From NCBI GenBank assembly GCA_013374855.1, contig CP055308.1, forward strand, positions 178,277-242,276: a stretch of DNA of 64,000 nt. Reading direction: 5' to 3'. Below are positions 1-64,000 of the stretch, in pieces (positions within the stretch are counted from its first letter, which is position 1; every line of letters begins with the position of its first letter). The notes beneath the pieces were generated by a model, which saw only the letters and a program-made list of their open reading frames with translations, was not told the origin of the DNA and did not search any database. Position numbers and translations under genes: made by a program. This DNA comes from Candidatus Woesebacteria bacterium (GTDB taxonomy: Bacteria; Patescibacteriota; Microgenomatia; UBA8517).

Positions 1-410
1 CCATAAATTCCGGAGAATTTTTTTGTTTCCCCTCTAAAGTTCGCTATTATTTCCTTTGACCTTTCCTCAACAAAACCAAATCTTTGTTTTAATCTTTCGT
101 TAGTTTTGTCTTTTTCTAAAATTATTGTTTGTTTACCCAAAAGACTTGATATAAACCCTTTCCCCGGAAGTTTAATCTCCGGCAAACCAGGCAGCTTCCA
201 AGCACGCGCAGAAAAAGCCAAAAAAGAAGAAACAAGAGCTGTTGTAAGAAATATTGTTAGAACCAGATATCTTTCCTTGCTTGTCCAAGGAACAACCTTC
301 TCTTTCAATTTGATTTTTGTCTGTTTCCAACGCGGAATCAATCTTTTATCCCTTCTCTTCTCAAACTGCAAATCCTCATCAAATTCCTCTTCATCCTCAA
401 AATTTCTCAT
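1..410 (-). CDS. Partial (3'-truncated by the window edge) hypothetical membrane protein. The start ATG is at 408-410 on the minus strand, followed by an acidic N-terminus and one TM helix.
   Basis: Manual minus-strand translation gives a clean ORF (MRNFEDEEEFDEDLQFEKRRDKRLIPRWKQTKIKLKEKVVPWTSKERYLVLTIFLTTALVSSFLAFSA...) that runs off the window. The listed plus-strand ORF 106..417 lies antisense to it and looks non-coding. Confidence 0.4.
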   Translation of the reverse strand, partial: MRNFEDEEEFDEDLQFEKRRDKRLIPRWKQTKIKLKEKVVPWTSKERYLVLTIFLTTALVSSFLAFSARAWKLPGLPEIKLPGKGFISSLLGKQTIILEKDKTNERLKQRFGFVEERSKEIIANFRGETKKFSGIY

Positions 411-413
411 AAC

Positions 414-887
414 TTGATTTTATCATCTTTTAATGCAAAAATGAGTTGTATGGAGGATAAGGAAAAACAATTTCCCACACAGAAAAATCCGCAAAATAAT
501 TTACCCTCTCAACCCAACAATCCTCAAGCCCAAGAACCAATCATTGCAGAAGTTCCTGAAGAATCCCAAGCAATACCACAAAAATCAATTGTCATATTCC
601 CCACAGTAGTTCTTCTCATTATAGTTTCAACCTTCACCGGATATCTACTTTACCAAAATATACAGCTAAAAAAAGCACTTAAGATAAGCAGTTTTGACGA
701 CTGTGCACAAGAAAAAGGGATAATTCAAGAATCATATCCCAGAGTCTGTATCACCAAAGATGGAAGGAGATTCACTGAAGGGATAAAGGAAACAATTACC
801 ACACCAATACCGGAAAATAGTATAAACCCAGAGGAAAAGGATGAAGATACAAACTTACCAGACACCAGAGAAGGCAATCAATTGTAG
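414..887 (+). CDS. Hypothetical membrane-anchored protein (Q/P-rich N-terminus, one TM helix, extracytoplasmic SFDDC...C.T.DGR.F motif). Paralogous to 4808..5479.
   Basis: ORF track. A TM segment (IVIFPTVVLLIIVSTFTGYLLY) is followed by a motif shared with the 4808..5479 product. Confidence 0.45.
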   Translation: MILSSFNAKMSCMEDKEKQFPTQKNPQNNLPSQPNNPQAQEPIIAEVPEESQAIPQKSIVIFPTVVLLIIVSTFTGYLLYQNIQLKKALKISSFDDCAQEKGIIQESYPRVCITKDGRRFTEGIKETITTPIPENSINPEEKDEDTNLPDTREGNQL

Positions 888-890
888 TTT

Positions 891-1847
891 TTAGACCTTG
901 TTTACAACTTCCTTACCAGAAAAAAAATCAAGAATCGCAGAAACTGCCAATTCTGTCATCTTAAGCCTGGCTTCAATAGTTGATGAGGCAATGTGAGGAG
1001 TTAAAATTACATTCTCCATCGCCAAAAGCTCGGGATTTATGTTGGGCTCATTTTCAAAAACATCCAACGCCGCGCCGGATAGTATTCCGGTCCGCAAGGC
1101 TTCCGCTAAATCCTGTTCACGCACCACAGGCCCCCGCGCAGTATTTACAAGAAAACTACCTCTTTTCATTTTCTCAAACGCACTTTTGTCTATCATCCCT
1201 CTTGTCTCCTCAGTTAAAGGGACATGAAGAGAGACAAAATCGGAAGTAGCAAGAAGTTCATCCAAACTTACAAACACAACCCCCAATTCCTTTTCTGCCT
1301 GCAAATCTTGAGTCCTTTTATTGTAAACAATCTTCATCTCATAACCTGCGGCTCGCCGCGCTACCATCGACCCTATGTTTCCAAGTCCTATTATTCCCAA
1401 AGTCTTGCCAACCAAAGATCTGCCCAAAAACACATCAGGATCCCAACTATGATAACCTCCCCTTCTAACCGATTCATCCGATTCAACTATTCTTCTGCTT
1501 AGAGCCAAAATCAAAGCCCAAGTGTGTTCTGCCACAGCCTCGTTTACCTCCTTGCAAGGAGTGTTTGCGACCACAATTTCCCTCTTTTTTGCCTCATCAA
1601 CATCAATATTATCAAAACCAACAGCATAATTTGAAACTATCTTTAGACTTGCACCTGCCCTCTCAAACACTTCGCTGTCTATTCTTTCCGTTAAAAGACA
1701 AAGAAGGGCATCAACACCAACCACTCTTTCCAAAAATACTTCTCGCGGCATTGGCCGATCTTCTTTCCACAAATCAACTTCAAAACCCGCAGATTCAAAC
1801 TTATCTACATAATCCCCAGGAATTTGCCTTGTTATTAGAACCTTCAT
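891..1847 (-). CDS. D-isomer-specific 2-hydroxyacid dehydrogenase family (glyoxylate/hydroxypyruvate reductase or phosphoglycerate dehydrogenase-like), NAD-binding.
   Basis: GxGxxG Rossmann motif (GIIGLGNIGSMVARRAAGYEMKIVY). Catalytic region typical of the family (HVPLTEETRGMI, NTARGPVV, DV...EP). Confidence 0.85.
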   Translation of the reverse strand: MKVLITRQIPGDYVDKFESAGFEVDLWKEDRPMPREVFLERVVGVDALLCLLTERIDSEVFERAGASLKIVSNYAVGFDNIDVDEAKKREIVVANTPCKEVNEAVAEHTWALILALSRRIVESDESVRRGGYHSWDPDVFLGRSLVGKTLGIIGLGNIGSMVARRAAGYEMKIVYNKRTQDLQAEKELGVVFVSLDELLATSDFVSLHVPLTEETRGMIDKSAFEKMKRGSFLVNTARGPVVREQDLAEALRTGILSGAALDVFENEPNINPELLAMENVILTPHIASSTIEARLKMTELAVSAILDFFSGKEVVNKV

Positions 1848-1851
1848 CTTC

Positions 1852-2841
1852 TCAAAATTCCTCCACTAACACTTTACTACTTTTTGCTCTCTCAAGCCAA
1901 ATATCAATCTCATCTTCTTTTAAAAGGCCTCTTTGACTGCCAACATAACCAATAACAGAAGCTGCATTAACTGTCCCCCACAAAAGAGCTTCTTCCATAC
2001 TTTTGCCTTTAATCAAAGCAGAAAGACAACCCGAACCAAAAGCATCCCCCGCACCAGTTCGCTCATAAGCGTCAACTGGTAAAACCCCACATCTTAGGTA
2101 ACGTTTTCCATCAAAAACAAAAGAGCCGTTTCCTCCATCGGTGATTATTGGAATTCTTACTCCCAATTTGATTAAAGCACCAAGCAAATCCTTTTCCCTA
2201 TTATGAGAATCACCAAAGTTGGTAATTTTTTCCGCTTCCTCACGATTAACATAAAGAATATAAGATAAAGAGACAACATCTGCAATTTCGCGAAAATCAG
2301 CTCTTAACTGACGGCTTCCGGGATTAAAGGCAAGCCTAACCTGAGGATTAAGTCTAAGCCATTCGACCAAATGATTGAAAAAAGGACGAAAACTATCACC
2401 CATTGAGGTTAAATAAACCCAAGGAACAGAAGGTAACTTGACTGGAAATTCATAGCTAATAGGCGCCTTATAGCTTAAGATTGTCCTTTCCCCGCCATAA
2501 GTAATTATTGTTGAGTAATTGGAAGAACTTGCAGGCTGTACAATTGCAAAGGTTGTATCAACACCCTCGTTTTCAAGACACTCAAGTATTTGTTCTCCAA
2601 CACTATCCCCACCCAAAGTTGTAACAATCGCTGACCTTACCCCCAATCTTCTTGCTCCAACTGCGTTATTTGCCGCATTACCCCCTATTGTAAATTCCAT
2701 CCTCTTAACAGGAATTTTTTCCCCATAGGAAAAGGAAATAAAACACTCCTTATTGTCAAGTCGACAAAAAGCCTCCGACTCCTCAGGAGTCAGAAAAACA
2801 TCCAAAGATGTGTCTCCTATTGATAAAAGATCAAGATTCAT
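1852..2841 (-). CDS. PfkB-family carbohydrate kinase (ribokinase-like sugar kinase). The likely start is the internal Met (MNLDLLSIGD...) rather than the upstream Met at 2910.
   Basis: PfkB signature GAGDAFGSGCLSALIKGKS near the C-terminus and an N-terminal GG di-glycine region (TIGGNAANNAVGARRLGV). Starting at 2841 reduces the overlap with the upstream aldolase gene to 4 nt. Confidence 0.8.
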   Translation of the reverse strand: MNLDLLSIGDTSLDVFLTPEESEAFCRLDNKECFISFSYGEKIPVKRMEFTIGGNAANNAVGARRLGVRSAIVTTLGGDSVGEQILECLENEGVDTTFAIVQPASSSNYSTIITYGGERTILSYKAPISYEFPVKLPSVPWVYLTSMGDSFRPFFNHLVEWLRLNPQVRLAFNPGSRQLRADFREIADVVSLSYILYVNREEAEKITNFGDSHNREKDLLGALIKLGVRIPIITDGGNGSFVFDGKRYLRCGVLPVDAYERTGAGDAFGSGCLSALIKGKSMEEALLWGTVNAASVIGYVGSQRGLLKEDEIDIWLERAKSSKVLVEEF

Positions 2842-3827
2842 AGTTTTCCTTGCCTTGCCAAAGAACAAAGACGAGCGTTCTCTAGAAGTTTCTCTTGAGA
2901 CATCTTCCAATTTTCATCATGTCCCCTCCACATTTCAAGAACAGTCTCCTGCAGGGCTCTGGCAAAGGAAAAGGTAACCTGCCACAAACCTGGCTTTAGC
3001 ATTTTCTCAATTTCATTCAAATTAGCTGATGCCTCCTCTAGGGTCTGTCCACCAGACAAAAACGCAATTGTAGGTACATCAACAGGAACCACCTTTTCAA
3101 AAACAGATAAAGTTGCAGAAGCCACATCAGAAGGAATGCTTTTAGACCCACTTTCCTTTCCAGGCAGAACCATACTTGGTTTTAATAAAATTTTCTTTCT
3201 GTCAACCTTAAAATCCGACAATTTTTGAAACAAACGTGTCAAAACTTCCTCTGTTTTAACCGCACACTGCTCTAAAGAATGAGATCCATCCATTAAAACG
3301 TCCGGTTCTATAATAGGTAAAATATCCACTTCAAGACAAAAAAGAGAATAAATAGCAAGAAGAGTAGAATTTGCATCAATTATCTCTCTTGCCGGTTTAC
3401 TATCGCCTATAAAATAAGCAGCTCGCCACTTGGCAAAAACAGCGCCTAAATTTTTATACTCAAGCAACCTTCTCCTTATATTGTCAAGGCCGAAGGTTAT
3501 CTGCTCTGGAGAAAAACCAGGTAATTCTTCCTGACCAATGTCAAGCCTGACACCAGACAAAATCCCTTTTTCCTTCAAAACTTCTGTAAAAAGAACCCCA
3601 TCATCTGTTTTCTGTTTTATTGTTTCCTCATGAAGAATTACAGCACTTATATAGTTTTCCAGCCCTTCGGTCGTAAAAAGAAGCTGTCTGTATTTCCTTC
3701 GTGTTTCCCCGTCTGTCGGAATAGAAAATTTCTCAAATTTTTTAGTAGCAGTCCCTACACTCCAATCGGCTGCCAAAATACCCTTTTGGGGGTGACCTAT
3801 TTGTTTTGCAATATCTTCTGGATCCAT
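2838..3827 (-). CDS. fba: Fructose-bisphosphate aldolase, class I (Schiff-base type).
   Basis: Class I aldolase motif ILLKPSMVLPGKESG (compare LLKPNMVT.G) and downstream AFLSGGQTLEEASANLNEI (compare FLSGGQSEEEAT.NLNAIN). Confidence 0.8.
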   Translation of the reverse strand: MDPEDIAKQIGHPQKGILAADWSVGTATKKFEKFSIPTDGETRRKYRQLLFTTEGLENYISAVILHEETIKQKTDDGVLFTEVLKEKGILSGVRLDIGQEELPGFSPEQITFGLDNIRRRLLEYKNLGAVFAKWRAAYFIGDSKPAREIIDANSTLLAIYSLFCLEVDILPIIEPDVLMDGSHSLEQCAVKTEEVLTRLFQKLSDFKVDRKKILLKPSMVLPGKESGSKSIPSDVASATLSVFEKVVPVDVPTIAFLSGGQTLEEASANLNEIEKMLKPGLWQVTFSFARALQETVLEMWRGHDENWKMSQEKLLENARLCSLARQGKL

Positions 3828-4037
3828 ATCTATTCTAGACTAGCAAAAGGAAAGCTGTGTAGCAAGAAGCATTTGGATAACCTTTGTTTAATCTAATGAC
3901 AAATCCAAAATCCAACTCACTTTGAAAACAATTAATAAAATGAGAAACTAATCAAGTTCTTCTTAGACTTCAAGATTGATAACAATTTTAATTCGGCCAA
4001 ACAGGGTTAATAAAACAAATCCAAACCTAAAAAATAC

Positions 4038-4226
4038 TTATAATCTAGTTTTTGTGCGTGAAATTTCTTCTGAAAGCTCTTGAGTTTTCCTCTCTAATTC
4101 TTGTCTATACTTATCCATAATTCTGTCCAAACAAAAAACAATTATCAAAAGAGGAGTCGCAATTCTCCAATTAACCATAAAAAGGTAAATAAAAGAAATT
4201 ACAATTAAGACCAAATACATAATCAA
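4038..4226 (-). CDS. Small hypothetical membrane protein (62 aa).
   Basis: ORF with one hydrophobic helix and a coiled-coil-like C-terminus. No recognisable domain. Confidence 0.3.
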   Translation of the reverse strand: MIMYLVLIVISFIYLFMVNWRIATPLLIIVFCLDRIMDKYRQELERKTQELSEEISRTKTRL

Positions 4227-4457
4227 GCAATTGTTATTTCCTTACTTTAGTTACATCTCAAAAAACATTCCGCTTATGTAGAAACTATTACTAAATCCAC
4301 AAGTCCCAACCAGCCTTTACTTAAATAGTTGGCTAAACAGCTAAATTAGAAACTTGATACTAGTTATATAATTATAATACAACTTTTAATTTAACTTTCC
4401 AAATAAAATTTTGCTCCTTCGCTGCTTCTTATATTATTCGTGCTATAATGGCTTAAG

Positions 4458-4811
4458 ATGTCTAAAAAAGATAAGCTCTCTTCAAACAAAAGCATTATTG
4501 AGACAACAAGAATTATATTTCTTGCCTCTTGCACTTTAATCTTCATCTTTACAATCTTTATTGCAGCAATCGCAAATTCAAAGCCAAAAAAAGAAAAAAC
4601 GAAAAACACAAACACAGAAAAATGCGTAATTTCAGGGTGTAATGGAGAAGTCTGCCAAGGAAAAGAAGAAGAACCAACTATGACAATCTGTCTCTACAAT
4701 CCTGAGTACGATTGTTACAAAAAGGCTATTTGTGAGGTTCAAGAAGATGGCTCTTGTGGTTGGACAGAAACAGAAGAATATCAAGAATGTATAAATAATC
4801 TTTCAAGATGA
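4458..4811 (+). CDS. Small Cys-rich secreted/membrane-anchored protein (117 aa).
   Basis: TATAAT-like -10 box 11 bp upstream. An N-terminal TM/signal segment is followed by a C-rich domain (CVISGCNGEVCQG...CLYNPEYDCYKKAICEVQEDGSCGW). Confidence 0.45.
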   Translation: MSKKDKLSSNKSIIETTRIIFLASCTLIFIFTIFIAAIANSKPKKEKTKNTNTEKCVISGCNGEVCQGKEEEPTMTICLYNPEYDCYKKAICEVQEDGSCGWTETEEYQECINNLSR

Positions 4812-5479
4812 TCTCTGATAAAAAAATAAATCTCAATCTCTTACTTGCAATATCCACTATTGTTTCTGTTGCAATATCATTTTTTCTATTTTGGCAAAAC
4901 AAGAAAGCAGCAGAACTTCTTTCGATAAGAACATTTGAAGATTGTCAGAAATCAAAAAATGCAAAGTTAGAAAATCATATTTGCACAACTCAAGATGGAA
5001 GAGAATTTAAGAAAGAAAAAGAAGTTGAAAAAGAAGAAAACGCTATAAGCAACACAATTGAATTCACAAATGAATTCTTTTCCTTGAAATACTCCAAAGA
5101 CTCAAAATTAGAGGAGGATGAAGAAAACAACAGCGTGCGCATTCTGTTTTTAGGGAAATCCCAAAAAGAAAATACAGAGTTGTATGATGGCTACTCTCTC
5201 TCAATCTCACTTCTAAAAGAAAATTTGACCTTAAAGCAAATAGCACAAAAGGAACAAAAGCAAAGTGTTGGTCTTTGTGAAGAAACATCAGATACAACAG
5301 AATATAAATCAGAAAAAATAGAGGGTTATCAATACACTGCCAACTGTTTTGGATACAGTCAAAACATATACACCCAGAAAGGCAACAAAAAATTCAGAAT
5401 AAGCCTAGTCTGGAATGGAAAAGAAGAATATAAAAAAGAAGTTGAGGAGATTCTCTCAAGCATTACTTTTCAAGAATAA
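4808..5479 (+). CDS. Hypothetical membrane-anchored protein, paralogous to 414..887 (TFEDC...C.T.DGREF motif).
   Basis: ORF overlaps the upstream gene by 4 nt (operon). A TM helix is followed by the shared Cys motif. Confidence 0.5.
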   Translation: MISDKKINLNLLLAISTIVSVAISFFLFWQNKKAAELLSIRTFEDCQKSKNAKLENHICTTQDGREFKKEKEVEKEENAISNTIEFTNEFFSLKYSKDSKLEEDEENNSVRILFLGKSQKENTELYDGYSLSISLLKENLTLKQIAQKEQKQSVGLCEETSDTTEYKSEKIEGYQYTANCFGYSQNIYTQKGNKKFRISLVWNGKEEYKKEVEEILSSITFQE

Positions 5480-5972
5480 AACGCCATTTCTTTTTTGCCC
5501 AAGACCCAGAATAAGCAACACCCACTCTTTCAAGTTTTTTAATTTTGAAATTCTCCAATTCTCCATCTTCCAACCAAATGCGATTGCTTTTGGTTAAATC
5601 TTCTCCATAAAAACTCTTATCTAAAGCAAGCCATTTTCCCAGCCGACCCGGGCCTTCTACACCCTCAACGCTTCTTACCAAAACCGCCTGAGGTTTTCCT
5701 CTTTTCCCTGTTGTTATATTAAACATCCAATACATACCATAAACAAAATAAACATACACCAAGCCTCCCCTTTCCCACATTACTTTATTTCTCAAAGTCT
5801 TACCAAACCTTGCATGACTTGCCAAGTCTTCTTGCCCACCATATGCTTCAACTTCTGTAATTTTTCTTTTTTCCAACCTTCCGTCTTCAAATCTTCTTAC
5901 CAAAAATTTGCCAAGCAACAAAGGAGCAATCTCCAAAACATCCTTTTGATAAAAATCTTTCCCAATCCTCAT
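5463..5972 (-). CDS. mpg: DNA-3-methyladenine glycosylase (AAG/Mpg family).
   Basis: Family-typical sequence (YQKDVLEIAPLLLGKFLVRR ... EVEAYGGQEDLASHARFGKTLRNKVMWERGGLVYVYFVYGMYWMFNI). Confidence 0.85.
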   Translation of the reverse strand: MRIGKDFYQKDVLEIAPLLLGKFLVRRFEDGRLEKRKITEVEAYGGQEDLASHARFGKTLRNKVMWERGGLVYVYFVYGMYWMFNITTGKRGKPQAVLVRSVEGVEGPGRLGKWLALDKSFYGEDLTKSNRIWLEDGELENFKIKKLERVGVAYSGSWAKKKWRFILEK

Positions 5973-6034
5973 AAATCTATTTTAACACCAAAAAATAAAT
6001 AGATATTTTTATGGCTTTAATATGAAGCAATAAA

Positions 6035-7006
6035 TCAATACTGATTAATAAAATTATTCTTTTTTCTTATTAACTCAATTGCCTTCTTCCTTATGTCTTT
6101 TGCGGTTAAACCGTGTTTTTCCCGCAATTCATTTTGAGCACCTGATTCTCCAAATCTATCATCTACTGCCACCACCCCAACAGGAATAGGATAATTCTCA
6201 GAGACAACCTGCGAGACAACAGATCCAAGACCCCCAACTTTCTGATGCTCTTCAACAACAAGCAAACAACCTGAAAGTTTCGCCAAAGACAAAATAGTAA
6301 AAGTATCCAAAGGCTTTAAAGAATAGCAATTAAGAACTGATGATTCTATCCCCTCTTTCTCAAGCAAAGAAGCTGCTTCAAGTGCTTCAGAAAGAATTGA
6401 ACCATAACCCAAAATTACAACCTCTGGATTTTTAGCCTTCTTCAAAAACAAAGACCCTCCAATTCTGAATTCCGAATTCTCATTTGTCAGAAGCGGAGTA
6501 TTCTCCCTCTCAAGTCTTATATAAAAGGGCTTTTTTTCTTTCGACGCAACAATAATAGATTTTCGCGCCTGCCAAAAATCACAAGGAACAAGAACGCTAA
6601 AATTAGGGAGAGCCTGCATAATGGATATGTCTTCAAGTGCCTGATGTGTCGCACCATCTGCACCCGCTGAAAAACCCCCATGTGAACCAATCAAAATAAC
6701 AGACAAATTGTTTATAGCAATTGTAGTCCTTATCTGTTCCACTGCTCTTCCTGGAACAAAGACCCCAAAAGAGGTTGCCACTGCAGTTTTTCCATAGTTG
6801 GCAAGCCCTGAAGCAATGGTTACCAAAGCCTGCTCTGCAACTCCCACTTCAAAAAAGCGGTCAGGAAACTCCTTAGCAAAAAGATGCACCCTTGTCGATT
6901 CCTCCAAGTCTGCTGTCAAAACAACCAACTCTTTGTTTAACTTCCCCGATTCAAGCAGACCTTCCCCAAATCCGTCTCTAATAGATTTTTTAACAATATC
7001 TCCCAT
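6035..7006 (-). CDS. Transketolase, C-terminal (pyrimidine-binding/C-terminal domain) subunit of a split transketolase.
   Basis: Pyr-binding domain motifs (FEVGVAEQALVTIASGLA, IGSHGGFSAGADGATHQALEDI), located directly downstream of the N-terminal subunit gene. Confidence 0.9.
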   Translation of the reverse strand: MGDIVKKSIRDGFGEGLLESGKLNKELVVLTADLEESTRVHLFAKEFPDRFFEVGVAEQALVTIASGLANYGKTAVATSFGVFVPGRAVEQIRTTIAINNLSVILIGSHGGFSAGADGATHQALEDISIMQALPNFSVLVPCDFWQARKSIIVASKEKKPFYIRLERENTPLLTNENSEFRIGGSLFLKKAKNPEVVILGYGSILSEALEAASLLEKEGIESSVLNCYSLKPLDTFTILSLAKLSGCLLVVEEHQKVGGLGSVVSQVVSENYPIPVGVVAVDDRFGESGAQNELREKHGLTAKDIRKKAIELIRKKNNFINQY

Positions 7007-7023
7007 AATTTAAGTCAAGCAAC

Positions 7024-7857
7024 CTAGACCTTCAAATCCTCTATTGCTCTTTTGAATTCCTCCTCATTTGGTGCCTTACCATGCCACTGCCACTTGCCTT
7101 CCATAAAAGAAACCCCCCTACCCGCAATAGTTTCCGCAATAATTACCACAGGCTTTTCTTTTTCTTCTTTCGCTTTTTCAAAAGCTCCAATTAACTGATC
7201 AAAATTATGCCCATTTACAGAAAAAACAGAAAAACCAAAAGCTCTATATTTCTCCTCAAGCGACCCAAGTGGCATAATATCATCAGTTTTACCACTCAGC
7301 TGTATCCCATTCTTATCAACAATAACAACAAGATTGGAAAGCTTGTATTTTGATGCAACCATCACAGCTTCCCAATGATTGCCACTATTCTGCTCCCCAT
7401 CACTTGTTAAGCAGTAAACTCTGAAATTCTTCCCATCAATCCGCCCACCAAGGGCAATACCTACAGCTTGGGCAAGACCAGATCCCAAAGGTCCCGATGT
7501 TGTTTCTATTCCGGGAAGTTTCCCTCTTTGAGGGTGACCCTGCAGACGGCCTCCAATCTTTCTTAAACTAAAAAGCTCGTTTTCTGTAAAATAGCCACTC
7601 AAAGCAAGAACAGCATAAAGCGCAGGACAAACATGCCCGTTTGATAAAACAAAGCGATCCCTTTCTTCCCAGTTGGGGTTTTTGGGATCGTGTTTTAGAA
7701 TCTTAAAATACAAAGCAGTCAAAATATCAGCTGAGCTTAAAGAACCCGCAGGATGACCAGATCCGGCAGTGGCAATTGATTCAAGAGAAAGTCTTCTTAC
7801 TTTTTTGGCTATTTTCTCAAGATTGGAAAAAGAATCCATTATTTTCTGAAAGCACAC
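7024..7857 (-). CDS. Transketolase, N-terminal (thiamine-diphosphate-binding) subunit.
   Basis: TPP-binding motifs (GSGHPAGSLSSADILTALYF, CLTSDGEQNSGNHWEA). Confidence 0.9.
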   Translation of the reverse strand: MCFQKIMDSFSNLEKIAKKVRRLSLESIATAGSGHPAGSLSSADILTALYFKILKHDPKNPNWEERDRFVLSNGHVCPALYAVLALSGYFTENELFSLRKIGGRLQGHPQRGKLPGIETTSGPLGSGLAQAVGIALGGRIDGKNFRVYCLTSDGEQNSGNHWEAVMVASKYKLSNLVVIVDKNGIQLSGKTDDIMPLGSLEEKYRAFGFSVFSVNGHNFDQLIGAFEKAKEEKEKPVVIIAETIAGRGVSFMEGKWQWHGKAPNEEEFKRAIEDLKV

Positions 7858-8474
7858 TCCTTGCCATCACAAACAAGGCATCTGGAATGATCAAATTCCT
7901 CAAGTTTTCTGTGGAGTCTTTTAATGGCAGGTAAAACAGAATCAATAGTTTCGCAAATTTCAAAAACAGAAAGCTCATGTTTGTCTAAATTCATATTCTT
8001 ACGTAGCACATCAATTATAGGTATCCAATGATTTCCAAAAAGAATAAAAGGCTTGTGATGTCCATAATAAAGTTTAGCTAGCACCCACGCCGTTCCAAGC
8101 TCAGACAATGTACCTGTTCCACCTTTGAATATAATAAAAATATCCGCGTGTTCTATTAGCTTAAACATCCTCTCTATATAATTTGTAGTTTTTATCTCCT
8201 CATCTGTCACATTGCCAACATACCTTCCTTCAAAGCCGGGTGCGTCTTTAGGATTAAAGGTTACAGAAAGAGTCTCTCCTCCAACACTTTGGGCACCTTT
8301 TGTAGAAGCATCCATCACACCGGGCCCCCCACCATTAACTATGGTAAAGCCACGAGAAGCCAGCAGCCTTGCCACTTCAAAAGCCTGCTTATATTCCTTA
8401 CTTTCTGGAGGAACTTCAGCGTCCCCAAAAAAAGCTACATTTTTAAAATCAATATGTCCTATGCCAGGATTCAT
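7839..8474 (-). CDS. LOG-family (TIGR00730, lysine-decarboxylase-like) Rossmann-fold nucleotide-binding protein with a C-terminal CxxC pair.
   Basis: LOG motifs NGGGPGVMDA and KGGTGTLSE; C-terminal CLVCDGKEC. Confidence 0.75.
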   Translation of the reverse strand: MNPGIGHIDFKNVAFFGDAEVPPESKEYKQAFEVARLLASRGFTIVNGGGPGVMDASTKGAQSVGGETLSVTFNPKDAPGFEGRYVGNVTDEEIKTTNYIERMFKLIEHADIFIIFKGGTGTLSELGTAWVLAKLYYGHHKPFILFGNHWIPIIDVLRKNMNLDKHELSVFEICETIDSVLPAIKRLHRKLEEFDHSRCLVCDGKECAFRK

Positions 8475-9112
8475 GTTATCCTATCTTCCAATCTTTTAAT
8501 ATTAACCGACAAATCTCCATCAAACAAGCGCCTCCCTACAGCAACTTCATCAACTCCAAGCGAGTAAAGCTTAAAAATATTGTCTTCCCAAACACCCCCG
8601 TCCACGCAAATCTTAAAAGGAGAAACATCATTCTTTCTCATCTGAATCAACTCTTGTACTTTCACAAAAACTGACTCATTAAACTGTTGTCCACCTTTAC
8701 CAGCAGGATATCCCATCAAAAGAACAGCATCTAAATCCCCCAAAACCAGCGGGTCCAACAAACCCACAGGGGTGTCAACATCCAAGGCAAGACCAATTTT
8801 TAGCCCTCTAAGTTGACACTCTTTTACAAAAGAAGTCTGGCTTGACATAACCTCAATATGAGCAAGCACCCGATCTCCCCCAAGGTGAGCACACCTCTCA
8901 AGCCAATGAATAGGTTCCTTAACCATTAAATGGAAATCAAAATATATGTTGTTATCAAGATATGGCATTTCTTCAGGTAAAAAACTCTTCTCTCCCAAAA
9001 AACTACCATCATTAACATCTATCTGCACCCGATCAACTACACCATCACAAACACTAAGAAGCCGTTCAAAATCCTTAGGATTATTTGTCAATATGGCAGG
9101 AATAATAAGCAT
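8471..9112 (-). CDS. rpe: Ribulose-phosphate 3-epimerase-like TIM-barrel protein.
   Basis: IDVNDGSF (compare DVMDGHFVPN), FDFHLMV, and a C-terminal DGG motif. Context with transketolase and RpiB. Confidence 0.65.
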   Translation of the reverse strand: MLIIPAILTNNPKDFERLLSVCDGVVDRVQIDVNDGSFLGEKSFLPEEMPYLDNNIYFDFHLMVKEPIHWLERCAHLGGDRVLAHIEVMSSQTSFVKECQLRGLKIGLALDVDTPVGLLDPLVLGDLDAVLLMGYPAGKGGQQFNESVFVKVQELIQMRKNDVSPFKICVDGGVWEDNIFKLYSLGVDEVAVGRRLFDGDLSVNIKRLEDRIT

Positions 9113-9220
9113 AAAAACAATTTCAGTTTACGACAGAGCGAAATAATAATTCAATAGCAGAATACCAACTACAAACACCCACCACCCAAAAACTGCTCAA
9201 CATCAAGGTTTTCCCAGACA

Positions 9221-9499
9221 CTAACCTATTGGGCAAATATGATTTGGCTCACAAGGTTGACAATCTGGCCTACACCTAGGTTTACAAGGACTACAATAAT
9301 CATTTGGTCTACACTCCGGCGAGCAACTTGGAGAACAATTTGGATAACAAAGGGGTGGCCAGCAAGTCGGTGGTTCACAATGTGCCGGATCACAATCTGG
9401 CGGAAAACAATCGGGGCCGCAACTGAAATCACGCGTTTTGGTAACCAACTTTATTTCCGGCTTATCAACAACTCCACGCTTACACACCTCTTTCATCAT
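9221..9499 (-). CDS. Cys/Pro-rich small protein (92 aa, 15 Cys in the last ~65 residues with a 4-5 residue C-x-P periodicity). Candidate RiPP precursor peptide.
   Basis: Sequence ...DFSCGPDCFPPDCDPAHCEPPTCWPPLCYPNCSPSCSPECRPNDYCSPCKPRCRPDCQPCEPNHICPIG. Overlaps the 3' end of the upstream rSAM/SPASM gene by 20 nt on the same strand. Confidence 0.5.
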   Translation of the reverse strand: MMKEVCKRGVVDKPEIKLVTKTRDFSCGPDCFPPDCDPAHCEPPTCWPPLCYPNCSPSCSPECRPNDYCSPCKPRCRPDCQPCEPNHICPIG

Positions 9500-10916
9500 T
9501 TTTCACCCCCTTTCTAAATATCTCCACAAAACGATCAATTGGAAAATACTGAACCTGACCGTCAACAAATTTCCATACTCCCTTACCCCACTCACCAGTG
9601 TAAGGATTGTAAGTACACCTGGGTTGGGGAAAATCCCATCTGGCCTCGTCTTTATCTCCCGACGTCATAGCCAACGGTCTACAATCATAACATGCATATC
9701 TATATTCACAATCTTTGCATACTAGGACATCGTCAAGAGTCTGTCTCCATATTTTTTGTGTATCTTCAGAAAAAACAATATCAGAAAGTTCTGTCTCTCT
9801 AACATTCCCCAAAACAATATTTCTAGCAAAAATACAGGGAATAACATCCCCATTGGCAGTTACTGCCAGTTTCCCCGCCAAACAGGGATTTAAATTCATA
9901 TTTCTTATAAATCCTTCCTTATCCACAGAAAAATCAGGCTCCATTCTTAACGAATATTTCACAATCGCATCAACTGACGGGAGCAAATAATTATCTCTGC
10001 CAGAACCCATAGGTCTTACCACATCTGGGGAAACACGCCCAATCCCCCAAGAAGAGACAACTCTAAGAGTCTCCTCCAGAGTCTCTTCATTTATAGACAT
10101 ACCAATAATAGCTATACGAAACGGCACACCATATTCCTGCAAAAGTTTTATCGTTTCCATTGTCTTTTTGTAACTCCCTAGACATCCCGTGACCTTGTCA
10201 TGAACCTCTGAATCCACAGAGTATAGGGATAAAGCAAAATGTAAACCCAATTCCTTGGCTTCTTTTACCTGAGGCTCGGTAATGAGTGTGCCATTAGTAA
10301 ATACTTCTACAAACTCAAAACCTCTACCAATCGCGTAATTAGCAAGATCAAGAAAACCCTTTCCTCTACTACGAAAAATCGCGGGTTCACCACCAATCAA
10401 CTGAACTCTTCGTGTTCCGCCAATATACGCTTGGTCAATCACATCCACCCATTCTTCATAACTAAGCAGGTCAGATTTTTCTAAAAACGAATTCTGTCCA
10501 AAACTACCATAACAATGAGCACACTTCAAATTACACTTGCCTGTTATCTCCAACCACAAGAAAGAAACAAAACCTGTTTCTAAATTTTCCGAATCTTCAG
10601 ACTTCTCCAAAATACTAACCTTTTTAGATTCCTCTGGTAAAATCCCTAGAGGTCTAACGTCTGAAATAAATTTTTCATCACCTCCAAACAATAAAACTTC
10701 TGCACCTTTATCGTTAAGAGAGTATACTAACCCGCGATTTGTATCATACACAGCAGCTCTGGAAGCCCCACGCACAAGATAAACTCCTTCCCTAAGTAGA
10801 AAAACTTTATCTGTCTCTCTTCTATTACTTACTGAGTGTTCTACACCCATTATAAAGTGGGCATGCCAATTATAATAATTGTGCACCAACAAGTCAACCT
10901 TAAACGCCAAAATCAC
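9480..10916 (-). CDS. Radical SAM enzyme with a C-terminal SPASM domain and an N-terminal PqqD/RRE-like region. Putative RiPP maturase. The true start may be the internal Met (MGVEHS...) at about 10850.
   Basis: CxxxCxxC (CNLKCAHCYG); Cys-rich C-terminus (CIFARN...CKDCEYRYACYDC); N-terminal YDTNRGLVYSLNDKGAEVLLF resembles PqqD-type recognition elements. Confidence 0.8.
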   Translation of the reverse strand: MILAFKVDLLVHNYYNWHAHFIMGVEHSVSNRRETDKVFLLREGVYLVRGASRAAVYDTNRGLVYSLNDKGAEVLLFGGDEKFISDVRPLGILPEESKKVSILEKSEDSENLETGFVSFLWLEITGKCNLKCAHCYGSFGQNSFLEKSDLLSYEEWVDVIDQAYIGGTRRVQLIGGEPAIFRSRGKGFLDLANYAIGRGFEFVEVFTNGTLITEPQVKEAKELGLHFALSLYSVDSEVHDKVTGCLGSYKKTMETIKLLQEYGVPFRIAIIGMSINEETLEETLRVVSSWGIGRVSPDVVRPMGSGRDNYLLPSVDAIVKYSLRMEPDFSVDKEGFIRNMNLNPCLAGKLAVTANGDVIPCIFARNIVLGNVRETELSDIVFSEDTQKIWRQTLDDVLVCKDCEYRYACYDCRPLAMTSGDKDEARWDFPQPRCTYNPYTGEWGKGVWKFVDGQVQYFPIDRFVEIFRKGVKNDERGV

Positions 10917-10950
10917 TTAAAATTAAAATGATAGATCACCCCAAATCCTG

Positions 10951-12066
<1,116 letters not shown>

Positions 12067-12090
12067 TCATTATACAACATTCAAACAGAT

Positions 12091-12119
12091 GTAAAAGGAC
12101 AGGGTCGGACCCTGTCCGC
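12091..12119 (-). terminator. Intrinsic terminator-like hairpin immediately after the pgk stop (10-bp perfect stem ggacagggtc/gaccctgtcc followed by TTTTAC on the minus strand).
   Basis: Perfect inverted repeat at 12097-12117 with a T-run on the coding (minus) strand. Confidence 0.55.
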
Positions 12120-13172
12120 TTACTTTAGAACCTTCAATCCCACAATTGTTCCTTTGGCTAAAAACTCAAGCGTTGCCCCACCACCAACCGAGACCCAATC
12201 AAACTTTTTCATAAGACCAAACATCTCAATCGCCTTTATTGTATCCCCCCCACCTGCCATTTTAAAACCAGAAGAGCTGGCAACTGCCTCAAAAATTCGC
12301 TTCGTTCCAAGACGATGTCCTTGATCTTCATATCTTCCTATGGGTCCAATAAGAGCAATGGTCTTCGCTCTTCTTATCTCTCTCTCAAACGCCTCAATTG
12401 AACGAATTGTTATATCTTCTTTATCGGGGTTTAATCTTGCCACCAGAAAACGATTGTCTAATCTATATTTTGAATTATCAGGCAAATATTCTGGAAACCT
12501 ACCTCCTATTAAAATCATATCAAAAACACAAGCCAGATCATCAAGATAGGAAAGTTTATCTTTCTTGGTGCCGCTTATGATAAGAATTGATGGTCTTTGA
12601 GGGTTCTCCAAAAGCATGGAAAGATTCTTTACTTCTTTAACAAACCAGTCCCCAAAAGCAAACGGGAGTTTTCGTGGCAAAAGAGTAATTGAGGCGTGAT
12701 CTCTGTGAGATGAGGCAAAAGCCTCATTCACATAAAAAGACCCAAAAGAGCAAAGCTGTTCTGCAAAAGATATGTCTTTTTTCTCCTCCCCTTGCCAAAA
12801 ACGAAGATTTTCAAGAAGAAAGATACCATCAGAGGATAACTCTAGCGTCTTCTTAATTTCTTCAAAACTAAGACTTTTGATAAAAACAATCTTTTTCTTC
12901 AAAACATTCTCAAGTGGAGAAACCAAAGGAGACAAACTTAAATTCTCATCAAATTTTCCAGCAGGCCTACCCCGGTGAGCAAGCAAAAGCAAAGACAAAG
13001 CCCCCTTTTCAAAAAGAAGATCAACCGTAGGCTTAATTACTTGAAGCCTCAAGTTTTTCTCAGGTGGAGTGGGGTTGTTCCCATCTTCTTCCAAAACAGC
13101 GTCAAGATCCACTCTCACAAGTCCTCTTTTACCTTTTACATCAATGTCATCAATCGTAGGCAGATTCAACAT
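12120..13172 (-). CDS. pgk: Phosphoglycerate kinase.
   Basis: ENLRFWQGEE, AFASSHRDHASI, GGGDT, GGGATLEFL. Confidence 0.85.
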   Translation of the reverse strand: MLNLPTIDDIDVKGKRGLVRVDLDAVLEEDGNNPTPPEKNLRLQVIKPTVDLLFEKGALSLLLLAHRGRPAGKFDENLSLSPLVSPLENVLKKKIVFIKSLSFEEIKKTLELSSDGIFLLENLRFWQGEEKKDISFAEQLCSFGSFYVNEAFASSHRDHASITLLPRKLPFAFGDWFVKEVKNLSMLLENPQRPSILIISGTKKDKLSYLDDLACVFDMILIGGRFPEYLPDNSKYRLDNRFLVARLNPDKEDITIRSIEAFEREIRRAKTIALIGPIGRYEDQGHRLGTKRIFEAVASSSGFKMAGGGDTIKAIEMFGLMKKFDWVSVGGGATLEFLAKGTIVGLKVLK

Positions 13173-13640
13173 TTAATTATTGGCTTCTATTTCTTTAATT
13201 TCCTCAATTCTTCTTTTGTGTCTTTCCTTACCAGAAAAGGGCGTTTCAAGAAAAGCTTCAACAATAGAAAGAAGTTCTTTCTCATCAACAAAATCACAAG
13301 CAACAGAAAGAATATTAATATCATCATCCCTTCGTGCAGCCTTAACCTGAAGTTCGTTTATTCCAAGACCACAACGAATATTGTCAAATTTGTTGGCAAC
13401 TATATCCATACCCACCCCTGATCCGCAAAACAATATACCCCTACTTTCTGAATCATAAGCTACCATCGAGGCAACCTTTTCAGCAAAGAAAGGATAATCA
13501 TCATCAGGATTATAGGAATCAGCTCCCATATCCTCAAAAGTGTAGCCTTTCTCAAAAAGAAACCTAGCAACCCTTTCTTTTAGTTTGTAACCCCTATGAT
13601 CCGCTCCTAAATAAATTTTCATAGAGTCAGTAAAAACCAC
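13173..13640 (-). CDS. rpiB: Ribose-5-phosphate isomerase B.
   Basis: MKIYLGADHRGYKLKE ... CGSGVGMDIVANKF..IRCGL. Confidence 0.85.
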   Translation of the reverse strand: MVFTDSMKIYLGADHRGYKLKERVARFLFEKGYTFEDMGADSYNPDDDYPFFAEKVASMVAYDSESRGILFCGSGVGMDIVANKFDNIRCGLGINELQVKAARRDDDINILSVACDFVDEKELLSIVEAFLETPFSGKERHKRRIEEIKEIEANN

Positions 13641-14322
13641 CTGCCAACTCTTTTAATTTTTCAAAAGGATTATCTGCTAAAACAACACTTGAGGCAACAG
13701 CAACCCCAACAGCACCAAGCTCAAGGCTCTTTTTAACATCCAAGACATCAGAAATACCTGCTCCAACAATAAGAGGAATCCTAAATTTTTTAAGCAAAGA
13801 TACTGCTTGGCTAATAATTTCTGGTTTTGCCCTTGCCACAGAAGTTTCTTTGTTGCCTATAAGCTCTGGTGGTTCATAGGCAACAAAATCAGGATAAAAC
13901 GAAGCAAACTTTTCAAGGTCCTCTATACTCCCTGCAAAGACAAGGGTCTTAAGTCCAACTTCCTTTGCTCTTAACACCGCCTTTTCCAAATCAGAATCAC
14001 TTTCAAAACGAGCTTCTGAATGATTAAGAAAAACACCCGAAGCACCATCCTCTTTAACTGACTCAGCCAAAACAGCGCCTGTATGCGCACCAAACGAGAC
14101 CGGATCAATTTTTTGAGCCCACACCTCAAGTCCTATTGAATCCTTTATCTCACGAATATCTGATACCTGAACAACTGGGATAATTGCAACCTTTGTCGCA
14201 TCAGAAGCCCTTTTTATCTGATCTGCTAAGACCAATGCCCACTTTCCCGTAGATTGCCTGTAAGTCTTGAAATTAACAAAAATCATCGGAATTAGACTAA
14301 CATAAGAACATAGCAACAACAA
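13627..14322 (-). CDS. tpiA: Triosephosphate isomerase, archaeal-type (short ~230 aa form).
   Basis: IFVNFKTY start, FLNHSEAR, AYEPPELIG and GAGIS motifs match the archaeal TIM pattern rather than bacterial NWKMN/AYEPVWAIGTG. Confidence 0.8.
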   Translation of the reverse strand: MLLLCSYVSLIPMIFVNFKTYRQSTGKWALVLADQIKRASDATKVAIIPVVQVSDIREIKDSIGLEVWAQKIDPVSFGAHTGAVLAESVKEDGASGVFLNHSEARFESDSDLEKAVLRAKEVGLKTLVFAGSIEDLEKFASFYPDFVAYEPPELIGNKETSVARAKPEIISQAVSLLKKFRIPLIVGAGISDVLDVKKSLELGAVGVAVASSVVLADNPFEKLKELAGGFY

Positions 14323-14346
14323 GTGCCACTACCACAAAAGATATCA

Positions 14347-14601
14347 TTATCCTACCAACCCAAGCACCGAATCAATTTTACCCTTATCAAAACCGATAAT
14401 CATTTCCTTCGTGCCGTCATCTTTCTCTATCACCAAAAAAGGAACACCCAAGAAGCCTCCAGAAACACTTGCCATTTCCTGCCGTGCCGATTCATCCTGA
14501 TCTACCAATTTTTCCTCAAAGGCAATCTGCTTTTCCGATAAGTAATCTTTTGCCATCTTGCAATAAGGACAGGTTGTAGTCGAATAAATAATAACTTTCA
14601 A
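14347..14601 (-). CDS. Glutaredoxin-like (NrdH/Grx family) small redox protein. The start is re-assigned to a TTG preceded by AAGGAGGTG.
   Basis: CPYC active site (IIYSTTTCPYCKMAKDYL). A strong SD (aaggaggtg) lies 6 nt before the TTG at 14599-14601. The longer ATG-start ORF (to 14652) would overlap the upstream gene by 34 nt. Confidence 0.7.
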   Translation of the reverse strand: MKVIIYSTTTCPYCKMAKDYLSEKQIAFEEKLVDQDESARQEMASVSGGFLGVPFLVIEKDDGTKEMIIGFDKGKIDSVLGLVG

Positions 14602-14618
14602 GAATCTCACCTCCTTTT

Positions 14619-15335
14619 TTATGTCAAAAAAATTGCCAATAACTTTAACCACAAAGGCTCCTCAACCGCAACCACCTCTCCGGTTGAAGCTGAAACTTTG
14701 GCAACAATACTCGTGTCAAGATTGTAAAAATTAAAAATATTGATTGTCTTTTTACCAAAAATCCGATAAACAATATCTTTATTTTCCTCTGCCAATTCAA
14801 AAGGGGCTTCATCCAATTTGCTCAAAGACTTTGAACGAAGCGTAATTAAAGCAGCTTCAAGAGGCAATACCACCAAATATTTATCTCCATATGGAGTCTC
14901 CACTTGGAATCTCTTTTGTTTAGGGTTTATTTTTATAGGAAAAGGAATGTTTGCCTTAACCCCTGCCTGAACCAATGCAAACTCTCCATTTTCAAGTACA
15001 ACTTCTGCTTTTTTATTTTCTTCTTTTTCTTCTATCTGAACAACAGATTCTTTCCAATTGGTAATATCAAGAGAACTATTTTCATCAAAATAGAGGTTAT
15101 ATTTTTCCCCCTCCCTCTTTAAAACAATCTCAGCCCCCTCCGGCATTCTGTTTACCACTTTTTTAATTTCCAAGGCGCTTCCTGTCGGCAAATTAAGAGC
15201 CAGTTGAGATTGTGCCGACAAAACATTTACTGTCAAATTTCCATCGCTATCAATTCGCACAAGAGAAGAAGCAAAAACAGAAGACTGAGAAAGAAAAAAC
15301 AATATCAGAAACAAAACCAAAATTCCCTTTCGCAT
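14619..15335 (-). CDS. Hypothetical secreted protein (signal peptide).
   Basis: N-terminal signal-like segment (MRKGILVLFLILFFLSQSSVFASS). Confidence 0.5.
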   Translation of the reverse strand: MRKGILVLFLILFFLSQSSVFASSLVRIDSDGNLTVNVLSAQSQLALNLPTGSALEIKKVVNRMPEGAEIVLKREGEKYNLYFDENSSLDITNWKESVVQIEEKEENKKAEVVLENGEFALVQAGVKANIPFPIKINPKQKRFQVETPYGDKYLVVLPLEAALITLRSKSLSKLDEAPFELAEENKDIVYRIFGKKTINIFNFYNLDTSIVAKVSASTGEVVAVEEPLWLKLLAIFLT

Positions 15336-15367
15336 AAATCTAATTTATCAGTTTGAAGACTAAAAAT

Positions 15368-15862
15368 CTAGAAGGAGCCCTCAAGAACACGCTTTTCCAT
15401 TTTTGTATCATCCTTCTCCTCCAAGGTCACCAAAACTTGGTTGTAAGATGTGTAATCGGTTGATGATTCAAACTCAAGAAGATACCCTCCTTTGGCAACT
15501 CTTAAATTCCCAAGCTTTACATAAGAAAAACCAACCTCTCCTTCCTTTCCTTTTGCAAGCCAAGCCTGATAAGAACCTTCAGATGAGTCCTCAATGTCAG
15601 CTAACACAACAAGTTCAAATTTGCCATTCTCATATTTTCTGGTTGCAATACCACCAAAGCCAGATCCTGTTATATCTTTCAAATCTATCTTTTCGACACC
15701 CTCGGGTATTTCGTAGTTAAAAACCTGTTCTATTTTAGGAGAAGGAGTTGGGGTTGGAACTTCGATTGGAGTAACACGAGGCTTTTTTGTCCAAAAGATA
15801 ATACCAGCAACTATTGCAAAGATTACAAAGCCGATTACTATATCGCGCTTGTTCATTAACAA
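15368..15862 (-). CDS. Hypothetical membrane-anchored protein.
   Basis: N-terminal TM helix followed by a Pro/Thr linker. Confidence 0.5.
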   Translation of the reverse strand: MLMNKRDIVIGFVIFAIVAGIIFWTKKPRVTPIEVPTPTPSPKIEQVFNYEIPEGVEKIDLKDITGSGFGGIATRKYENGKFELVVLADIEDSSEGSYQAWLAKGKEGEVGFSYVKLGNLRVAKGGYLLEFESSTDYTSYNQVLVTLEEKDDTKMEKRVLEGSF

Positions 15863-16177
15863 TAGAATAGCAGATTAAATACTATATGTCAAATCACAAG
15901 AAAATGGCCAAATAACAACAAGACCAAAAAAAACAACAAATCTCCTACTCTTTTATAACAATTTTGATAATTTTTTCAAAACCTTCGCTTCTTTATTTTT
16001 TGTATTAATTTATTAATAAAAACTGAATTAAAAATCTTCGATTTTATTTGCTTTTCTACCCTAACCCCCATTATTTCAATTCTAAATTGAAAGCTAGAAC
16101 AACCACTCCTTTTTCTTTTTTCCCTTCACATTCAATTCCCGCATATTTAACGCAATTTTTCCGCAACGCTCAAAAAA

Positions 16178-16363
16178 CTATTCTTCAGGCTTAAAATAAA
16201 CACCAAAAAGTGCCAAGACAGCTGCCACCAAAAGCCACTGAGTTGAGGCAAGCCAAATATCAGTTCCCAGATAACCAATCGCAGACAAAACCACAGCCAA
16301 AGCTGATGATACCATCAACACAGAAGATAACATTTTCTTGTCTTTTTTCTTCACTTCTCTCAC
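16178..16363 (-). CDS. Small hypothetical membrane protein (61 aa, two TM helices).
   Basis: ORF is strongly hydrophobic. Confidence 0.3.
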   Translation of the reverse strand: MREVKKKDKKMLSSVLMVSSALAVVLSAIGYLGTDIWLASTQWLLVAAVLALFGVYFKPEE

Positions 16364-16456
16364 CCCCTTTTAATCATAATACCACAAAAAGATTATTGAC
16401 TTTAAAAAAATAAAATATAACCTTAAACTTAAAGGTCTTGTGTTCCCTATCAGGGT

Positions 16457-17371
16457 GTGGGTTTAGAACCCACAAAGGAACCTTGTGTAAATCAAGGGCT
16501 GTGCCGCAACCGTGATCCACCTAGAATGGAAAGCCGGAAAACTAGCAAGACTTTAAATCCCGAGCAGGAAAAAATGATAGAAAAACAAATTATAGACATT
16601 CTAACCTACCCGCAAAGACCCAACGCAAAAATAGCAGAAATAACCTCCGCGCTTGCCGAAAGTCAAAGAGGAACTGATGTTTACTACTATTGCCTTAGAG
16701 ACGGTGTACTCTTCTCCCCCACGCACAGGATTCCAGTAATAGATTCAACAGCCTCACCAAAAGATAAAAGACTAATAGAACAAATACAATCCTGGGCTAC
16801 AAATAACCATGAAGGAACTTCAATTTGGATTAGTCCTCCAACTGAGGCTGGCGAAACTGGTGCCAAAATAACAGTCCTTGAAATTGCCGGCAGAGAAAGA
16901 AAAACGATAAAAAACACTTCTGTACTGGTTAACCTGTCTCCCAAAGAACTACAAGAATTAATAGACTACACCATTTCTTTTTCAATTAACCCACTTGAAA
17001 AGCTAGACCCAGAAGAAGCAAGATACAGGTTAATAATTCTAAAAGAAAAAACAATTCCTCAAAATATAGAACATCTTCTCAATGGCGGATGGGAAGAACA
17101 AAAAGAAAGAATAAGAAAAGCTGTGGAAATAGTAAGGATTCAAAGAGAAAAATCCCATATCGCTGGTGTTATTTTCGCAAATTGCGCAGGAAGTTTTCCT
17201 TTAAGCTGCCCAACTATCGGTGTGAGACACTTTCCTAACAGATCAACTGAGATAGGAGCAAGGTTCCTTGAGTGCACCTGCCCATTCTGCCATCTAAAAG
17301 TTAAAGCCAGAGTAGAGGCAGGCAAGATCCACTGCCCAGTGTGCCAAAGAAGTGCCGACTACCATTGTTGA
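16457..17371 (+). CDS. Hypothetical protein with a C-terminal zinc-ribbon (CTCPFC...CPVC). The start is uncertain; internal Met candidates exist.
   Basis: C-terminal Cys4 arrangement. Confidence 0.45.
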   Translation: MGLEPTKEPCVNQGLCRNRDPPRMESRKTSKTLNPEQEKMIEKQIIDILTYPQRPNAKIAEITSALAESQRGTDVYYYCLRDGVLFSPTHRIPVIDSTASPKDKRLIEQIQSWATNNHEGTSIWISPPTEAGETGAKITVLEIAGRERKTIKNTSVLVNLSPKELQELIDYTISFSINPLEKLDPEEARYRLIILKEKTIPQNIEHLLNGGWEEQKERIRKAVEIVRIQREKSHIAGVIFANCAGSFPLSCPTIGVRHFPNRSTEIGARFLECTCPFCHLKVKARVEAGKIHCPVCQRSADYHC

Positions 17372-18549
17372 CCCCAAGAGTTTATACTAAATTCACAAAA
17401 GTGGAAAAAATCAAAAAATACCTCAAAAATAAAACTCTTATTCTTGTTTTTTCATATATAATTCTCCTTGTTGTCTCTTTTCTCTTCTCCTACTTCTTTC
17501 TTGGCAAAATAATTTTTCCCCAAGCAGAAGAAAAAGAAAAGGTATATGCCCCACCCAAAACTCCCATTGTCTACTTTGGAGAAACCCAAAGAGAAGAAAA
17601 TTCAAAAAATATTCTTCTTATCGGCTATGGCGGCGCAGGACATAGTGGAGGTTTTCTCGCTGATTCCATCATTCTTTTGCATCTTAATAAAGAAACCAAA
17701 AAAGCTTTCCTAATCTCTATTCCAAGAGATATTTGGATTAAGCTTCCCCTTGATTGGGAAAATCTTAAATGGGCAAAAATAAACGAAGCTTATGCTATTG
17801 GAATAGACGATCTTAAATACCCAAACAAAAAGCCAGAATTTAGGGGAAAGACAGGAGGAGGAAATATGGTCAAATATGCTGTAACTCAACTTACAGGTCT
17901 TGCTGTGGATTACTTTGCCGCCGTATCTTTTGATGAAATTGTAAAAATTATAGACGCATTAGGTGGAATTGAAGTTGATGTACCTGTATCATTTACTGAC
18001 GAATACTACCCAATAAAAGGCTTGGAAAACGAAACCTGTGGTAAAACACCAGAGGAAATGGAGGCTTTAAAACAAAAATACTCTGGTTTTGACCTTGAAA
18101 AGCAGTATAAATGCCGATACGAGACAATAACTTTTGAAAAAGGAAAAACAAAAATGGACGGGGCTGTAGCTCTAAAATTCGCAAGGTCTCGCCATTCAGC
18201 TACTTATGGCGGAGACTTTGCAAGATCTGAAAGACAGATGGCAATTCTTCTTGGAATAAAAGATAAACTTTTCTCACTTGATGCTCTAAGAAAGATAGAT
18301 GAACTTTTCCCCCATCTTGCATCACTTCTGACAACCGATCTTGATCTTCCCACAACTAAAGATTTGGCAAGCTTCATTGGGAATCCAAGAGAATACTTTG
18401 TTGAAAAAATCAACCTTACAACAGGAAATATACTTTCATCCTCCAAAGGCCCGCAAGGGCAATTTATTCTTGTTCCAAAAGCAGGGCCTGACAACTGGGA
18501 AGAAACAAAAAAATTTATAAGCAAATCAATAGGAAAAGAGCTAGAATAA
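17341..18549 (+). CDS. LytR-CpsA-Psr (LCP) family protein (cell-envelope polymer phosphotransferase/attenuator).
   Basis: N-terminal TM helix and an LCP core (ILLIGYGGAGHSGGFLADSIILLHL ... RDIWIKLP ... GGIEVDVP ... KFARSRH). Confidence 0.7.
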   Translation: MPKKCRLPLLTPRVYTKFTKVEKIKKYLKNKTLILVFSYIILLVVSFLFSYFFLGKIIFPQAEEKEKVYAPPKTPIVYFGETQREENSKNILLIGYGGAGHSGGFLADSIILLHLNKETKKAFLISIPRDIWIKLPLDWENLKWAKINEAYAIGIDDLKYPNKKPEFRGKTGGGNMVKYAVTQLTGLAVDYFAAVSFDEIVKIIDALGGIEVDVPVSFTDEYYPIKGLENETCGKTPEEMEALKQKYSGFDLEKQYKCRYETITFEKGKTKMDGAVALKFARSRHSATYGGDFARSERQMAILLGIKDKLFSLDALRKIDELFPHLASLLTTDLDLPTTKDLASFIGNPREYFVEKINLTTGNILSSSKGPQGQFILVPKAGPDNWEETKKFISKSIGKELE

Positions 18550-18553
18550 AAGA

Positions 18554-19327
18554 GTGCTAAACCAGATAATTACAAGCTTAATAACTATTTTTTTCATTCA
18601 AGCACTTTTTGCCTCTTGGGCAATAAGCACCAGAAGTGATAAATTAACCGATCTTTCTTATGGATTAACTTTTGTTATTACAGCCATCTCTGCTGTTTTT
18701 ATAAACTCGTCTCCCAAACTTCCACAATATGTTGTTCTTGGTGCCATAATAATTTGGGGAGCAAGGTTATCAGGCTACCTTTTCATTCGGATTCTAAAGA
18801 CTAAAAGAGACAAAAGGTTTGACAAAATAAGAGAAAACCCACTCCGTTTTGCCCAATTCTGGCTTTTTCAAGCCATCTCTATCTGGATAATTATGCTTCC
18901 TTCAATTGCTATTCTCTCGGATAAAAAAACACCTGATAACTACTATCTTTTCTTGACTGGGATAATTGTATTTCTTGTCGGACTTATCTTTGAAACAATT
19001 GCAGACTTGCAAAAATATCGCTTTAAATCAAATCCAAAAAACAAGGATAAATGGATTGAAAGCGGACTCTGGAAATATTCTCGCCACCCAAATTACTTTG
19101 GAGAAATGATTGTTTGGTGGGGACTATATATAGCAAGCATTCCCTTTGTCCAAAAGTTAAGTCCTGTTTTTGCCATAGGCCCTCTTTATATAAGCTGGCT
19201 TCTAATCAAAGTATCAGGCATTCCACTTTTGGAAAAAGAACATATGAAAAAATATAAGAACAACCCTAAATATTTAAGCTATATTAAAAGAACAAGTATT
19301 CTTATACCCTTACCTCAAAAGAGATGA
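18554..19327 (+). CDS. DUF1295 / steroid-5-alpha-reductase / ICMT-like polytopic membrane protein.
   Basis: Conserved YSRHPNYFGEMIVWWGLY motif and multiple TM helices; GTG start. Confidence 0.7.
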   Translation: MLNQIITSLITIFFIQALFASWAISTRSDKLTDLSYGLTFVITAISAVFINSSPKLPQYVVLGAIIIWGARLSGYLFIRILKTKRDKRFDKIRENPLRFAQFWLFQAISIWIIMLPSIAILSDKKTPDNYYLFLTGIIVFLVGLIFETIADLQKYRFKSNPKNKDKWIESGLWKYSRHPNYFGEMIVWWGLYIASIPFVQKLSPVFAIGPLYISWLLIKVSGIPLLEKEHMKKYKNNPKYLSYIKRTSILIPLPQKR

Positions 19328-20211
19328 TAAATTTTAATAAAAAGGAATTAGGAAAACTTTACAAACCAAGCCAGTTTTCTTCCAAGGAAGACAATGGCCA
19401 AATTACCATAATTGGGGGGTCTTCCCTCTTCCATGGAGCGCCACTTCTTGCACTAAAGGCCGCCTCAAGACTTGTAGATATTGTCTTTTTTACTTCCCCT
19501 GAAAAGAGTCTTGAAAAAACAGCATCTGCAATAAAATCAAAGCTTTTTTCTTTTATATGGATACCATGGAATGAGACAGAAGAATATATTAAAAAATCAG
19601 ACGCCATTCTAATCGGACCGGGATTCTTAAGATACAAAAAAGAAAGTCAAAAAAGGCTTTGCGAGGAAAAGGGATTGTGTGGGCAAGAAGGAGAAAAAAC
19701 AAGAAAAATAACACTTTCCCTCTTGAAAAAATTTCCCAATAAAAAGTGGGTAATTGATGCAGGAAGCTTGCAAACAATAAAAGCAAAGGATCTGCCAAAA
19801 AACACAATTATCACCCCAAACATAAAAGAATTTAATCTTTTGTTTGGACAAGAAGCAAAAATCTCAAGAGAAACAAGCAATAAAGAAAAAGCCAAAATTC
19901 TTCTTTCTCTTTCGCAAAAATACAAGATTTTCATTGCTTTAAAGGGTGCTTTAGCTCTTGTTTCATCACCAGAGAAGGTTGTGGCAATAAAAGGAGGAAA
20001 CGCAGGGCTTACAAAAGGTGGAACAGGAGATGTTCAGGCTGGAATAACAACAGCCCTATACGCTAAAAACGACGGCTTTCTCTCCGCCTGTGCTGGAGTT
20101 TATTTTGTTAAAAAAGCAGCAGAAACTCTCTACCAAGAAAAAGGTTTTGCCTATAACGCTGACGATGTGGCAGAAAAGACAGCAAAGATTGCCGGAAAAT
20201 ATATAAGATAA
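19324..20211 (+). CDS. nnr: ADP/ATP-dependent NAD(P)H-hydrate dehydratase (YjeF C-terminal domain).
   Basis: GGTGDVQAGITTAL motif and the overall carbohydrate-kinase YjeF-C pattern. Confidence 0.75.
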   Translation: MINFNKKELGKLYKPSQFSSKEDNGQITIIGGSSLFHGAPLLALKAASRLVDIVFFTSPEKSLEKTASAIKSKLFSFIWIPWNETEEYIKKSDAILIGPGFLRYKKESQKRLCEEKGLCGQEGEKTRKITLSLLKKFPNKKWVIDAGSLQTIKAKDLPKNTIITPNIKEFNLLFGQEAKISRETSNKEKAKILLSLSQKYKIFIALKGALALVSSPEKVVAIKGGNAGLTKGGTGDVQAGITTALYAKNDGFLSACAGVYFVKKAAETLYQEKGFAYNADDVAEKTAKIAGKYIR

Positions 20212-20322
20212 ATACAAAGAAAAAAGTAGCAACAAGCATCTGCTAGCAACTGATAAGCAAAGGGCAGTCAACAACAACAAACAGGTCTGACCCTGTTCAA
20301 ATAAACAAGCCACTAACAAAAA

Positions 20323-21021
20323 TTACCTAGCAAACAATTTAAACAACCAACCAAACAGGCTTGTTGATTTCTCTTCAAGATTGATTCTATCCTGAAGCGC
20401 AGTATTCTGATCCATCAAAGCTTGAATTACCTCTTGCAGTTTATCTATCTCACTTTGATTTGTCAATTGGTTCTTTAATTGAGTCAGCTCCTGAATACGC
20501 AGCTGATTTTCCTCTACAACTTTCTGCATACTACCAAGAGCCTTGAAATCAGGACCAACAATAAATTTCAAAACACCACTGCGGCTCTCAATCTTCTGAA
20601 AATGAGACTGAATCTGCTGCTGGGCCTCTTTTTGTTCTTGAGCGACTTTTCTTACCCGCTCTCCAATACCACCACTTGCTATATCAGTAGTCAAAAGTTC
20701 TTCAACTTTGGCAGCGACTGCACTCATGTGTTCACGGGCATTTTCGCTTCTGGGCACAATATTATTTTCTTGATTTTCCTGCAAACCATCTTCGGATTCC
20801 TGCTCACGATTTTCCACCTGAATTTGAACTTCTTCACCTTTGTTTTGGGTTTTTACCTGGTTTTGATTTTGTGTAGCATTTCCCGAAGGCTGTGGAGAAA
20901 AAAGCTTTTGCTGCACCCTTTCGCTTGTTCCTTGACCTAAATTACTACCCTGCCCAAACACAACCCCATCAACAACTAAAAAGAAAGAGAAAAATAGCAA
21001 CAAAACAACAACCTTCTTCAT
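20323..21021 (-). CDS. Secreted Q/E-rich coiled-coil protein.
   Basis: Signal peptide and low-complexity Q/N/E-rich coiled-coil. Confidence 0.45.
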   Translation of the reverse strand: MKKVVVLLLFFSFFLVVDGVVFGQGSNLGQGTSERVQQKLFSPQPSGNATQNQNQVKTQNKGEEVQIQVENREQESEDGLQENQENNIVPRSENAREHMSAVAAKVEELLTTDIASGGIGERVRKVAQEQKEAQQQIQSHFQKIESRSGVLKFIVGPDFKALGSMQKVVEENQLRIQELTQLKNQLTNQSEIDKLQEVIQALMDQNTALQDRINLEEKSTSLFGWLFKLFAR

Positions 21022-21077
21022 TGTTTAATCACCCCCTTTTTTAACTTATTTAATATATCACCCATGAAATCAAAGTT

Positions 21078-21599
21078 CTATCTACATCTTCTACCCCGGC
21101 ACATCTGACCAAAAGGCCTGTCTTCATTATTTCTTTCTATTTGCTGATAAAACCTCCTCATTGGTCCGTGTCTAGACCAAGTTTCATTAATGCCAAAATA
21201 ATCAATCACCCAAGCAGCCAAAAAAATTGAGGCGATGAAAATTAAAACGACTAACCAAAAATTCTTTTTATAGGAAAAATCATATCTTTTCAAAAGAAGC
21301 ACAGCAACCAGGATGCTTACAATGGCCAAAAAAACCACCCACCAAGGAAATGTTGAAAACATCATCTCAAGCCTAACAATTCCCGGACCACGCTTCCTAA
21401 ATAGGAAAAAGACAATGTTAATCAAAAATATTGCCAAAATACTCAATCCAACCAAACCAATAAACGCCATAAAAGAACCAACCACAAAATACCATTTGGG
21501 TTTCATCTTTATTTTTCCCTCTCTTATCCTCTTCATAACATCCTCTTGGAGTCGGTCTAAATTTTTTTTATTTTTTATCATCTTTTTGATTCTTGGCAT
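21078..21599 (-). CDS. Membrane protein downstream of, and overlapping, the ECF sigma factor gene. Putative anti-sigma factor.
   Basis: 22-nt overlap with the sigma gene, several TM helices and a C-terminal Cys cluster (CRGRRCR). Assignment rests on position only. Confidence 0.4.
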   Translation of the reverse strand: MPRIKKMIKNKKNLDRLQEDVMKRIREGKIKMKPKWYFVVGSFMAFIGLVGLSILAIFLINIVFFLFRKRGPGIVRLEMMFSTFPWWVVFLAIVSILVAVLLLKRYDFSYKKNFWLVVLIFIASIFLAAWVIDYFGINETWSRHGPMRRFYQQIERNNEDRPFGQMCRGRRCR

Positions 21600-22123
21600 A
21601 TCTTTCTCATTAAGACCTTGGCACGATTAATTCTAGTTCCAACTGTGCCAACAGGTATTCTTAAGACATCACTTATTTCCTCATAAGATTTCTCATCAAA
21701 AAAATAAAGGATTAGCGGCTCTCTATAAATTACAGGCAATCTTTTTAGACAATAACGTGCCTTATCTTTTAATTCTTTCTCCACTAATTCATTTTCTAAA
21801 TCCACGCCACTGTCAAAATCAACATCCCCGTTTAAGACCGCTTGCTTCTTTTCATTCAAGACATTCATTGCCTCATTATGGGCAATACGATAAATCCAAT
21901 TGGAAAATTTCTTTCTGGTATCAAAACCATTTAAATTAACATAAGCCTTTATAAAAGACTCTTGCACAACATCTTCAGCTTTATCCTCATCTTCAGTAAG
22001 ATATAATGCATATCTTAATAATTTGTCTTTATATCTTCTAATAACTTCTGCATAAGATTCCTTGTCTTTCTTTCTAACATAATCCACTAGCTCCTCGTCT
22101 GATAAATTTTTTATTCCTTCCAT
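21578..22123 (-). CDS. ECF-type sigma-70 family RNA polymerase sigma factor.
   Basis: Region 2 (FSNWIYRIAHNEAMN) and region 4 HTH (SYEEISDVLRIPVGTVGTRINRAKVLMR). Confidence 0.8.
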   Translation of the reverse strand: MEGIKNLSDEELVDYVRKKDKESYAEVIRRYKDKLLRYALYLTEDEDKAEDVVQESFIKAYVNLNGFDTRKKFSNWIYRIAHNEAMNVLNEKKQAVLNGDVDFDSGVDLENELVEKELKDKARYCLKRLPVIYREPLILYFFDEKSYEEISDVLRIPVGTVGTRINRAKVLMRKICQESKR

Positions 22124-22219
22124 TCTTAACTATTCTACACAAGATTAAACCAAAGATACTCATTTTTTTACCAAAAGCCAAGCCCCGCCTAGAAAAGCGG
22201 GGACATGGCTTCTAGTAAA

Positions 22220-22639
22220 TTAACGAGCGTATCTACCGTAACCTTTTCCTTGGCCATAACCGGTGCCGTTTCTTACACCTAGTCCAAGTTCGGCTCTGAT
22301 TTGATCAGCTTCTTGAGTTTTGCCCTCAAGTCTTAGCTTGACCATTTCGGCAAACCGAGCAAAATTCTGTTCGTTAATCTTTCTTGTTACTCCTCTGCCA
22401 TCCATAAGCTTCTTCCAAGTGTTGTAATCCTTGTTTTTGATAGCAGATTGAACAGCCTCATGTTGCTCGGCAGTACAATTCGGCCCCAAAGTGTTTGGGT
22501 CACCTCTATAAGCAAAAGTATCAGATGCTGACAACAGCCAAGCACTTAAGATTAAAGTAAATATCACTAAAGTAGTTCTTTTCATTTTTATCACCCCCTT
22601 TCTACTTCTAATACCAAAATTCAGGTAATTTTCTTTCAA
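22220..22639 (-). CDS. Hypothetical secreted protein.
   Basis: Signal peptide (TTLVIFTLILSAWLLSASDTFA). Confidence 0.45.
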   Translation of the reverse strand: MKENYLNFGIRSRKGVIKMKRTTLVIFTLILSAWLLSASDTFAYRGDPNTLGPNCTAEQHEAVQSAIKNKDYNTWKKLMDGRGVTRKINEQNFARFAEMVKLRLEGKTQEADQIRAELGLGVRNGTGYGQGKGYGRYAR

Positions 22640-22717
22640 GCAACATTAACCGGAGAAAAAAATGAAAAAGAATAGCAAGTCTTTCGATTTTGGATTATAA
22701 TTCAAGAAATTAAAACT

Positions 22718-24022
22718 ATGGCAAAAAATCAAGGTCCCCTTTCAGGTTTTCGAGACATACTAGCTCCTGAGATGCTCTCACGGCAGGAAATGATTAACAC
22801 AATTAAAAAAGTCTATGAAAGCTATGGCTATACCCCACTTGAAACACCAGCTATAGAGCGATACGAAACACTACAAGGAAAATATGGTGAAGAAGGAGAG
22901 AAGCTTATGTATAAATTTACTGACCATGGAGGCAGAAAAATAGCTCTTAGGTACGATTTAACTGTTCCTCTTGCAAGAGTTGTTGCTCAACACAAAGAAG
23001 AAATTCCTCTACCCTACAAAAGGTATCAAATTGGCAATGTTTGGCGAGGAGAAAGCCCACAAGCTGGAAGATACAGAGAGTTTCTTCAGTTTGACGCAGA
23101 TATTGTAGGAACAAGTAGTCTACTTGCCGATGCTGAAGTGATAATGATGATGAGTGATGCAATGAGAGCATTGGGGGTAAATGCAGTTATTAGAGTAAAC
23201 AACAGAAAAATTCTTGACGGGCTTGCTCAAAAAGCAGGAATCAAGGACGCAAGTAGAGCAAGAAAGTTTTTCTCAATAATAGACAAAACAGAAAAAATAG
23301 GAATAAAAAAGACTATTGAGGAAATTCAGTTAAGTTTTGGTAAAAAAGAAGCAAAACTTATAGGAGAATTTTTGGAAGTAGATGGCACAACAAACGCCAG
23401 AATCAAGAAAATTAAAAAGATAATCGAAAATCAAAATCCCAACGATGGAATCTTGGAAATTGTGCAAGTATTTAAAATACTCGAAAGTGCAGGATATAGC
23501 GAATCTGAAGTGATCTTTGACCAGACCATTGCACGAGGGCTTGACTACTATACAGGCACAATATACGAGACAACACTGCTTGACTTTCCTCAAATAGGAA
23601 GTGTCTGCAGTGGCGGAAGGTATGACAATCTTATAGCCACACTTTCTGACAACAAAGTTGACCTTCCTGCAGTTGGAACATCAGTTGGGGTCGATAGACT
23701 ATTTACTGCACTAACCAAGCTTAAAAGAATCAAGCCAATTAAAACCAAATCTCAAGTTTTAATTACAAACTTTGACCAAAAAGACTGGGGTATTTATGTA
23801 AAACTGGCAAAACAACTTCGTCAAGAGAGGGTAGCAACTGAAATCTACTACGAGAATAGCAAACTAGACAAACAACTAAAATACGCCGATAAAATAGGAA
23901 TTCCTTGGATATTGTTTGCAGGGCCTGATGAAATTGCAAAAGGAGTAGTTAAGGTTAAAAATATGCAAAGTGGAGAACAAAAAACAATAACACTAAAAGA
24001 GTTTACCAAACTTCTTGTTTAA
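22718..24022 (+). CDS. hisS: Histidine--tRNA ligase.
   Basis: Class II motifs (RYDLTVPLAR, FQFDADIVG, GGRYDNL). Confidence 0.9.
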   Translation: MAKNQGPLSGFRDILAPEMLSRQEMINTIKKVYESYGYTPLETPAIERYETLQGKYGEEGEKLMYKFTDHGGRKIALRYDLTVPLARVVAQHKEEIPLPYKRYQIGNVWRGESPQAGRYREFLQFDADIVGTSSLLADAEVIMMMSDAMRALGVNAVIRVNNRKILDGLAQKAGIKDASRARKFFSIIDKTEKIGIKKTIEEIQLSFGKKEAKLIGEFLEVDGTTNARIKKIKKIIENQNPNDGILEIVQVFKILESAGYSESEVIFDQTIARGLDYYTGTIYETTLLDFPQIGSVCSGGRYDNLIATLSDNKVDLPAVGTSVGVDRLFTALTKLKRIKPIKTKSQVLITNFDQKDWGIYVKLAKQLRQERVATEIYYENSKLDKQLKYADKIGIPWILFAGPDEIAKGVVKVKNMQSGEQKTITLKEFTKLLV

Positions 24023-24033
24023 ATTGATAATCA

Positions 24034-24058
24034 CTTGACAAGGTCCGTCCTTGTCAAG
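24034..24058 (+). terminator. Perfect 10-bp stem hairpin (cttgacaagg/ccttgtcaag) immediately after the hisS stop.
   Basis: Inverted repeat read directly from the sequence. The downstream tract is A/T-rich but not a clean U-run. Confidence 0.45.
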
Positions 24059-24125
24059 AAACATTCTTCTCAAAAATAAAACTTTACTTTATGTTATAAT
24101 TTTATCAAAAGTAACCATTAATTTA

Positions 24126-26393
24126 ATGGAAACAGATTTTCTGCAAAATCAAGAAGGGGAAAAAACAGCAAACTACACTAGCCAAAACAGTACAAAAGGA
24201 AAAGTCGTAAATACCTTTCTGGAACAATTAGCAAGAACAGGAAGCGGACTAAAGAGCAAACTTAAAAATACCAAATATGTTATTATCCCTTTAACAATCT
24301 TCATAATATCTTCAGTTATACTAGTAATAGTACTTATCTACCGCCCCAAGAATAACTACCAACCTTCCAAATTCACAAAAACTGCGCCTCAGGACAATTG
24401 TGATAACATCTGTGACGAATTTGAAAAAAGACACCCTGAAAGCCCTTGTCACAAAACAGACTGTTTGGGTATAAGAGAAGAAATTTCTGTAAAAGCAACA
24501 GACTCAAGCTACAAAGCAGTTTCGTATAAACCTTCTGGTTGGTTTAAGAACTTACAGAATGCTGATTTAATGCTTTCTGGGTTTGGTTTTAATAATGCTG
24601 GAGGCCCTCTAATGTTTAACCATCAAGGAGGAATAACAAGCGATGGTAAGCGCCTTATACTTGCTGACAGGAACAATAATCGCGTCCTGATATGGAATTC
24701 ACTCCCAGAAGGCAACAAAGAGCCAGATATTGTACTTGGACAACCTGATTTCATAAGCAACAATCCAGGCACAGGACTAAATAATCTTAATTGGCCAGTC
24801 TCTGTTGCGACTGACGGGCAACATTTATTTGTTGCAGATACTTACAATAACAGAATTTTGATATGGAACAATTTCCCAACAAAGAATAATCAATCCGCAG
24901 ATATATATTTACAGGGTTCCGATCCGCCCAACCCAAACAAAAGAGGAAACATAATATGGCCTTGGGCTGTATGGACAAATGGTAGAAAACTAATTGTAAC
25001 AAGCACTATGGACAGTTCAATCCTTATCTGGAATAACATCCCAATCAAAAATAATCAAGACCCTGATATAGTAATAAAACTAGATGATTTTGGAACACCA
25101 AGAACAATAGGCAGCGATGGAACAAATCTTATAATAGGAGACCATAACGCTTTCAAAAAAGACAGAGGAAACTTCTTCTGGAAAAGTTTCCCAACCAAAG
25201 ACAATCAAAAATACGATTTCTTTATGAGAAATGCACCATCAGGATCAGATAGCAACACTTATGGAGAAATAATGTGGGGTCCAACTTTCACAGAAGATGG
25301 AAAGTTAATCCTACTGAGCGATAAACTTTACATATGGAACAAATTCCCTGAAACCCAAAATGATACTCCAGATATTGCTGTTGGTTCCTCTTTTGCTTCT
25401 AATCAAGGCTATGATTTCAGTGGATCACAAAGTGGAGATGGTTCTGGAATTGCTTACGCCAATGGTAAGTTATATATCTCCCTATCAAATGGAAACAAGA
25501 TTGTTGTTTATAATAGTATTCCGACAAAACCCGACCAAAAACCAGATTTTGCAATAGGCGCCCCGAATATTTATACAAATACACTAGAAACGGAGTTTAT
25601 CATAAGCAACCCAGTCCCAGCAACTGATGGAAAAAGTCTGTTCGTATCTTCTGATTTTGACCGTAAACTTTATGTTTGGAAAAAGCTGCCAGATGAAAAC
25701 AGAGCAAAACCTGACTATGTATACAGCAATTTGGACGCTCCGTGGGATAATGTAATAAACAAAGAAAAGCTAGTTCTTGCCGGGAAACAAACCGTTTACG
25801 TGTGGGACAAACTTCCTTTGAATGGAGAAATGCCAAACAAAATTTTTAGAAGCAGAATAGGAAGCATATCTTTCAAAGAATTAAGAGGTGTGGCAATGGA
25901 TGACAAATATTTTTATCTGGCCGACGAGTTAGCCAATAAAATCTATGTCTGGAAAGGGATTCCAGATGAGAATTCAGATCCTATTTTTAGCATAAATGTT
26001 GAAGCTCCGCTTAGATTATCCAGCGATGGAAAACATCTCGCCGTGTTATCTGCACCCGGCAGTAAAGTACTCATTTTTGAAGTAGAAAAACTTCCCAATA
26101 ACCAACCTAAATATCTGCAAGAGATGTTTAATCTTCCCCAAGGAGTGCTTGTTTATGATAATCATCTATTTGTCGCTGACACAAACTTCAACACAGTTCA
26201 TATTTGGACAAGCATAGAAGATGCAAAAGTCGGAAAAACAGCTGATATCTTCCTTGGTGTAAAAGGCAGAACTCCAGAAATAGGAGTAAACAAACTCTTT
26301 TGGCCCGCAGCACTAACATTTGATGGGAATTATCTCTGGGTAGGAGAATTCAAGTTTTCTGAAAGATTACTTAGATTTAGTGTCAAACAGTAA
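24126..26393 (+). CDS. Large membrane-anchored/secreted NHL-like beta-propeller repeat protein. The start is set at ATG 24126, because the listed TTG start at 24051 lies inside the hisS terminator hairpin.
   Basis: About nine repeats of the form NNR(V/I)LIWN..P / KLY(I/V)W(K/N)K(F/L)P spaced about 45-55 aa apart, with an N-terminal TM helix. Confidence 0.6.
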   Translation: METDFLQNQEGEKTANYTSQNSTKGKVVNTFLEQLARTGSGLKSKLKNTKYVIIPLTIFIISSVILVIVLIYRPKNNYQPSKFTKTAPQDNCDNICDEFEKRHPESPCHKTDCLGIREEISVKATDSSYKAVSYKPSGWFKNLQNADLMLSGFGFNNAGGPLMFNHQGGITSDGKRLILADRNNNRVLIWNSLPEGNKEPDIVLGQPDFISNNPGTGLNNLNWPVSVATDGQHLFVADTYNNRILIWNNFPTKNNQSADIYLQGSDPPNPNKRGNIIWPWAVWTNGRKLIVTSTMDSSILIWNNIPIKNNQDPDIVIKLDDFGTPRTIGSDGTNLIIGDHNAFKKDRGNFFWKSFPTKDNQKYDFFMRNAPSGSDSNTYGEIMWGPTFTEDGKLILLSDKLYIWNKFPETQNDTPDIAVGSSFASNQGYDFSGSQSGDGSGIAYANGKLYISLSNGNKIVVYNSIPTKPDQKPDFAIGAPNIYTNTLETEFIISNPVPATDGKSLFVSSDFDRKLYVWKKLPDENRAKPDYVYSNLDAPWDNVINKEKLVLAGKQTVYVWDKLPLNGEMPNKIFRSRIGSISFKELRGVAMDDKYFYLADELANKIYVWKGIPDENSDPIFSINVEAPLRLSSDGKHLAVLSAPGSKVLIFEVEKLPNNQPKYLQEMFNLPQGVLVYDNHLFVADTNFNTVHIWTSIEDAKVGKTADIFLGVKGRTPEIGVNKLFWPAALTFDGNYLWVGEFKFSERLLRFSVKQ

Positions 26394-26775
26394 AACCCAA
26401 AGAAACTAGTTGTGTTTCCCTCTATCAAACATTCTTTTCTTTTTTGATAAAATGTTCCGACAGCGCCAATACATCTTCAATTATCTTCTGCAGAAAAATT
26501 CCCTATAATTAAATAGACATTACTTAATTACACTCTTTCACCAAATAACCAGGTTCCCCCAAAACCTTGCATATGAGTATTAACACATAGACACAATAAC
26601 AAATCACCCAATTTACGACCATCAAACATAAAACCATGTAACTCTCTCTTTTTGTTAGTAAAAATTAATCCCTCAATCAGTTAAAATGGATAAATCTACA
26701 GTATTCTTAGAAGAAAAAGAATTCTGAAAAAAACAAAAAACGATTTCCCAAAAAAAATAAAATCAGGTACTAAAA

Positions 26776-27927
26776 TCACCTTTTCCCACTACCCGAAAAA
26801 GCCAAAGAGGCTATTGCTGTAGTAACAGGAACTGCCAAAATAAGACCAATACTCCCAACTAAAGTCCTAATAATCTCCTCAGCAACCACTTCCAGATTGA
26901 TTATTTCTGAAAAGGAGCGACTGCTATCAATAAAAAGAATAAGCAAGGGAAGAGAAGCGCCCGCATAAACCAAAACGAGTGTGTTAACCATTGAGGCAAT
27001 GTGGTCCTTCCCCACAGCCATTGCTTTAGCGTAAATTTCAGTCGGTTTAAGTTTTGGGTTTGCTGTCTTTAGCTGCTCAACAATTGCAGATTGCGAAACT
27101 GTAATATCATCCAATACTCCAAAAACACCAATAATAATTCCTGCTATAAGCAATCCTTTAACGTTTATTAAATCACCTTTGTATGTCTGCAAAAAACCAG
27201 CCTCCTCTGATGCAAAACCAGTAAGCTTAGAGGCACCCACAAAAAGACTGGTCAAAAGACCAGTGAAAACTATAGAAATAAGCGTTCCCAAAATCGCCAC
27301 AATGGTTTTTTTATTAAAACCATGAGAAAGAACAAATGTAAGAGGAATTATCATTAAAGATCCAAATACTGCTACTTGAACTGGATCCTTACCTCTGGAT
27401 ATCTCAGGAAGAATAAACTTCAAAATAACCAAAAAGGAAAAAGCCATACCAAACAAGGAAGACACTCCTTGAAAACGACCAACCAAAACAACCATAAATA
27501 CAAAAGTCAAAAACGCAAAAAGTAAAGGTTTTCGCCTAACATAATCTGTAATATAAAAATTATCTTTACCCTCAATATTCTTAGTGTAGCTTATAACCAG
27601 TTCGTCACCTACCTTATATCTTTGCAAGCCACTGATAGATAAAATTCCGTTTTCTATAATTATTTTATTACCCTTTAAAGATCCATTTGTTATCAATATT
27701 TCAAGCTTTTGATAAATCTGCGGCTCCTTTGCGCCAGCTGGGACTATTTGTTTTTCTTCCAAAACATTCAAAACTTTTCCCTCTAAAGTCTCTTCTTTAT
27801 ACTCGGTAGCAAGCGATTGACTATCCAAATTAGCTTGTTCTTGAAAGATTTCATCTTGAGCTATAACCTTTGATGAAAAAAACAACAAAAACAAAAAGGA
27901 TACCAAAATAAATTTTTTGTTTAACAT
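26776..27927 (-). CDS. Polytopic membrane protein with a signal peptide and an N-terminal extracytoplasmic domain (YibE/F-like architecture).
   Basis: Signal peptide, a ~110 aa soluble domain, then about seven TM helices. The family assignment is tentative. Confidence 0.45.
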   Translation of the reverse strand: MLNKKFILVSFLFLLFFSSKVIAQDEIFQEQANLDSQSLATEYKEETLEGKVLNVLEEKQIVPAGAKEPQIYQKLEILITNGSLKGNKIIIENGILSISGLQRYKVGDELVISYTKNIEGKDNFYITDYVRRKPLLFAFLTFVFMVVLVGRFQGVSSLFGMAFSFLVILKFILPEISRGKDPVQVAVFGSLMIIPLTFVLSHGFNKKTIVAILGTLISIVFTGLLTSLFVGASKLTGFASEEAGFLQTYKGDLINVKGLLIAGIIIGVFGVLDDITVSQSAIVEQLKTANPKLKPTEIYAKAMAVGKDHIASMVNTLVLVYAGASLPLLILFIDSSRSFSEIINLEVVAEEIIRTLVGSIGLILAVPVTTAIASLAFSGSGKR

Positions 27928-27974
27928 AAAGAAACAACCAAAAAATAATTTATTTGATTATTACAAAAACTCAC

Positions 27975-28955
27975 TCACAAGACTATATTAAAGATATAAC
28001 CCATAATCATAATGCCAACAACCGTAATCCCAAAAAACAAAGCCAAAAGCTGCCATCTCATAACTTTTTTTAAGATCATTGCTTGGGGAAAAGAAATTGT
28101 CACAACCGCTGTCATAAAAGCAAGTGCCGTCCCCAATGGCACTCCCTTAAGAACTAAAGCCTCCATAACAGGAACAACACTAACCGAGTTAGCATAAAGA
28201 GGAGAACCAAAAAGAGTTGCCAAAGGAACTGCCCACCAAGTTTTAGCTGCCAAGTATTGTTCTACTAAGTGAGCCGGCACAAAACCATGAATTAAAGCTC
28301 CAATACCTACTCCCAAAACCACATAGGGAAATACTTCTTTAGTAATCGTCATGCCATCCTTCCAAAAGTAAACTAAAAGTTCCTTTAAAGGCAATGCTAT
28401 CCCTCCGTATTCCTCCTCTACTTGTTTCCTTGATTTAAATCTTAAAAGTTCTTTTTTAACATATTTCTCAACCCGCAACTTATGAATTAACATTCCTCCC
28501 AAGATTGAAACAGCAATACCAATAAGATTATACAAAACAGTTACTTTTGCCCCAAACATGGCAGGAAAAAGATAAAGAGACGACTCATTAACAAGTGGGG
28601 AGCTAATCAGAAAAGCAAAGGTTACACCCAGAGGAATCCCTGCCCCCAAAAAACCAATAAAAAGAGGAATGGAAGAACAAGAGCAAAACGGAGTAATTAC
28701 TCCAAGAACAGCGGCAAACAAGTAATCCAAACCAAACCAACGTCTTTTTGTGAGTATGTTTCGCACTTTTTCCATTGGAAAATAATAGCGGGTAATTGCC
28801 ATAAAATAGTTAATAACTACCAAAAGTAATCCAATTTTCAAGACATCATAGACAAAAAAATTAACAGCACTACCCAGATAAGACTGCCTATCCAAATTAA
28901 GCCAATTATAAGCAACCAAGTCAGCAAAAATTTGTAAAGGCTTAAAAATATCCAT
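27975..28955 (-). CDS. Predicted permease (DUF318/ArsP-like family) with a CxC motif.
   Basis: ITPFCSCSSIPLF motif characteristic of the family; 8-9 TM helices. Confidence 0.7.
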   Translation of the reverse strand: MDIFKPLQIFADLVAYNWLNLDRQSYLGSAVNFFVYDVLKIGLLLVVINYFMAITRYYFPMEKVRNILTKRRWFGLDYLFAAVLGVITPFCSCSSIPLFIGFLGAGIPLGVTFAFLISSPLVNESSLYLFPAMFGAKVTVLYNLIGIAVSILGGMLIHKLRVEKYVKKELLRFKSRKQVEEEYGGIALPLKELLVYFWKDGMTITKEVFPYVVLGVGIGALIHGFVPAHLVEQYLAAKTWWAVPLATLFGSPLYANSVSVVPVMEALVLKGVPLGTALAFMTAVVTISFPQAMILKKVMRWQLLALFFGITVVGIMIMGYIFNIVL

Positions 28956-28958
28956 AAA

Positions 28959-29201
28959 TCACTTCTGTGCCTCCTTAATAAGACTCTTAATTTTTTCTAC
29001 ATCAGGCAGAAAGCCAACCATCACAGGTCTCCCATTAACTGCAAGCACTGGGCTTGACACAACACCCATCTCAATAATTTTGGAAACATCAGTAATATAT
29101 TCAACCTCATCTTTGAGACCCAATTCTTTGACTGCCTGCTGAGTTAGCTCATACAATTTTTTACAAGTGGGACAACCAGAACCCAAAACCTGGATTTTCA
29201 T
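28959..29201 (-). CDS. Thioredoxin-fold small protein (redox-active disulfide protein 2-like).
   Basis: GSGCPTCKKL active site. Typical partner of DUF318 permeases. Confidence 0.75.
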   Translation of the reverse strand: MKIQVLGSGCPTCKKLYELTQQAVKELGLKDEVEYITDVSKIIEMGVVSSPVLAVNGRPVMVGFLPDVEKIKSLIKEAQK

Positions 29202-29557
29202 AGTTTCACCTCCTTTGGAATTCGAAATATTAAATTAGTAACTTTTCTACCTTTTTCAGTTAGTGAGTAATACACTCGCAAACCTTTCTTTTCATCTGCC
29301 ACAACACCCATATCTTTTAGGTCTTTAAGGTGATGGGAAATTAAACTCTGAGACATATTTAAACACTCTACAATCTCACAAACACAATGCTTTCCTCCAC
29401 GAAGAACATAGAGAATCTTCAATCGACTTTCCTCAGATATTAGCTTAAGAAGATAGGATAAAGACTTAGTCTGCTTCATTTCTCGCCCTGATAGCAAACA
29501 ACAACTATATGAACACATATTCATATATAATATTTGTTTATTTTTATTTGTCAACAA
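29198..29557 (-). CDS. ArsR/SmtB-family metalloregulatory transcriptional repressor.
   Basis: HTH CVCEIVECLNMSQSLISHHLKDLKDMGVV; overlaps the downstream gene by 4 nt (operon). Confidence 0.8.
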   Translation of the reverse strand: MLTNKNKQILYMNMCSYSCCLLSGREMKQTKSLSYLLKLISEESRLKILYVLRGGKHCVCEIVECLNMSQSLISHHLKDLKDMGVVADEKKGLRVYYSLTEKGRKVTNLIFRIPKEVKL

Positions 29558-29602
29558 GAAGTTAAAATAATACCAATTAACACTTCAGAAACTAGAGCTA
29601 AA

Positions 29603-29669
29603 GGACAAAATAATCCGATATACCTTAACAAAACCCTTTGGAATTATCCTTAATTTTGCCGATATCAAC
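29603..29669 (+). mobile_element. Remnant copy 1 of the 3' end of a serine-recombinase-type gene (one of three near-identical tails at 29.6, 41.2 and 46.0 kb).
   Basis: About 65-bp match to 41239-41305 and 46002-46066 (...aatagtccgatataccttgataaaacc.tt.gacac.atcct.aattttgc.gatagtcaa). Confidence 0.5.
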
Positions 29670-29676
29670 TTTTTGG

Positions 29677-29765
29677 CTCAAACGATGGGATGATTATAGA
29701 ACAATTGACTGGGCAAATGAACTGGAATACCCAGAATTTACAACCAAGGAGGTAAATCGTTCTCT
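29677..29765 (+). repeat. About 88-bp direct repeat, copy 1 (copy 2 at 31355-31443). Encodes the peptide fragment LKRWD(D/H)YRTIDW(A/P)NELEYPEFT.
   Basis: Near-identical stretches read directly from the sequence. Confidence 0.7.
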
Positions 29766-30712
29766 CCAGCTTAAACAGTATCTTCAAACTTCACCTACCA
29801 GACCTTTTTCATAGAGAAACCAACTATCATCATAGTCCTCTTTATGCTTCCTGGGTATTTTCCCATTTATTTTTTGATCTCGTTACTTAAAACATGATAA
29901 CGCGCTATTGCATGAGGAAGAGAGGAAAAAGGTGAGACGATAAAAAGTTCTTCCAAAAGATACAAGAGTTTATCTTTTTGTTTAGCCTCTAAAAAACAGC
30001 GATTAAAACTCTGGGCATAAAGTTTACTTAAATCCTGATAAGGATTTTGGTCTTAAAGAGAACAAATTTTTGGATTAGGGAGTTAAGAATAGCTTTTTCT
30101 TGCTTTCGTTACAGCCCTTTTGGCTAAATTCTGGAGACCGGTTAATCTTATCTCACCGAAGTGGATAACAGCTCTTGCCCTTTTAAATCGGCAATAGTAT
30201 TCTGTGCAGAGGTCTTGAAATTTTTTGGCTAGCATAACCTTTTTTATTTTAATTTTAAATAAAAATGGAGAGAATTCAGTTGTTTAGATCTTACTTGCCG
30301 GTAAGTTTGCTAGGGTCCTGGTTGCACCCGCAGCTTGCCCCTCTACTATAGTCTGGCTCGATTCTTTGGTTGGCCTCTAGTGCCTTGACAGGGTCAAAGT
30401 AGGCAAGACCATCAGGGCCTTCGTAGTAGGTTTGGTAACCGAAGGTTTTTAGCGGGTCTGAACCAAACTTACGAGAAAGTTTGAGGTCTCAAAGTATGAT
30501 TTTTCAAAAGTAAATATTGGACTTTTTGGGCAAATTTTAAAAGAAAATGGAACAGAAATAAAAGAGCTTTTAAAAATTTAAGAAGTTTTGTCTTTGAGAA
30601 ATATTTGGGTTTTTACTAACATAAAAAAAGGAAGGATAGAACTTTAAGTTTCTTTTGTTGTGACCAGACGCTTTATCTCCTTTTTGGAGTACCCTTCCTT
30701 AAATTTGATTAC

Positions 30713-31051
30713 TTATTCAATTTTTGGTTGCAAATTTTTGACAAGTTTTTTGATTGACTTTAATTCTGTTTGAAACTCTTTGCTGTCATAGGGCAAAATT
30801 CCATGAAGAGAGAAGCAACGTTGGAGAAGTTCTTCGATTTCTGGCGAAAAAATCTTTTTCTCTAATTGAATTTTAAAAAGATTTAAAAACCTATCGCTAG
30901 CCTGCCCAATCTCAGAACCTACAAGAATCTTATTCTCAATTTGATCAAGCAAAAGAAAAGCTGCTTGAGGAATTTTTTCTTGAGCCTCTGCAAACTTATT
31001 TTCTTTGATAGACTGCTCTATATTTTTGAGGAGTGTTGCTAATTCTTGCAT
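30713..31051 (-). CDS. Hypothetical alpha-helical protein (112 aa).
   Basis: ORF only; no recognisable domain. Confidence 0.35.
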   Translation of the reverse strand: MQELATLLKNIEQSIKENKFAEAQEKIPQAAFLLLDQIENKILVGSEIGQASDRFLNLFKIQLEKKIFSPEIEELLQRCFSLHGILPYDSKEFQTELKSIKKLVKNLQPKIE

Positions 31052-31115
31052 AAATATTAATTGTTAGTTCATTATAATCCAAAATTATTATTAAAATTAA
31101 AAAGATGAAATTGTC

Positions 31116-31307
31116 ATGAACAAAAGGAGTGGATTAACCTTCGAGACAGGGAACGCTAGAGACTTGGCTAAGCAAATTATTTGGGCAATTCAAAACCCAG
31201 TCGAGCTAAAAAAGCTAGCAGAAAATGGTTTTAATTGGCAGAAAGATAAATTCCTGATTGAGGACATGGCAAGAAAACATATGGAGTTCTATAAGACTCT
31301 TCTTTAG
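31116..31307 (+). pseudogene. C-terminal fragment of a family-1 (GT-B) glycosyltransferase; gene remnant.
   Basis: 63-aa ORF with a GT1 C-terminal-like tail (...QNPVELKKLAENGFNWQKDKFLIEDMARKHMEFYKTLL). Nothing upstream in frame. Confidence 0.4.
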
Positions 31308-31354
31308 ACCCTGGTTTTTCGAGGATCGTTCTATCCAACAGGGTTTCTGGGATG

Positions 31355-31443
31355 CTCAAACGATGGGATCATTATAGAACAATTGACTGGCCAAATGAAC
31401 TGGAATACCCAGAATTTACGAACGAGAAAGTAAACCGATTTCT
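31355..31443 (+). repeat. About 88-bp direct repeat, copy 2 (see 29677-29765).
   Basis: Sequence identity with copy 1. Confidence 0.7.
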
Positions 31444-31471
31444 AAGTCTTGCCTCTCTCTATTAAAAATGA

Positions 31472-32782
31472 TTACTGGCAATCGCTGTCACAAGCTATAC
31501 CATCTCCATCTGCATCCCTTGCTTTACAACCACAAACATTTAGTTGATATTGAGCCTCATCACAAGATGACATTTGAGAACAAGTTTTTGAACAATCGCA
31601 GGTATAACTTCCTGATATTTGACTAGATGGTTGGGATTGGGCGAAAGGAACCACCTGGTTAGTGGTTGATTGGGTATTTTGAGTCGATGTTGTAGTCTGT
31701 TGCTGACTTTGTTGAGAAGCTTGAGTTGGTTGAGCATTGCAAACATCTCCCCACAATCCCCTCTTCTCTTCCCTAGCTTGCCTTTGGGCTTCTAAAAATC
31801 TATTTTGATATTTTACATCTGGTGGATAACTGCTTGACTGGGCATAACCCTCCCTAACCAAGTATTCGTTTACAAGCATATCACCGAGCCAGACATACCT
31901 TAAAAGCCTCCCATACTTATCAGTTTCAGAAACATCTTTTTCTAACTTAACCTCTTTTCCCTCCACCAACTCCCTGTTTTTATCGGAAGCCTCTTTGCCG
32001 TAGCACTGGACTGGTTTACTGGGATGAGTCGTTTCGGGAGTATCGATCCCAATATACCTAACTACCTGACCGCCCTCAATTTTAATGGTGTCACCATCAA
32101 TAACATTGATTACTCTCGCTTTATATTTGGAAGGGTTAAAGTTCACAGAAACTTCGTTAACCGCACTCTCATTACCAACAGCATCAACCGCTTTAACACT
32201 GATAGTATTAGTACCCAAGACCAAACCTGTTTTAATCTCAAATTCGCCTTTGTCGTTAGTAATAGTTGCTGGCAATTTGTTACCCTGAACAGAAACTATA
32301 ATTTTTGTACTGGGCTCGGATATACCTTTAATAGAAATTTCTTCTTCACTGTCATCTGGTAATTTATCCGGTAAAACAATTATTGGTTTAGTGGGCGGAG
32401 TCCGATCTACACTAATAATGATATTTTCATTTCTACATTTATCTTTCTTCTCCGAACTGCACACCTCAACAGTATAGGTATAGTTACCATCTTTCAGGTC
32501 GTTCAGGACAAAGTAGAACTTACCACTGGAGTCTGACTTGGTCGACTGAACAATCTCATTGTCTTTCAAGAGATACACTGGCTTACCTGAGTAAGTTTTA
32601 CCACCAATAGAGATAGAACTTTTATTTGTGGAGTCAACTTTCTCTAAAGCAAGTGTGGGAGCAGTAGGAAACAAAATAGCTAATATCGTTAAAAAAGCAA
32701 ATAAGTAAAACCCTGAAGCGATTAAAACCTTCCACCATTTACCCGATCGAAAACCAGGTATTCTTCTCAGGAACGAAAACAT
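31472..32782 (-). CDS. Secreted/membrane-anchored nuclease: N-terminal TM, Ig-like (Big) domains, staphylococcal-nuclease (thermonuclease) domain and a C-terminal Excalibur Ca-binding domain.
   Basis: SNase core (VIDGDTIKIEGGQVVRYIGIDTPET...YGRLLRYVW...RGLWG) and Excalibur motif (DADGDGIACDSDC). Confidence 0.8.
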   Translation of the reverse strand: MFSFLRRIPGFRSGKWWKVLIASGFYLFAFLTILAILFPTAPTLALEKVDSTNKSSISIGGKTYSGKPVYLLKDNEIVQSTKSDSSGKFYFVLNDLKDGNYTYTVEVCSSEKKDKCRNENIIISVDRTPPTKPIIVLPDKLPDDSEEEISIKGISEPSTKIIVSVQGNKLPATITNDKGEFEIKTGLVLGTNTISVKAVDAVGNESAVNEVSVNFNPSKYKARVINVIDGDTIKIEGGQVVRYIGIDTPETTHPSKPVQCYGKEASDKNRELVEGKEVKLEKDVSETDKYGRLLRYVWLGDMLVNEYLVREGYAQSSSYPPDVKYQNRFLEAQRQAREEKRGLWGDVCNAQPTQASQQSQQQTTTSTQNTQSTTNQVVPFAQSQPSSQISGSYTCDCSKTCSQMSSCDEAQYQLNVCGCKARDADGDGIACDSDCQ

Positions 32783-32825
32783 TAATCATTATAGCATCTT
32801 GTCAGGAGGATTTGCATAGTTTAGT

Positions 32826-33010
32826 TGAGGTATGCCAGAAAAAGAAGCGGGCTACCAACGCTACTAACCATTAAACAAGCTGCCAAGGTGTTAAATTTGC
32901 ATGAATAGGCTTTGCGCAAGTGGGGTAAAAGCGGGAGATTAAAAGCTATTAGAGTTAATAAAGTGGACAACAAGCGCTATGATCCCAAAGACACCAAGAC
33001 AACACCACAT
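32826..33010 (+). pseudogene. Excisionase-family HTH DNA-binding protein gene interrupted by an in-frame TAG.
   Basis: Translation ...LTIKQAAKVLNLHE*ALRKWGKSGRLKAIRVNKVDNKRYDPKD matches excisionase/MerR-type HTH (compare the intact paralog at 42379..42591). TAG is used as a genuine stop by neighbouring genes. Confidence 0.45.
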
Positions 33011-33130
33011 TTTCACCCTCCTTTACAGATAAGGTGGATGGTTCCAGCATCCTCCCAATTTGACTGAATAAAACCGTTTGACAACAAAATAGCCAATTTA
33101 GCCTCTCGTCAATCTGGCTCCCCCCAAAGT

Positions 33131-33165
33131 ACTTGTTCTGCAACCACAAACTAGAGTTTGATATA
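33131..33165 (+). repeat. 35-bp direct repeat R2, copy a (acttgttctgcaaccacaaactagagtttgatata); copy b at 41317-41351. Candidate attachment/junction site of an integrated element.
   Basis: Exact 35/35 match. Related partial motif caagattgtgtttggaaa at 33181 and 40458. Confidence 0.65.
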
Positions 33166-33243
33166 ACCCTTAGCGACTTCAAGATTGTGTTTGGAAACCT
33201 GGGTCTTACCTAACCCAAGCCCGTATTTGTTACCTTGTAGCAT

Positions 33244-33981
33244 TTACTTTAAGCCCATTATTACCACACCATAGCCCTCGTTAGCATAAGCGCAACCATC
33301 AGTCCACCTGGGGTTTTCTAATTGTATTTTGTGCCCTGGACTGCCAGACCAAAAAGCAATTGCCTCTGCAGGTGTTGATGCTCGTATGTACAACTCCGCG
33401 ACCTCTTTGTAACCATACTCTGTTTGAATACCCTCTTGTTTTATCCAATCCTCAAATCCCTCATGTTGTCGTCCCTCCTTAACAGCCCGCCACCGAGACA
33501 CTAGATTATCACCCAAACCTTCGCTTAATTTAACTTCTTGTATTCCCAATGATCTTCTGTGTTCATTAACCGCATTAAACAAATCTTCACCATCATAACC
33601 CCTACCCCACCTAACAGCATTCCCTCTAAACAAAGCAAAAACATAAATTCCAGAAATAAATATTACCAAAAATGTAGCAAATCCAACCTTCCAAGAGCCA
33701 ATACCAAGCGGTGGTTTCCACTTTTCAGCTTTTAGTATTAACCTTAAAAATCCTGCAGAAACTGCTAGTCCAAAAAAGAATAATCCAGCAAATAAAGAAG
33801 AAAGCATCGGTAGTAAATAAGAATGTTCTGAACACTCCTCTCCATAACAAGGATCAATAGTAAAACCTTTTGTAGATAAAAAAATTATAGTAATAAAAGT
33901 AACTGTAGTTACAAACCAAAGGTAAGAGCTGATAACACCAATTTTTGATAATAAAGTAGAGGTTCTTAGCTTTTGAAACAC
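33244..33981 (-). CDS. CAP/SCP (PR-1-like) domain protein with an N-terminal membrane region.
   Basis: CAP motifs (HRRSLG, FWSGSPGHKIQL, WTDGCA). Three N-terminal TM helices. Confidence 0.65.
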   Translation of the reverse strand: MFQKLRTSTLLSKIGVISSYLWFVTTVTFITIIFLSTKGFTIDPCYGEECSEHSYLLPMLSSLFAGLFFFGLAVSAGFLRLILKAEKWKPPLGIGSWKVGFATFLVIFISGIYVFALFRGNAVRWGRGYDGEDLFNAVNEHRRSLGIQEVKLSEGLGDNLVSRWRAVKEGRQHEGFEDWIKQEGIQTEYGYKEVAELYIRASTPAEAIAFWSGSPGHKIQLENPRWTDGCAYANEGYGVVIMGLK

Positions 33982-33987
33982 AGATGT

Positions 33988-34257
33988 TTAAAGATTAATT
34001 CCGAAAATTTTAATAATTAAAAAATTAAAAATTAAAGAAAAGGGCAGAGTAATTAAAATAGCAATAAACCAATTTTTCTTCTTAGCAATAAGTCGGGTTA
34101 CATTAATCCAAGAACCCAACCACAATAATCCACTTATAAGATAAAATGTAGTTCTCAAAGCAGATATGTTTCCACCTATAAACATTGGTCTACCAATCCA
34201 AACATTAAGAATATTGAGTATGATATACCAGATGAGATTATAAACTCTTGCTTCCAA
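33988..34257 (-). CDS. Small hypothetical membrane protein (89 aa).
   Basis: ORF is hydrophobic throughout. Confidence 0.35.
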   Translation of the reverse strand: MEARVYNLIWYIILNILNVWIGRPMFIGGNISALRTTFYLISGLLWLGSWINVTRLIAKKKNWFIAILITLPFSLIFNFLIIKIFGINL

Positions 34258-34674
34258 GACAATTCACTAGACATAGTAAAACTATTTTACTAAAAATTTT
34301 CAATAACAAAAAAATTAATCGAATTTCAGTAGAGGAATGTCATAAAATCAGGATATTTGATCTGGGTCCAATCAGCGGGAACTTGGTTTGGTTGGGTTCG
34401 CAAAGAGTGGGTTTAACAAAAACTGCCTGCAATTACGGTGGTTTTAGGTATTGGTTTGTGTGCTCTAACTGCGAGCGGAGAGTTGGGGTGGTATATTGTA
34501 GGCCTTGTCAGAGCTGTTCCTGTGTCGAACTTGCCAAAACTTAACCTATGATTTGAGAAGATTCTATCAGGATAAAATCGAGTTTACAATTAGGAATAAA
34601 AAGAAGATCGGAAAGATGTTTACAGAGTAATCTTTGTACCCTATAGAACGTAAATATGCTATAATTGGCTCTCA

Positions 34675-35643
34675 ATGATGGATTTGGATAACGGATTCGA
34701 TCAAGATTATTTATCAGGCCTAGAAGAGAGGTTGGTTGAGGTTTGCACTAAAATCACTAAGTCAAAGGAATTTGTGGCTAGTAAGTTAGTGATAGAGAAT
34801 AATATTTGCCACAAGAAGGAACCCGTTTCAGACCATTCAACCCATGTTTTTATGCGATTCCAGGAGCTGTTGAATTTCGACTTTGTTGACTCTGATGAGC
34901 TTAGGAAATTGGCAAAAAGCTATTTTTCTCAGAAAATTGGTAATTGGACTAGGGCGGAGTTATTCTTGATTTCAGCCTTATTGCATGATTTGGGTAAAGT
35001 TGAAACTTTGGTCACAGACGATAAAGGTGAGACCAAGGCTCCAGGCCATGAAGCTAAGAGCGTTCAGATTGCTGAGATAATGCTCAGGCAACTGGGATTT
35101 GTGGGTGTTGAGATTGATTACGTTTTAAATGTGATCAGAGTTCATTCTGGTTATGTTTTGAGATTTTTGGATTTTATTAATGGATTGTCAGAGTCTCAGA
35201 TTAAAAGTGCTTTTGGTTCAGTCCAATTGCTTCCTGAAGTCTTTCTCTACATGATTGCCGATAATGAGAATGCTTCAACTTTTGGTGAATACAAAAAGAT
35301 GATTGAAGAAAGATTTTTACAATACACAGAAATTTATCAAACTGACGATTCCTTTAAAGGGGTAGACGATATTGGCAAGTTGGTTGAGAAGATTTTGATC
35401 TCTTTGAAGAATAATTCTAAGCCTTGGCCAATTGAGACCAGGTTATTTCATCTAAGCGAAGAGGTTGGGGAGTTACATGACATCTATCTTCAATATGTTG
35501 GTGCAAAGGATCGAGAACAAACCATTGTTGACATTCAAAATGCTCTTAATGATGTTTTGGTAGAGACATTGGCTTTGTATGACATTTTCGGGATTGATAT
35601 TAAAAGTTCATTAGAAAAGGTCATAAAAGAAGATGAAAAGTAG
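34675..35643 (+). CDS. Fusion of an HD-domain phosphohydrolase and a MazG-like nucleotide pyrophosphohydrolase.
   Basis: HD motif (ALLHDLGK) in the N-terminal half. MazG-type EExxE helix (SEEVGELHDIYLQYVG...ALNDVLVETLALYDIFGID) at the C-terminus. Confidence 0.6.
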   Translation: MMDLDNGFDQDYLSGLEERLVEVCTKITKSKEFVASKLVIENNICHKKEPVSDHSTHVFMRFQELLNFDFVDSDELRKLAKSYFSQKIGNWTRAELFLISALLHDLGKVETLVTDDKGETKAPGHEAKSVQIAEIMLRQLGFVGVEIDYVLNVIRVHSGYVLRFLDFINGLSESQIKSAFGSVQLLPEVFLYMIADNENASTFGEYKKMIEERFLQYTEIYQTDDSFKGVDDIGKLVEKILISLKNNSKPWPIETRLFHLSEEVGELHDIYLQYVGAKDREQTIVDIQNALNDVLVETLALYDIFGIDIKSSLEKVIKEDEK

Positions 35644-36433
35644 TTTCGTCAAAGCCTACAAAGAAATCGAGTCAAAGATTTTATCTGATAAAGAATTGAG
35701 TAAAAATGTGGAATTGATCGCCCTATTAGGTAGTGTTGCTGACAAAGAGGAGTCGAGTAATTGGAGCGATCTAGATGTCTTAGTGGTTCTTAAAAGCGAC
35801 CGGTTGGGGAATATATTGTTAAAAGATTTGGATCGTCTTCGAGAGATATGTGTGGAAGTATCGAGGCAATACTCATTTCCTATATCTATTTTGAGTCACA
35901 CTATGAATGACTTCGAAAGCTACGTGAGCTTTGAGTATTTGAAGCATTATTCTATGGGAAAATGCTCGTACCCCAATCCAAGTTTTCTAAAACACAAAAT
36001 TGACAGAATTTTGATAAAAAGAAAAGTCGATGACAAAGTACGACAGGCTTATTGTGCTTATCACATGAGACATATCAGATTCAATCTTTTGCGGAAATAT
36101 GTGTCTTTGAATGAGTCAAACTCGGTTAATTGGATAAAAGAATTTGTGAAGCTGTTGATTGACAAGATGATTAAAGTTACTGATCTGGCTTTGAATTTCA
36201 AAAATTTATGGCCTGAATCAAAACAAGAGATTTTAGATACTGCTAGGACTGAATTGAAAGTTGATGTTGGACCCTTGTTAATGGCTTTAGAGATTAGGAA
36301 GGGTTGGTCAAATGTGGCTGATGCAGAGCTTAGTGATTTCATACCGAAAGGTTTGGAATATCTCTTCGACGTAATTAATCTGGTTCTTGGTGAATATGTC
36401 GAGCCGACTCCAGAAGAAAGGATGTTTACATGA
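35633..36433 (+). CDS. Pol-beta-superfamily nucleotidyltransferase domain protein.
   Basis: GS...D.D motif (LLGSVADKEESSNWSDLDVLVVL); overlaps the upstream gene by 11 nt. Confidence 0.55.
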   Translation: MKSSFVKAYKEIESKILSDKELSKNVELIALLGSVADKEESSNWSDLDVLVVLKSDRLGNILLKDLDRLREICVEVSRQYSFPISILSHTMNDFESYVSFEYLKHYSMGKCSYPNPSFLKHKIDRILIKRKVDDKVRQAYCAYHMRHIRFNLLRKYVSLNESNSVNWIKEFVKLLIDKMIKVTDLALNFKNLWPESKQEILDTARTELKVDVGPLLMALEIRKGWSNVADAELSDFIPKGLEYLFDVINLVLGEYVEPTPEERMFT

Positions 36434-37509
36434 GAATACTTTTAGTTTCTAGATTTTTTCCATATATCGGTGGCCGCGAAGTGCTAGTAATGCTATTGGC
36501 ACAAAAATTGAGTGAGAATCATGAAGTAGTAATTGCCACGCCAGATATAGGTAGAGTATCAAAGGACTTCCAAATCATTTCTAATGACACGGAATCTTTA
36601 ACGAGATGTTTTAAGGACTTTAAACCTGAGGTAATAAATTCACACACATTTTATTTGACGCCGGAGCTAATTAAACTTGGTAAAAAATTTAATACCCCGG
36701 TCGTACTCACTATTCATGGCGATATTTTTGGGTATGGTTCTGATCCTGATAAAGAGTTGTTTAAGGCGATGATTCCAGAATTGGATTCAATTGTGACAGT
36801 TTGCGATCATGGTAAAGAGCAGATGTTGAAAAACGGGGTTAGTGAGAGTAAGTTGACGAGAATCTATTCTGGCATAGACACAGATATTTTTGACGGAGCT
36901 GAGGATAAGTCTTTATTTCGTAAATCTTTTCAATTACCGGAAGATAAGTTCATCTTTATTACTCCGGCCAGAATGACAAAATACAAAGGAATCGAGACAC
37001 TTATTGATGCCATTCATGGACTTAAGAAAGACATCCGTTCTAAATGTTTATTTTGGATTACAACTCCTGCCACAAGATATCGGGAAGACGAGCTGGAATA
37101 TACGAAGAAAATATTTGAGAAAGTAAGCTTGTTGGGGATTAAAGAGAATATTATGGTGAGCTTTAACGACTTCGTTTCAATGCCATTTGCATATCGAGCC
37201 GCGAATGCGTTTGTATTACCTTCATTAACTGAGCAGTTCCCGGTAACAATTTTAGAAGCTATGGCTAGCAGATTGCCGGTTATAGCTACGAACGTGGGAG
37301 GAGTGGGTGAGGTTGTGAATGAAGAAACAGGCAACTTGATCAGTCCTGATAACGCGGGAGTGTTGGCAGAAGCCTTGGTAAAAGTGTTTGAGTCTAAGGA
37401 TTTAGCTAAAGCCAATAAGGCTTATAATGTAGTGAGAGCTAAATTCAACCTGAACCATATGGTGGAGGGGTATTTGAAGTTATATAACAATTTGAAAAAT
37501 GGAAAGTAA
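36430..37509 (+). CDS. Glycosyltransferase family 4 (GT-B, group 1).
   Basis: EAMASRLPVIATNVGGVGEVV (E-X7-E region) and the overall GT4 pattern. Confidence 0.8.
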   Translation: MRILLVSRFFPYIGGREVLVMLLAQKLSENHEVVIATPDIGRVSKDFQIISNDTESLTRCFKDFKPEVINSHTFYLTPELIKLGKKFNTPVVLTIHGDIFGYGSDPDKELFKAMIPELDSIVTVCDHGKEQMLKNGVSESKLTRIYSGIDTDIFDGAEDKSLFRKSFQLPEDKFIFITPARMTKYKGIETLIDAIHGLKKDIRSKCLFWITTPATRYREDELEYTKKIFEKVSLLGIKENIMVSFNDFVSMPFAYRAANAFVLPSLTEQFPVTILEAMASRLPVIATNVGGVGEVVNEETGNLISPDNAGVLAEALVKVFESKDLAKANKAYNVVRAKFNLNHMVEGYLKLYNNLKNGK

Positions 37510-38080
37510 CAATAAATTTACAGTAATATTTATAAAACCAGATGCTGTTAAAGATGGTCTGGTTGATCAGATAGTGGAGGATTTTATGGAGGCAGGTTTG
37601 ACACCAGTTTTCACAAAGTCGATTGAGCTTACTTTGGATCAAGCAATGATGATTTATCGCGATCATGTGGGTAATCCAAATTACGAGTTTGCTGTCAAAA
37701 GTTTAGTACAGGAAGATGAGTGTAAAACGACTGTATTTTTACTGTTGAAAAGTAACGGCGGTGATGCTTTGACTTTGGCTCAAGAGATAAAAGGAAGAGC
37801 TGATATAAACGGCATACGAGCAAAATACAGACGTTACTCTTGGACTGATCTGAAAGAAAAGGGAATAGAAGGTGATAAGTTAATGGCAATGTTGTCAAGA
37901 AATCGTGTTCATGTTCCTGATTCAGATGATCATGTTCGCGAGATTATTGGTGTTTTGTTGAATGAGACAGAACTTAGAGAGATTATCGAAGACGACCCTG
38001 AATTAATAGAATTTATAGAGGGTAGTAAGAATGGAGGAGATGAATGTGAGGGTATACATGGAGACAAAGAAAGGTTATAA
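37499..38080 (+). CDS. Nucleoside-diphosphate-kinase-like protein (divergent NDK fold).
   Basis: FTVIFIKPDAVKDGLVDQIVEDFMEAGL (compare NDK FIAIKPDGVQRGLVGEII.RFE.KGF) and NRVHVPDSDDHVREI (compare NIIHGSDSVESAEKEI, with the catalytic His). Paralog of 59220..59903. Confidence 0.55.
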   Translation: MESNNKFTVIFIKPDAVKDGLVDQIVEDFMEAGLTPVFTKSIELTLDQAMMIYRDHVGNPNYEFAVKSLVQEDECKTTVFLLLKSNGGDALTLAQEIKGRADINGIRAKYRRYSWTDLKEKGIEGDKLMAMLSRNRVHVPDSDDHVREIIGVLLNETELREIIEDDPELIEFIEGSKNGGDECEGIHGDKERL

Positions 38081-38089
38081 TCTGAGGTT

Positions 38090-38560
38090 ATGAATAACAC
38101 TAACAATAAAGACGTAACAGTTTACCAACTTTATCAAGAAATCTCTGCCGGAGGTGTACCAATTATTGTGGAAGACGGGGTGCCTAAGTTTGTGGCAATT
38201 GATCGTGTTATGATTAAGGACACCTCTTTGCCTAAAGGGCATCAAGAGCCAGGTGAGAGTCTTCAGCAAACTGCTATTAGAGAAGTTGAAGAAGAAACGG
38301 GTTTTAAAGCAAAGCCTGTGGAATATCTGGGTGAATTTACTTACGAAGTCAAAAATGAAGTTCATAAAAAGATAACGATGGTTACTGTCCATTGGTTTTT
38401 AATGATGGTTGAGTCAGGTAAAGCTAGAGAGGCAAATGATGAGACTAAGCAAGTGAGATTGATTCCCCTTGACTCTGACTTGTCCATTCTGACCTACGAG
38501 AATCACAGGATGTTTGTAGAAAAGGCTAGAGAAGTAATTAGTAAGCATTTACCTACGTAA
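38090..38560 (+). CDS. NUDIX hydrolase.
   Basis: Nudix box GHQEPGESLQQTAIREVEEETGF. Confidence 0.75.
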   Translation: MNNTNNKDVTVYQLYQEISAGGVPIIVEDGVPKFVAIDRVMIKDTSLPKGHQEPGESLQQTAIREVEEETGFKAKPVEYLGEFTYEVKNEVHKKITMVTVHWFLMMVESGKAREANDETKQVRLIPLDSDLSILTYENHRMFVEKAREVISKHLPT

Positions 38561-38583
38561 GCTCGTGCCCCGGCCTCGTCATT

Positions 38584-39339
38584 ATGAACAAAGAGAGATT
38601 TCCAAACGTCGAGTTATTTTCACCTGAGGTAGTAAAGTCCATTAAAGTATGGAGCAAAATAGCTTATGAGAGTGATACGCCTATTTATATTAAAGGGGGA
38701 GCGATAAGAGACTCTTTGATCAATCTGATCCATGGAGCGAACCTGAAGGTTAAGGATCTAGACTTGGTTGTTCCTGCTGGGCTATTTCGAGTGGTCCAAG
38801 TTGCTCAAAAGTACGGTTTCACGATAGAGAGGAGAGGGAAAAGGAAAAAGTTACCCATGTATCATATGTCTGGAGATACTGGCTTAGATGTTGATTTGAG
38901 TTATTTACTATCAAGTCCAAATGATAAAAATGTTTCTGAATCTGAGATTTTGAAGCAGGATGCTTTACTGTCTGATTTGGACATAAATACTATTTCATAT
39001 AATCTTTTAACTGGCGAGATTCATGATCTGTTGGGAGCCATGAAATCGATTGCTTCTAGACAAATAAGTTTGGTTTCCGAGAGGAGCTTATTCTTGAATC
39101 CGGCTACTATTTTTAAGTGTCTCAAAATAGCCGCTAAGACAGGCTTTGATGTTTCTCCTACGTCTTTGGAGATGATTCGAAAAAATGCCGGTATAGTATT
39201 GAGATTGGAAGGTTGGTTTTTGAGGAGAAGTATTGATGAAGTTCTGGAATTTGCATCCGCTGAAGAATTGTTAGCTGCTTTTGATAGATTAGGTTTGTTG
39301 GAAATTCGACCAGAAATTGTTGACTATTTAACGCCATGA
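38584..39339 (+). CDS. Nucleotidyltransferase with a poly(A)-polymerase/CCA-adding-enzyme head domain.
   Basis: IYIKGGAIRDSLINLIHGANLKVKDLDLVV (compare PF01743 vylVGGaVRDlLLg..kDiDlvt). Confidence 0.55.
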   Translation: MNKERFPNVELFSPEVVKSIKVWSKIAYESDTPIYIKGGAIRDSLINLIHGANLKVKDLDLVVPAGLFRVVQVAQKYGFTIERRGKRKKLPMYHMSGDTGLDVDLSYLLSSPNDKNVSESEILKQDALLSDLDINTISYNLLTGEIHDLLGAMKSIASRQISLVSERSLFLNPATIFKCLKIAAKTGFDVSPTSLEMIRKNAGIVLRLEGWFLRRSIDEVLEFASAEELLAAFDRLGLLEIRPEIVDYLTP

Positions 39340-40307
39340 CCAATCGTGAAGTCACTATCATAATTACTACTTGGAACTCTTTGGAATATCTCAAGTTGTG
39401 CTTGGAGGCTTTGGAGAAGTATACAAAGCAACCATACGAAATAATTATCTTGGATAATGGTTCTGCTGATGGGACGAAGGAATATGTTTCTGAGTTGTCT
39501 GACGTTTGCTATCTTAGGTCAGAAAGGAATTTGGGGACTATAAGGGCTCTAAAGAGGGCTGAGAGATTTATTAAGACGAAATTTGTAGTTTTATTGGATA
39601 GTGACTCAATAGTTTCGCCCAATTGGCTGAACACCTTTCTTACAATCTATGAAGAGAATCCCCAGGTGAAGGCAATTGGTCCGATAAAACCAAGCTCACA
39701 GCTTTCATATCCATATGTGAAAGGCAAAAATAGTAGGCAGGTCTGGGATGAGATTAAGGTTGGCAATGAAGGCAAGAGCCCCAAAAAACTTTTGGAGATT
39801 TACTGTAGGGGGAAGAGTTACGAAAGGTTCGTAAGTGACTTCTTAGCTAAGAATGAGGTTGGCAATGTCACTTTGTTATGTCCTCCAGAGTTTCTAAGTG
39901 GGTGCTGCATTTTCTTGGACTACGATTTCATCAAGCCACTTGGTGGATTAACAAACACTGCTTTCAAAAAATATGGCGTAGAAGACGTCGATAGATGTTG
40001 GAGGATCGCCAAGGGTGGTGGCTTGGTGATGAAAACTAGTAGGGTATATGTGCACCATTTTGAGGGGAGCAGTTTGAAAAAGAACAAGCTAAATTATCGA
40101 CCTTTGCTTTATAAGAACAATCGTATTTTACTAGATCTATGGAAAGATGAATTTTGGAAATTTATCGATTCTTCTAATCTGAGTTTGAAGGAATTGACTA
40201 GGAAGTATTGGTTAGTAAGAGAGTTGTTGTTATCTGCTAGGGAAGACCAAATTCCGAAAAAACTTAAACCGGAAATAGAAACTTTAAGCCTGGTGAGTAG
40301 TGTTTAG
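39336..40307 (+). CDS. Glycosyltransferase family 2.
   Basis: IIITTWNSLEYL...EIIILDNGSADGT and DSD motif (LLDSDSIV). Confidence 0.75.
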   Translation: MTNREVTIIITTWNSLEYLKLCLEALEKYTKQPYEIIILDNGSADGTKEYVSELSDVCYLRSERNLGTIRALKRAERFIKTKFVVLLDSDSIVSPNWLNTFLTIYEENPQVKAIGPIKPSSQLSYPYVKGKNSRQVWDEIKVGNEGKSPKKLLEIYCRGKSYERFVSDFLAKNEVGNVTLLCPPEFLSGCCIFLDYDFIKPLGGLTNTAFKKYGVEDVDRCWRIAKGGGLVMKTSRVYVHHFEGSSLKKNKLNYRPLLYKNNRILLDLWKDEFWKFIDSSNLSLKELTRKYWLVRELLLSAREDQIPKKLKPEIETLSLVSSV

Positions 40308-40519
40308 AGAAGCCGCAAGTATAATTAGCTCATGAGTAAGATTGATCAGATTGATATTATGATATTAAGGGATTGCTTAATAGTGCAGCAAGGCAATTAA
40401 GAGCTGAGTTTGAGGAAATAAAATACAAATTGCCAGGCACAAGCCTTATTGACCTCAAGATTGTGTTTGGAAATCTTAAATTAAGCTCAAAAAAACTGTA
40501 TTATTCTATATTCTATAAA

Positions 40520-40850
40520 TTTCTTATAAACCTGCCTTACTAACAACATCGCATAATCAATATTCTCATCTCTCTCAATCATAAAATCGGTAACGTGCTT
40601 GTTGTAATATCGAAAACTATTTTTCTAATATTTTGTCCGCTTTTCTGGGTCTCTCAAATCTTCTGGTTTAACCCTTAGAATCTGTAATAGTAATTTAGAT
40701 TTCCTAACCTGAATAGCAATAACATTTTTATTCTCAATATTAACCCAATGTATACTTAACAGGATGTATCTCAAAGCGAAGGTCAAGTTCCAAAACTATC
40801 TGAGAAAACTCATCAAATGTTCTTAATACCAATCTATCTGAAGTCTATCT
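40520..40850 (-). pseudogene. Decayed partial duplicate of the 3' part of the 41416..42339 gene.
   Basis: Nucleotide similarity between 40520-40850 and 41416-41760 (for example ...cataatcaata...ctcaaagcgaaggtcaagttccaaaactatctgagaaaactcatcaaa...). The reading frame is broken. Confidence 0.45.
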
Positions 40851-41039
40851 GAAGTTTTTTCTTAGTAAAGGAAAATCCCATAAAAATTGCTTTGCCTTAA
40901 GAGATAAAATTGACAATGAAAGTAAAAAATTTTTGTTTTTTAGATAAAACATTAGAACAACTTAAAAAACTATTAATCTCTGTTAAAGATGCTTTGAAAA
41001 ATAGAAAAATGGATATATCAGTAATTAAAATTAATATGA

Positions 41040-41310
41040 CAAATTAGACAAACATTTTACAGAAAATATCGATGAAATTGACAATAAATTAGCTAACCTT
41101 AAAAAGGCTAAAAATAATTATTATTTAACTGTAGATACCTTCTTTAACTTACAAATAGAGCTTATGATTTATTTCTTAGTTCTGAAATAGAAGAAAGGTA
41201 ACTCTTGAAACTTTTACTTGAGAACCTTGAAGTCAGATGGCAAAATAGTCCGATATACCTTGATAAAACCATTCGACACAATCCTTAATTTTGCTGATAG
41301 TCAACTCCCC
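41040..41310 (+). mobile_element. Remnant copy 2 of a serine-recombinase-type gene (about 270 bp of the 3' region, ...IDEIDNKLANLKKAKNNYYLTVDTFFNLQIELMIYFLV... then the DGKIVRYTLIKPFDTILNFADSQLP tail), adjacent to repeat R2.
   Basis: Nucleotide and peptide similarity to 45790-46075 and 29603-29669. Frames are interrupted. Confidence 0.5.
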
Positions 41311-41316
41311 TAAAAG

Positions 41317-41351
41317 ACTTGTTCTGCAACCACAAACTAGAGTTTGATATA
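41317..41351 (+). repeat. 35-bp direct repeat R2, copy b.
   Basis: Exact match to 33131-33165. Confidence 0.65.
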
Positions 41352-41415
41352 GGCCTCAGCAACCCTAAAGTTTCATTTGAAAAACCAGGACTAAAACAAA
41401 CAAAGCTCGTTTTTG

Positions 41416-42339
41416 CTACCCTGTAAAGCTCTTATAAACCTGCTTTACCAGCGACATCGCATAATCAATATCGTCTTCATCTTTAATATCGAATTCAGAT
41501 ATGTGAACATTGTAATATTTATAACTATTTTCTGAATATCTAACCCTTTTTTCTGGATCTTTTAGATCTTCAGGTTTTACTCTAAGAAGTGATAATAAAA
41601 GCTTTAACTTTCTTATTTGAACTGTAACAAGGTTTTTATTTCCAATGTTAAAACCTATGTAATATTTTACCGGTTTAATCTTTATTTGAGGGTCGATCTC
41701 CAAAACTCTCTGAGAAAACTCATCAAACAACTCCTTCGCCTTAGTCCAATTGGGTCTAATGTGATCTTCAATGGAATACTGCTTAATTTCCCTAGACACT
41801 CGCTCAATGTCTTTGTTCTTAGTAACGGTTCTTATACTCTCACTCTTTTCAGAAGCCCTAACCTGATTAAAAGAAACTAAATTCTCGTCATATTTCTTTA
41901 CTTCCCAAAGCTCAATCGGCAAATCTTGAAACCCAATAGCTTCCTGTTGATATTTAGTAAAAGATTGAGCAATAAAAATTACTCTGGATTGAGACCAGTC
42001 AATATCATCTTTTTTTAGATTTTTCTTAGTTTTTTCATTATATTCAAGAACAAAATCAGCTTTATTGTTTAACAGTAGAGCAAGGTAAGCATATCCCTGG
42101 TCAATTACACTAAAATTTTTATCTCGCTTATACTCAATAACCACAAATGCTTTAGCTTCTTCATCAAAAGCCAATGTATCAATCCGCAGATTATTCAAGA
42201 AAAACTCCGTAGCAACAAAACTCAAACCAAAAACCTCACTCAAATTGGCTTCAACTAAACTTTGTAAGGTTTTTTCCAACTCTACCTTCTTTTCTTTGAT
42301 AGGAACGAGTTTATTATCAATCTGCTTATAAATCGGCAT
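41416..42339 (-). CDS. PD-(D/E)xK nuclease-like protein (restriction-endonuclease-like fold).
   Basis: D ... E-Y-K arrangement (RIDTLAFDEEAKAFVVIEYKRDK) typical of PD-(D/E)xK cores. The exact family is unassigned. Confidence 0.45.
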   Translation of the reverse strand: MPIYKQIDNKLVPIKEKKVELEKTLQSLVEANLSEVFGLSFVATEFFLNNLRIDTLAFDEEAKAFVVIEYKRDKNFSVIDQGYAYLALLLNNKADFVLEYNEKTKKNLKKDDIDWSQSRVIFIAQSFTKYQQEAIGFQDLPIELWEVKKYDENLVSFNQVRASEKSESIRTVTKNKDIERVSREIKQYSIEDHIRPNWTKAKELFDEFSQRVLEIDPQIKIKPVKYYIGFNIGNKNLVTVQIRKLKLLLSLLRVKPEDLKDPEKRVRYSENSYKYYNVHISEFDIKDEDDIDYAMSLVKQVYKSFTG

Positions 42340-42378
42340 AACAAGACCATTGTAGCAAAAATTGATAAAATATGATAA

Positions 42379-42591
42379 ATGGAGTTAAATGTAATTGGCA
42401 TGGTAGAAGATAGATACTACAGCATTGAAGAAGTGGCTAAAATGTTAAAAGTTGTCTATTTGACAGTTTATCGCTGGATACAATCAGGTAAGTTAGTAGC
42501 TTATAAAGCTGGGAAACAATATAGAATTAAAAATAAAGACCTTGAAAATTTTATAGGGAAGAAAAAATCTAAGAAAACATTATTGATATGA
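42379..42591 (+). CDS. Excisionase-family helix-turn-helix DNA-binding protein.
   Basis: YYSIEEVAKMLKVVYLTVYRWIQSGKLVAYKAGKQYRI matches the excisionase/MerR-type HTH. Confidence 0.75.
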   Translation: MELNVIGMVEDRYYSIEEVAKMLKVVYLTVYRWIQSGKLVAYKAGKQYRIKNKDLENFIGKKKSKKTLLI

Positions 42592-43717
42592 AAAATAAAG
42601 ATCTTAACATTGCTAAAAAACTAAAAAACGATGAATTTTATACGCAATATCAAGATATTCAAAAAGAAATTGAGGCATATCTTGAGTTCAACCCAGATAC
42701 TTTTATGGATAAGGTAGTATATTGCAATTGTGATGACCCGTATGAAAGCAATTTCTTTCGATACTTTGTTCTTAACTTCCGAAAGCTTGGACTTAAAAAA
42801 CTCATTACGACAAGCTATAGCCCTTCTCCCATTGCTGGTACACAACTTAATTTGTTTGATGTAAACAACGCAGACCGTATTATTCAACATTCTCCCCCAA
42901 AAAAGGCTGTCAAATTTGTTATTCAAGAAGTAGGTGACATTGATGGAGATGGCGAATTTAATTTAAAGGATATCGCAAAACAGCTGAAAGAAAACAGGCA
43001 CAATGAGTGGTCACTCCTTAATGGCAACGGTGATTTTAGAAGTGAAGAATGTATAGAACTTCTTAAGCAGTCGGATATTGTAGTAACCAATCCACCTTTC
43101 TCGCTTTTTCGTGAATATGTCAAACAACTTTTTGATTACAATAAGAAGTTTTTGATTATAGGAAGCATGAACGCAATTACATACAAAGAAATATTTCCTC
43201 TCATAAAGCAAAATATAATATGGTTAGGCCCTAGTATTACAAGTGGCGATAGAGAATTTCAGGTACCAGATTATTATCCACTTAAAGCTGCAGGCTTTAG
43301 AGTAGATGAACAAGGTCGAAAGTTTTCAGAATAAAAGGGGTAAGATGGTTTACAAACCTTGATCATGGTCGCCGCCACAAAGTTATTCCCCTTATGACAA
43401 TGGCAGATAACTTAAAATTTAATAAAAAAATTCAAAACAATCCCGACAGCTACAAAAAATATGACAACTACAACGCTATTGAAGTACCCTATACCGAAGC
43501 CATCCCGAGTGATTATAGTGGTGTAATGGGTGTTCCTGTAAGTTTCTTGGACAGACACAATCCTGAGCAGTTTGAAATTCTAGGTAGCGATTACAATATC
43601 AAAGAAGGACTACTTCCAGATTTAGTCAATCCTGAATGGAAAGGTAAGTTAGATAGAGGGTATATCAATGGTAAAAGGCTTTTTACACGTATCCTTATAA
43701 AACACAAGATAAAATAA
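42588..43717 (+). pseudogene. N6-adenine DNA methyltransferase of the EcoRI-methylase-like family, split by a -1 frameshift at about 43310-43335 into ORFs 42588..43334 and 43394..43717.
   Basis: N-terminal DEFYTQY and catalytic NPPFS in the first ORF. The family-conserved ...WFTNLDHGRRH... reads in the second ORF's frame starting upstream of its ATG (frame open from 43310). MGVPVSFL is in the second ORF. An A4G4 run lies at 43333-43340. Confidence 0.65.
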
Positions 43718-43718
43718 T

Positions 43719-44888
43719 ATGATCACTACACTACGAACAGACATTACTGTGAAGGATATTTGCGAAGGGTTTGTCTACAGCGATCTTGAAGGCAAAGGAT
43801 TATTCGGATGGGGCGGTAAATTAGTAATCCAACCAGAGTACCAACGCAATTACATTTATGCATCCGATGGTGGAAGAAGAGAAATAGCAGTTATCGAATC
43901 AGTACTAAAAGGCTATCCCTTGGGACTTATTTACTTTACCAAAGTTGCGGAAGATAAATTTGAAGTCTTAGACGGCCAACAACGAATCACCAGTCTTGGT
44001 AGATTTATAACTGACAAGTTTGCTATTAAAGATGAGAATGGGCTTGAGCAGTACTTTAGCGGAATGGCAGTAAATAAAAAACAAAAGATTTTGGAAACAA
44101 AGCTTTTGATTTACATTTGCGAAGGAACAGAAAGCGAAATAAAAGAATGGTTTAAGACAATTAACATCGTAGGTATACCTCTTAATGAACAAGAACTCCT
44201 TAATTCTGTATATTCTGGTCCTTTTGTTACTCTTGGGAAAGCAGAGTTTAGTAACAGCCAAAATCCCCATATCAAAAAATGGAGCGCCTACATAAAAGGA
44301 AGTGCTAACAGGCAAGATTTTTGGGCAACAGCTCTCAAGTGGGTAAGCAAGAACAATGTTGGTGACTATATGAGCCGTCATAGATATGATACCAATATTG
44401 ATGAAGTAAAAACATACTTTAATAGTGTCATTGATTGGGTATCAAGCGTGTTTATTGATGTTAAAAAGGAAATGTGTGGACTTGAGTGGGGTAGATTATA
44501 CGAGCAGTATCACAATACTCCCTACAATCCTCAGGAGGTTTCCGAACTGGTGGAGAGACTTTATAATGATCCTTATATCAAAAACCGAAGAGGAATTTTT
44601 GAATATATTTTAGGAGGCTGTCAAACTCCAAATCTTCTTGATATTAGAGTATTTGACGAGGCAACAAAAAGAATAGTGTACAAAAAACAAACCGATGAGG
44701 CGCAAGAAAAACAAATCTCAAACTGTCCTTTGTGCGCAGTTTCAAACACCGCAAACAAAAGTAAAATATGGAAATTTGATGAGATGGAAGCCGATCATGT
44801 TAGTGCGTGGAGCAAAGGTGGAGTGAGCGATATAAACAATTGTCAAATGCTTTGCATAACTCATAACAGAGCAAAAGGAAATAAGTAA
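43719..44888 (+). CDS. DUF262 (ParB-like nuclease, DGQQR motif) plus C-terminal HNH endonuclease domain protein; GmrSD-like.
   Basis: N-terminal ...GYPLGLIYF...DGQQRITS; C-terminal CPLC...[11 protein letters not shown]...[10 protein letters not shown] (HNH). Confidence 0.7.
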
Positions 44889-44898
44889 GTATGAATGT

Positions 44899-45606
44899 AT
44901 GGACAAAACTCTTTTTCTTTTTATTGACGAATCAGGTAATTTTGACTTCAGTCCGGAGGGAACAAAATACTTTGTACTTACTTGCTTAAGCACTTTTCAA
45001 CCAGTTACTGACAGAGAATTGTTATTAAAACTAAAATATGATCTGCTAACCGATGGTATTGACCAAGAATTTTTTCACGCAACGGAAGATAAACAAATAG
45101 TTAGAGATAAAATTTTTGAGATCATAAGAAACTTAAAAGATGATATAGAAGTACACGCAGTAATCGCACAAAAAAACAAAGCTAATCCTGTATTATATCG
45201 TGAAGAGTATTACAAGAATGGAAGGAAAATAGTAAGAAACACAGGTGCAGAATTTTATCAGCGAATATGTCGGACCCTATTACAATATGTATTCCGTCGA
45301 TCAAATTTTTTGGGAACTAATAAAATCGTAGTTGTTCTTGGTGCAGTTTTTACAAGAGACAAACAGTCAATAATTTTAAAAACACTAAAAGAATACCTAA
45401 AGGAAAATTTTTCAATACCTTTTGAAATTTATTTCCATGCTTCAAAAGCAGATTTAAACTGTCAACTAGCAGACTATTTCGGTTGGTCCATTTACATAAA
45501 ATGGGAAAGGGGTGAAGAACGCCCTTATAACTTGGTAAAAGATAAAATAAAAAGCTCTTTTGAAATATTTAGAACAGGCACAAAAACTTACTATGAGTAT
45601 AAATAA
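44899..45606 (+). CDS. DUF3800-family protein.
   Basis: N-terminal LFLFIDESGNF motif typical of DUF3800. Confidence 0.5.
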   Translation: MDKTLFLFIDESGNFDFSPEGTKYFVLTCLSTFQPVTDRELLLKLKYDLLTDGIDQEFFHATEDKQIVRDKIFEIIRNLKDDIEVHAVIAQKNKANPVLYREEYYKNGRKIVRNTGAEFYQRICRTLLQYVFRRSNFLGTNKIVVVLGAVFTRDKQSIILKTLKEYLKENFSIPFEIYFHASKADLNCQLADYFGWSIYIKWERGEERPYNLVKDKIKSSFEIFRTGTKTYYEYK

Positions 45607-45611
45607 AACGA

Positions 45612-45663
45612 CCAACCCATCTATCCTTGCGGAAGAGCCCGAGGGCTCTTATCAATGGGTTGG
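45612..45663 (+). repeat. Nested inverted repeats (outer ccaacccat/atgggttgg; inner aagagccc gag gggctctt) between the DUF3800 gene and the recombinase remnant. Terminator-like or recombination-site-like.
   Basis: Read directly from the sequence. No U-tract follows. Confidence 0.4.
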
Positions 45664-45716
45664 AACCTTTAGAGGTATTGTAACATAAACTGATAAATTT
45701 TTGTCAAGGGGAATTT

Positions 45717-46075
45717 ATGAAAGCCATAATTTTAGCCAGAGTATCAACTGAAGAACAATTAAAAGAGGGACATCACCACCGATGAATATAACAGATTATA
45801 TAAGCGGTTTAGAGAAAAGATTGATGAAATTGATATTAAGTTAAGTTAGCCAACCTCCAGAAAGCCGAGGATAACTATTATTGTTTGACCGTAAATTATC
45901 TACTCCAAGTCGCAAATCGAGTTTATGATTTGTTCATAAGCTCTGAAATATAAGAAAAACAACAACTTTTAAGACTTTGGCTTCAGAACTTGAAGATTGA
46001 TGGTAAAATAGTCGATATACCTTGATAAAACCCTTTGACACCATCCTCAATTTTGCCGATAGTCAAGCCTGGCTC
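45717..46075 (+). mobile_element. Remnant copy 3 of the serine-recombinase gene. The N-terminus MKAIILARVSTEEQLKEG is followed by a premature stop, then frame-broken internal and C-terminal pieces (...YKRFREKIDEIDIKLS..., ...DGKIVDIPLIKPFDTILNFADSQ).
   Basis: Resolvase/invertase-type N-terminal signature (ARVST.EQ). Tail identical to copies at 29.6 and 41.2 kb. Confidence 0.55.
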
Positions 46076-46262
46076 CACTAAGACCTATTCTTTAGTTACA
46101 AGAGAACTTTAATACGAGCTTAGCGATTTAAAAATCCTCTTTAAAGCTATGATTAAAGAAAAATAATTATTTCCAGGCTTAACTATTTATCAGTTTTTTG
46201 CAACGGACTTTTGCTTTTCTTTGCTTTTTGTTTTAAAATAAAAAGCATAATAATATACTCAA

Positions 46263-47324
46263 ATGCGGAGAACAGAAGAAGAGCTTCTTTGTGCCCTGCC
46301 TCTTGACCTCGAAACTTTCATATTTCTTGCCCAAAAGCGAATTCGTGAACCTGTTGTCGGAAGCTTATATGCCGAATTCATCAATAACGGAACAGCTGAG
46401 ATTTTGAAGGGAATACTCTATAACGTTCCTCCTGAACATCGTCTTCCAATCTTATATACCCTTGTTACCCATGTAACCAAAGAAAAGCCTGTTTTTGTTT
46501 ATGGCATAGGACGTTCTGTCGATTGTATCGATGAAGGGAGGGCAAAATTTGTTGCTGCAAGCACAGATTTGCTTTGGTGTTTATCCCTAATGGTTGATGA
46601 TATCATCGACGAAGACCATTTTCGAGCGGGCAGGAAAACCGCCTGGACAACTTATGGCAAATGGGAAACTTATACATCAGCAGGTGTCGCTTTCGGAATT
46701 CTCCAAGATCTAACCGCACAGACTCTATCTCCAGAAGCAAGGCAATTATTTATTGAAACTGTTCAAGATGGTCTCGAATCCTTAAAAGATCCTTTAATAA
46801 AAGATGTGGACTCTAATATTGAAGCTATCTTAAAAAACATAGATCGTCGAGCACGCTTTCATGTTGAATACCCCGTTAGGGCTTTATTTGCTGACACTGG
46901 AGACGAAGAACTAATTCAAGCAGCCACAAACGCTCTCTCTTGCGTTAATAGAGCGGGCCAAATTCTAAATGATGTTAAAGATCTCGTCCCATCTCAAATC
47001 TACGGAAGAAACTTGTTTTCAGATATCCGAGGTGGCACTGTTACTGTACCTTTTATTATGTTGCAAAACGCCTCAACGCCTAATGAAAAACAGGGATTAA
47101 GAGAGTGTTTTAATTGCCCCCATTTAACGTTGGAGCAAATAGATTGGCTGCAAAGACTTGTTCGTAGAAGGCTTCCAGGGCAACAAATATATGAATTGGT
47201 TTTAAGGAATTACGAAATATTTTTAGAAACGATGAGGGGAATAGTGGCGCCTAAATATTTTGCTTTGTGCCAAGAGTGGGTTAATTATAAAATGGACCAA
47301 GCTAGCAAATTATTATCAAATTAA
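46263..47324 (+). CDS. Isoprenoid-synthase-fold protein (polyprenyl diphosphate synthase- or terpene-synthase-like) with two Asp-rich motifs.
   Basis: First motif LMVDDIIDEDHFRAGRKTAW (compare DDxxD...RRG); second motif GQILNDVKDLV. Confidence 0.5.
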   Translation: MRRTEEELLCALPLDLETFIFLAQKRIREPVVGSLYAEFINNGTAEILKGILYNVPPEHRLPILYTLVTHVTKEKPVFVYGIGRSVDCIDEGRAKFVAASTDLLWCLSLMVDDIIDEDHFRAGRKTAWTTYGKWETYTSAGVAFGILQDLTAQTLSPEARQLFIETVQDGLESLKDPLIKDVDSNIEAILKNIDRRARFHVEYPVRALFADTGDEELIQAATNALSCVNRAGQILNDVKDLVPSQIYGRNLFSDIRGGTVTVPFIMLQNASTPNEKQGLRECFNCPHLTLEQIDWLQRLVRRRLPGQQIYELVLRNYEIFLETMRGIVAPKYFALCQEWVNYKMDQASKLLSN

Positions 47325-47334
47325 AAAAATAGTA

Positions 47335-48513
47335 ATGTTAACTTGTGCAAAACAGAGAAAATCTTCTTTAGAAGATATACCGCCTCAAGTCGCAATTAGA
47401 AATTATTTAGAAAAATATGGCTTTAATGGTCAATTGTTGAAAGAAGATTTGGATTCAAAAACAAAAGTAAGTGTTGTGATTCCTGTCTATAATGAGGCAG
47501 GTGTAATTACTAGATGTTTACAAGCCCTTAACGAACAATTTTATAATGCTTTTGAAGTAGTAGTTGTTGACAACGGAAGCACTGATGAGACCTTAAAAGA
47601 GATAGAAAATTTTAGTAGGCAAGCTAGTTATCCTTTATACGTAATTGAAGAACACACCCCGGGCGTTGCCGCGGCAAGGAAAAGGGGTATGGACGAGGTT
47701 TTATCAAGACTTCTAAAAAGGGGTAGGGAATTTCATCATGTTTTAGTAGTAACAGACGCAGATGTCATTCCCCCAAAAGAATGGCTAGAAAAAATCATTG
47801 TAGGTTTAGGTTGTCATCGACATGGTGGATTGGCGGGTACTCATAAGGCTTCAGAAGAGGTGGAAGAAAAAATCCATAAAGCTACGGGGATAAGAAATTA
47901 TTTTAATATTATTCCATCACTAATAGAGTTTATAGAGAAAAGAGGCGTCGGGGAAATAAAAATGTCTGGCCCAAATAGTGCTTTTACTGCAGTATCCTAC
48001 GCTTTGGGAGGAGGAATAAAACAAGAATTTAGTTCTGATGGGAAACCTAAATTAAGTGAGGTAAATAATTTAGGGAACAGAATTAGACAATGTGGTTATG
48101 AGATAATTCCCATGTGGTGTCAAGTAGTAAAAAACAGAAGAAGAGAATTGTTTGAAATTATAAACAACTGCGAAGACTCTTATTTTCCTAAAAGCTTTTC
48201 CTCAAGTGGAAGGTTTAATGTCATAAGAGAAAATGAGGTAGAATTATTAAGTTTCGCCTGTAATAATGTTTCAAAAGAAACCTGGGAATATTATCGATAT
48301 AAAATGATTTACAAAGTGCTTTGGAATTTCGTTCTTCAGCCGTTTGCTTTAGGTAAAAAAACAGAAGAGCAGGTTCGAGAGATTTTAACAGTAAAGGAAA
48401 TTGATACTTTATTATCTTCCTATTCTCCTCTTACCAATTTTCCAAATAATCAATACACCCACGAATTTTTTAGAGATCTTTTGTCTCGTCTGGAGAGGGT
48501 ATTGCAATTATAA
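47335..48513 (+). CDS. Glycosyltransferase family 2. The start is moved to ATG 47335 to avoid a 65-nt overlap with the upstream gene.
   Basis: VSVVIPVYNEAGVITRCLQALNEQ...EVVVVDNGSTDET; DAD motif (VVTDADVIP). Confidence 0.7.
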   Translation: MLTCAKQRKSSLEDIPPQVAIRNYLEKYGFNGQLLKEDLDSKTKVSVVIPVYNEAGVITRCLQALNEQFYNAFEVVVVDNGSTDETLKEIENFSRQASYPLYVIEEHTPGVAAARKRGMDEVLSRLLKRGREFHHVLVVTDADVIPPKEWLEKIIVGLGCHRHGGLAGTHKASEEVEEKIHKATGIRNYFNIIPSLIEFIEKRGVGEIKMSGPNSAFTAVSYALGGGIKQEFSSDGKPKLSEVNNLGNRIRQCGYEIIPMWCQVVKNRRRELFEIINNCEDSYFPKSFSSSGRFNVIRENEVELLSFACNNVSKETWEYYRYKMIYKVLWNFVLQPFALGKKTEEQVREILTVKEIDTLLSSYSPLTNFPNNQYTHEFFRDLLSRLERVLQL

Positions 48514-48515
48514 TC

Positions 48516-49169
48516 ATGGTACACAGAGAGATAGAAAGCTTGGCTCAAAAATTAGTTTTAGAAGGATTAAGCGCTCAAGAAATACGGGGTATTGCCCTAG
48601 AACATCTCACCGAGGAGGAATTAAACGAAATTTGGAGTATTCCCCGAAGAAATATCTATAGATTCGTGACTAATTGGTTTGATAATTTTGACTGCAAACC
48701 TCCTTTTCTTGATCTTGGTTGCGGAAGAAGAAGTTATAAACCAGAAGTTAAAGAAAGATTTGGGGCACATACACTATTTATTGCTTTAGACTACTACCTA
48801 CCAGACGACAAAGCGATTCCCGAAAGGTTGCCAAATTTGCTCGCTGATGCCTGTCGCTTACCACTTCCGTCTTCATCAATTAACACAGTAATTTGCACAG
48901 AATTATTAGAACACATAGAAGATGACAATTTGGCTGTGGCAGAAATATCGAGGGTTACTAAAAAAGGAGGGTTGTTAATTCTTACTCTGCCAGGAAAACA
49001 CATACCGAAACACGAAAAACCACCATATCAGATAGATTACAGAAGATACAGCAAAGAAGGTATAAACAGGTTGCTCGCAGAGCATGGTTTTAACATTTTA
49101 CATTTTGAAAGTAAAAGTCTATTTGATCTAGAGATAAATTTATTTGCGGTTGCCCAAAAAAGAAAATGA
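48516..49169 (+). CDS. Class I SAM-dependent methyltransferase.
   Basis: Motif I LDLGCGRR; motif post-I/II ...ADACRLPLP...; motif III (GGLLILTLP). Confidence 0.7.
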   Translation: MVHREIESLAQKLVLEGLSAQEIRGIALEHLTEEELNEIWSIPRRNIYRFVTNWFDNFDCKPPFLDLGCGRRSYKPEVKERFGAHTLFIALDYYLPDDKAIPERLPNLLADACRLPLPSSSINTVICTELLEHIEDDNLAVAEISRVTKKGGLLILTLPGKHIPKHEKPPYQIDYRRYSKEGINRLLAEHGFNILHFESKSLFDLEINLFAVAQKRK

Positions 49170-49657
49170 AAAGGATCTTCAACTTAATATCAAACATCTG
49201 CTTTCTTGTTAAAAAGAAAAGCCTCCCAGGATCTTTAGTAATTGTTTGTAGAAAAAACCGAGGCAGGCAAATGTTTTTGCTTATCAAATCTTCTCATAGT
49301 AGGGCAATAACCTTTCCTAGTGGCAATTTAAATCCTTTAGAAGATTTTTTTGAGGCCGCCACCAGAGAACTTTTAGAAGAAACTGGTTTAAAAGCAGAAA
49401 AAGACGATCTGTTTTTGACACCATTAATCCATAAATTTAGATATAAAAACCTTCCTTTCCAAATAAAAAGTCACCAGAAAGTGTTCATTCTATTGTCTGC
49501 TGCTAAAACAAATTGTTTTGATCCACAAGACAAAGATATAGAATGGGTTCGCTGGTATGATCTAGACAGAGTCCTATCCTTATTAAGCTATCCTGAGCTA
49601 AAGACTACTTTTAAAAAGGCAACTAAATATTTAGAAAAATATGAGAAAAGAAGTTGA
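49166..49657 (+). CDS. NUDIX hydrolase.
   Basis: Nudix box (SGNLNPLEDFFEAATRELLEETGL). Confidence 0.7.
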   Translation: MKRIFNLISNICFLVKKKSLPGSLVIVCRKNRGRQMFLLIKSSHSRAITFPSGNLNPLEDFFEAATRELLEETGLKAEKDDLFLTPLIHKFRYKNLPFQIKSHQKVFILLSAAKTNCFDPQDKDIEWVRWYDLDRVLSLLSYPELKTTFKKATKYLEKYEKRS

Positions 49658-50495
49658 TATTATCAACGCAATCAGAAATTATTATCTTGAATCAGAATAT
49701 GCATATAGAAATTGGGGTAAAGATGAGAGAAGAGAGGAAGTTTATGCTTTACATGGAGGATTTACCGTCGAAGGCAAAAAGCTATCTCATTATGAAGAAG
49801 TGAAAGAGCTTGCAAGACAGTTAATTAGGTTTGCCCAAATACCCAAAAACTCAATTGTCTTAGACGCGGGCTGTGGGGCTGGAATGTTGACTTTTGAAAT
49901 AGCGGAAATCTATTGTCCTGACGCAAGAGTTGTTGGGGTTAATATTTCAAACAATCAATTAGTTTCTGCAGAAAATTATCGTCGAAAAGCGGCTCTGAAC
50001 AATGTTTTTTTTAGTAATCAAGACTATCATCGTCTTGCTTTTCCAGATGAAAGCTTTGATGTAGTTATCTTTTGCGAAAGCTATATCCATTCATATGACA
50101 AAAGACAACTCGCACGAGAGGCTTATCGTGTTTTAAAACCTCAAGGGAAAATTGTTATTAGTGATACTTTTCTAGAGAGGGTTCCAGCTGGTAATCATGA
50201 AAGGGTGGTCTTACAGCACTTGAAAGAAGGATGGTGTCTTCCTGGCATTCTTAACACCGAAGAACTAGAACAAATTTGGCGAGAAGCAGGTTTCTATGAA
50301 ATTTGTTTTAAAAATCAAACCCAAAATATAATTGACTCCTCAAGAAGAATGAGAGAACACGCAGAACTGCGGATTACCCAAGGTAATCAGGGTTCACAAA
50401 TTCTAAGACTAAGTCGAAGAGCTGCAATTGCGTGCAATGAAGCTTTTGAAAGAGGTCTTACTGGATATTATTTTGCTAAGGGTCATAAGCCTTAA
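49641..50495 (+). CDS. Class I SAM-dependent methyltransferase (CFA-synthase/small-molecule MTase-like).
   Basis: VLDAGCGAGMLTF motif I; N-terminal NYYLESEYAYRNWG typical of this subfamily. Confidence 0.75.
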   Translation: MRKEVDIINAIRNYYLESEYAYRNWGKDERREEVYALHGGFTVEGKKLSHYEEVKELARQLIRFAQIPKNSIVLDAGCGAGMLTFEIAEIYCPDARVVGVNISNNQLVSAENYRRKAALNNVFFSNQDYHRLAFPDESFDVVIFCESYIHSYDKRQLAREAYRVLKPQGKIVISDTFLERVPAGNHERVVLQHLKEGWCLPGILNTEELEQIWREAGFYEICFKNQTQNIIDSSRRMREHAELRITQGNQGSQILRLSRRAAIACNEAFERGLTGYYFAKGHKP

Positions 50496-50545
50496 CGGGC
50501 TGCCGCCAAGTTCTAAAATCGTTATCAAAAACAGATTCTGAAATG

Positions 50546-50617
50546 CTCCCCGGGTAGGATTCGAACCTACGACCTTAGAGTTAACAGCTCTCCGCTCTAC
50601 CACTGAGCTACCGGGGA
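50546..50617 (-). tRNA. tRNA-Asn (anticodon GUU).
   Basis: Cloverleaf with acceptor UCCCCGG/CCGGGGA, D-arm GCUCAGUGGUAGAGC, anticodon loop CUGUUAA, T-arm GGUUCGAAUCC. The overlapping ORF 50409..50603 translates the T-arm (VGSNPT) and is spurious. Confidence 0.85.
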
Positions 50618-50742
50618 TTGTAATCTTTATTCAGTCTACAATGAAATCTAATTAATACTTTAATACTTTAGTCAAATAAATTTTACCATTTTGTAATGGA
50701 AATTCCACTCTCAAATCTGATATAGTATTAAAACCAAAGGAG

Positions 50743-51279
50743 GTGATTAAAATTAAGAAATATATACCCATTCTTACGATAATTATTGTAATTATTATTT
50801 TTGCCGGAATAATACTAGGCAAGAAAAGCACTACCTCACCTCAAACAGTAAACCAAGCAGTTGAAAAGTCAGCTGAAAAAACAGAAGAAACACTAAAAGG
50901 TAGCATCAAAGAAATGGCAGAGAAAGGAATTCCTCTAAAATGCACCTATAAACAAGGAGAAAATGAGTTCGAAGGTCTTCTGAAAGGAAACTCTTGGCGA
51001 GGAAAGATGAAAACCAAAGATGGTCAAGTGGCAGAGGTCATTCTTAAAGACAACTGTATGTGGAGCTGGAATCCCACCGACAAAATAAAACAAGGTGCAA
51101 AAATATGCTTTGAAGAAAAAGAATCAACAACCGGAGAAAAAACAGCTGATGTTTGGGATCAAAGCCAAGTTGATAACCCTGATATACAATACACCTGTCT
51201 ACCAGCAACAGTATCTGATTCTGACTTTGAGCCACCAAAAGATATCCAGTTTATGGACCTAAACCAGATAAAATACTAG
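50743..51279 (+). CDS. Hypothetical secreted/membrane-anchored protein.
   Basis: N-terminal TM/signal segment (IPILTIIIVIIIFAGIILG); four Cys. Confidence 0.45.
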   Translation: MIKIKKYIPILTIIIVIIIFAGIILGKKSTTSPQTVNQAVEKSAEKTEETLKGSIKEMAEKGIPLKCTYKQGENEFEGLLKGNSWRGKMKTKDGQVAEVILKDNCMWSWNPTDKIKQGAKICFEEKESTTGEKTADVWDQSQVDNPDIQYTCLPATVSDSDFEPPKDIQFMDLNQIKY

Positions 51280-51680
51280 GACTGCTGGTTGTGATAAGCA
51301 GCCTCGTAGGCTTCTGCATCAGCTTTTGTGTGGTGGATTGTCCCATCAGGATGGTTTGGTGGACTGTAAATAGTATAAAGTTTTAATGGCTTATCGCTTG
51401 ATGTATTAATAACATTGTGCCTTGCTCCTGCAGGAACAACCACAGCAAAACCTTCATAAACAGTACTTTCCTGACCATCGATTATTACTTTACCCTCACC
51501 TTCTTCTATTCTGAAAAACTGGTCAACATCAGGGTGTACCTCTTCACCTATATCCTCACCCGGCTTCAAACTCATAACAACCAACTGGCTGTGAGAAGCC
51601 GTAAAAACAACTTGCCTAAAGTTCTCGTTCTTTTCTGTTAATTCCTCAATATTACCAACATAACCTGTCATAACTCTCAC
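51276..51680 (-). CDS. Cupin-domain protein.
   Basis: GEEVHPDVDQFFRIEEGEGKVIIDGQESTVYEGFAVVVPAGARHNVINT (cupin_2 motifs). Confidence 0.7.
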   Translation of the reverse strand: MRVMTGYVGNIEELTEKNENFRQVVFTASHSQLVVMSLKPGEDIGEEVHPDVDQFFRIEEGEGKVIIDGQESTVYEGFAVVVPAGARHNVINTSSDKPLKLYTIYSPPNHPDGTIHHTKADAEAYEAAYHNQQS

Positions 51681-51707
51681 CCCCTTTCTTCTTAAAGTAT
51701 AGCAATT

Positions 51708-52787
51708 TTAATCCAAATAATCTTGAAGTTTTTTCCTTCTTGATGGATGCTTGAGTTTGCGCAATGCTTTTGCTTCAATCTGCCTTATTCTCTCGCGTGT
51801 AACTCCAAAAACCTTTCCCACCTCCTCAAGAGTCATTTGCTTTGTACCATCTAATCCAAAACGAAGCTTTAAAACTTTTGCCTCCCGATCAGAAAGAGTT
51901 GAGAGAACCTCGTCCAAATGATCTTTCAAAAGCTGTTTTGAAGCCTGATCCACCGGGGAAAGAGATTGCTCATCTGGGATAAAGTCGCCCAATATACTAT
52001 CTTTATCTTCCCCAACTGGTGCCTCAAGCGAAGTTGTGTCTTGAGCAATTTTATAAATTTCTCTGATTCGCGCCGGTTCCATTTCTAACTCTTCTCCAAT
52101 CTCCTCTGGGGTTGGTTCCCTTCCAAGCTCCTGCATTAGCTTTCTTGAAGTCCTGTAAATCTTGTTAATTGTTTCAACCATATGAACAGGAATCCTTATT
52201 GTTCGCGCCTGGTCAGCAATTGCCCTTGTTATTGCCTGCCTGATCCACCAAGTTGCATAAGTGGAGAACTTAAAACCTCTTCGCCAATCATATTTCTCAA
52301 CCGCCCGAATAAGTCCCTGATTTCCTTCTTGAATTAAATCCAAGAGAGAAAGACCTCTGCCTATATACTTCTTGGCAATAGAGACAACCAACCTTAAATT
52401 GGATTCTGTAAGCAAATCCTTCGCTTTTTTGTCTCCTCTTTCATAAGCCTTAGCAAGCTCTATTTCGTCTTCTGCATAAAGAAGCGGAACCTTGCCAATT
52501 TCCCTTAAATATTGTCTAACAGGATCAGTTGACTCCAAACCCTCAAGCTTAGTTAGAAGCTCAATCTCCCTTTCTATCTTCTCACGAGCCTTTTCTTCAG
52601 AATCAGCCTCTTCAAAAGCAACAGACTCAAAAACATCAATATTTTCAGCCAGAAGTTTCTCATAAAGCTCATCTAGTTCCTCAATGTGGTTCTCCGCATC
52701 GGGGAAAGCTTCCAAGACCTCGTCTTGAGTCAAAAACCCCTGATCACGACCTTTTTTGATAAGCTCAACAACTATCTTTTTTTCCAT
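51708..52787 (-). CDS. rpoD: RNA polymerase primary-type sigma-70 factor (RpoD-like, regions 1.2-4).
   Basis: Region 2 ([37 protein letters not shown]), region 3 and region 4 HTH ([27 protein letters not shown]). Confidence 0.9.
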
Positions 52788-52805
52788 AGAAAGAAGGATA
52801 ACCGA

Positions 52806-54587
52806 TTATACTACAACATCTGCGCCATTTAAAGCCGATAGCTCTTCTGTTTTTTGAGCAAATTCCCTTTTAAGAGAAGCAAGAGCTTCTTTGTCTTTAT
52901 TTTTTTCTGCCTCTTTCATCTTTCTTACCAAACTCTCCAAATTTTCCTTCACAATCTCCTTTTTAAGATCAACAACCAAAGCTTCTATCTCTTTTTTAAC
53001 AACCTCTTTATCTTCAGGTGGAATATCTATCTCGTACAAAAATATAGCTGAAAATGCTTGAGAAAGTTCCGGTGGAAGTCTCTTAAAGAATAATCTTAAG
53101 TCAAAATTTTTCCCTTCCTTGTTGTAAGCACAAAAGCTTTCTATTAACTTTTTATAAGGGCGGCTTATAAACAAACTAGTTATTGATTCATCAAATAAAA
53201 GTTCAGGGGTTCTTTGTAAAACAAAGGCTAAAAGTTTTTCTTCCAAAAGAACTCTTCTTGATAGCTTTTTAAGCAAAACAGAAGTTTTCTGAACTTGAAC
53301 TGTTGTTTTTGATTCCTCTTTACCCAACTCCTCAAAAACAGCACTAACCGGTACAGAAAGTTTTTCAGCAACAAGCCTTGCATAATGTGCCTGAACTATT
53401 TTATCTTCAATTCTTGCAAGAACAGGCTTTAGTTCTTTACTTATTTTAGCCTTCCCCTCCCCGGTTGAAGGATTGTTTTGCCTAAAAACCAAGTCAATCA
53501 AGAAATCCCAAATCGAGACTGCTCCAAAAACTGCTTCTTTGAATCTTTTGGGGTTTGATCGTGCCATATCATCGGGGTCTTTATACTCTCCAAGAACAGC
53601 CGCTTTCAAAACTGCGCCCAATTTTTGGGCAACAACCGCACCTCTTTTTACTGCAGTAACACCAGCGCTGTCTGTGTCATAAGCAAAAACAAAATTTTCT
53701 GTAAATCTTAAAAGAAGTTTGGCTTGATCTTCCGTCAAAGCCGAACCCTTTACCGCAACTGTGTTTTTAACTCCGGCTTGGTATGAAGATATCATATCAA
53801 GCTCACCCTCCGTAATAACAACAAATCCCTCTCTTTTAATGTGTTCCTTGGCAAAATTAAGCCCATACAAAATGTGAGATTTCTTATAAACCAAAGTCTC
53901 AGGAGAGTTTATATATTTGGCCAAGTCTTTCCTCTCATCATCCGGCAATATCCTACCACCAAAAGCAACAACATTGTCCCTATGATCATAAATAGGAAAA
54001 ATAACACGACCTGCAAATCGATCAAAAAGAGCGTTTCCTTTGGGGTAAAAAGTCCCCGATTCCAAAAGCTCCTCTTTGGTAAAACCTTTCTTCTTGATTA
54101 AAAAATTAAAAAGAGCAGAACTCTCTCTAGGAGAAAAACCCAAGTTAAACTTTTTAATCGTATCAAGTTTCAAGCCTCTTTTTTCCAAAAGATAAGAAAG
54201 AGCGCCTTTCCCTGTCTTATGCTCAAGAAGAACATAATTGTAAAATCGAGAAGTTAGCTGATTAAGCTCATATAACCTTACTTTTTTGTCAGATTTGGCT
54301 AGATTTATACTTTTTAGCTTTATCCCCAACCTTTCCGCCAAATAAGAAAGAGCCTCAAAAAAACTCATTCCTTCATATTTTTCAAGAAAAGAAAAAACAT
54401 CTCCACTCTCCCCACAACCAAAGCACTTATAGATCTGAAGGTCTGGCGACACCATAAAAGAAGGAGTTTTTTCCTGATGAAAAGGGCAAAGCGCTTTAAA
54501 ATTCTTGCCCGCTTTTTTAAGCTCAATCCGCTCCCCAATTATATCTACTATATTTACTCTCTCCTTTATTTCCTCAACCTGATCCAT
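52806..54587 (-). CDS. dnaG: DNA primase.
   Basis: Zinc-ribbon (CPFHQEKTPSFMVSPDLQIYKCFGCGESGD), RNA-polymerase domain and TOPRIM (VVITEGELDMIS ... AYDTDSAG). Confidence 0.9.
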   Translation of the reverse strand: MDQVEEIKERVNIVDIIGERIELKKAGKNFKALCPFHQEKTPSFMVSPDLQIYKCFGCGESGDVFSFLEKYEGMSFFEALSYLAERLGIKLKSINLAKSDKKVRLYELNQLTSRFYNYVLLEHKTGKGALSYLLEKRGLKLDTIKKFNLGFSPRESSALFNFLIKKKGFTKEELLESGTFYPKGNALFDRFAGRVIFPIYDHRDNVVAFGGRILPDDERKDLAKYINSPETLVYKKSHILYGLNFAKEHIKREGFVVITEGELDMISSYQAGVKNTVAVKGSALTEDQAKLLLRFTENFVFAYDTDSAGVTAVKRGAVVAQKLGAVLKAAVLGEYKDPDDMARSNPKRFKEAVFGAVSIWDFLIDLVFRQNNPSTGEGKAKISKELKPVLARIEDKIVQAHYARLVAEKLSVPVSAVFEELGKEESKTTVQVQKTSVLLKKLSRRVLLEEKLLAFVLQRTPELLFDESITSLFISRPYKKLIESFCAYNKEGKNFDLRLFFKRLPPELSQAFSAIFLYEIDIPPEDKEVVKKEIEALVVDLKKEIVKENLESLVRKMKEAEKNKDKEALASLKREFAQKTEELSALNGADVVV

Positions 54588-54704
54588 AATTATCTAATTC
54601 AGAATAAAAATCACAACAAACAAATTATAAGAAACAAGCAATGTCAATTTAAAACTTAAAAATCAAAACTTTAATAAATTCTAGCTTTCGAATATTTTAA
54701 AGTG

Positions 54705-54776
54705 TGCCCCCGGGAGGAATTGAACCTCCAATTAAGGCTCCGGAAGCCTTTGTTTTGTCCATTAAACTACGAGGGC
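54705..54776 (-). tRNA. tRNA-Arg (anticodon CCG).
   Basis: Acceptor GCCCUCG/CGGGGGC, anticodon stem AAGGC/GCCUU with loop UUCCGGA, T-arm GAGGUUCAAUUCCUC. Confidence 0.85.
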
Positions 54777-54782
54777 AGGAGG

Positions 54783-54866
54783 CGGAGGGTAGAGGATTCG
54801 AACCTCTGAGGGATTTCTCCCACAGGTTTTCAAGACCTGCGCCATAAACCACTCGGCCAACCCTCC
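54783..54866 (-). tRNA. tRNA-Ser (anticodon UGA), type II with a long variable arm.
   Basis: Acceptor GGAGGGU/ACCCUCC, anticodon stem CAGGU/ACCUG with loop CUUGAAA, variable stem GGGAG/CUCCC, T-arm AGAGGUUCGAAUCCUCU. The overlapping ORF 54697..54891 is spurious. Confidence 0.85.
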
Positions 54867-54944
54867 ATCTCTTAAAACAAACCCTTAGCAAACCAAAAAC
54901 TAAAACTTAGGAATCAAAAAGCAGGTATATATATTCTACCAAAT

Positions 54945-55340
54945 TTAGAAAGCAAACAGAAAAAACCTAAATCTTTCTGCTATCATAAGCCCAGTGAAGA
55001 AGAGCCTATCTTTGGGGTTAAAGCCAGGCGATAAATCAACAGAAAGTCGTAAGTAGTGCTTTTGCAGCTTACCTCCAATTTTTAACAGTTTCGCTACCCT
55101 CTTAAAATCATTTTTTGCAAGCAACACCTCTCGTCTAAGTTCTGTAAACTCGTGCTCCTCTGAAAAAATTTTTGTCAAGTACCCATTTTGTTGCACACTC
55201 TTTCTAAACGGGCAGGTTACATATTTCTGTTTGAACTTTGCTGGTGGCATTTTGAGTTTTGTGTGAATCCTTTGGTTGCTGTAAGGAAAGATGGTCCGGT
55301 GAATGGTCTCGATAAACCCCTGGTGTTTCAAATCTCTCAA
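54945..55340 (-). pseudogene. Chimeric ORF. Residues matching the N-terminal part of the CYTH protein (AKNDFKRVAKLLKIGGKLQKHYLRLSVDLSPGFNPK, duplicated from 60842-60949) are fused to unrelated flanking sequence; not a functional gene.
   Basis: The shared 107-bp nucleotide block B1 (55012-55118) equals B2 (60842-60949). The rest of the ORF crosses the tRNA-Ser upstream region. Confidence 0.4.
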
Positions 55341-56260
55341 ACTCCAGTCCTATATCAGTTTTGAAGTTGTCATAAGAGCTTTCTTGATAGCCATTCTCCT
55401 ATGAACTGGCTTTTGGTGAATGGCTCACTTTAACCCCTAAACTTTCCACTAGATTGATAATATTTGATTTGTATTCACTGCCTTGGTCTGTACGTGCTAC
55501 CTTAGGTATTCCAAAATTGCTGGCTACGACCATAAAAACCTCAACAATGAACTCTGTTGTATGTTTAGTTGATATACTCCAATCCACAACAATTTCCCTG
55601 GTATAAAGATCCATGTAGGTTGCCAGGTAGATAATCTTTTGACTCCAGGCAAGCCTGGTAAAATCCCATGCCCTAAATATATTTGGTTTAATTGGGCAAC
55701 TGCCTTTAATAAGACTGGGATACCCTGATGGTTACTGGCTCCAGTCTTTTTTCTTTGCCCATCTAGCTTTCCTTTTGTAAAGTGGTTTGATCCCAAAGAG
55801 ATTCATAACCCTCCTGGCTCTGTTCTTGCCACAACCAAGTTCAATCCCAATCCTCCTGTGACCATAACTTGGATTTAACTGAAGCATCTTTAGAACCTAA
55901 TCCTTGACGAGTAGCAAATCTTTTTGATTTAGTTTGTTATCTTGATTGCAGAGATTTCTTCTTGATACCTTTAAATAGGAATATGTTTAGCCTTAAAACT
56001 AATTACTTCACTGACCTCTCTTTTTTGACTTTTCCACCTCCAAGGTAAGTATCCCAATTATTTCCTTTAATTGTTGTTTCTCTCTTCTTTTGAATCTAAT
56101 ATGTTCCATCCAGCTCACCCTGTTAGTAGCTCTTCCTCTCAACCAATTATAAATTGCCTTGTCAGATACCCCATATTGTCTGGATAAAGATATAACACTT
56201 TCACCAGCCTTAACTTTGGCCAATATTTCCTCCTTAACTTCCTTTGCAATTGCATTTTTC
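55130..56260 (-). mobile_element. Degraded IS3-family insertion sequence. orfA (HTH, 56008..56223) is followed by a frame-broken rve/integrase-core orfB (fragments in ORFs 55399..55614 and 55524..55796).
   Basis: OrfA MAKVKAGESVISLSRQYGVSDKAIYNW...KQQLKE...LEVEKS (IS3/IS911 HTH plus leucine zipper); orfB DLYTREIVVDWSIS...ARTDQGSEYKS...HSPKAS (DDE/rve), interrupted by stops. Confidence 0.6.
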
Positions 56261-56535
56261 TGAACTTAGTTTCACCTCCATACTTTGTCCCTCATTAAAA
56301 CTGTGTGCATTTCAATGGGCACCTGTCCCGGGTGAGAAAAATAATTACGAGGCACTCTGTGCCGAAGTATACAAATAAGCAGAACTTGCCAGCTTCGCTG
56401 GTAGCGTAGCGGCTGGGTGGGAGCAGCCGACCCCACTTAAACAACCTCTGCCTTGAAATGAGTTCGAATGGTACAATACACAGTGCACAACAAAGGAGTC
56501 GTTGGTTTTGCACCAGAGACGTTGTATGCCTCGTT

Positions 56536-56566
56536 TCAAAAAGTCGGCTCTTTTCGTTTTTTTTCT
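56536..56566 (+). terminator. Hairpin (AAAAG-UCGGC-CUUUU) followed by CGUUUUUUUU at the end of a GC-rich non-coding block.
   Basis: Read directly from the sequence; resembles a rho-independent terminator on the plus strand. Confidence 0.4.
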
Positions 56567-56641
56567 GAAAGAAATAATCGCAAAATTTCTAAAATCTTAT
56601 AGTATTTACAGCGCTAAGTAAAGGATGATATAATTAGTCAC

Positions 56642-56992
56642 ATGTCAAAACAGATACAAAAACCGTATTTCAAGCATTTTGTTGTCGAAATTAACTGCCA
56701 ATTTGACTCTGGTAACTCAGTAGAATGGTTAGAAGCTAGGACAATTCCTCTTATTGAGAGTTTGAGAGTTGGTATAGTAGCAAAAACGAAACATATTTTT
56801 AAGCCGCAGGGGATAACCTTGATTTATATCCTTACCAGCTCACATATGGCTGTCCATTCTTGGCCAGAAAATGATTTTCTCCACATAGACTTGATTATTT
56901 GCTCGGAGAAAATCACGTTCGATGTTTTTAAAACCTCCATTAAGAAAACTTTTCCAGGGATGAAACATAAAATAACCGAGTTGAAATACTAA
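56642..56992 (+). CDS. S-adenosylmethionine decarboxylase proenzyme-like protein (SpeH/AdoMetDC small type, pyruvoyl-dependent).
   Basis: Signature ILTSSHMAVHSWPENDFLHIDLIIC (compare LLxESH(I/L)S(I/V)HT(W/Y)PE...D.F.C) and size (116 aa). Confidence 0.65.
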   Translation: MSKQIQKPYFKHFVVEINCQFDSGNSVEWLEARTIPLIESLRVGIVAKTKHIFKPQGITLIYILTSSHMAVHSWPENDFLHIDLIICSEKITFDVFKTSIKKTFPGMKHKITELKY

Positions 56993-57031
56993 ACTGTGAA
57001 TCCGATCGAAATAGTGACATAATACTTACTT

Positions 57032-58033
57032 ATGACAGTAGAATTTGACCAACAAATCGGCAAACAGGAAGCCGCAAAACAACCTCAACGTTTTGTAGTC
57101 GACTTCTGGATGACCGGCCGTTGCGATATGGAGTGTCCTTTTTGCTACGGCGCTGATGTCCCAACTGCTTCCCGAATTGAAATTGACAATAGTGGTAAAG
57201 ATCAAAAAGTGTATTTGTATGATACGACAGAAGAGACAAGAGCAATTACAGGCAAAGGTGGTGCAAGGCCAGAAATGACTTTAACTCAGATGCAAGAAAT
57301 AGTTGCAAAACTTAAAGATATAGGTGTCACAACCTTAACCATTGCAGGAGGTGAACCATTGCTTCGTCCCGAAACCCCAAAGATTATCAAATTTGCTCAT
57401 GATGCCGGTTTGGAGGTTTATCTATCTTCAAATGGCACCTTTTTTAAGAGACATTATAATCAAGTAAAAGATTATATATCCGTTCTAGGACTACCATTGG
57501 ATGGAAGCACCCCTAATATGAATGTCTTAATGGGTCGTCGAGAATATCTCTATAAAAACATACAAGGTATTTTGTCTTATCTCGGTGCCAACCCACCACA
57601 ACATAAGGTAAAAGTGGGTACTGTAGTTTCAAGAATAAACATTGCTGATATTGAACAAATTGGCCAGTTCCTTTATCGATCTCCAGGTCAATGCCAACCA
57701 GATACTTGGAGATTGTATCAATTTGAGCCTCTTAAGAAGGGTGCTAAGAACCGAGAACTTTACGAAATTAGTGATAGTGAATTTGATGATGTGGTTTCAA
57801 GGCTACAATTAGTGTTTCCAGAAGCACAAATCAGTGCCAGATCAAATAATGATCATATGAATGCATATTTTTTTGTAACACCAGATGGAATGCTACAGAC
57901 AGTTGATATCAAGCACAGAAGTGTGGCTGACCTATTAAGTACAAGTACCGAAGATTTGAAATCTATTGTTGGGAGTTATAGAGATACACAAATTAGAGCA
58001 AGCAAAAATAGGGAATGGTTAAATAGCCAATAA
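57032..58033 (+). CDS. Viperin-like radical SAM enzyme (prokaryotic viperin, pVip-like).
   Basis: CxxxCxxC (GRCDMECPFCYG), GGEP, SSNG. Collinear similarity to viperin beyond the rSAM core: DGSTPNMNVLMGRRE (compare DSFDEEVNVLIGRG), KVGTVVSRINIADIEQ (compare KINSVINRFNVEED), DTWRLYQFEPLKKG (compare VRWKVFQCLLIEGEN). Confidence 0.7.
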   Translation: MTVEFDQQIGKQEAAKQPQRFVVDFWMTGRCDMECPFCYGADVPTASRIEIDNSGKDQKVYLYDTTEETRAITGKGGARPEMTLTQMQEIVAKLKDIGVTTLTIAGGEPLLRPETPKIIKFAHDAGLEVYLSSNGTFFKRHYNQVKDYISVLGLPLDGSTPNMNVLMGRREYLYKNIQGILSYLGANPPQHKVKVGTVVSRINIADIEQIGQFLYRSPGQCQPDTWRLYQFEPLKKGAKNRELYEISDSEFDDVVSRLQLVFPEAQISARSNNDHMNAYFFVTPDGMLQTVDIKHRSVADLLSTSTEDLKSIVGSYRDTQIRASKNREWLNSQ

Positions 58034-58063
58034 GAACCATATCCAAACTCTTACCCTCAGCTT

Positions 58064-59233
58064 ATGAATAAAAAAGATTACACAAGTCAGATAGATTTCA
58101 GTAAGGTCATGGAGAGTGGTGATAACCTAGCGTTTTATATTGAGATTACAAATAATATTATTGATTACATACGAAATAACAAGAGTGCTACCTTCCAGGA
58201 GATAACAAAATATGTTGGGGGTAGCGATAGGAGAGTAATAAGACTACTAGATCAACTTGTTGAACTAAAAATACTTCGTTTTTACCGCAAAAGATTCTTT
58301 CTACGAGACACTTTATCTTTCACTAACTTCAGGATTTCTGATGTCCGTTGTAATTTTTGCGATTCTAAAATAGTAAATATTGATGGAAAGCTGAAATCAG
58401 TACGGAGTTTCGTGGAGGGTGCTTTAATGAAACGCCCAACACCAACTTTCATTTTTGACCAACGCCCAGTTAACGCTGACACAATCGTGCGCAGAGTCGC
58501 TTATTTGCTATTAAAAGGTGATGCGCAAGATAAAAAAATCGCATTGATTGGAGACGACGATCTAACTTGTGTGGCCCTTGCAAAAACTGGGGTAGCCAGA
58601 GAAGTTGTTGTTTTTGATATAGACGAAAGAGTCTTAGAATCAATCGAGTCAATTTCCCAGAAATATAAATTGGGGATAAAAGTTGTTAAACAAGATTTAC
58701 TCAAAAACACACCTAAAAAATTCCATGGTTATTTTGATGTATTTATTACTGATCCAACTCCAACACTCAAACCTCTCGTGCTATTTACCAACAGGGGTCT
58801 GGAGATGCTCAAAAAAGGAAGTGGAAAAATTGGCTACATTTCTCTATATCCTTCGCACATGGAGAAAACAATTGACTTCCAAAAAGTGTTAGGGGAAATG
58901 AATGTGCTTATTACTGATCTTATACCAGCTTTTAATCAATATGATTTTTTAGAATTTACTTACACCCCATCCGACTTGAAACTACTTAAAAAGTATGCAG
59001 CAAATGAAGCAAAAATATCATTTTTTGAACACCTGATGAGGATCGAAACTACAGATGCTTCTAAACCCATAAAGATGGAGATATCACGGCTGGACCTTGT
59101 GGGAAGGGCTACAAGAAGGATATTAGATGATCCTAGCAAAGATCCTGTCTTGGTTGACAAACAGAAGCACAAGTCAATTCAAAAGGCAGCGTCTACCATC
59201 CAAAAATTAATAAAGCAAAATGAAAGAAATTGA
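58064..59233 (+). CDS. DUF43-family (BpsA-like branched-chain polyamine synthase / aminopropyltransferase fold) protein with an N-terminal winged-helix-like region.
   Basis: IALIGDDDLTCVALAK...VVVFDIDERVLESI...FDVFITDPTPTLKPLVLFTNRGLEMLKKGSGKIGYISL...ITDLIPAFNQY matches DUF43/BpsA signatures (GDDDLT, DPPxT-like, NxY). Confidence 0.7.
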   Translation: MNKKDYTSQIDFSKVMESGDNLAFYIEITNNIIDYIRNNKSATFQEITKYVGGSDRRVIRLLDQLVELKILRFYRKRFFLRDTLSFTNFRISDVRCNFCDSKIVNIDGKLKSVRSFVEGALMKRPTPTFIFDQRPVNADTIVRRVAYLLLKGDAQDKKIALIGDDDLTCVALAKTGVAREVVVFDIDERVLESIESISQKYKLGIKVVKQDLLKNTPKKFHGYFDVFITDPTPTLKPLVLFTNRGLEMLKKGSGKIGYISLYPSHMEKTIDFQKVLGEMNVLITDLIPAFNQYDFLEFTYTPSDLKLLKKYAANEAKISFFEHLMRIETTDASKPIKMEISRLDLVGRATRRILDDPSKDPVLVDKQKHKSIQKAASTIQKLIKQNERN

Positions 59234-59903
59234 AAGAAATCTACCATTCGTAATTGCTAAACCTTATTCAGGACAATATCTTGAATTGCTATTGGAAACA
59301 ATATCGAAGAACGGATTACAACCTCACAGTATTTATGGAACTGATAGATGGGGAGATGTTGCAAGGCAAATTTATCAAAAAAATGTTGATAGAATCGGTC
59401 GTAAGTTTAAAGTTGGGTTGGAAGGGCATATTAGACTAGTAAATTTTCTTTTTGGTAATCGTGCTGTAGTGCTGTTCCTTGAAGGTAGCGGCAATACTAA
59501 TATGGATTTGCAAGAAGCATTATCCCTAACACAAGAGGTAAAGCGGAATTTACGAACACAAGCGCCAGGTGGAGAAAGACTAGAAGATATTATTGTATTT
59601 ATGAATCTAAAACAAGTAGATATAGGTTGTGACCCAGAAGGAATTTGCCCAACAGGAATTATTGGGATTAAAAACGACAGTGGGGAGTTTAAGGCAATCT
59701 CAAAAACATCCGGTACGTGGGATTTCTACTATTTTAAATATGTGCACGTGCCCGACAACATAGAGGATCTTCACGAAGAATTAACTACGCTAGACAAAAT
59801 GGGAGTACTTGATCCCAAAAATGAGATAGCGGTTCAAGATTTTTTGGTTATGGCGAAACTTCAAACATTGGTACCGCTGGACTTGATCAGAAAAGCTCCT
59901 TAA
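59220..59903 (+). CDS. Divergent nucleoside-diphosphate-kinase-like protein (paralog of 37499..38080), overlapping the upstream gene by 14 nt.
   Basis: FVIAKPYSGQYLELLLETISKNGL (compare NDK IKPDG...) and KYVHVPDNIEDLHEEL, closely mirroring NRVHVPDSDDHVREI of the 37.5-kb paralog. There are large insertions relative to canonical NDK. Confidence 0.4.
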   Translation: MKEIERNLPFVIAKPYSGQYLELLLETISKNGLQPHSIYGTDRWGDVARQIYQKNVDRIGRKFKVGLEGHIRLVNFLFGNRAVVLFLEGSGNTNMDLQEALSLTQEVKRNLRTQAPGGERLEDIIVFMNLKQVDIGCDPEGICPTGIIGIKNDSGEFKAISKTSGTWDFYYFKYVHVPDNIEDLHEELTTLDKMGVLDPKNEIAVQDFLVMAKLQTLVPLDLIRKAP

Positions 59904-60387
59904 TTACAATTGTTATTTCGCCAAACTCCACTTTGTCACCAGCAGATCTTCCTATAATTGCCCTAGCTAATGGTGCTTTTTCAGACAGAAGTCGGCAGCC
60001 CGCGAATTCGCCACCACCGCTTGGAGTGATTACTACTGTTTCTTCAAATGATTTTTCGTGTTCAGGGTCTTGCATCTCCCAAATCAACACACTTCCTACC
60101 CCGACTCTGTCGCAATTTTGATAACTATTTGCTAGTAGCGCATTTATCTCGTAGCTTTTTTCTCGATAATTGGCAGCTTGTTCTTGATAAATTCTTGCCT
60201 GAAGTTCAATCCTAATCATTTCATCTGGTTGCTTTGATTGCCATGGACCATCAACTTCAGCTTTAGACTTCATTGTTTCAACTGCTTTTTTTTGTGCTTC
60301 GTTTGCGCTTCTTTGAAGCTCAGAGGCAATTGCAACTAAAATAGCAGTTCTTCTATCAGTTATACCTTCCTTTTTTTCATTTGCCAT
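59887..60387 (-). CDS. GreA/GreB-family transcription elongation factor homolog.
   Basis: N-terminal coiled coil and C-terminal FKBP-like domain (VGVGSVLIWEMQDPEHEKSFEETVVITPSGGGEFAGCRLLSEKAPLARAIIGRSAGDKVEFGEITIVIKEL). Confidence 0.65.
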   Translation of the reverse strand: MANEKKEGITDRRTAILVAIASELQRSANEAQKKAVETMKSKAEVDGPWQSKQPDEMIRIELQARIYQEQAANYREKSYEINALLANSYQNCDRVGVGSVLIWEMQDPEHEKSFEETVVITPSGGGEFAGCRLLSEKAPLARAIIGRSAGDKVEFGEITIVIKELF

Positions 60388-60988
60388 ATATTAAATGTTG
60401 TTTAATGTTGTTTAGTAAATTTTTAACTAATTTTTTCTCATACAGCTTGTGGATGTGTCTATTCTCCCAATTTATGGCCCTATCATACTCTTTTTTAGAA
60501 TAAGGTTTGAGTCCTAAAGTCTCAGCCAGTATGTGTGGATCCAAATTTTCCTCTTGTGCTTCTATTTCCCATGTATAGTAGCTTTCAGTATATTTTGACA
60601 GTTTAACCTGAAAATTTTGATAACCATATTCCCAACTTTCCCAGAAATAAATCATGCCCTTGTCAAATCCTAAAATTTCAAGTAGTTCGAGTGCATTCAG
60701 AAATTGTCCCTCTTTTATTTCAACCTCCACTTCCCGTCTCTTTTTGAGGTGAAATTGTCCAACCTTTAGACTAATTTTTTCGTCATTCCCTGATTTTTTT
60801 AATCTCAAATCGAATTCGGAACCATTTTCCCAGTTTCTGGTTTTGGGATTAAAGCCAGGCGATAAATCAACAGAAAGTCGTAAGTAGTGCTTTTGCAGCT
60901 TACCTCCAATTTTTAACAGTTTCGCTACCCTCTTAAAATCATTTTTTGCGAGTTTTCCCCTTATTTCTACTTCTAGGTTTTTAGTCAT
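60377..60988 (-). CDS. CYTH-domain (triphosphate tunnel metalloenzyme / class IV adenylyl-cyclase-like) protein.
   Basis: N-terminal NLEVEIRGKL (ExExK) and alternating charged beta-strands (EVEVEIKEG ... YTWEIEAQE). Confidence 0.6.
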   Translation of the reverse strand: MTKNLEVEIRGKLAKNDFKRVAKLLKIGGKLQKHYLRLSVDLSPGFNPKTRNWENGSEFDLRLKKSGNDEKISLKVGQFHLKKRREVEVEIKEGQFLNALELLEILGFDKGMIYFWESWEYGYQNFQVKLSKYTESYYTWEIEAQEENLDPHILAETLGLKPYSKKEYDRAINWENRHIHKLYEKKLVKNLLNNIKQHLIYGK

Positions 60989-61149
60989 AATGCTATGAAT
61001 TTTATTATAAATTTACTACTAAATACAAGTTGTTATGGGACACACACCTTTCAGAAAATTAAATGAGCTCCTGTATGTATGCTAATGGCGGCTTTATTTT
61101 CAAAGATTGATTGTGGTATTTTGGTATTATACCAGATTAGATATTTGGT

Positions 61150-61330
61150 AAGTTTCTCGCTGAACCTCTACTCTTGAATATCAAGTTTATGCTTGTAGAT
61201 AAATTCTTCCTTGAAGGTTCGGTTGAATTTTTCAATGTAACCTTTGGTTTTGGGTGAGCTTGGATATATAAATTCATGATTGATTCCTAGTTTTGCCAGA
61301 TACTGGTTGATTTCTCACAAAATTCACCAC
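61150..61330 (-). mobile_element. Fragment of a DDE transposase (rve integrase-core C-terminal part).
   Basis: Minus-strand translation EINQYLAKLGINHEFIYPSSPKTKGYIEKFNRTFKEEFIYKHKL (compare ...P..NG.VERFNRTLKEE...). No intact ORF. Confidence 0.5.
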
Positions 61331-61409
61331 CATTACCTATTTAAACCACGCTTTTCATGGTTTATGAGAAAAAGCTAGGGTCGCCTTTTGTTATAAAGAC
61401 CCCAGCCTG

Positions 61410-61733
61410 TTAATCGAATCGCAAGGCCTTCCTAACTTCGCTAAGAGTTTCAATAGCATTTGGTCTTGCCACCTCATTTCCCTCTTGCAGAACGAAAGAA
61501 ATGTACGACGGATCCCGCATGATCTCGGCTCTTTTGGCCTGAAACTCCTCGATGAAATTCTGAACAATGCGAGTCAGAAGTTGCTTAAACTGACCCATTA
61601 CTGGCTTGCCAATCTTGTGCATCTTAATGATGGTATCTATCTCAGATGTACGTGAAGCCCCTTGGAACTTGCAACTACCCAACCTCTTCTGTGTATAATA
61701 TCTTCCCCAACAAAAAGCATTTCCTGCCCACAC
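61410..61733 (-). pseudogene. trpS: C-terminal fragment of a tryptophan--tRNA ligase gene.
   Basis: ...GQFKQLLTRIVQNFIEEFQAKRAEIMRDPSYISFVLQEGNEVARPNAIETLSEVRKALRF resembles the TrpS C-terminal helical region. The N-terminal 35 aa of the ORF are unrelated. Confidence 0.5.
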
Positions 61734-61798
61734 ATAGTTTCCTTTTTCGATTGCAATAATCGTCCAAGATCCTAATTTTGAAAATTAACGGTGGGGGT

Positions 61799-61872
61799 GG
61801 GATTCGAACCTCTGAGGGATTTCTCCCACAGGTTTTCAAGACCTGCGCCATAAACCACTCGGCCAACCCTCC
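61799..61872 (-). pseudogene. Truncated copy of tRNA-Ser(UGA): the 5' part through the T-loop is identical to 54794-54866, but the 3' T-stem/acceptor strand is replaced and cannot pair.
   Basis: Block A2 (61799-62013) is about 99% identical to A1 (54794-55007). Downstream of the T-loop it reads CCCACCCCCACCG instead of CCUCUACCCUCCG. Confidence 0.7.
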
Positions 61873-61972
61873 ATCTCTTAAAACAAACCCTTAGCAAACC
61901 AAAAACTAAAACTTAAGAATCAAAAAGCAGGTATATATATTCTATCAAATTTAGAAAGCAAACAGAAAAAAC

Positions 61973-62476
61973 CTAAATCTTTCTGCTATCATAAGCCCAG
62001 TGAAGAAGAGCCTGCCTTTGTTTCTTCCTGCAATTTAAATCACCAGGTTGACAATGTTTCCTAATCTGAGCAATATGTCTTTTCATTGCCTTCCACCTCT
62101 TAATCTGCCTTTTGTCGTCTGGATGCCTTCTGCCCATATAATAGCGACAGTACCACTGAAACCATCCTCTTGGATCATCTGGATGAATCCAACCTTTTTT
62201 CCGCCAAACAGACAATGGCTGGCTTGCATTAACTCCAAAAAAATTAAGATTAGGATCGTGTTTTTCAGAACATAATTTTGCCTTCAAAAACCAATCCTTA
62301 GGAAATTCATCTTGGCAATCAGTCATATATTTTCCACCAAAAACGCCAAGTTCCAACATTTCCTTGGGTGTCAGCTCAGGCTTGAACTCTGGATCAAAAT
62401 TATGTCCAGGTTTTTCAGTAAGATAATAAACATAATTCTTTTGCATTTTGTCATTTACTACAACTTTTTTTCTCAT
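61973..62476 (-). CDS. Hypothetical conserved basic/Trp-rich protein (167 aa).
   Basis: ORF only. The C-terminal 13 codons lie in the duplicated block A2. Confidence 0.4.
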   Translation of the reverse strand: MRKKVVVNDKMQKNYVYYLTEKPGHNFDPEFKPELTPKEMLELGVFGGKYMTDCQDEFPKDWFLKAKLCSEKHDPNLNFFGVNASQPLSVWRKKGWIHPDDPRGWFQWYCRYYMGRRHPDDKRQIKRWKAMKRHIAQIRKHCQPGDLNCRKKQRQALLHWAYDSRKI

Positions 62477-62565
62477 AATCTTATATTATTAGCGCAATTT
62501 TTCTTGCAAAAATTCATAAATGATAATAACCAAGCTAGTCAAAGAAGAAAAACGAAGACCTTAAG

Positions 62566-62651
62566 CGGTGGGTGTGGGATTCGAACCCACGGTAGCCTTA
62601 CGGCTACACACGCTCTCCAAGCGTGCGCACTAGTCCACTATGCGAACCCAC
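62566..62651 (-). tRNA. tRNA-Ser (anticodon GGA), type II.
   Basis: Acceptor GGUGGGU/ACCCACC, 3-bp D-stem, anticodon stem CACGC/GCGUG with loop UUGGAGA, variable arm GUAGCC-GUAA-GGCUAC, T-arm GUGGGUUCGAAUCCCAC. Confidence 0.8.
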
Positions 62652-62663
62652 CAAACAAACAAA

Positions 62664-63122
62664 TTAAGATGTCTTTTTGGCTTTCCTTTTTTCTAACCAA
62701 TTCTCAAGCTGTTTCTTGGCTTTCTTAAAAACTTCTTTTTCCCTAGCTAACCCCAACTTTCTTAAACCCGAAGAGAAATCAACCCAGGCAAATTCCTCAA
62801 ACCCCAGGACCTCTCCAGCTGATTTTTCAATAACAAGATAATAGACAATCCTCCTTGGTGATTTTTTACCATTATAATCCACTTCGTCTTCAATTCTATC
62901 GACCTCGTCTATAATCTTGCAATTCATACCCCCCTGTTCTCCCATTACCCTCAAAACTGTTCTAACTGAAGACTCACCTTTCCTAACTAAGGATTTAGGC
63001 AATTCCCACCTTTTGTTCTGAGGATCCTTTATCAAAAACCAAGAAACCCTGCCGTTTTTGGCTTTCCTAAAAACGACAGATCCAGCAACAAGTATTAAGT
63101 TATGGCTATTTAGATTAAACAT
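62664..63122 (-). CDS. NUDIX-fold protein with a degenerate Nudix box. The start is set at the internal Met (MFNLN...), because the listed N-terminus translates the tRNA-Ser(GCU) T-arm.
   Basis: ...WFLIKDPQNKRWELPKSLVRKGESSVRTVLRVMGEQGG... follows the Nudix pattern loosely (G.E....R.V.GE.GG). Confidence 0.4.
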   Translation of the reverse strand: MFNLNSHNLILVAGSVVFRKAKNGRVSWFLIKDPQNKRWELPKSLVRKGESSVRTVLRVMGEQGGMNCKIIDEVDRIEDEVDYNGKKSPRRIVYYLVIEKSAGEVLGFEEFAWVDFSSGLRKLGLAREKEVFKKAKKQLENWLEKRKAKKTS

Positions 63123-63130
63123 AACAAAAG

Positions 63131-63216
63131 CGGAGGTGGTGGGATTCGAACCCACGTGACCCTATCCGGGTCGAGGTTTAGCAAACCTCTGCCATCGACC
63201 ACTAGGCGACACCTCC
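63131..63216 (-). tRNA. tRNA-Ser (anticodon GCU), type II.
   Basis: Acceptor GGAGGUG/CACCUCC, anticodon stem GAGGU/ACCUC with loop UUGCUAA, long variable arm, T-arm GUGGGUUCGAAUCCCAC. Confidence 0.8.
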
Positions 63217-63277
63217 AACAAGTTAATTATACCAAAAGCTTTCACTTTTATTAAGAAGATTTGGTATAATCTTACAA

Positions 63278-63790
63278 GTGGAAAGCCCTGTCCCAGAAAA
63301 AATAATACAAAAACCTGTACAAGAAAAGGTTCTCTTTTCTTGGAAAGCCCATATAAGGCACTTTGAAAAGAAAAGCAAAGAATTTTACATAAACGCACTG
63401 GCTATTTTTTCAGTAATTGCGCTTATTATCTTTATTGCTGAAGGCTGGGTGCCTGTGATCTTACTGATCTCGCTTGGATTTTTGTACTTTGTTATGCATT
63501 CTGTTGAGCCAGAAATTGTTGATTATCAGATAACCAATCTTGGAATAAGAATAAAAGACAAACTAATAGATTGGGGTCAAATTACAAACTTTTGGATAAC
63601 AGAAAAGGAAGGTAGTGCAAAACTAAACCTTGGAATAACAACTATTCCCGGAAAAATAGAAATTGTTATAGAGCCAAAAGACAAAGAAAAAATAAAAAAC
63701 ACCCTTCAGGAATACCTACCTGAAGTAGAAATTCCTCCATCGTCTCTTGATAAATTGGCAAATTGGTTTTCAGCCAAAATAGAAAAATAG
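63278..63790 (+). CDS. Hypothetical membrane protein (two TM helices plus a C-terminal soluble domain); GTG start as listed.
   Basis: TM helices (ALAIFSVIALIIFIAEGWVPVILLISLGFLYFV). Confidence 0.45.
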   Translation: MESPVPEKIIQKPVQEKVLFSWKAHIRHFEKKSKEFYINALAIFSVIALIIFIAEGWVPVILLISLGFLYFVMHSVEPEIVDYQITNLGIRIKDKLIDWGQITNFWITEKEGSAKLNLGITTIPGKIEIVIEPKDKEKIKNTLQEYLPEVEIPPSSLDKLANWFSAKIEK

Positions 63791-63796
63791 CTTCTT

Positions 63797-63869
63797 GCAC
63801 CCGTAGTTCAACGGACAGAACGTTTGGTTGCGGACCAAAAGGTTGGAGGTTCAATTCCTCCCGGGTGCA
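63797..63869 (+). tRNA. tRNA-Arg (anticodon GCG).
   Basis: Acceptor GCACCCG/CGGGUGC, D-arm GUAGUUCAACGGACAGAAC, anticodon stem UUUGG/CCAAA with loop UUGCGGA, T-arm GAGGUUCAAUUCCUC (same backbone as tRNA-Arg(CCG) at 54.7 kb). The ORF 63666..63872 is spurious. Confidence 0.75.
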
Positions 63870-64000
63870 CACTTTAATCTTATAAATACATATTCTGCAA
63901 AATAGCTTTGTCTACCTCTTGCAATTGGAGTTTGCCCTCAAAGAAAGTAGCACTTGCTGTCTACTTGGTGTTCAGAAGGCAGATGTTGTAAAATTTGCCT

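Follow-up and report, generated by a model that had tools for sequence, protein, structure and literature searches.

A candidate two-gene peptide-maturation module, recurrent in CPR bacteria, pairs a radical SAM/SPASM enzyme with a Cys-x-Pro repeat peptide

The window, i.e., the whole stretch of 64,000 nucleotides analysed here, carries two overlapping genes on its minus strand (Table 1). One is an open reading frame at 9480..10916 that encodes a radical SAM/SPASM enzyme of 478 aa when counted from its GTG codon. The other encodes a 92-aa peptide and overlaps the stop end of the enzyme ORF by exactly 20 nt on the same strand. Both ORFs and their overlap had been placed correctly by the first-pass annotation, and its length of 478 aa holds for the mechanical ORF. 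The gene itself is likely shorter, spanning 9480..10850 and encoding 456 aa from an ATG (MGVEHS...). This is suggested by three features: the initial 22 residues of the ORF are not conserved among homologues, a promoter-like TTGACT-17-TATAAT falls within this extension (a consensus match only, of a kind no more numerous in the region than in shuffles), and the identical protein was called independently as 456 aa (P0002; locus L170). The same two-gene arrangement was present in an independent assembly (SRR6186653), and thus the pair is not an assembly artefact.

Table 1 Features of the enzyme-peptide pair (positions in the window)
Feature	Position	Strand	Remarks
Precursor peptide gene (putative)	9221..9499	-	92 aa plus stop; ATG start
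Core region	9224..9421	-	Residues 27-92; 15 Cys, 14 as Cys-x-Pro
Leader region	9422..9499	-	Residues 1-26
Leader motif KPEIKLVT, recognition-type	9440..9463	-	CPR precursors repeatedly show P-[TE]-[IV]-x-L-V-[TS]
Shine-Dalgarno-like GGGGGTG	9504..9510	-	4 nt upstream of the peptide ATG, within the 3' end of the enzyme gene; read from the sequence
Radical SAM/SPASM peptide maturase gene (putative)	9480..10850	-	456 aa; mechanical ORF reaches GTG at 10916
SPASM domain	9585..9884	-	Seven invariant Cys and family-specific RCTYNPYTGEWG motif
Radical SAM core	10062..10550	-	Pfam PF04055 match
CNLKCAHC, CX3CX2C motif for the radical-SAM [4Fe-4S] cluster	10512..10535	-	Three Cys invariant in 119 homologues
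N-terminal RRE-like (PqqD-fold) domain, predicted leader-binding	10641..10808	-	Residues ~15-70; four strands, two helices next
Promoter-like site TTGACT-17-TATAAT	10869..10897	-	Agrees with the consensus at 11/12 positions; shortly before the ATG at 10850

The pair lies in a run of genes on the same strand in the order tpi, rpiB, pgk, gap, the pair, rpe, a LOG/SLOG gene, tkt-N and tkt-C, with no protease or exporter adjoining the pair in the window. Recent horizontal insertion was rejected, as GC content and skew are uniform over 6-14.5 kb. The position between rpe and gap in a housekeeping operon had been taken as a sign of a conserved role. It is correct for this genome; however, a conserved placement in the glycolysis/pentose-phosphate string was rejected because each homologous locus has different surroundings, and already in L081, a relative with 59% identity, the pair does not lie between gap and rpe. 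It is the module itself that is conserved. In the loci examined, it is embedded among housekeeping genes that differ from locus to locus and has no dedicated transporter. A free-standing module amid such varied genes is easier to reconcile with a physiological role than with a classical antibiotic cluster.

Pfam profile searches of the enzyme detected a radical SAM domain (Radical_SAM, PF04055; E 3.8e-23, 82.9 bits against a cutoff of 29.5) and the SPASM-type C-terminus that had been proposed for it (SPASM, PF13186; E 1.7e-10, 41.5 bits against a cutoff of 21.5). The proposed CxxxCxxC cluster was recovered as well, and motif and above-cutoff profile scores together place the enzyme in both the radical SAM superfamily and the SPASM subfamily. 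Its SPASM Cys are arranged as C323-x10-G-x4-C339 (C323-x15-C339), C378-x2-C381-x5-C387-x2-C390 and C412, with a final spacing of X2 in contrast to X3 in the canonical CX9-15GX4C...CX2CX5CX3C...C. These seven Cys, like those of CX3CX2C, show no variation across 119 homologues. More than 1,100 homologues were found, of which the best 120 are full-length with identities of 38-59%, and nearly all homologues given a name by their source belong to CPR. The AF2 model of the enzyme reached a pLDDT of 90.8, and its best solved relative by sequence is SkfB (E 7e-21). A PqqD-like N-terminus, also claimed at first pass, was suggested at the fold level alone. In the predicted fold, the N-terminal domain is closest to lasso-peptide RREs and its best fold matches are leader-bound RREs, whereas neither three N-terminal domains nor the full enzyme matched the PqqD profile (PF05402) in Pfam (E up to 10), and a PDB sequence-profile search retrieved no RRE.

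The 92-aa peptide is bipartite, with a leader and a Cys/Pro-repeat core as first described, and contains 16 Cys in all, 15 of them within the C-terminal 66 residues. Its 14 CxP units were reached in none of 100,000 shuffles of the core, where the maximum was 11. In comparison with the L081 relative, codons differ at 22 of 48 conserved residues, and these synonymous differences indicate that the peptide gene is under purifying selection at the protein level. That the peptide might be a frameshifted tail of the enzyme was rejected: in homologues, the peptide genes are separate and have their own intergenic spacer, and here the gene has its own Shine-Dalgarno-like sequence and ATG. Searches of Pfam and NCBIfam with the window peptide gave zero matches, as did an NCBIfam search with eight homologous peptides. 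A word-indexed search of 5.8 billion proteins retrieved only the window peptide itself, a full phmmer search of 1.84 billion representatives found four real relatives, and a profile built from 22 peptides retrieved eight proteins, none of them named. Ordinary sequence search thus misses the CxP peptide family, which could be reached only via the enzyme.

Examination of the enzyme loci showed that the peptide gene is conserved beside the enzyme gene in relatives. By exact protein look-up, a CxP-repeat ORF was found in seven of seven distinct CPR loci, directly downstream and on the same strand in six, and most of the remaining full-length homologue loci at ≥31% identity also have one. Five full-length homologue loci (L005, L016, L034, L100 and L102) yielded no recognisable precursor. 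Besides CPR, CxP-bearing loci were found in Bacillota, Lutispora thermophila, Methanothrix, Bacteroidota, Nitrospirota and Myxococcota. Further, among six-frame ORFs from 987 kb, all 24 with at least four CxP adjoin the enzyme, and none occurred in loci having distant radical SAM enzymes only. The homologous small ORFs share the leader motif P-[TE]-[IV]-x-L-V-[TS] and a CxP core of 3-15 units, yet their sequences barely align. Being small, bipartite in leader and core, and conserved beside the enzyme, these genes have the properties of precursor-peptide genes. The central claim of the first-pass annotation, namely an RRE-radical SAM-SPASM maturase with a Cys/Pro-repeat precursor, survived the refutation tests posed for it beforehand and is supported.

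A count over 25 peptides gave 169 of 178 Cys (95%) followed by Pro at +2. The residues at +1, +3 and +4 are variable, as is the spacing between Cys, and this pattern suggests a modification local to each unit. Asp or Asn stands at +3 in just 47 of the 178 units, and no acceptor residue but Pro is conserved; the classical ranthipeptide logic, from Cys to Asp, Asn or Thr, is therefore a poor fit. Trp or Phe at +1 (46/178) predominates in the repeats of Bacillota (CWPRQQ, CFPRQT), and in CPR peptides this residue is highly variable (G, S, D, E, K, R, Q and others).

We give a probability of about 0.5 to the reading that the pair is a two-gene RiPP module of a precursor and an RRE-guided, iterative radical SAM/SPASM enzyme, with a thioether as the most likely modification. 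In this mechanism, the leader motif KPEIKLVT of the 92-aa precursor would be bound as an added beta-strand by the RRE-like domain, bringing the Cys-x-Pro core to the radical-SAM active site; the conservation of the motif supports this binding only indirectly. There, the CX3CX2C cluster would split SAM to give a 5'-deoxyadenosyl radical, and the enzyme would iterate with one event per C-x-P unit, up to 14-15 events. Our leading guess for each event is a short-range S-C thioether, in which the Cys thiolate would be held at an open site of auxiliary cluster I in the seven-Cys SPASM domain and joined to a nearby carbon, which may belong to the conserved Pro or be a backbone C-alpha, as in sactionines; to our knowledge, no Cys-Pro thioether has been described. 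One site of the auxiliary cluster may be open because there are seven SPASM Cys instead of eight, and we take such a site to resemble that of thioether synthases such as CteB. The SPASM region, searched by sequence against the PDB to map its Cys ligands to CteB or anSME, gave a weak BtrN match only, so this argument rests on Cys counting. Such events would leave a Pro-rich peptide multiply stapled and rigid, and the module, having no dedicated transporter, may make a lineage-wide 'housekeeping' RiPP, like SCIFF in Clostridia.

Comparison with known systems gave several partial likenesses. The sactipeptide synthases SkfB, AlbA and StsB have the same layout, i.e., a leader-binding N-terminal domain, a radical SAM core and a Fe-S auxiliary domain. 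Nevertheless, their models scored 66-77 bits against the enzyme, far below cutoffs of 300-850 (72-77 for AlbA and StsB, as partial matches), so the enzyme does not belong to any of them by sequence. Sactipeptides usually fold as hairpins whose Cys and acceptors lie in opposite halves, and this split is not seen in the CxP peptides. SCIFF cores have about 45 aa, six Cys, a conserved sequence and defined acceptor residues; in contrast to SCIFF and ranthipeptide systems (CteA-CteB, Tte1186), the core here is a C-x-P repeat of variable length in which no acceptor is conserved. In NCBIfam, the models for SCIFF maturase and PapB stayed below their cutoffs (PapB scored 57-58 bits against 340 in L014 and L007), and neither is among the best 25 matches of the window enzyme. 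Sequence membership of the ranthipeptide/SCIFF group is thus not indicated. With freyrasin/PapB (Cys-X3-Asp repeats) and the triceptides (three-residue cyclophane motifs), the module shares the concept of a short motif repeated in one core; there, each copy is modified locally and independently by one iterative radical SAM/SPASM enzyme, as proposed here, but the motif and the enzyme clade are different. The SPASM domain and the C-terminal extension bearing RCTYNPYTGEWG align well with the Grasp-with-SPASM maturase model TIGR04193 (residues 330-444, E 6e-25). However, only the C-terminal third of the enzyme aligns, the score of 88.4 bits is below the cutoff of 175, the precursors are unrelated, and the loci whose neighbouring genes were inspected showed no ATP-grasp gene near the pair; the enzyme is thus no member of this group.

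No curated Pfam or NCBIfam model describes the CxP-repeat peptide/enzyme family, and we found no description of a C-x-P repeat radical SAM family in the literature, whose coverage was incomplete, so that this is an absence of evidence only. The pair, recurring in CPR and some other phyla, looks like an undescribed modified-peptide family. A stronger version, tentative and in our judgement somewhat doubtful, is that the CxP peptides represent an unrecognised RiPP class with a novel per-unit modification and a conserved physiological, non-antibiotic function in the genome-reduced CPR. Modifications of this sort could include a three-residue thioether ring from Cys to Pro or to a neighbouring residue, or multiple Cys-derived aldehydes, and redox, metal handling, envelope or host interaction could be among the functions. 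CPR/Patescibacteria have tiny genomes with few recognisable natural-product genes, and yet this two-gene module has more than 1,000 enzyme homologues, mostly in CPR metagenome bins. If it makes a conserved physiological peptide, it would join a small number of post-translational systems known to be lineage-wide in these uncultured bacteria; if the product is an ordinary sactipeptide or ranthipeptide, those classes would still be broadened in taxonomy and sequence. Peptides defined only by a leader motif and CxP units offer a clean, testable substrate for new radical-SAM chemistry, with a short precursor, a single-protein enzyme and hypotheses separable by expected mass shifts.

A different radical reaction acting on each unit or close to it, with the thiols left free, is unlikely in our view but has some points in its favour. 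It could be epimerisation, a Cys-derived heterocycle, or a C-C or C-O link whose partner would be Pro or the frequent aromatic residue at +1, which recalls three-residue cyclophane motifs. The peptide might then bind metal, form disulfides, or be processed to a small cofactor (cf. PQQ and mycofactocin). PqqE, MftC and SuiB are similarly close relatives of the enzyme, and an intracellular product would agree with both the housekeeping surroundings and the absence of a transporter. On the other hand, the variable +1 residue of CPR peptides indicates that an aromatic cross-link is not family-wide, the invariant Cys suggests that sulfur participates in the reaction, and no cofactor-pathway genes are co-conserved.

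Against thioether chemistry, the main rival is Cys oxidation as in anSME, where C-beta hydrogen abstraction at the Cys of each unit would give a thioaldehyde and then formylglycine or another Cys-derived group, with no cross-link; we consider it improbable. Of the anSME motif C/S-x-P/A-x-R, the C-x-P part is found here, but only 10 of 178 units have Arg at +4. The anSME model TIGR03942 is absent from the best 25 NCBIfam matches of the window enzyme and scored 60.9 bits in L014, below its cutoff of 349. Moreover, anSME acts on one site of a large protein, is not known to have an RRE and carries eight-Cys, fully ligated auxiliary clusters, unlike the RRE-like domain and seven SPASM Cys seen here, and up to 14 aldehydes in one peptide would be very reactive.

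That the small ORF is not the substrate at all, being either a fortuitous ORF or a metallothionein-like protein independent of an enzyme that acts elsewhere, would suit its lack of a database family, the few relatives retrieved by sequence search, and the pair standing without an adjoining protease or exporter, but is hardly credible given an adjacency to the enzyme clade kept across phyla despite changing neighbours, the conserved leader motif, the synonymous-substitution pattern of a coding gene, its own Shine-Dalgarno sequence and ATG, an overlap that suggests translational coupling, and the RRE-type domain of the enzyme.

Finally, a possible third component was seen in part of the family. 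In the window, hmmsearch over all six-frame ORFs found no HExxH partner; in eight CPR loci, a protein with an invariant HExxH...E motif is encoded immediately after the peptide gene and is a candidate leader peptidase.

The radical SAM/SPASM enzyme and the Cys-x-Pro (CxP) peptide encoded beside it most probably constitute a maturase-substrate pair (we put the probability at about 0.85-0.9), and comparative evidence supports and strengthens the RiPP maturase/precursor interpretation offered by the first-pass annotation. The two ORFs, their minus-strand orientation and the 20-nt overlap of the peptide ORF with the last codons of the enzyme gene were confirmed, and an independently assembled contig shows the same arrangement. 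The radical SAM ORF itself stands, but not its 478-aa length. Residues 1-22, a GTG extension of 22 codons, were absent from all homologues compared, a promoter-like site lies there, and public data call the identical protein at 456 aa (database protein P0002 and the independent contig L170); the shorter ORF was therefore taken as the gene. The promoter-like site is a consensus match only, of a kind no commoner in the region than in shuffles, and suggests that the pair may own a promoter within the string of glycolysis genes. The peptide ATG is preceded, at a distance of 4 nt, by GGGGGTG. Of the 15 Cys in the C-terminal 66 residues of the peptide, 14 stand in Cys-x-Pro, a count reached by none of 100,000 composition-preserving shuffles (maximum 11).

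Coordinates of the gene pair, its surroundings and related features at homologous loci
Feature	Locus	Position	Strand	Remark
Enzyme ORF, mechanical	window	9480..10916	-	478 aa from GTG
Enzyme gene, likely	window	9480..10850	-	456 aa, conserved ATG
Peptide ORF	window	9221..9499	-	92 aa, starts ATG-ATG
Promoter-like TTGACT-17-TATAAT	window	10897..10869	-	11/12 match, inside GTG extension 10851-10916
tpi, rpiB, pgk, gap	window	upstream of pair	same as pair	
rpe, LOG/SLOG-family gene, split transketolase	window	downstream of pair	same as pair	
LOG/SLOG-family gene	window	7839-8474	-	Lysine_decarbox, LDcluster4
Transketolase genes	window	6035-7006, 7024-7857	-	
Terminator-like hairpin	window	12097-12117	-	between pgk and gap
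HExxH protein	L001	7626-8498	-	
HExxH protein	L002	1820-2668	-	
HExxH protein	L003	7595-8368	+	
HExxH protein	L082	7633-8517	-	
HExxH protein	L084	7583-8428	-	
HExxH protein	L088	7531-8316	+	
HExxH protein	L089	7708-8517	-	
HExxH protein	L092	2628-3518	-	
tig-clpP-clpX	L004, L011	2338-5531, 1808-5021	-	module divergently adjacent
Tandem precursors	L011	9012-9542, 9574-9831	+	
Longer precursors	L006, L098, L099	5680-5982, 529-924, 4440-4961	+	

Pfam searches of the enzyme matched Radical_SAM (E 3.8e-23) and SPASM (E 1.7e-10). Three Cys of the CX3CX2C motif and seven C-terminal Cys (C323-x10-G-x4-C339, C378-x2-C-x5-C-x2-C390 and C412) are invariant among 119 aligned homologues, bearing out the cluster and the SPASM-type C-terminus originally described. 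An AlphaFold2 model built from the 119-sequence alignment was confident (pLDDT 90.8). The N-terminal region, first called PqqD-like, had no Pfam match at E up to 10 and no PDB profile match by sequence, but is predicted to form four strands then two helices and is, by its fold, a putative RRE-like (RiPP recognition element) domain. No NCBIfam model came near its cutoff for this enzyme or four homologues from other phyla; the best partial matches to the core were NirJ2 and AhbD, and TIGR04193 (grasp-with-SPASM maturase) scored 88 bits (cutoff 175) over the SPASM region and C-terminal extension. The closest solved structure by sequence profile is SkfB (E 7e-21).

More than 1,100 enzyme homologues were found, the top 120 being full-length with 38-59% identity, and the few that are named belong nearly all to CPR bacteria (Roizman-, Davies- and Amesbacteria, WWE3 and unclassified Patescibacteria). 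We scanned six frames at seven distinct CPR loci obtained by exact protein look-up and at 160 loci collected by scanning genomes and metagenomes. In this decisive test the peptide proved conserved: a CxP-repeat ORF occurs at all seven CPR loci. In six it follows the enzyme gene immediately, on the same strand, and in L087 it precedes it by about 900 bp. Such an ORF is also present at most of the remaining loci whose full-length homologue has at least 31% identity. These include loci of Dojkabacteria, Curtissbacteria, Lutispora thermophila DSM 19022, Methanothrix, and Bacillota, Marinilabiliaceae, Nitrospirota and Polyangiaceae MAGs. Five full-length homologue loci (L005, L016, L034, L100 and L102) had no obvious precursor. 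Among 25,685 stop-to-stop ORFs of 20-220 aa in 987 kb of fetched DNA, the 24 with at least four CxP were all enzyme-adjacent, and none occurred in about 55 loci holding only distant radical SAM relatives. Furthermore, 48 peptide residues are conserved between the window and its nearest relative, L081 (enzyme 59% identical), 22 of them through different codons, which demonstrates selection on the protein. The idea that the peptide ORF is the frameshifted tail of a larger enzyme gene was ruled out, since a spacer divides the two genes in homologues.

Across 25 peptides, Pro occupies position +2 after 169 of 178 Cys; position +1 is nearly unconstrained, none of the residues D, R, N and S found at +3 dominates, and Cys spacing is mostly 4-6 but up to 24. 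The leaders share the motif P-[TE]-[IV]-x-L-V-[TS] (KPEIKLVT in the window, often PTIELVT in CPR), whereas Bacillota leaders carry RPEI[DE]DW. Bacillota MAG cores include, for example, eight CFPRQT plus three CWPRQQ units, and short precursors in L010 and L012 read LEI[QE]LV[TS]...CGPDTCPW-x-x-C. The two tandem precursors of L011 (Bacillota), whose repeat units are unlike (CWPWRGGGGG x7 and CWPRRRPPCSP-type), sit downstream of the enzyme at a distance of about 2 kb, past a rubrerythrin gene. Longer precursors, one from Methanothrix, lie upstream of the enzyme; counted from their likely start they span about 95-160 aa, and their CxP region leads into a charged, coiled-coil-like C-terminal follower (e.g., ...EQYEDLVNKVGKLEKEVQELRKRVK). 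A leader Cys outside the core is kept between the two closest relatives (Cys6, 9482-9484, MMKEVCK, in the window; Cys5, MKERCK, in L081).

The analysis establishes the enzyme's architecture, its pairing with the peptide, the bipartite form of the precursor and the local three-residue motif. Mechanistically, the leader motif would dock on the RRE-like sheet and the enzyme would work through the core iteratively. Because Cys and the Pro at +2 are the sole invariants while spacing and other residues drift, modification most likely stays within each C-x-P unit; the invariant Cys suggests that sulfur takes part. We tentatively favour a thioether (S-C) product, at slightly under even odds; SkfB, CteB, AlbA and StsB, all among the nearest relatives, are thioether synthases. 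By likeness to CteB, seven rather than eight SPASM Cys would presumably leave one position on an auxiliary cluster open to the substrate thiolate. Either a backbone C-alpha or the Pro ring could serve as acceptor, the latter being new, if true; enteropeptin is reportedly a precedent for a neighbour-to-neighbour sactionine. The main rival is anSME-type oxidation of Cys, as the sulfatase motif is built around C-x-P, but Arg at +4 is unconserved in the peptides, the enzyme falls outside the curated anSME model, and it carries the RRE-like domain. Epimerisation, aromatic cross-links or cofactor formation with free thiols are also possible.

The SCIFF/ranthipeptide cassette of Clostridia is closest in organisation, both being lineage-wide two-gene systems without an exporter; freyrasin and triceptides, as repeat-motif RiPPs, are closest in substrate logic, and anSME in the motif itself. 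Membership in each of these families failed on a curated-model or motif test. Neither the enzyme clade nor the peptides are represented by a Pfam model or by one in the June 2026 release of NCBIfam; public annotation gives only 'radical SAM protein' or 'hypothetical protein' for the enzyme and no name for the peptides. No published description was found in the literature searched, which was incompletely covered, and large radical SAM RiPP surveys may hold the family unnamed. It is a well-defined, experimentally tractable and seemingly undescribed RiPP family, abundant in CPR bacteria, whose chemistry may be new.

At eight CPR loci of otherwise different context, the peptide gene is immediately followed by a gene for a homologous 260-295-aa protein with an invariant H-E-x-x-H and a downstream invariant Glu. 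It matched no Pfam, NCBIfam or PDB sequence family and has no copy in the 64-kb window. It is a plausible candidate for a leader peptidase, and this lends the RiPP interpretation further weight. The L001 contig (CAZKCV010000004.1) is titled 'uncultured Gammaproteobacteria', yet its enzyme and PTIELVTP-leader peptide closely resemble the Roizmanbacteria-type locus L082, and their HExxH proteins are 52% identical; it may be mis-binned.

A physiological role had been proposed from operon position, which in the literal sense is unsupported, the gap-rpe placement being particular to this genome: L081 has different, opposite-strand neighbours, and other CPR loci adjoin glycosyltransferases, ribosomal proteins, IF-2/NusA or queuosine genes. 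Two Bacillota modules lie beside tig-clpP-clpX and that of L. thermophila (L014) follows ppdK, so housekeeping surroundings recur outside CPR too. No conserved dedicated exporter was found across the loci examined for context. Base composition is even around the pair in the window. The LOG/SLOG-family gene, between rpe and the transketolase N-terminal gene, overlaps both neighbours (by 4 nt and 19 nt), and its product has a Cys-rich tail (HSRCLVCDGKECAFRK). Transketolase is split between two separate genes, one for the N-terminal, TPP-binding portion and the other for the pyrimidine-binding and C-terminal portions. The terminator-like element, in which a T-run follows a 9-bp GC-rich hairpin, suggests that the glycolysis 'operon' may comprise more than one transcription unit.

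Follow-up and report, generated by a model that had tools for sequence, protein, structure and literature searches.

An apparent accretion island at a tRNA-Asn gene, built from small integrative elements whose crossover core seems to lie inside their own serine recombinase gene

The window, by which we mean the whole 64,000-nucleotide stretch of DNA analysed here, carries between 29.57 and 50.54 kb (~21 kb) a series of worn gene remnants that we interpret, with a probability of roughly 0.8, as an accretion island in which six or more small integrative elements of a single family were serially inserted at the 3' end of a tRNA-Asn gene and then decayed by deletion, the crossover core lying inside the large serine recombinase (LSR) gene. 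Serial site-specific integration beside tRNA-Asn followed by recombinase decay, which the initial annotation had proposed together with the fixation of cargo, is supported as the best reading because the relics are LSR genes, because in dozens of genomes intact relatives directly adjoin the tRNA-Asn 3' end, and because arrays of relic, cargo and LSR recur elsewhere (L001, L019, L041, L043, L055, L057, L058 and L079). Comparison of the worn relics with intact relatives, in which the element measures about 7-10 kb, further suggests that the attachment site is carried inside the element's own recombinase gene. An earlier account of such an arrangement was not found in the literature.

Recombinase relics and element junctions in the window

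The three tail repeats of about 60 nt that had been noticed previously were recovered at 29606-29664, 41241-41299 and 46003-46061, all on the plus strand and with 78-83% identity to a reference copy, and are the 3' ends of LSR genes. By blastn, copy 1 matched copy 2 at 78% over 91 nt and copy 3 at 84% over 63 nt, and the longer frame-broken bodies described for copies 2 and 3 were confirmed over ~285 nt in common (41030-41304 versus 45782-46066, 74%). The initial description of three decayed copies of the same gene was right as to the serine recombinase and wrong on the two other points: the copies are relatives, 74-84% identical and followed by different types of downstream extension, and at least six junction relics are present, with relics at 31352, 33068 and 40395 adding to those first described.

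The N-terminus of copy 3 is indeed present from 45717 and reads MKAIILARVSTEEQLKEGHHHR before a stop, which is located 8 codons past EEQ and not immediately behind it as had been stated. The C-terminal coding part begins directly after this stop, so that about 360 codons have been cleanly deleted from the interior of the gene. Once rebuilt, copy 3 matched the intact 493-aa LSR of L038 at residues 1-20 (E 2e-5) and 380-484 (E 4e-36), as anticipated for a serine recombinase. Its N-terminal resolvase piece, MKAIILARVSTEEQLKEGH, includes the serine nucleophile motif (…ARVS(T/S)xxQ) and is 60% identical to L038 residues 1-20, a length too short for Pfam PF00239, and its C-terminal coiled coil and tail share 55% identity over 109 aa with residues 380-484. 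The Recombinase (PF07508) and zinc-ribbon (PF13408) domains are deleted from all relics in the window, and copies 1, 2 and 4 have also lost the N-terminal resolvase part. Since PF07508 and PF13408 are present in the matching intact homologues (Resolvase, Recombinase and Zn_ribbon_recom domains in L038, L001 and L004), the relics are to be considered remnants of LSR genes and not LSR genes. A profile search with the tail recovered full-length proteins of 485-523 aa along with many fragments.

The 88-bp direct repeat, first listed as an accompanying feature, is real (29676-29765 versus 31354-31443, 89%) and is not accessory: it is the final coding segment of the LSR gene, separated from the rest and here termed the extension. 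Likewise, a 119-nt repeat (33121-33239 and 41307-41425, 75%) is the detached C-terminal coding end of the recombinase. As these repeats mark the left end of each element, the boundaries could be placed at the core (TG)GCTC(CCC), at 29674, 31352, 33115, about 40395, 41305 and 46070. Four extension copies are clear (29674, 31352, 33115 and 41305; E 1e-6 to 5e-18) and two are decayed (40395 and 46070). This core, common to the junctions and the tRNA 3' end, follows a tail at 29674, 33115, 41305 and 46070 (Table 1) and has GCTCCCCGGG as its tRNA-Asn counterpart.

Table 1. Features of the array, listed by position in the window.
Feature	Coordinates	Strand	Remarks
LSR tail relic 1 (…LELKDKIIRYTLTKPFGIILNFADINF)	29574..29673	+	Last ~30 codons only; right end of an otherwise deleted element; abuts ArsR gene
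Core TGGCTC and c-type extension (WLKRWDDYRTIDWANELEYPEFTTKEVNRSLQL)	29674..29772	+	Left boundary of E1 (unit spans 29.67-31.35 kb)
Solitary c-type extension (ATGCTC…LKRWDHYRTIDWPNELEYPEFTNEKVNRFLSL), no tail ahead	31352..31450	+	attL-type junction; left end of E2
E2 cargo: secreted SNase-type nuclease	31472..32782	-	c-type extension and SNase arrangement also in relative L086
HTH_17 (excisionase/MerR-like) pseudogene of E2	32852..33013	+	HTH_17 E 1e-6; in-frame TAG 32906-32908
LSR tail relic 4 (KPFDNKIANLASRQS)	33068..33114	+	Missed in the initial annotation; right end of E2; followed by TGGCTCCCC and the 119-nt repeat
Core TGGCTCCCC and b-type extension ORF (WLPPKYLFCNHKLEFDITLSDFKIVFGNLGLT, stop)	33115..33239	+	Left end of E3; contains a copy of the 119-nt repeat
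E3 cargo: two minus-strand genes of unknown kind, followed by HD, nucleotidyltransferase, GT4, NDK-like, NUDIX, PolyA_pol-type NTase, GT2	33244..40307		Right end without recombinase relic
Decayed b-type extension relic (…SLIDLKIVFGNLKL)	40395..40480	+	Left end of heavily deleted E3b; tail-less; adjoins DUF5655 gene relic
DUF5655 / PDC-S18 gene relic of E3b	40517..40817	-	61-64% aa identity to intact copy 41416-42339
LSR C-terminal relic 2 (coiled-coil end and tail)	41030..41304	+	Frameshifts, stops; right end of E3b
Core CTCCCC (TGG lost) and b-type extension (PLKDLFCNHKLEFDIGLSNPKVSFEKPGL…)	41305..41425	+	Left end of E4
E4 cargo: DUF5655/PDC-S18 (-), HTH_17, type II EcoRI-like methylase split in two ORFs, GmrSD_N/HNH restriction-type enzyme, DUF3800	41416..45606		
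LSR relic 3: N-terminal 19 codons MKAIILARVSTEEQLKEGH joined by internal deletion to last ~100 codons	45717..46069	+	2 frameshifts, 1 stop; right end of E4
Core TGGCTCCAC and decayed, weakly b-like extension (H, stop, DLFFSYKRTLIRA, stop)	46070..46125	+	Probable left end of E5; weak assignment
E5 operon: polyprenyl synthetase, GT2, methyltransferase, NUDIX, methyltransferase	46263..50495	+	Without recombinase relic
tRNA-Asn (GTT), attachment target of the family	50545..50617	-	3' flank …gaaat, then GCTCCCCGGG; CCA not encoded; no tail

E1 contains mostly gene fragments, and the order of E4, from HTH_17 through restriction-modification cargo to LSR, matches the backbone of intact elements. Both excisionase-type HTH genes reported initially are present, the HTH_17 gene at 42379-42591 being intact (Pfam E 1.7e-14) and the E2 copy interrupted by its TAG codon. 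HTH_17 genes also occur in the intact elements L038 and L003, and their role in directionality is putative; known LSR RDFs are structurally diverse. LSR relics form the right ends of E2, E3b and E4; no recombinase relic was found at the right ends of the 33.1-40.4 kb (E3) and 46.07-50.54 kb (E5) units. The E5 operon is conserved at 51-73% aa identity in two relatives, and c-type extensions flank it on both sides in L085 and L086. The tRNA-Asn gene was confirmed at the end of the array; its 3' flank looks native-like (no TG, no tail) and the site looks unoccupied. The nearest recombinase relic ends 4.47 kb from this gene and does not abut it, as is also the case in L041, L055, L058 and L072.

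Family members in other genomes

We compared 80 related genome loci, among which 49 full-length LSR homologues were counted. The LSR ends exactly on the antisense 3' end of a tRNA for 40 of these 49 homologues, 32 overlapping a called antisense tRNA by 2-6 nt and another 8 abutting a tRNA-Asn that bears a group I intron. The target is tRNA-Asn in Patescibacteria and tRNA-Asp, Glu, Arg or Gln in Babeliales. In intact relatives the element closes with the LSR gene, which points toward the tRNA and whose W-L-P codons (TGG CTC CCC) overlap the 3' acceptor end. The TG of TGG is present at tRNA-Asn genes with an adjacent LSR and missing at those without one, in which CCA is not encoded.

A solitary b-type extension was found at a consistent distance, 1.6-10 kb upstream of the tail, in about 28 loci, with unrelated flanking DNA ahead of it and similarity beginning at GCTCCCC. 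Elements at tRNA-Glu (L060) and tRNA-Arg (L076) display the same layout, attL and attR sharing cores of their own, and the tRNA-Gln element (L081) has a solitary extension upstream with a less clear shared core. All 31 extension copies checked are open for 30-44 codons in the LSR frame, apart from a variable first codon, which in one case is a stop codon. Pairwise differences average 0.375, 0.232 and 0.517 at codon positions 1, 2 and 3, and 55% of changes are synonymous in frame versus 24% and 9% out of frame (all pairwise values, uncorrected for shared ancestry), a bias indicating that the extension is coding. Within an element, extension and LSR co-vary (Mantel rho 0.52, reached by 4 of 5000 permutations, shared ancestry not being corrected). 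Finally, the tails closest to extension-bearing tails (66-100% identical, mostly 73% or more) are followed by tRNA, and this uncoupling of tail and downstream sequence identifies the core as a recombination junction.

Proposed integration mechanism

In the model that we propose, crossover would take place in the core GCTC(CCC), at a dinucleotide whose exact position is presumptive. In the putative free circular form, the LSR frame would run through the core into the 33-40 further codons of the extension. The attP site would then be tail-core-extension, inside the LSR gene, and attB flank-core-tRNA, and their recombination would produce attL (flank-core-extension) and attR (tail-core-tRNA), with the extension ending up at the leftmost edge of the element. 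With attP inside the LSR gene, integration at the tRNA 3' end would therefore exchange the C-terminus of the protein for a few residues encoded by the tRNA antisense strand, any functional effect of this swap being conjectural. The array would grow when a later element arriving at the same tRNA end joined the older tail to its own extension, which may have generated the tail-core-extension junctions initially spotted as repeats.

Neither a free circle nor a contig joining a full-length LSR to its own extension and left end was recovered, and a search of IMG/VR for relatives among viral contigs returned none. The right ends of E3 and E5, which have no tail relic, count against this scheme. The tRNA-proximal E5 operon also looks older than the still-recognisable LSR pseudogene on its left and hence fits poorly with a simple order in which the newest element is next to the tRNA, any order and timing of insertion in the window being tentative. 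Recombination between attP and attR-type sites is not known for canonical LSRs, and tandem insertion would thus require a putative relaxation of the left-arm requirement in the target.

Alternative explanations

The extension could instead be the native C-terminus of each recombinase, the element boundary lying downstream of the stop, the gene never being split and solitary extensions being leftovers of older genes. Nine full-length LSRs do run straight into an extension on chromosomal contigs (L004, L019, L043, L053, L073 and others), and the extension types have in common the pattern WLxxxDxF(R/I)(T/N), as would be found in one protein family. However, the solitary extensions start at the core behind unrelated DNA, which would require ~28 deletions to the same nucleotide; near-identical tails precede tRNA in one genome and extension in another, the identity of an extension follows the LSR carried by the next element on the right, and detached copies are still under coding constraint, which together render a native C-terminus improbable. 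Duplication, within this genome, of a single recombinase gene together with its neighbourhood would account for direct repeats that all point the same way inside 17 kb and for the two occurrences of DUF5655, and is very hard to reconcile with copies just 74-84% identical and joined to two or three extension types, with units that differ in cargo, with the same architecture at tRNA in unrelated genomes and with closer relatives elsewhere (80% aa identity to P0001). An assembly artefact, for example chimeric joins at repeats, is just as implausible: an independent contig (L084, Logan SRR6186653) does have its ends precisely at the tRNA and the 119-nt repeat, showing that these repeats interrupt assembly, but it reproduces window positions 41322-50574 (9.25 kb, junction 46070 included) at 100% identity, the copies have diverged and hence are not collapsed, and the junctions are structured as in other genomes.

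It is also conceivable, if doubtful, that the array is not only a graveyard and that its recombinase-less units (E3, E5 and the operon unit of L085/L086) are cargo-only cassettes that are bounded by core and extension and that a resident recombinase mobilises in trans, much as cis-mobilisable elements or integron cassettes are moved. The operon unit has a left extension and a right core in three genomes with three different neighbours, and an LSR-less block separates the last tail junction from tRNA-Asn in L041, L055, L058, L072 and L012, where the tRNA flank is devoid of TG. Mobility of such units is only putative, however, and deletion of the recombinase with erosion of a short relic would give the same picture in compact genomes; this path of decay is visible in nine fragments that still adjoin a called tRNA and in three others next to a tRNA-Asn with an intron, and in L085 a faint trace of a tail survives to the left of the operon. 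Equally doubtful is the extension of this idea, in which the array junctions act as chromosomal attP-like sites and the tRNA end as attB, and in which any resident or incoming recombinase turns the locus into a cassette-capture platform at tRNA-Asn, excising, shuffling and re-inserting units such as the 46.3-50.5 kb glycosylation/isoprenoid operon. If true, this would amount to an integron-like system that depends on a serine recombinase, with the C-terminus of the enzyme rewritten at each event.

Comparison with known systems

The elements of this family resemble the prophages and integrative elements that use LSRs, or serine integrases (phiC31, Bxb1, A118, SPbeta, SCCmec ccr), in the association of Resolvase, Recombinase and Zn ribbon with a coiled coil, in the location of the recombinase gene at the element edge and in attP and attB sites that share short identity only; SCC elements also form tandem composite islands at one site. 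They differ from these in targeting a tRNA gene at its very 3' end and in that the attP core would lie inside the recombinase ORF, 33-40 C-terminal codons being detached on integration. A large survey of LSR attachment sites nowhere mentions tRNA (PMC10083194).

Serial integration at one tRNA, tandem arrays, integrase decay, fixed cargo and cargo-only remnants are described for tRNA islands formed by accretion (Islander-type, streptococcal ICE/CIME, Prochlorococcus tycheposons; PMC4383910; bioRxiv 10.1101/2020.12.28.424599). The array in the window shares with them serial insertion at one tRNA, tandem arrays, integrase decay, fixed cargo and cargo-only remnants. Those islands, however, are overwhelmingly based on tyrosine integrases and duplicate a 3' segment of the tRNA, whereas here only about 4-9 nt of the tRNA end are common and it is parts of the recombinase gene itself that recur as landmarks.

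In mycobacteriophages BPs, Brujita and cluster P, which display integration-dependent immunity, attP is placed in the 3' end of a phage gene, integration altering the C-terminus of the protein (PMC4557955). The gene there encodes a repressor and the enzyme is a tyrosine recombinase, whereas here it is the recombinase's own gene, any regulatory effect being conjectural. A C-terminal tag in mycobacteriophage integration-dependent immunity was reportedly described by Broussard et al. in 2013.

Archaeal SSV1-type 'suicidal' tyrosine integrases have an att site within the integrase gene and a tRNA target, the gene being partitioned and its detached pieces marking integrated elements, and a review regards suicidal integrases as exclusive to archaea (PMC8371274). 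The likeness to our elements lies in the att site inside the integrase gene, the tRNA target and the use of detached gene pieces as markers. The chemistry is that of serine recombinases here and of tyrosine recombinases there, and our elements are bacterial; moreover, the SSV1-type enzyme is divided into two sizeable portions and presumably inactivated, whereas here only the last 33-40 residues would be exchanged and an ORF of 480-490 aa left intact.

Tandem recombinase relics in the window

A repeat search of 28-52 kb placed three copies of a recombinase gene 3' end (hereafter tail) on the plus strand at 29606-29664, 41241-41299 and 46003-46061 with 78-83% identity, as the initial annotation had claimed, and recovered its 88-bp direct repeat at 29677/31355 as a 90-nt repeat at 29676 and 31354 (89% identity). 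The same search returned two sets of repeats that had not been fully described, namely a 119-nt repeat (33121-33239 and 41307-41425, 75%) and shorter repeats connecting 40.4-40.8 kb with 33.2 and 41.7 kb, and blastn and tblastn searches inside the window located a weak fourth tail at 33068-33121. The first observation is confirmed and extended by this fourth tail, the further repeats and the relics of extensions, which are 33-40 further codons in the recombinase frame, of b or c type, beyond a GCTC(CCC) core. By three-frame translation, copy 3 starts with the N-terminal piece MKAIILARVSTEEQLKEGHHHR and a stop, continued immediately in other frames by …TDEYNRLYKRFREKIDEIDIKLS, by LANLQKAEDNYYCLTVNYLLQVANRVYDLFISSEI, a stop and EKQQLLRLWLQNLKIDGKIV, and by RYTLIKPFDTILNFADSQAWLH and a stop; copy 2 retains the same C-terminal region in a more broken state and copy 1 nothing beyond the last ~30 codons. 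An assembly artefact, considered at the outset, is excluded because the relic copies are only 74-84% identical to one another and because an independently assembled Logan contig (L084, SRR6186653) is 100% identical to the window over 41322-50574.

The reconstructed C-terminus matched 33 proteins in a protein search, all of 67-168 aa, without Pfam annotation and from Patescibacteria-type sources. These are colinear as far as …PFDTILNxADxQxWL and then split into a few kinds of ending: (a) PRLDSNQxP-like, encoded by the antisense strand of a tRNA T-arm and acceptor, where TGG corresponds to CCA; (b) PLKDLFINRxxEF…, exactly the 119-nt repeat of the window; and (c) AxWDDFRTxxW…, exactly its 88-bp repeat. 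The neighbourhood of two matching proteins comprised, in this order, the fragment, several kb of genes and an intact large serine recombinase (LSR) with Resolvase, Recombinase and Zn_ribbon_recom domains. An exhaustive profile search yielded 3620 relatives, among them full-length proteins of 485-523 aa that terminate in tRNA-antisense-encoded residues. Reconstructed copy 3 aligned with the 493-aa LSR of a relative's locus (L038), which carries all three Pfam domains, at residues 1-20 (E 2e-5) and 380-484 (E 4e-36). This alignment identifies the window relics as remnants of LSR genes from which the recombinase and zinc-ribbon parts have been deleted.

Although nearly all matches in word-based protein searches were short fragments, we did not infer from them that fragments outnumber intact genes, since many full-length genes came up both when the profile was searched exhaustively and when genomes were scanned. 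Scores of unannotated 'proteins' of 50-170 aa in public databases (P0001-P0033, P0181-P0238) represent LSR tails left on their own, some with an extension and others not; many have kept an open frame, and the source of one labels it an RQC complex YloA/Tae2 protein.

An LSR family at tRNA 3' ends

Scanning genomes, one for each species, gave 80 loci, 49 of which carry a full-length LSR gene, taken here as a tail whose ORF extends at least 400 codons upstream without a stop. In 32 of these 49 the gene and an antisense tRNA share 2-6 nt at the 3' end of the tRNA; the tRNA concerned is tRNA-Asn for Patescibacteria, and tRNA-Asp, Glu, Arg or Gln for Babeliales/TM6. Among the 80 loci, 12 fragments likewise abut a tRNA. 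In 8 more of the 49, 42 nt of tRNA-Asn come after the tail and lead into a conserved motif that is a group I intron, and these eight LSRs abut an intact tRNA-Asn too. In 13 loci with a tail, 42 nt of tRNA-Asn and the non-tRNA motif …GGACTATCTCAT, the motif was at first ascribed to another family of elements, inserted in the anticodon loop; this reading was dropped because the motif is a group I intron in the tRNA-Asn anticodon loop (62.5 bits, E 1.2e-15, measured in L021; ten loci aligned). Besides L021, tRNA-Asn genes with such an intron lie just behind the LSR tail in further Patescibacteria, at L001, L007, L008, L015, L016, L018, L027, L029, L034, L052, L070 and L077. Intron-bearing tRNA-Asn genes were missed by ARAGORN and by the Rfam tRNA model.

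The end of tRNA-Asn at an abutting LSR or relic is usually TGGCTCCCC, whereas TG is missing in the five Patescibacteria loci and in the window (50545-50550) where nothing abuts the tRNA. In the window comparison, native tRNA-Asn genes, as opposed to attR sites (tail-core-tRNA) in L005-L062, have no encoded CCA. The integrated element thus supplies the encoded CCA through the Trp codon (TGG) of its LSR. In L012 an intact LSR is followed by only 27 nt of tRNA and an intact tRNA-Asn lies 9.6 kb away, with transposase-like ORFs between them (11092-12030, 12631-13578 and 17478-18425, two of them similar and of 315 aa), which suggests disruption by an insertion sequence whose family was judged by eye from the N-terminal sequence only.

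Left ends and extensions

Long tRNA direct repeats were searched as candidate left attachment sites and gave only ~10-nt matches, so the search turned to the core-plus-extension junction. With extension peptides as tblastn queries, a solitary b-type extension, (W)LPLVDxFxNREIEFGFSLQNIQTVFETFQI, was found in ~28 loci 1.6-10 kb upstream of the tail, preceded by unrelated sequence, with similarity starting at GCTCCCC and the three preceding nucleotides variable. In L060 (tRNA-Glu) and L076 (tRNA-Arg) both element ends share their own tRNA-specific core; L081 (tRNA-Gln) has the upstream solitary extension and a less clear shared core. The solitary extensions of L033 (2771-2800), L041 (6037-6066), L086 (1183-1212) and L008 (4196-4225) have in front of them a common short motif, …TATATTAAGYGCCAAC, that looks like a shortened tail.

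In all 31 copies of the extension checked, the frame of the LSR W-L-P stays open over 30-44 codons; the one exception is the first codon, which varies and in L021 is a stop. In pairwise comparisons that ignore kinship, differences at codon positions 1, 2 and 3 amount to 0.375, 0.232 and 0.517, and 55% of single-nucleotide codon differences are synonymous in frame versus 24% and 9% out of frame; by these measures solitary extensions evolve like coding sequence. The nearest relatives of extension-followed tails (66-100% identical, mostly at least 73%) run into a tRNA instead, so that what lies past the core is uncoupled from the gene in front. Within elements, extension identity and right-end LSR identity are correlated (rho 0.52; 4 of 5000 permutations; pairwise, kinship ignored).

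In the simplest reading, attL would be flank-core-extension and attR tail-core-tRNA, from which attP would be tail-core-extension, within the LSR ORF. A circular form was not observed and IMG/VR viral contigs held no relatives; P0058, where a partial LSR runs on into an extension on a 2.8-kb contig, has no bearing on circularity. Intact elements share a backbone of extension, minus-strand gene, 359-aa protein, SpoVG-like protein, 378-aa protein, HTH_17, restriction-modification cargo and LSR. The SpoVG-like gene followed by the ~378-aa protein gene (no Pfam match), seen at L038 5734-7129, at L001 7773-9189 and as equivalents in L022, L014, L037 and L044, may form a replication or maintenance module of the element; both genes are missing from every window unit. 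One intact element also contains a LOOT RNA adjoining its HTH_17 gene (L003 8027-8136, minus strand; RF03000, 71.2 bits).

Organization of the window array

Features of the array, in window coordinates, and of the intron-bearing tRNA-Asn of L021
Feature	Position	Strand	Content or source
Tail, TGGCTC, c-extension	29574-29772		
c-extension without tail	31352-31450		
Tail, TGGCTCCCC, b-extension	33068-33239		
Extension relic adjoining DUF5655 relic	~40395-40480		
LSR C-terminus, CTCCCC, b-extension	41030-41425		
N- and C-terminal LSR relic, TGGCTCCAC, decayed extension	45717-46125		
Unit E1	29.67-31.35 kb		gene fragments
Unit E2	31.35-33.11 kb		SNase nuclease, HTH_17 pseudogene, tail
Unit E3	33.1-40.4 kb		nucleotide/sugar-related genes; without tail
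Unit E3b	40.4-41.3 kb		almost wholly deleted
Unit E4	41.3-46.07 kb		PDC-S18/DUF5655, HTH_17, split type II methylase, GmrSD/HNH restriction-type enzyme, DUF3800, LSR relic
Unit E5	46.07-50.54 kb		polyprenyl synthetase-GT2-MTase-NUDIX-MTase operon; without relic
Group I intron, tRNA-Asn anticodon loop	L021 10382-10584	-	Rfam RF00028

The array is limited on the right by tRNA-Asn, beyond which lie two short unannotated ORFs and rpoD, and is preceded on the left by ArsR, thioredoxin, an ArsP permease and YibE/F. G+C content (31-40% throughout) did not separate the units. Exact-protein look-ups gave no match for the ArsR neighbour and, for the methyltransferase, only a contig identical to the window. 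In E1, the short ORFs 31116-31307 (+), for which a Pfam search gave no match, and 30280-30470 (-) resemble by eye C-terminal fragments of a glycosyltransferase and a secreted protein. The EcoRI-like type II methylase of E4 is split into ORFs 42588-43334 and 43394-43717 (+), covering profile positions 2-224 and 246-345, also in the independent contig L084, and is probably a pseudogene beside an apparently intact restriction-type gene. Outside the array, the window holds a cobalamin riboswitch unrelated to it (16421-16564 (+), RF00174, 39.4 bits) and, at 54704-63870, six clustered tRNA genes (Arg, four Ser, Arg) among which tRNA-Ser(TGA) occurs twice, the copy at 61788-61873 scoring only 30.2 bits with Rfam.

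The interpretation of the initial annotation, serial integration next to a tRNA followed by recombinase inactivation, is supported with corrections, and the window is a decayed, probably immobile island. Tandem insertion would need the recombinase to accept a target with an older tail as its left arm, which is plausible given that native left flanks are not conserved.

The operon of E5 is kept in two metagenomic relatives, L085 and L086, at 51-73% amino-acid identity. Both carry a c-type extension in front of it, joined in L085 by a faint tail relic, and another core and c-extension directly after it, starting a different element with an SNase in L086 (as in window E2) and with a NACHT/STAND NTPase and methylases in L085. 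These right-hand junctions fit the model, in which newcomers insert between operon and tRNA. Against it, none of the three genomes has a recombinase relic in the operon unit, which in the window sits between the tRNA and a younger-looking recombinase pseudogene; in five further loci a block devoid of an LSR separates tRNA-Asn from the last tail junction. Such cargo-only units might have been mobilised in trans, which we regard as unlikely. Deletional loss of the recombinase followed by erosion of the relic accounts for them economically, and this path is illustrated by the 12 fragments still abutting a tRNA.

Discussion

Should attP truly be internal to the recombinase gene, the enzyme would switch, upon integration, between a long form in the free element and a short form in the integrated one. 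These forms would amount to a record of integration state built into the protein, and they could control directionality either with or without an excisionase. The genomes of Patescibacteria (CPR) and Babeliales are tiny, and few mobile elements have been recognised in them. The family appears to be a main route by which these bacteria gain genes for restriction-modification and for other defence or surface functions, with one tRNA as the constant site. Engineers of serine integrases may take an interest in its natural targets, conserved tRNA ends, and the dozens of unannotated public 'hypothetical proteins' of 80-130 aa that represent its relics are usable as island-boundary markers.

Neither the enzyme family nor the general phenomenon of islands accreting at tRNA genes and of integrase decay is new. 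Our literature search, of incomplete coverage, found no bacterial LSR family described as targeting the extreme 3' end of tRNAs with an attP core inside its own ORF, so that an earlier description is possible; searches on serine recombinases, tRNA, Patescibacteria/CPR and attP within an integrase gene returned nothing relevant. The main text of a large survey of LSR attachment sites does not mention tRNA (PMC10083194), and a review considers 'suicidal' integrases, with the att site inside their own gene, exclusive to archaea (PMC8371274). An integrase-internal att site has so far been described for archaeal tyrosine integrases only, whereas the present family is serine-type and bacterial. The family-level mechanism exposed by the window is a variant that we did not find described, and it is directly testable. 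Its nearest bacterial analogy is the integration-dependent immunity of mycobacteriophages, where the gene affected is the repressor.

Follow-up and report, generated by a model that had tools for sequence, protein, structure and literature searches.

A putative fossil array of serine-recombinase elements carrying a rare nucleotide- and sugar-modifying operon in a Candidatus Woesebacteria genome

In islands of the SCCmec type, whose Ccr proteins are large serine recombinases (LSRs), mobile elements pile up in tandem at one chromosomal site, and short direct repeats with integration-site sequence mark the element borders. Temperate mycobacteriophages that show integration-dependent gene truncation have their attP inside a gene, so that integration alters the 3′ end of that gene. 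Modification of glycans is also borne by mobile elements, for example in Gtr O-antigen conversion and by prophage wall-teichoic-acid glycosyltransferases. The tycheposons of Prochlorococcus form tRNA-proximal island arrays in which fragmented integrases and repeated att motifs are left behind; large serine recombinases are in the minority among them, 27/937 (bioRxiv 10.1101/2020.12.28.424599).

Here we describe a locus within a 64,000-nucleotide stretch of DNA (the window) from what appears to be a small-genome, Patescibacteria-type bacterium. An earlier note had proposed that its positions 33131–41351 are bounded by exact direct repeats. The 35-mer ACTTGTTCTGCAACCACAAACTAGAGTTTGATATA does occur twice in the window, at 33131–33165 and 41317–41351, both on the + strand, and no third copy is present there at up to three mismatches (100 shuffles also gave none); the repeat core has no match in the genome or viral collections. 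The two copies lie within a 119-nt similarity (33121–33239 versus 41307–41425) of 75% identity, but this falls to 64% once the 35-mer is left out. A run of 35 matches appeared in none of 200,000 simulations at p = 0.64 and has a probability of 9e-4 at p = 0.75. With 100% identity in the 35-mer against 64% in its flanks, descent alone is not a sufficient explanation. A Logan contig (SRR6186653) covers exactly 33136–41346, and both of its ends fall inside the repeats, as expected of an assembly at k=31 with any 35-bp repeat.

The 35-mer is made of the last codons of an LSR gene, i.e., the P′ arm of attP. It translates as ..LFCNHKLEFDI.., within the C-terminal extension of the LSR, and makes up the proximal part of the P′ arm; P0107, which has LKDLFINRELEFDY at the position equivalent to the left 35-mer, reads through this region in frame. 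The earlier note had seen a serine-recombinase tail immediately before the right copy; a decayed tail precedes the left copy as well. Each succession of tail, core and 35-mer would thus be an attP-configured junction of two stacked elements. We rejected a target duplication, since the repeat encodes the LSR 3′ end, and also the proposal that the two copies are element boundaries, paired by a single insertion, since the recombinase family is represented by five decayed copies in 17 kb with a further junction at 40441.

Which family do these tails come from? Stitched together, they match 41 short Patescibacteria proteins, and a metagenome scan returned 287 LSR relatives; 80 loci from the scan were retained for context counts. 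The family is mostly full length (an ORF of at least 450 codons in about 65 of the 80), and in 55 of the 80 the LSR tail abuts an antisense tRNA gene, mostly Asn. One full-length member (L024) has the Resolvase, Recombinase and Zn_ribbon_recom domains, and its residues 395–493 match the window remnants. In at least 17 integrated loci, an arm resembling the 35-mer (type B) is found at the opposite end of the element, 5.4–10.5 kb 5′ of the LSR tail; attL and attR of integrated relatives share a core of only 7–11 bp. At another locus (L017), the P′ arm agrees with 28 of the 35 positions of the 35-mer. The cargo of these 17 elements includes DNA methylases, type III res/DEAD helicases, Eco57I, EcoRI methylase, GmrSD, DUF3800 and SocA, and the same families are found in the window compartment at 41.4–45.6 kb; across the LSR family, element cargo is mostly restriction-modification and defence. 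In L016 an orphan tail and an intact LSR lie at tRNA-Asn beside rpoD, in a neighborhood like that of the window.

The best overall explanation, to which we assign a probability of about 0.6, is a fossil array of dead LSR elements, in which the 35-mers are preserved LSR 3′ ends and one element carried the operon described below as cargo. Between about 29.6 kb and tRNA-Asn at 50.5 kb there would be a tandem array of small integrative elements of one family, whose LSR would target the 3′ ends of tRNA genes. The recombinase ORF would contain attP within its 3′ end: the LSR tail (..KPFDTILNFADSQLWL) would serve as the P arm, (T)GGCTCCCC as the core common to attP and the tRNA-Asn acceptor end, and the last ~35 codons of the LSR (..LKDLF.N..LEFD..L..FKI..) as the P′ arm.

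Five decayed LSR tails (about 29.6, 33.1, 40.4, 41.3 and 46.0 kb) are present, all on the + strand and to the left of tRNA-Asn and rpoD. The first (29558–29760), found by blastn and tblastx to the 41.3-kb copy and by tblastn with the full-length L024 LSR, is an orphan gene tail (..KIIRYTLTKPFGIILNFAD) followed by a “type-A” arm (WLKRWDDYRTIDWANELEYPEF..), the continuation of which matches P0080 and L063. The second (33068–33130), found by blastn to the 46.0-kb copy and by alignment, is a P-arm remnant; just 5′ of it the translation reveals a fragment of an HTH_17/MerR-type DNA-binding gene with an internal stop codon (32865–32990, + strand; Pfam HTH_17 E = 9e-7, 29.5 bits versus a cut-off of 27). 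This remnant ends in the att core TGGCTCCCCCC at 33115–33125, which matches both the attL/attR core found in integrated relatives and, in antisense, the 3′ end of tRNA-Asn. After the left 35-mer come the rest of its P′ arm and the coding tail (TLSDFKIVFGNLGLT*..VFVTL*; 33166–33241, + strand), which are 64% identical to 41352–41427 at the right copy, with several of the differences synonymous.

The segment 33131–41351 would then consist of two fossil compartments. The first, E2 (33166–40440), would contain a P′ arm, two small membrane-protein genes, a seven-gene operon and a trace of its own recombinase. The two small genes, both on the − strand, are p245 (33244–33981), with three TM-like segments, and p89 (33988–34257), a small hydrophobic ORF without family assignment in the domain search. 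The C-terminal domain of p245 is weakly CAP-like (E = 0.022, below the Pfam cut-off), and this was the one of eight domain calls in the earlier note that the domain search did not confirm. No counterpart of p245 accompanies the operon at the loci of relatives. A probable fifth LSR remnant (40330–40476, + strand) closes the operon compartment on its right side and translates as a KIDQIDIM trace and then ..AEFEE..LIDLKIVFGNLKLS, a P′ arm (blastn: 40338–40359 versus 45817–45838, 91%; 40441–40476 versus 33165–33200, 86%, E = 2e-6).

In compartment E3 (40441–41316), this P′ arm would be accompanied by a fragment of a DUF5655 gene and by a remnant of a recombinase. The fragment (40517–40817, − strand), detected by tblastn via L001 and also as repeat D2, is a decayed duplicate of the DUF5655/PDC-S18 gene, limited to its C-terminal ~100 codons, with 61–64% identity to residues 205–305 of the product of 41416–42339. 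The remnant (41030–41316, + strand; tblastn with L024 LSR residues 400–488) is frameshifted and runs from the coiled-coil region to ..KPFDTILNFADSQ, with a core remnant CTCCCC at 41305–41310 and weaker traces back to about 40880. The right 35-mer is the P′ arm of the next compartment, and the rest of this arm with its coding tail (GLSNPKVSFEKPGL..VFATL*; 41352–41427, + strand) overlaps the stop of the first gene there, which encodes an intact DUF5655 protein, the PADLOC candidate PDC-S18 (41416–42339, − strand; E = 6e-108). Sequence comparison identifies the copy at 45717–46150 (+ strand) as an LSR pseudogene with an internal deletion that joins MKAIILARVSTEEQ.. to the C-terminal ~100 codons; its P′ arm has diverged. 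The usual target of the family, tRNA-Asn(gtt), is called at 50545–50617 (− strand), and rpoD and dnaG follow. No recombinase tail lies beside this tRNA gene, and the window lacks an intact recombinase, every LSR copy in it being a fragment. With all these copies dead, the segment can probably no longer move, barring an intact LSR encoded outside the window that mobilizes it in trans.

Could the repeats owe their origin not to successive site-specific integrations but to gene conversion, unequal crossing-over or simple duplication among recombinase pseudogenes, the compartments never having been elements? The perfect 35-mer between 64% flanks does suggest a short conversion tract, and the 3′ end of the DUF5655 gene is duplicated beside the right copy. 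To our knowledge, canonical LSRs recombine attP with attB only and do not make attP-type junctions, and the SpoVG-like backbone genes of intact elements are absent from the window compartments; both points also favor duplication or conversion. We nevertheless regard this alternative as improbable: the five remnants lie on the same strand and have two types of arm (A and B), which match the arms of independent elements in other genomes; the sizes and cargo of the compartments agree with those of intact elements; and orphan tails and junctions of an LSR with an arm recur in L016, L055/L056 and L063. Least probable of all is that the 8.2-kb segment is a single element, still mobilizable and excised as one unit by a recombinase between 35-mers acting as attL and attR: the exact repeats at both ends, the recombinase tail adjoining the right copy, a length within the range of intact family elements and the Logan contig ends are consistent with it, but those contig ends are expected of such a repeat, true attL and attR share only their short core as hybrids of the form flank|core|P′ and P|core|tRNA while both junctions here are P|core|P′, the junction at 40441 divides the segment, no recombinase copy in the window is intact, and the tail before the left repeat belongs to the preceding compartment.

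The putative cargo of E2 is a tight operon on the + strand, as the earlier note had it, with gene junctions of −11, −4, −11, +9, +23 and −4 nt; all seven proteins are predicted to be soluble, and the catalytic motifs of the enzymes are intact. Gene 1 (34675–35643) fuses an HD domain of the CCA-enzyme type (Pfam HD; profile match to 3wfo residues 268–437, 8e-10) to a MazG-like NTP pyrophosphohydrolase domain (5ie9 and 1vmg), with conserved H..HD..H and EExxE..D columns. Gene 2 (NT1; 35633–36433; Pfam NTP_transf_2) encodes a pol-beta nucleotidyltransferase that ends in a helical domain and has an invariant GS..DxD; its AF2 model (pLDDT 95.6) has an ANT/KNTase-like fold by Foldseek (ANT(4′) 6un8/1kny, E~1e-4; AadA, TM 0.55; HalB). 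Domain searches assign gene 3 (36430–37509) to GT4 (GT-B) glycosyltransferases and gene 7 (39336–40307) to GT2 (GT-A) glycosyltransferases. Gene 4 (37499–38080) encodes an NDK-like kinase of 193 aa (39 bits versus an equivalog cut-off of 155) with an insertion and a C-terminal extension, in which the catalytic His of NRxHVPDS is conserved. Gene 5 (38090–38560) is a NUDIX hydrolase with an intact Nudix box, whose nearest solved relatives are Ap4A/ApnA hydrolases and MutT1. Gene 6 (NT2; 38584–39339) encodes, by domain and profile searches, a class-II nucleotidyltransferase (CCA/poly(A) polymerase) of which only the head and neck are represented. The operon is rare and previously uncharacterized, and it matches no catalogued defense system. 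Its rarity is seen in the cluster counts (18 HD clusters, 58 NT1 clusters and 102 representatives among 1.84 billion).

The order of the seven genes is identical in the five relatives whose whole cluster is sequenced (L002–L005, L007) and consistent in three partial contigs (L006, L008, L009), at 28–65% identity. The earlier note had considered that relatives might hold the same genes without repeats in a conserved core context. In eight other genomes the operon does sit among housekeeping genes, with no repeats and no recombinase or defense genes beside it, but its neighbors differ in each genome, and the context is therefore not one conserved core. Across the wider NT1 family, NDK, NT1 and GT4 lie next to one another, and fusions of NT1 with NUDIX occur; the NDK-NT1-GT4 synteny extends across distant Patescibacteria, sometimes with a canonical 142-aa NDK. 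The operon is probably a Patescibacteria-specific module taken up as element cargo, whose conserved core elsewhere is NDK-NT1-GT4, with NUDIX adjacent or fused and an HD protein nearby.

We propose that the operon encodes a soluble, cytoplasmic pathway of nucleotide activation and glycosyl transfer. The NTPs would come from the NDK-like kinase; nucleotidyl transfer by NT1 (ANT-like) and NT2 (class-II head) would activate a sugar-phosphate or else nucleotidylate a sugar hydroxyl; two sugars would be added to an acceptor by GT4 and GT2; and NUDIX and HD-MazG would hydrolyze nucleotide by-products or excess activated intermediates. The most likely product would be a cell-envelope glycoconjugate or a glycosylated nucleotide-like small molecule. 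If so, an operon in a mobile-element slot that otherwise holds restriction-modification genes would plausibly change a surface contacted by phage or host.

Against this proposal, the NUDIX protein looks nucleotide-directed (ApnA/MutT1-like) rather than NDP-sugar-directed, and the derivation of NT2 and the HD domain from RNA 3′-end enzymes points instead to a nucleic-acid substrate. NT2 and the CCA-type HD, which resemble a split CCA/poly(A)-polymerase-type enzyme, might act on RNA or tRNA 3′ ends while GT4 and GT2 glycosylate a base or terminal nucleotide, or else DNA might be glycosylated as a self-mark. The solubility of every operon protein and the nucleotide- or RNA-cap-like character of the NUDIX protein fit such a role, and there are precedents: queuosine in vertebrate tRNA is glycosylated by GT4-family and GT2-family enzymes, and the glucosylation of phage T4 DNA combines a MazG-like dCTPase, an NDK and glucosyltransferases. 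We still consider it unlikely. The tRNA-holding body and tail domains are missing from NT2, as are the RRD and (E/D)DxxR motifs, and both NT2 and GT2 are absent from several distant versions of the module in which NDK-NT1-GT4 persists. Moreover, the operon has no base-modifying enzyme (hydroxymethylase, transglycosylase) to make a sugar acceptor, and some relatives have runs of three or four glycosyltransferases (GT4, GT2, GT1, GT8, GT9), which are typical of oligosaccharide assembly.

Rather unlikely, in our view, is an anti-phage defense, working through an antiviral or signaling nucleotide derivative or through (d)NTP depletion or modification by HD-MazG, NUDIX and the NDK-like kinase. The neighborhood does consist of mobile-element and defense DNA: the operon occupies a cargo slot in an element family that carries mostly restriction-modification and defense genes, and its neighbors are PDC-S18, GmrSD and DUF3800 at one end and a secreted nuclease at the other. 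Its rare, patchy distribution, the resemblance of the NT1 fold to Hailong HalB, among others, and a marginal GT4-conflict Pfam match also agree with defense. However, no PADLOC system model fits (weak generic matches to Cas3-HD, PDC-S09 and PDC-S07 only), the HD domain is of the CCA-enzyme type and not dGTPase/SAMHD1-like, and no effector (nuclease, pore, NADase) is found among the operon genes. The housekeeping surroundings elsewhere argue against it too, and the NDK-NT1-GT4 synteny looks more like physiology. The earlier note had further linked the operon to a viperin module through a second NDK-like paralog at 59.2 kb; the paralog finds no support (BLASTP E = 0.22, no Pfam or NCBIfam match), and the viperin call is below threshold, at 111 bits versus a cut-off of 180.

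Returning to the described systems, the putative fossil array differs from tycheposons in that all window copies belong to one LSR family, in Patescibacteria; its junctions are attP-configured recombinase 3′ ends with a core of 7–11 bp rather than partial tRNA copies; the family backbone is a SpoVG-like gene with unassigned ORFs, not a primase or helicase; and the family cargo is mainly restriction-modification. SCC elements target the 3′ end of rlmH (orfX), whereas the LSR family here targets tRNA, and their ccr genes are internal, with an ORF that does not span attP as the LSR ORF does here. The LSR family shares with the mycobacteriophages an attP within a coding region, so that integration swaps the C-terminus of the encoded protein; the split gene of the phages is a repressor and their integrase a tyrosine recombinase, whereas in the present family it is the gene of the serine integrase that is split.

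Among the operon proteins, NT2 aligns to the head and neck of class-II tRNA nucleotidyltransferases with HD (CCA-adding, CC-adding, poly(A) polymerase; PDB 3h37, 3wfo-3wfs, 4wby), with GGxVRD and DxD intact, and the HD of gene 1 can be aligned with 3wfo over its HD body. In contrast to those enzymes, the operon version is split over two genes, its HD half is fused to MazG, and the RRD and base-templating (E/D)DxxR residues of NT2 are replaced. NT1 has the same two-domain layout, a pol-beta NTase followed by a helical domain, as ANT(4′)/KNTase and AadA (PDB 1kny, 6un8, 5g4a) and Hailong HalB (9dbj), with Foldseek E of about 1e-4 to 6e-3 and TM of 0.47–0.55, but the identity is only 10–14%, without membership of a sequence family; and unlike the stand-alone ANT resistance genes, NT1 sits with NDK, GT4 and NUDIX. 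As in the Gtr and prophage systems, glycosyltransferases are carried here as mobile-element cargo, and in PHROG GT2 weakly matches a GtrB-like entry and GT4 a phage “moron” glycosyltransferase. Unlike those systems, the operon has no flippase or membrane GT-C partner, its proteins are all predicted to be soluble, and it sets four nucleotide-metabolizing enzymes and two nucleotidyltransferases beside its glycosyltransferases.

The exact 35-bp direct repeat claimed by the earlier note is present in exactly two copies in the window, at 33131 and 41317, both on the + strand, and the similarity around the copies reaches further than that note saw, over 119 nt at 75% identity (33121-33239 versus 41307-41425). 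Outside the 35-mer the identity is only 64%. Because none of 200,000 simulations at 64% identity reproduced a run of 35 matches, we regard the exact core as real and non-random. No third copy with three or fewer mismatches was found in the window, nor any in shuffled sequence; a weaker match at 31518 (73%, within a nuclease gene) was taken as chance. An exact search with the 22-nt repeat core gave no match in 185,579 representative genomes or in viral contigs, and a megablast search of the 8.2-kb segment between the repeats (33131-41351) gave none among plasmids. A Logan contig (SRR6186653) covers exactly 33136-41346 and ends within both 35-mers, so that independent data show the same arrangement of segment and repeats. 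The contig ends are uninformative on circularity, since an assembler with k=31 breaks at any 35-bp repeat. A structured RNA or tRNA at the 35-mer was ruled out (none there by ARAGORN and Rfam), and a promoter or terminator was dropped as its cause, consensus scans being at best equal to shuffles. The 100% identity of a repeat between diverged flanks could reflect either short-tract conversion or a constraint imposed by an intact recombinase elsewhere.

Both 35-mers are preceded by decayed + strand coding sequence ending ..KPFD..ILNFADSQ. The recombinase tail that the earlier note placed before the right-hand copy is therefore there, but the left copy follows a decayed tail as well. Comparing the window with itself reveals further tails of this type at about 29.6 kb and at 45.8-46.1 kb, with an additional trace at 40.33-40.48 kb. 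The rightmost remnant (c46k) begins MKAIILARVSTEEQ, a serine recombinase N-terminus, and then skips to the common C-terminal tail. Used as a query, the stitched tails recover 41 short Patescibacteria proteins, of which one carries the source annotation "site-specific DNA recombinase". Among the 41, P0107 reads ..NYADNQLWLPLKDLFINRELEFDYTLDDFKILYSNLNLS, where the window counterpart in frame is ..WLPPKYLFCNHKLEFDITLSDFKIVFGNLGL; this in-frame match indicates that the 35-mer and about 75 nt beyond it are the coding 3' end of a recombinase gene. The tails are alike through ..ADSQLWL and then split into a few alternative continuations: type B, that of the 35-mer; type A, found in the related protein P0080 and in the remnant near 29.6 kb (c29k); and short continuations such as ..REDSNLQP or ..RLDSDQQPSP, in which the frame passes antisense through a tRNA T-arm.

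Too little is left of the stitched remnants for a Pfam call of Resolvase or Recombinase, and their identity was established via intact relatives. A metagenome scan for this family of large serine recombinases (LSRs) gave 287 relatives, from which 80 loci were retained. An ORF of at least 450 codons is present in about 65 of the 80, and in 55 the final LSR codons overlap an antisense tRNA 3' end, mostly of tRNA-Asn and otherwise of tRNA-Glu, Asp, Arg, Leu, Gln or His. The LSR of metagenome locus L024 has the canonical architecture of Resolvase, Recombinase and Zn-ribbon, and its residues 395-493 match the window remnants; the same three domains, with the tail ..KPFDTILN(Y/F)AD.Q.WL, characterize the family in both L024 and L016. 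The window copies keep only residues 395-493, approximately, plus 20 N-terminal residues in c46k, and are thus pseudogenes of this family. Full-length LSRs match only C-terminal fragments in the window, which contains no Resolvase-domain ORF and no intact recombinase, and a tblastn search with the stitched recombinase found no match among plasmids.

The integrated relatives explain what the 35-mer is. In at least 17 integrated loci a type-B sequence lies 5.4-10.5 kb upstream of the LSR tail, on the same strand and at the element's other end. Junction extraction shows that attR consists of recombinase tail, (T)GGCTCCCC and tRNA, and attL of flank, (T)GGCTCCCC and type-B arm; the core common to both is only 7-11 bp long and is the same sequence as the acceptor end of tRNA-Asn read antisense. 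This junction structure places attP within the recombinase ORF and makes the 35-mer its P' arm. Of the 35 positions of the window 35-mer, 28 are shared with the P' arm of L017 (GACTTATTCATTAACCAAAAACTAGAGTTTGATTTTA).

In integrated copies the last 35 or so integrase codons are found at attL, 5-10 kb off (e.g., L024 89-178 and 10454-10600), and the LSR ORF instead finishes in 2-11 codons antisense through the tRNA; the integrase C-terminus may thus be swapped upon integration. At L030 (3373 onward) and L055/L056 (10585 onward), tails reading ..DSN(L/Q)QPSSY..VTKRSGLSH.. run far past the normal antisense tRNA, and ARAGORN makes no tRNA call at them. These long tails may represent intron-containing tRNA-Asn, which a recent paper reports in Patescibacteria (PMC13011429).

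The ORFs inside 17 of these elements are for the most part restriction-modification and defence genes: DNA methylases of several classes, type III res and DEAD helicases, Eco57I, EcoRI methylase, GmrSD, DUF3800, SocA/Panacea and YhcG nuclease. The backbone of intact elements comprises a SpoVG-like gene (approximately 97 amino acids) overlapping an ORF of approximately 385 amino acids without known family (3026-3316 and 3282-4427 in L024), plus an ORF of approximately 340 amino acids. The SpoVG-like gene is present in 12 of the 17 intact elements, and the backbone was also seen in L020, L023, L032, L035, L036, L039, L040, L054, L057, L063 and others. We found no earlier description of this family in the literature searched; it is a known kind of element in a new form, a tRNA-targeting element of Patescibacteria whose integrase ORF spans attP. 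In Patescibacteria these widespread 5-10-kb elements ferry restriction-modification and defence genes, and the family could be a source of further large serine integrases that are specific for tRNA genes and whose attP and attB are defined.

How is the island in the window built? The surrounding genome is compact (split transketolase, GAPDH, PGK, HisRS, DnaG, RpoD), and all relatives that carry names are Patescibacteria. Five LSR remnants divide 29.6-46.1 kb into compartments. The first holds a secreted nuclease; the second (33166-40440) two small membrane-protein ORFs, p245 and p89, and a seven-gene operon; the third (40441-41316), of 0.9 kb, a DUF5655 3' fragment; and the last DUF5655/PDC-S18, a split EcoRI-type methylase, GmrSD-HNH and DUF3800. 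The EcoRI-type adenine methyltransferase is split into 42588-43334 and 43394-43717 (profile positions 2-224 and 246-345) and is probably a pseudogene adjoining an intact GmrSD-HNH nuclease gene. To the right of the island lie tRNA-Asn at 50545 and then rpoD and dnaG. Left of this tRNA and within the same island, 46263-50495 encodes a polyprenyl-synthetase-like protein, a 417-amino acid GT2, two methyltransferases and a NUDIX protein, a second sugar- and nucleotide-flavoured set in the island. At L016 an intact recombinase lies against tRNA-Asn beside rpoD, and this site and the window island are the same hot spot. An orphan tail lies 7.5 kb upstream in L016; the intact recombinase was rejected as its parent (29% identity, no common repeat).

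Both 35-mer junctions in the window have the order P arm, core, P' arm, while integrated relatives have flank, core, P' at one end and P, core, tRNA at the other. The type-B arm directly after each tail is the configuration of a tandem junction. No LSR tail lies against a tRNA in the window, where tRNA-Asn at 50545 has no tail alongside, and a tblastn search with the element backbone proteins found no match there. Each unit of tail, core and 35-mer is then an attP-configured junction, at which an element's right end meets the left end of its neighbour. LSRs canonically recombine attP with attB only. Since neither an intact recombinase nor any backbone gene survives in the window, the 8.2-kb interval is read as two fossil compartments. 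We consider a fossil tandem array, with the 35-mer as the integrase P' arm, to be well supported (probability about 0.85). The alternative is that the segment is one currently mobile integrative element with the 35-mers as its att repeats. Exact direct repeats at both ends are what such an element would show, but only recombinase fragments lie within or beside the segment, and the junctions are not hybrids of an element arm and a target arm, both being P, core, P'. The earlier interpretation thus holds in part: the repeats are real, but the 8.2 kb they bound is two fossil compartments. An exact direct repeat beside a recombinase tail need not delimit one mobile element; here the repeat is the 3' end of the integrase itself, which recurs through a series of stacked dead elements, and the correct reading of such repeats changes where island boundaries are placed in tiny uncultivated genomes.

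The operon (34675-40307, +) encodes, in order, an HD-MazG fusion, a first nucleotidyltransferase (NT1), GT4, an NDK-like protein, NUDIX, a second nucleotidyltransferase (NT2) and GT2. Profile searches agree with the enzyme families proposed from the sequence, Pfam confirming HD, NTP_transf_2, GT4, NDK, NUDIX, PolyA_pol head and GT2, and the proposed operon arrangement is borne out by gene junctions of -11, -4, -11, +9, +23 and -4 nt, which are close or overlapping and so argue for one operon. All seven proteins lack TM-like segments and are predicted to be soluble. An extended -10-like box, TGCTATAAT, lies about 12 nt upstream of the first gene's ATG (window 34650-34675); at that spacing the transcript would have hardly any 5' leader, or none. 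Lacking a -35 box, the element escaped the consensus scanner. Upstream of the operon, p245 was not retained as a CAP protein, having one sub-threshold Pfam match and no PDB sequence match.

The operon is rare and restricted to Patescibacteria, and is here captured in a mobile-element cargo slot. At 90% clustering, just 18 relatives of the HD protein turn up among 5.8 billion clusters, and no member was confirmed in representative genomes and viral contigs. The NT1 family is slightly larger, comprising 58 clusters and, at E<=1e-3, 102 of 1.84 billion representatives. The same seven-gene order is found in all five fully spanned relatives (L002-L005, L007), and in the truncated contigs L006, L008 and L009 it is identical as far as the sequence reaches; identity is 28-65%. 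The operon loci of these relatives carry no flanking repeats or recombinase trace, and their neighbours are housekeeping genes, different in each (DnaX/RecR/CysRS on one side and YchF/S6/SSB/S18 on the other; RecG and PBP; trigger factor and ThrRS/IF3/L35/L20). A 198-amino acid methyltransferase-like eighth gene in L002 and L003 has no remnant in the window. Distant NT1 members keep the NDK-NT1-GT4 adjacency, with NUDIX adjacent or fused to NT1 and an HD protein nearby, and sometimes have extra glycosyltransferases; NT2 and GT2 are dispensable. NT1-NUDIX fusions of 413-416 amino acids occur in some Patescibacteria (P0067, P0071), which links the two in function; that of P0071 (L010 4535-5776) lies between a canonical 142-amino acid NDK and GT4.

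Catalytic motifs are intact across the enzyme families of the operon. The HD domain of the first gene matches the HD body of the Aquifex class-II nucleotidyltransferase (3wfo, 8e-10), with no dGTPase or SAMHD1 chain among the profile matches listed at E<=1, and the C-terminus matches MazG-like pyrophosphohydrolases. NT2 (251 amino acids) matches only the head and neck of class-II nucleotidyltransferases, namely residues 14-250, approximately, of chains 390-525 amino acids long, and unlike the CCA-adding tRNA nucleotidyltransferases it has no tRNA-binding body and tail domains. Its motif A, KGGAxRD..DLDL, shows little or no variation and corresponds in the alignment to VGGFVRD..DIDI in 3h37, whereas the CCA-enzyme motif B YRRDFTIN (RRD) reads AllSDldvN and motif D DDPTRILR ((E/D)DxxR) reads lnPatilr. 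Motif D, (E/D)DxxR, is the nucleotide template of class-II nucleotidyltransferases. The NT1 model (pLDDT 95.6) has two domains, a pol-beta NTase and a helical bundle, and is closest to ANT(4')/KNTase and AadA, followed by Hailong HalB (Foldseek E 1e-4 to 6e-3, TM 0.47-0.55); unlike ANT(4') and AadA, however, NT1 falls outside their sequence family, a PDB profile search giving only a weak MNT match (E=0.12), and it has no match among NCBIfam resistance models. The NDK-like protein has an NDK fold (Pfam NDK 6e-13, PDB NDKs 3e-11) and an invariant His in NRxHVPDS, but differs from housekeeping NDK in scoring 39 bits against an NCBIfam cut-off of 155 and in its length of 193 amino acids, with an insertion and a C-terminal extension. 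The nearest relatives of the NUDIX protein are Ap4A/ApnA hydrolases and MutT1, and those of GT4 and GT2 are generic. A GT4-conflict Pfam match spanning 50 residues was discounted, its score being 26.9 bits where the cut-off is 26. PHROGs gives generic glycosyltransferase, NUDIX and tRNA-NTase matches only.

These enzymes suggest nucleotide activation plus a two-step glycosyl transfer, in which the NDK-like kinase would supply NTPs, NT1 and NT2 would move nucleotidyl groups, GT4 and GT2 would attach sugars, and NUDIX and HD-MazG would clear or regulate nucleotide intermediates. Two observations lead us to favour, at somewhat less than even odds, a product that is either an envelope glycoconjugate or a small, glycosylated molecule resembling a nucleotide: glycosyltransferases come in runs in relatives, and synteny of the core extends across distant lineages. 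The functional explanation as a whole is tentative; the operon brings known enzyme families together in an uncharacterised combination. A more doubtful proposal is an undescribed Patescibacteria system that makes a glycosylated nucleotide, or glycosylates and nucleotidylates a nucleic-acid end. It would consist of a split CCA-type enzyme (NT2 and HD-MazG), an ANT-like nucleotidyltransferase and two soluble glycosyltransferases, and mobile elements would carry it for an anti-phage or host-interaction function. Equally doubtful, and separate from the operon, is an attP-spanning integrase C-terminus switch, which may be a built-in control of directionality or stability. Modification of nucleic acid by the operon, to which the descent of NT2 and the HD domain from RNA enzymes and the nucleotide type of the NUDIX protein would point, seems unlikely. 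We give slightly less credence still to a defence system, which the cargo context of the island would suit: no system in PADLOC-DB 2.0 fits the operon proteins, whose weak generic matches are Cas3-HD (1e-5), PDC-S09 (2e-7) and PDC-S07 (5e-6), with none for GT4, NDK, NT2 and GT2, and the PDC-S18 match (41416-42339, 6e-108) is to a neighbour outside the operon. The dNTP-depletion defence entertained in the earlier note finds no backing, as PADLOC gives no system and the HD domain, to judge from its match to the CCA-enzyme body (3wfo), appears to be of CCA-enzyme rather than dNTP triphosphohydrolase type. Whatever its product, this compact, rare and predicted wholly soluble enzyme set with intact active sites, found only in organisms with a poorly understood surface and nucleotide economy, is a tractable target for biochemical discovery.

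Elsewhere in the window, the radical-SAM gene at 57032-58033 had been called viperin; viperin_w_prok of NCBIfam is its best match, though at 111 bits against a cut-off of 180. Beside this viperin-like gene, within 57032-59903, is a protein with a BpsA_C (branched-chain polyamine synthase C-terminal) domain, and the supposed second NDK-like paralog there turns out to be a 227-amino acid protein without family, not NDK-like. This reduced genome also has a cobalamin riboswitch at 16421-16564 (+), scoring 39.4 bits where the gathering score is 31.5 and overlapping the ORF at 16457-17371 at its start. Two tRNA-Ser(tga) genes lie at 54781-54866 and within 61788-63216; the second (30.2 bits in Rfam) is in a run of three tRNA-Ser separated by small ORFs, which may represent a further hot spot of integration or else a duplicate in decay.

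The closest described analogue of the window island is the tycheposon arrays of Prochlorococcus. Unlike tycheposon islands, the window junctions carry no partial tRNA copies by ARAGORN and Rfam, only the 7-11-bp acceptor-end core being common. Like them, the window island lies near a tRNA and contains several degenerate integrases and stacked cargo modules.
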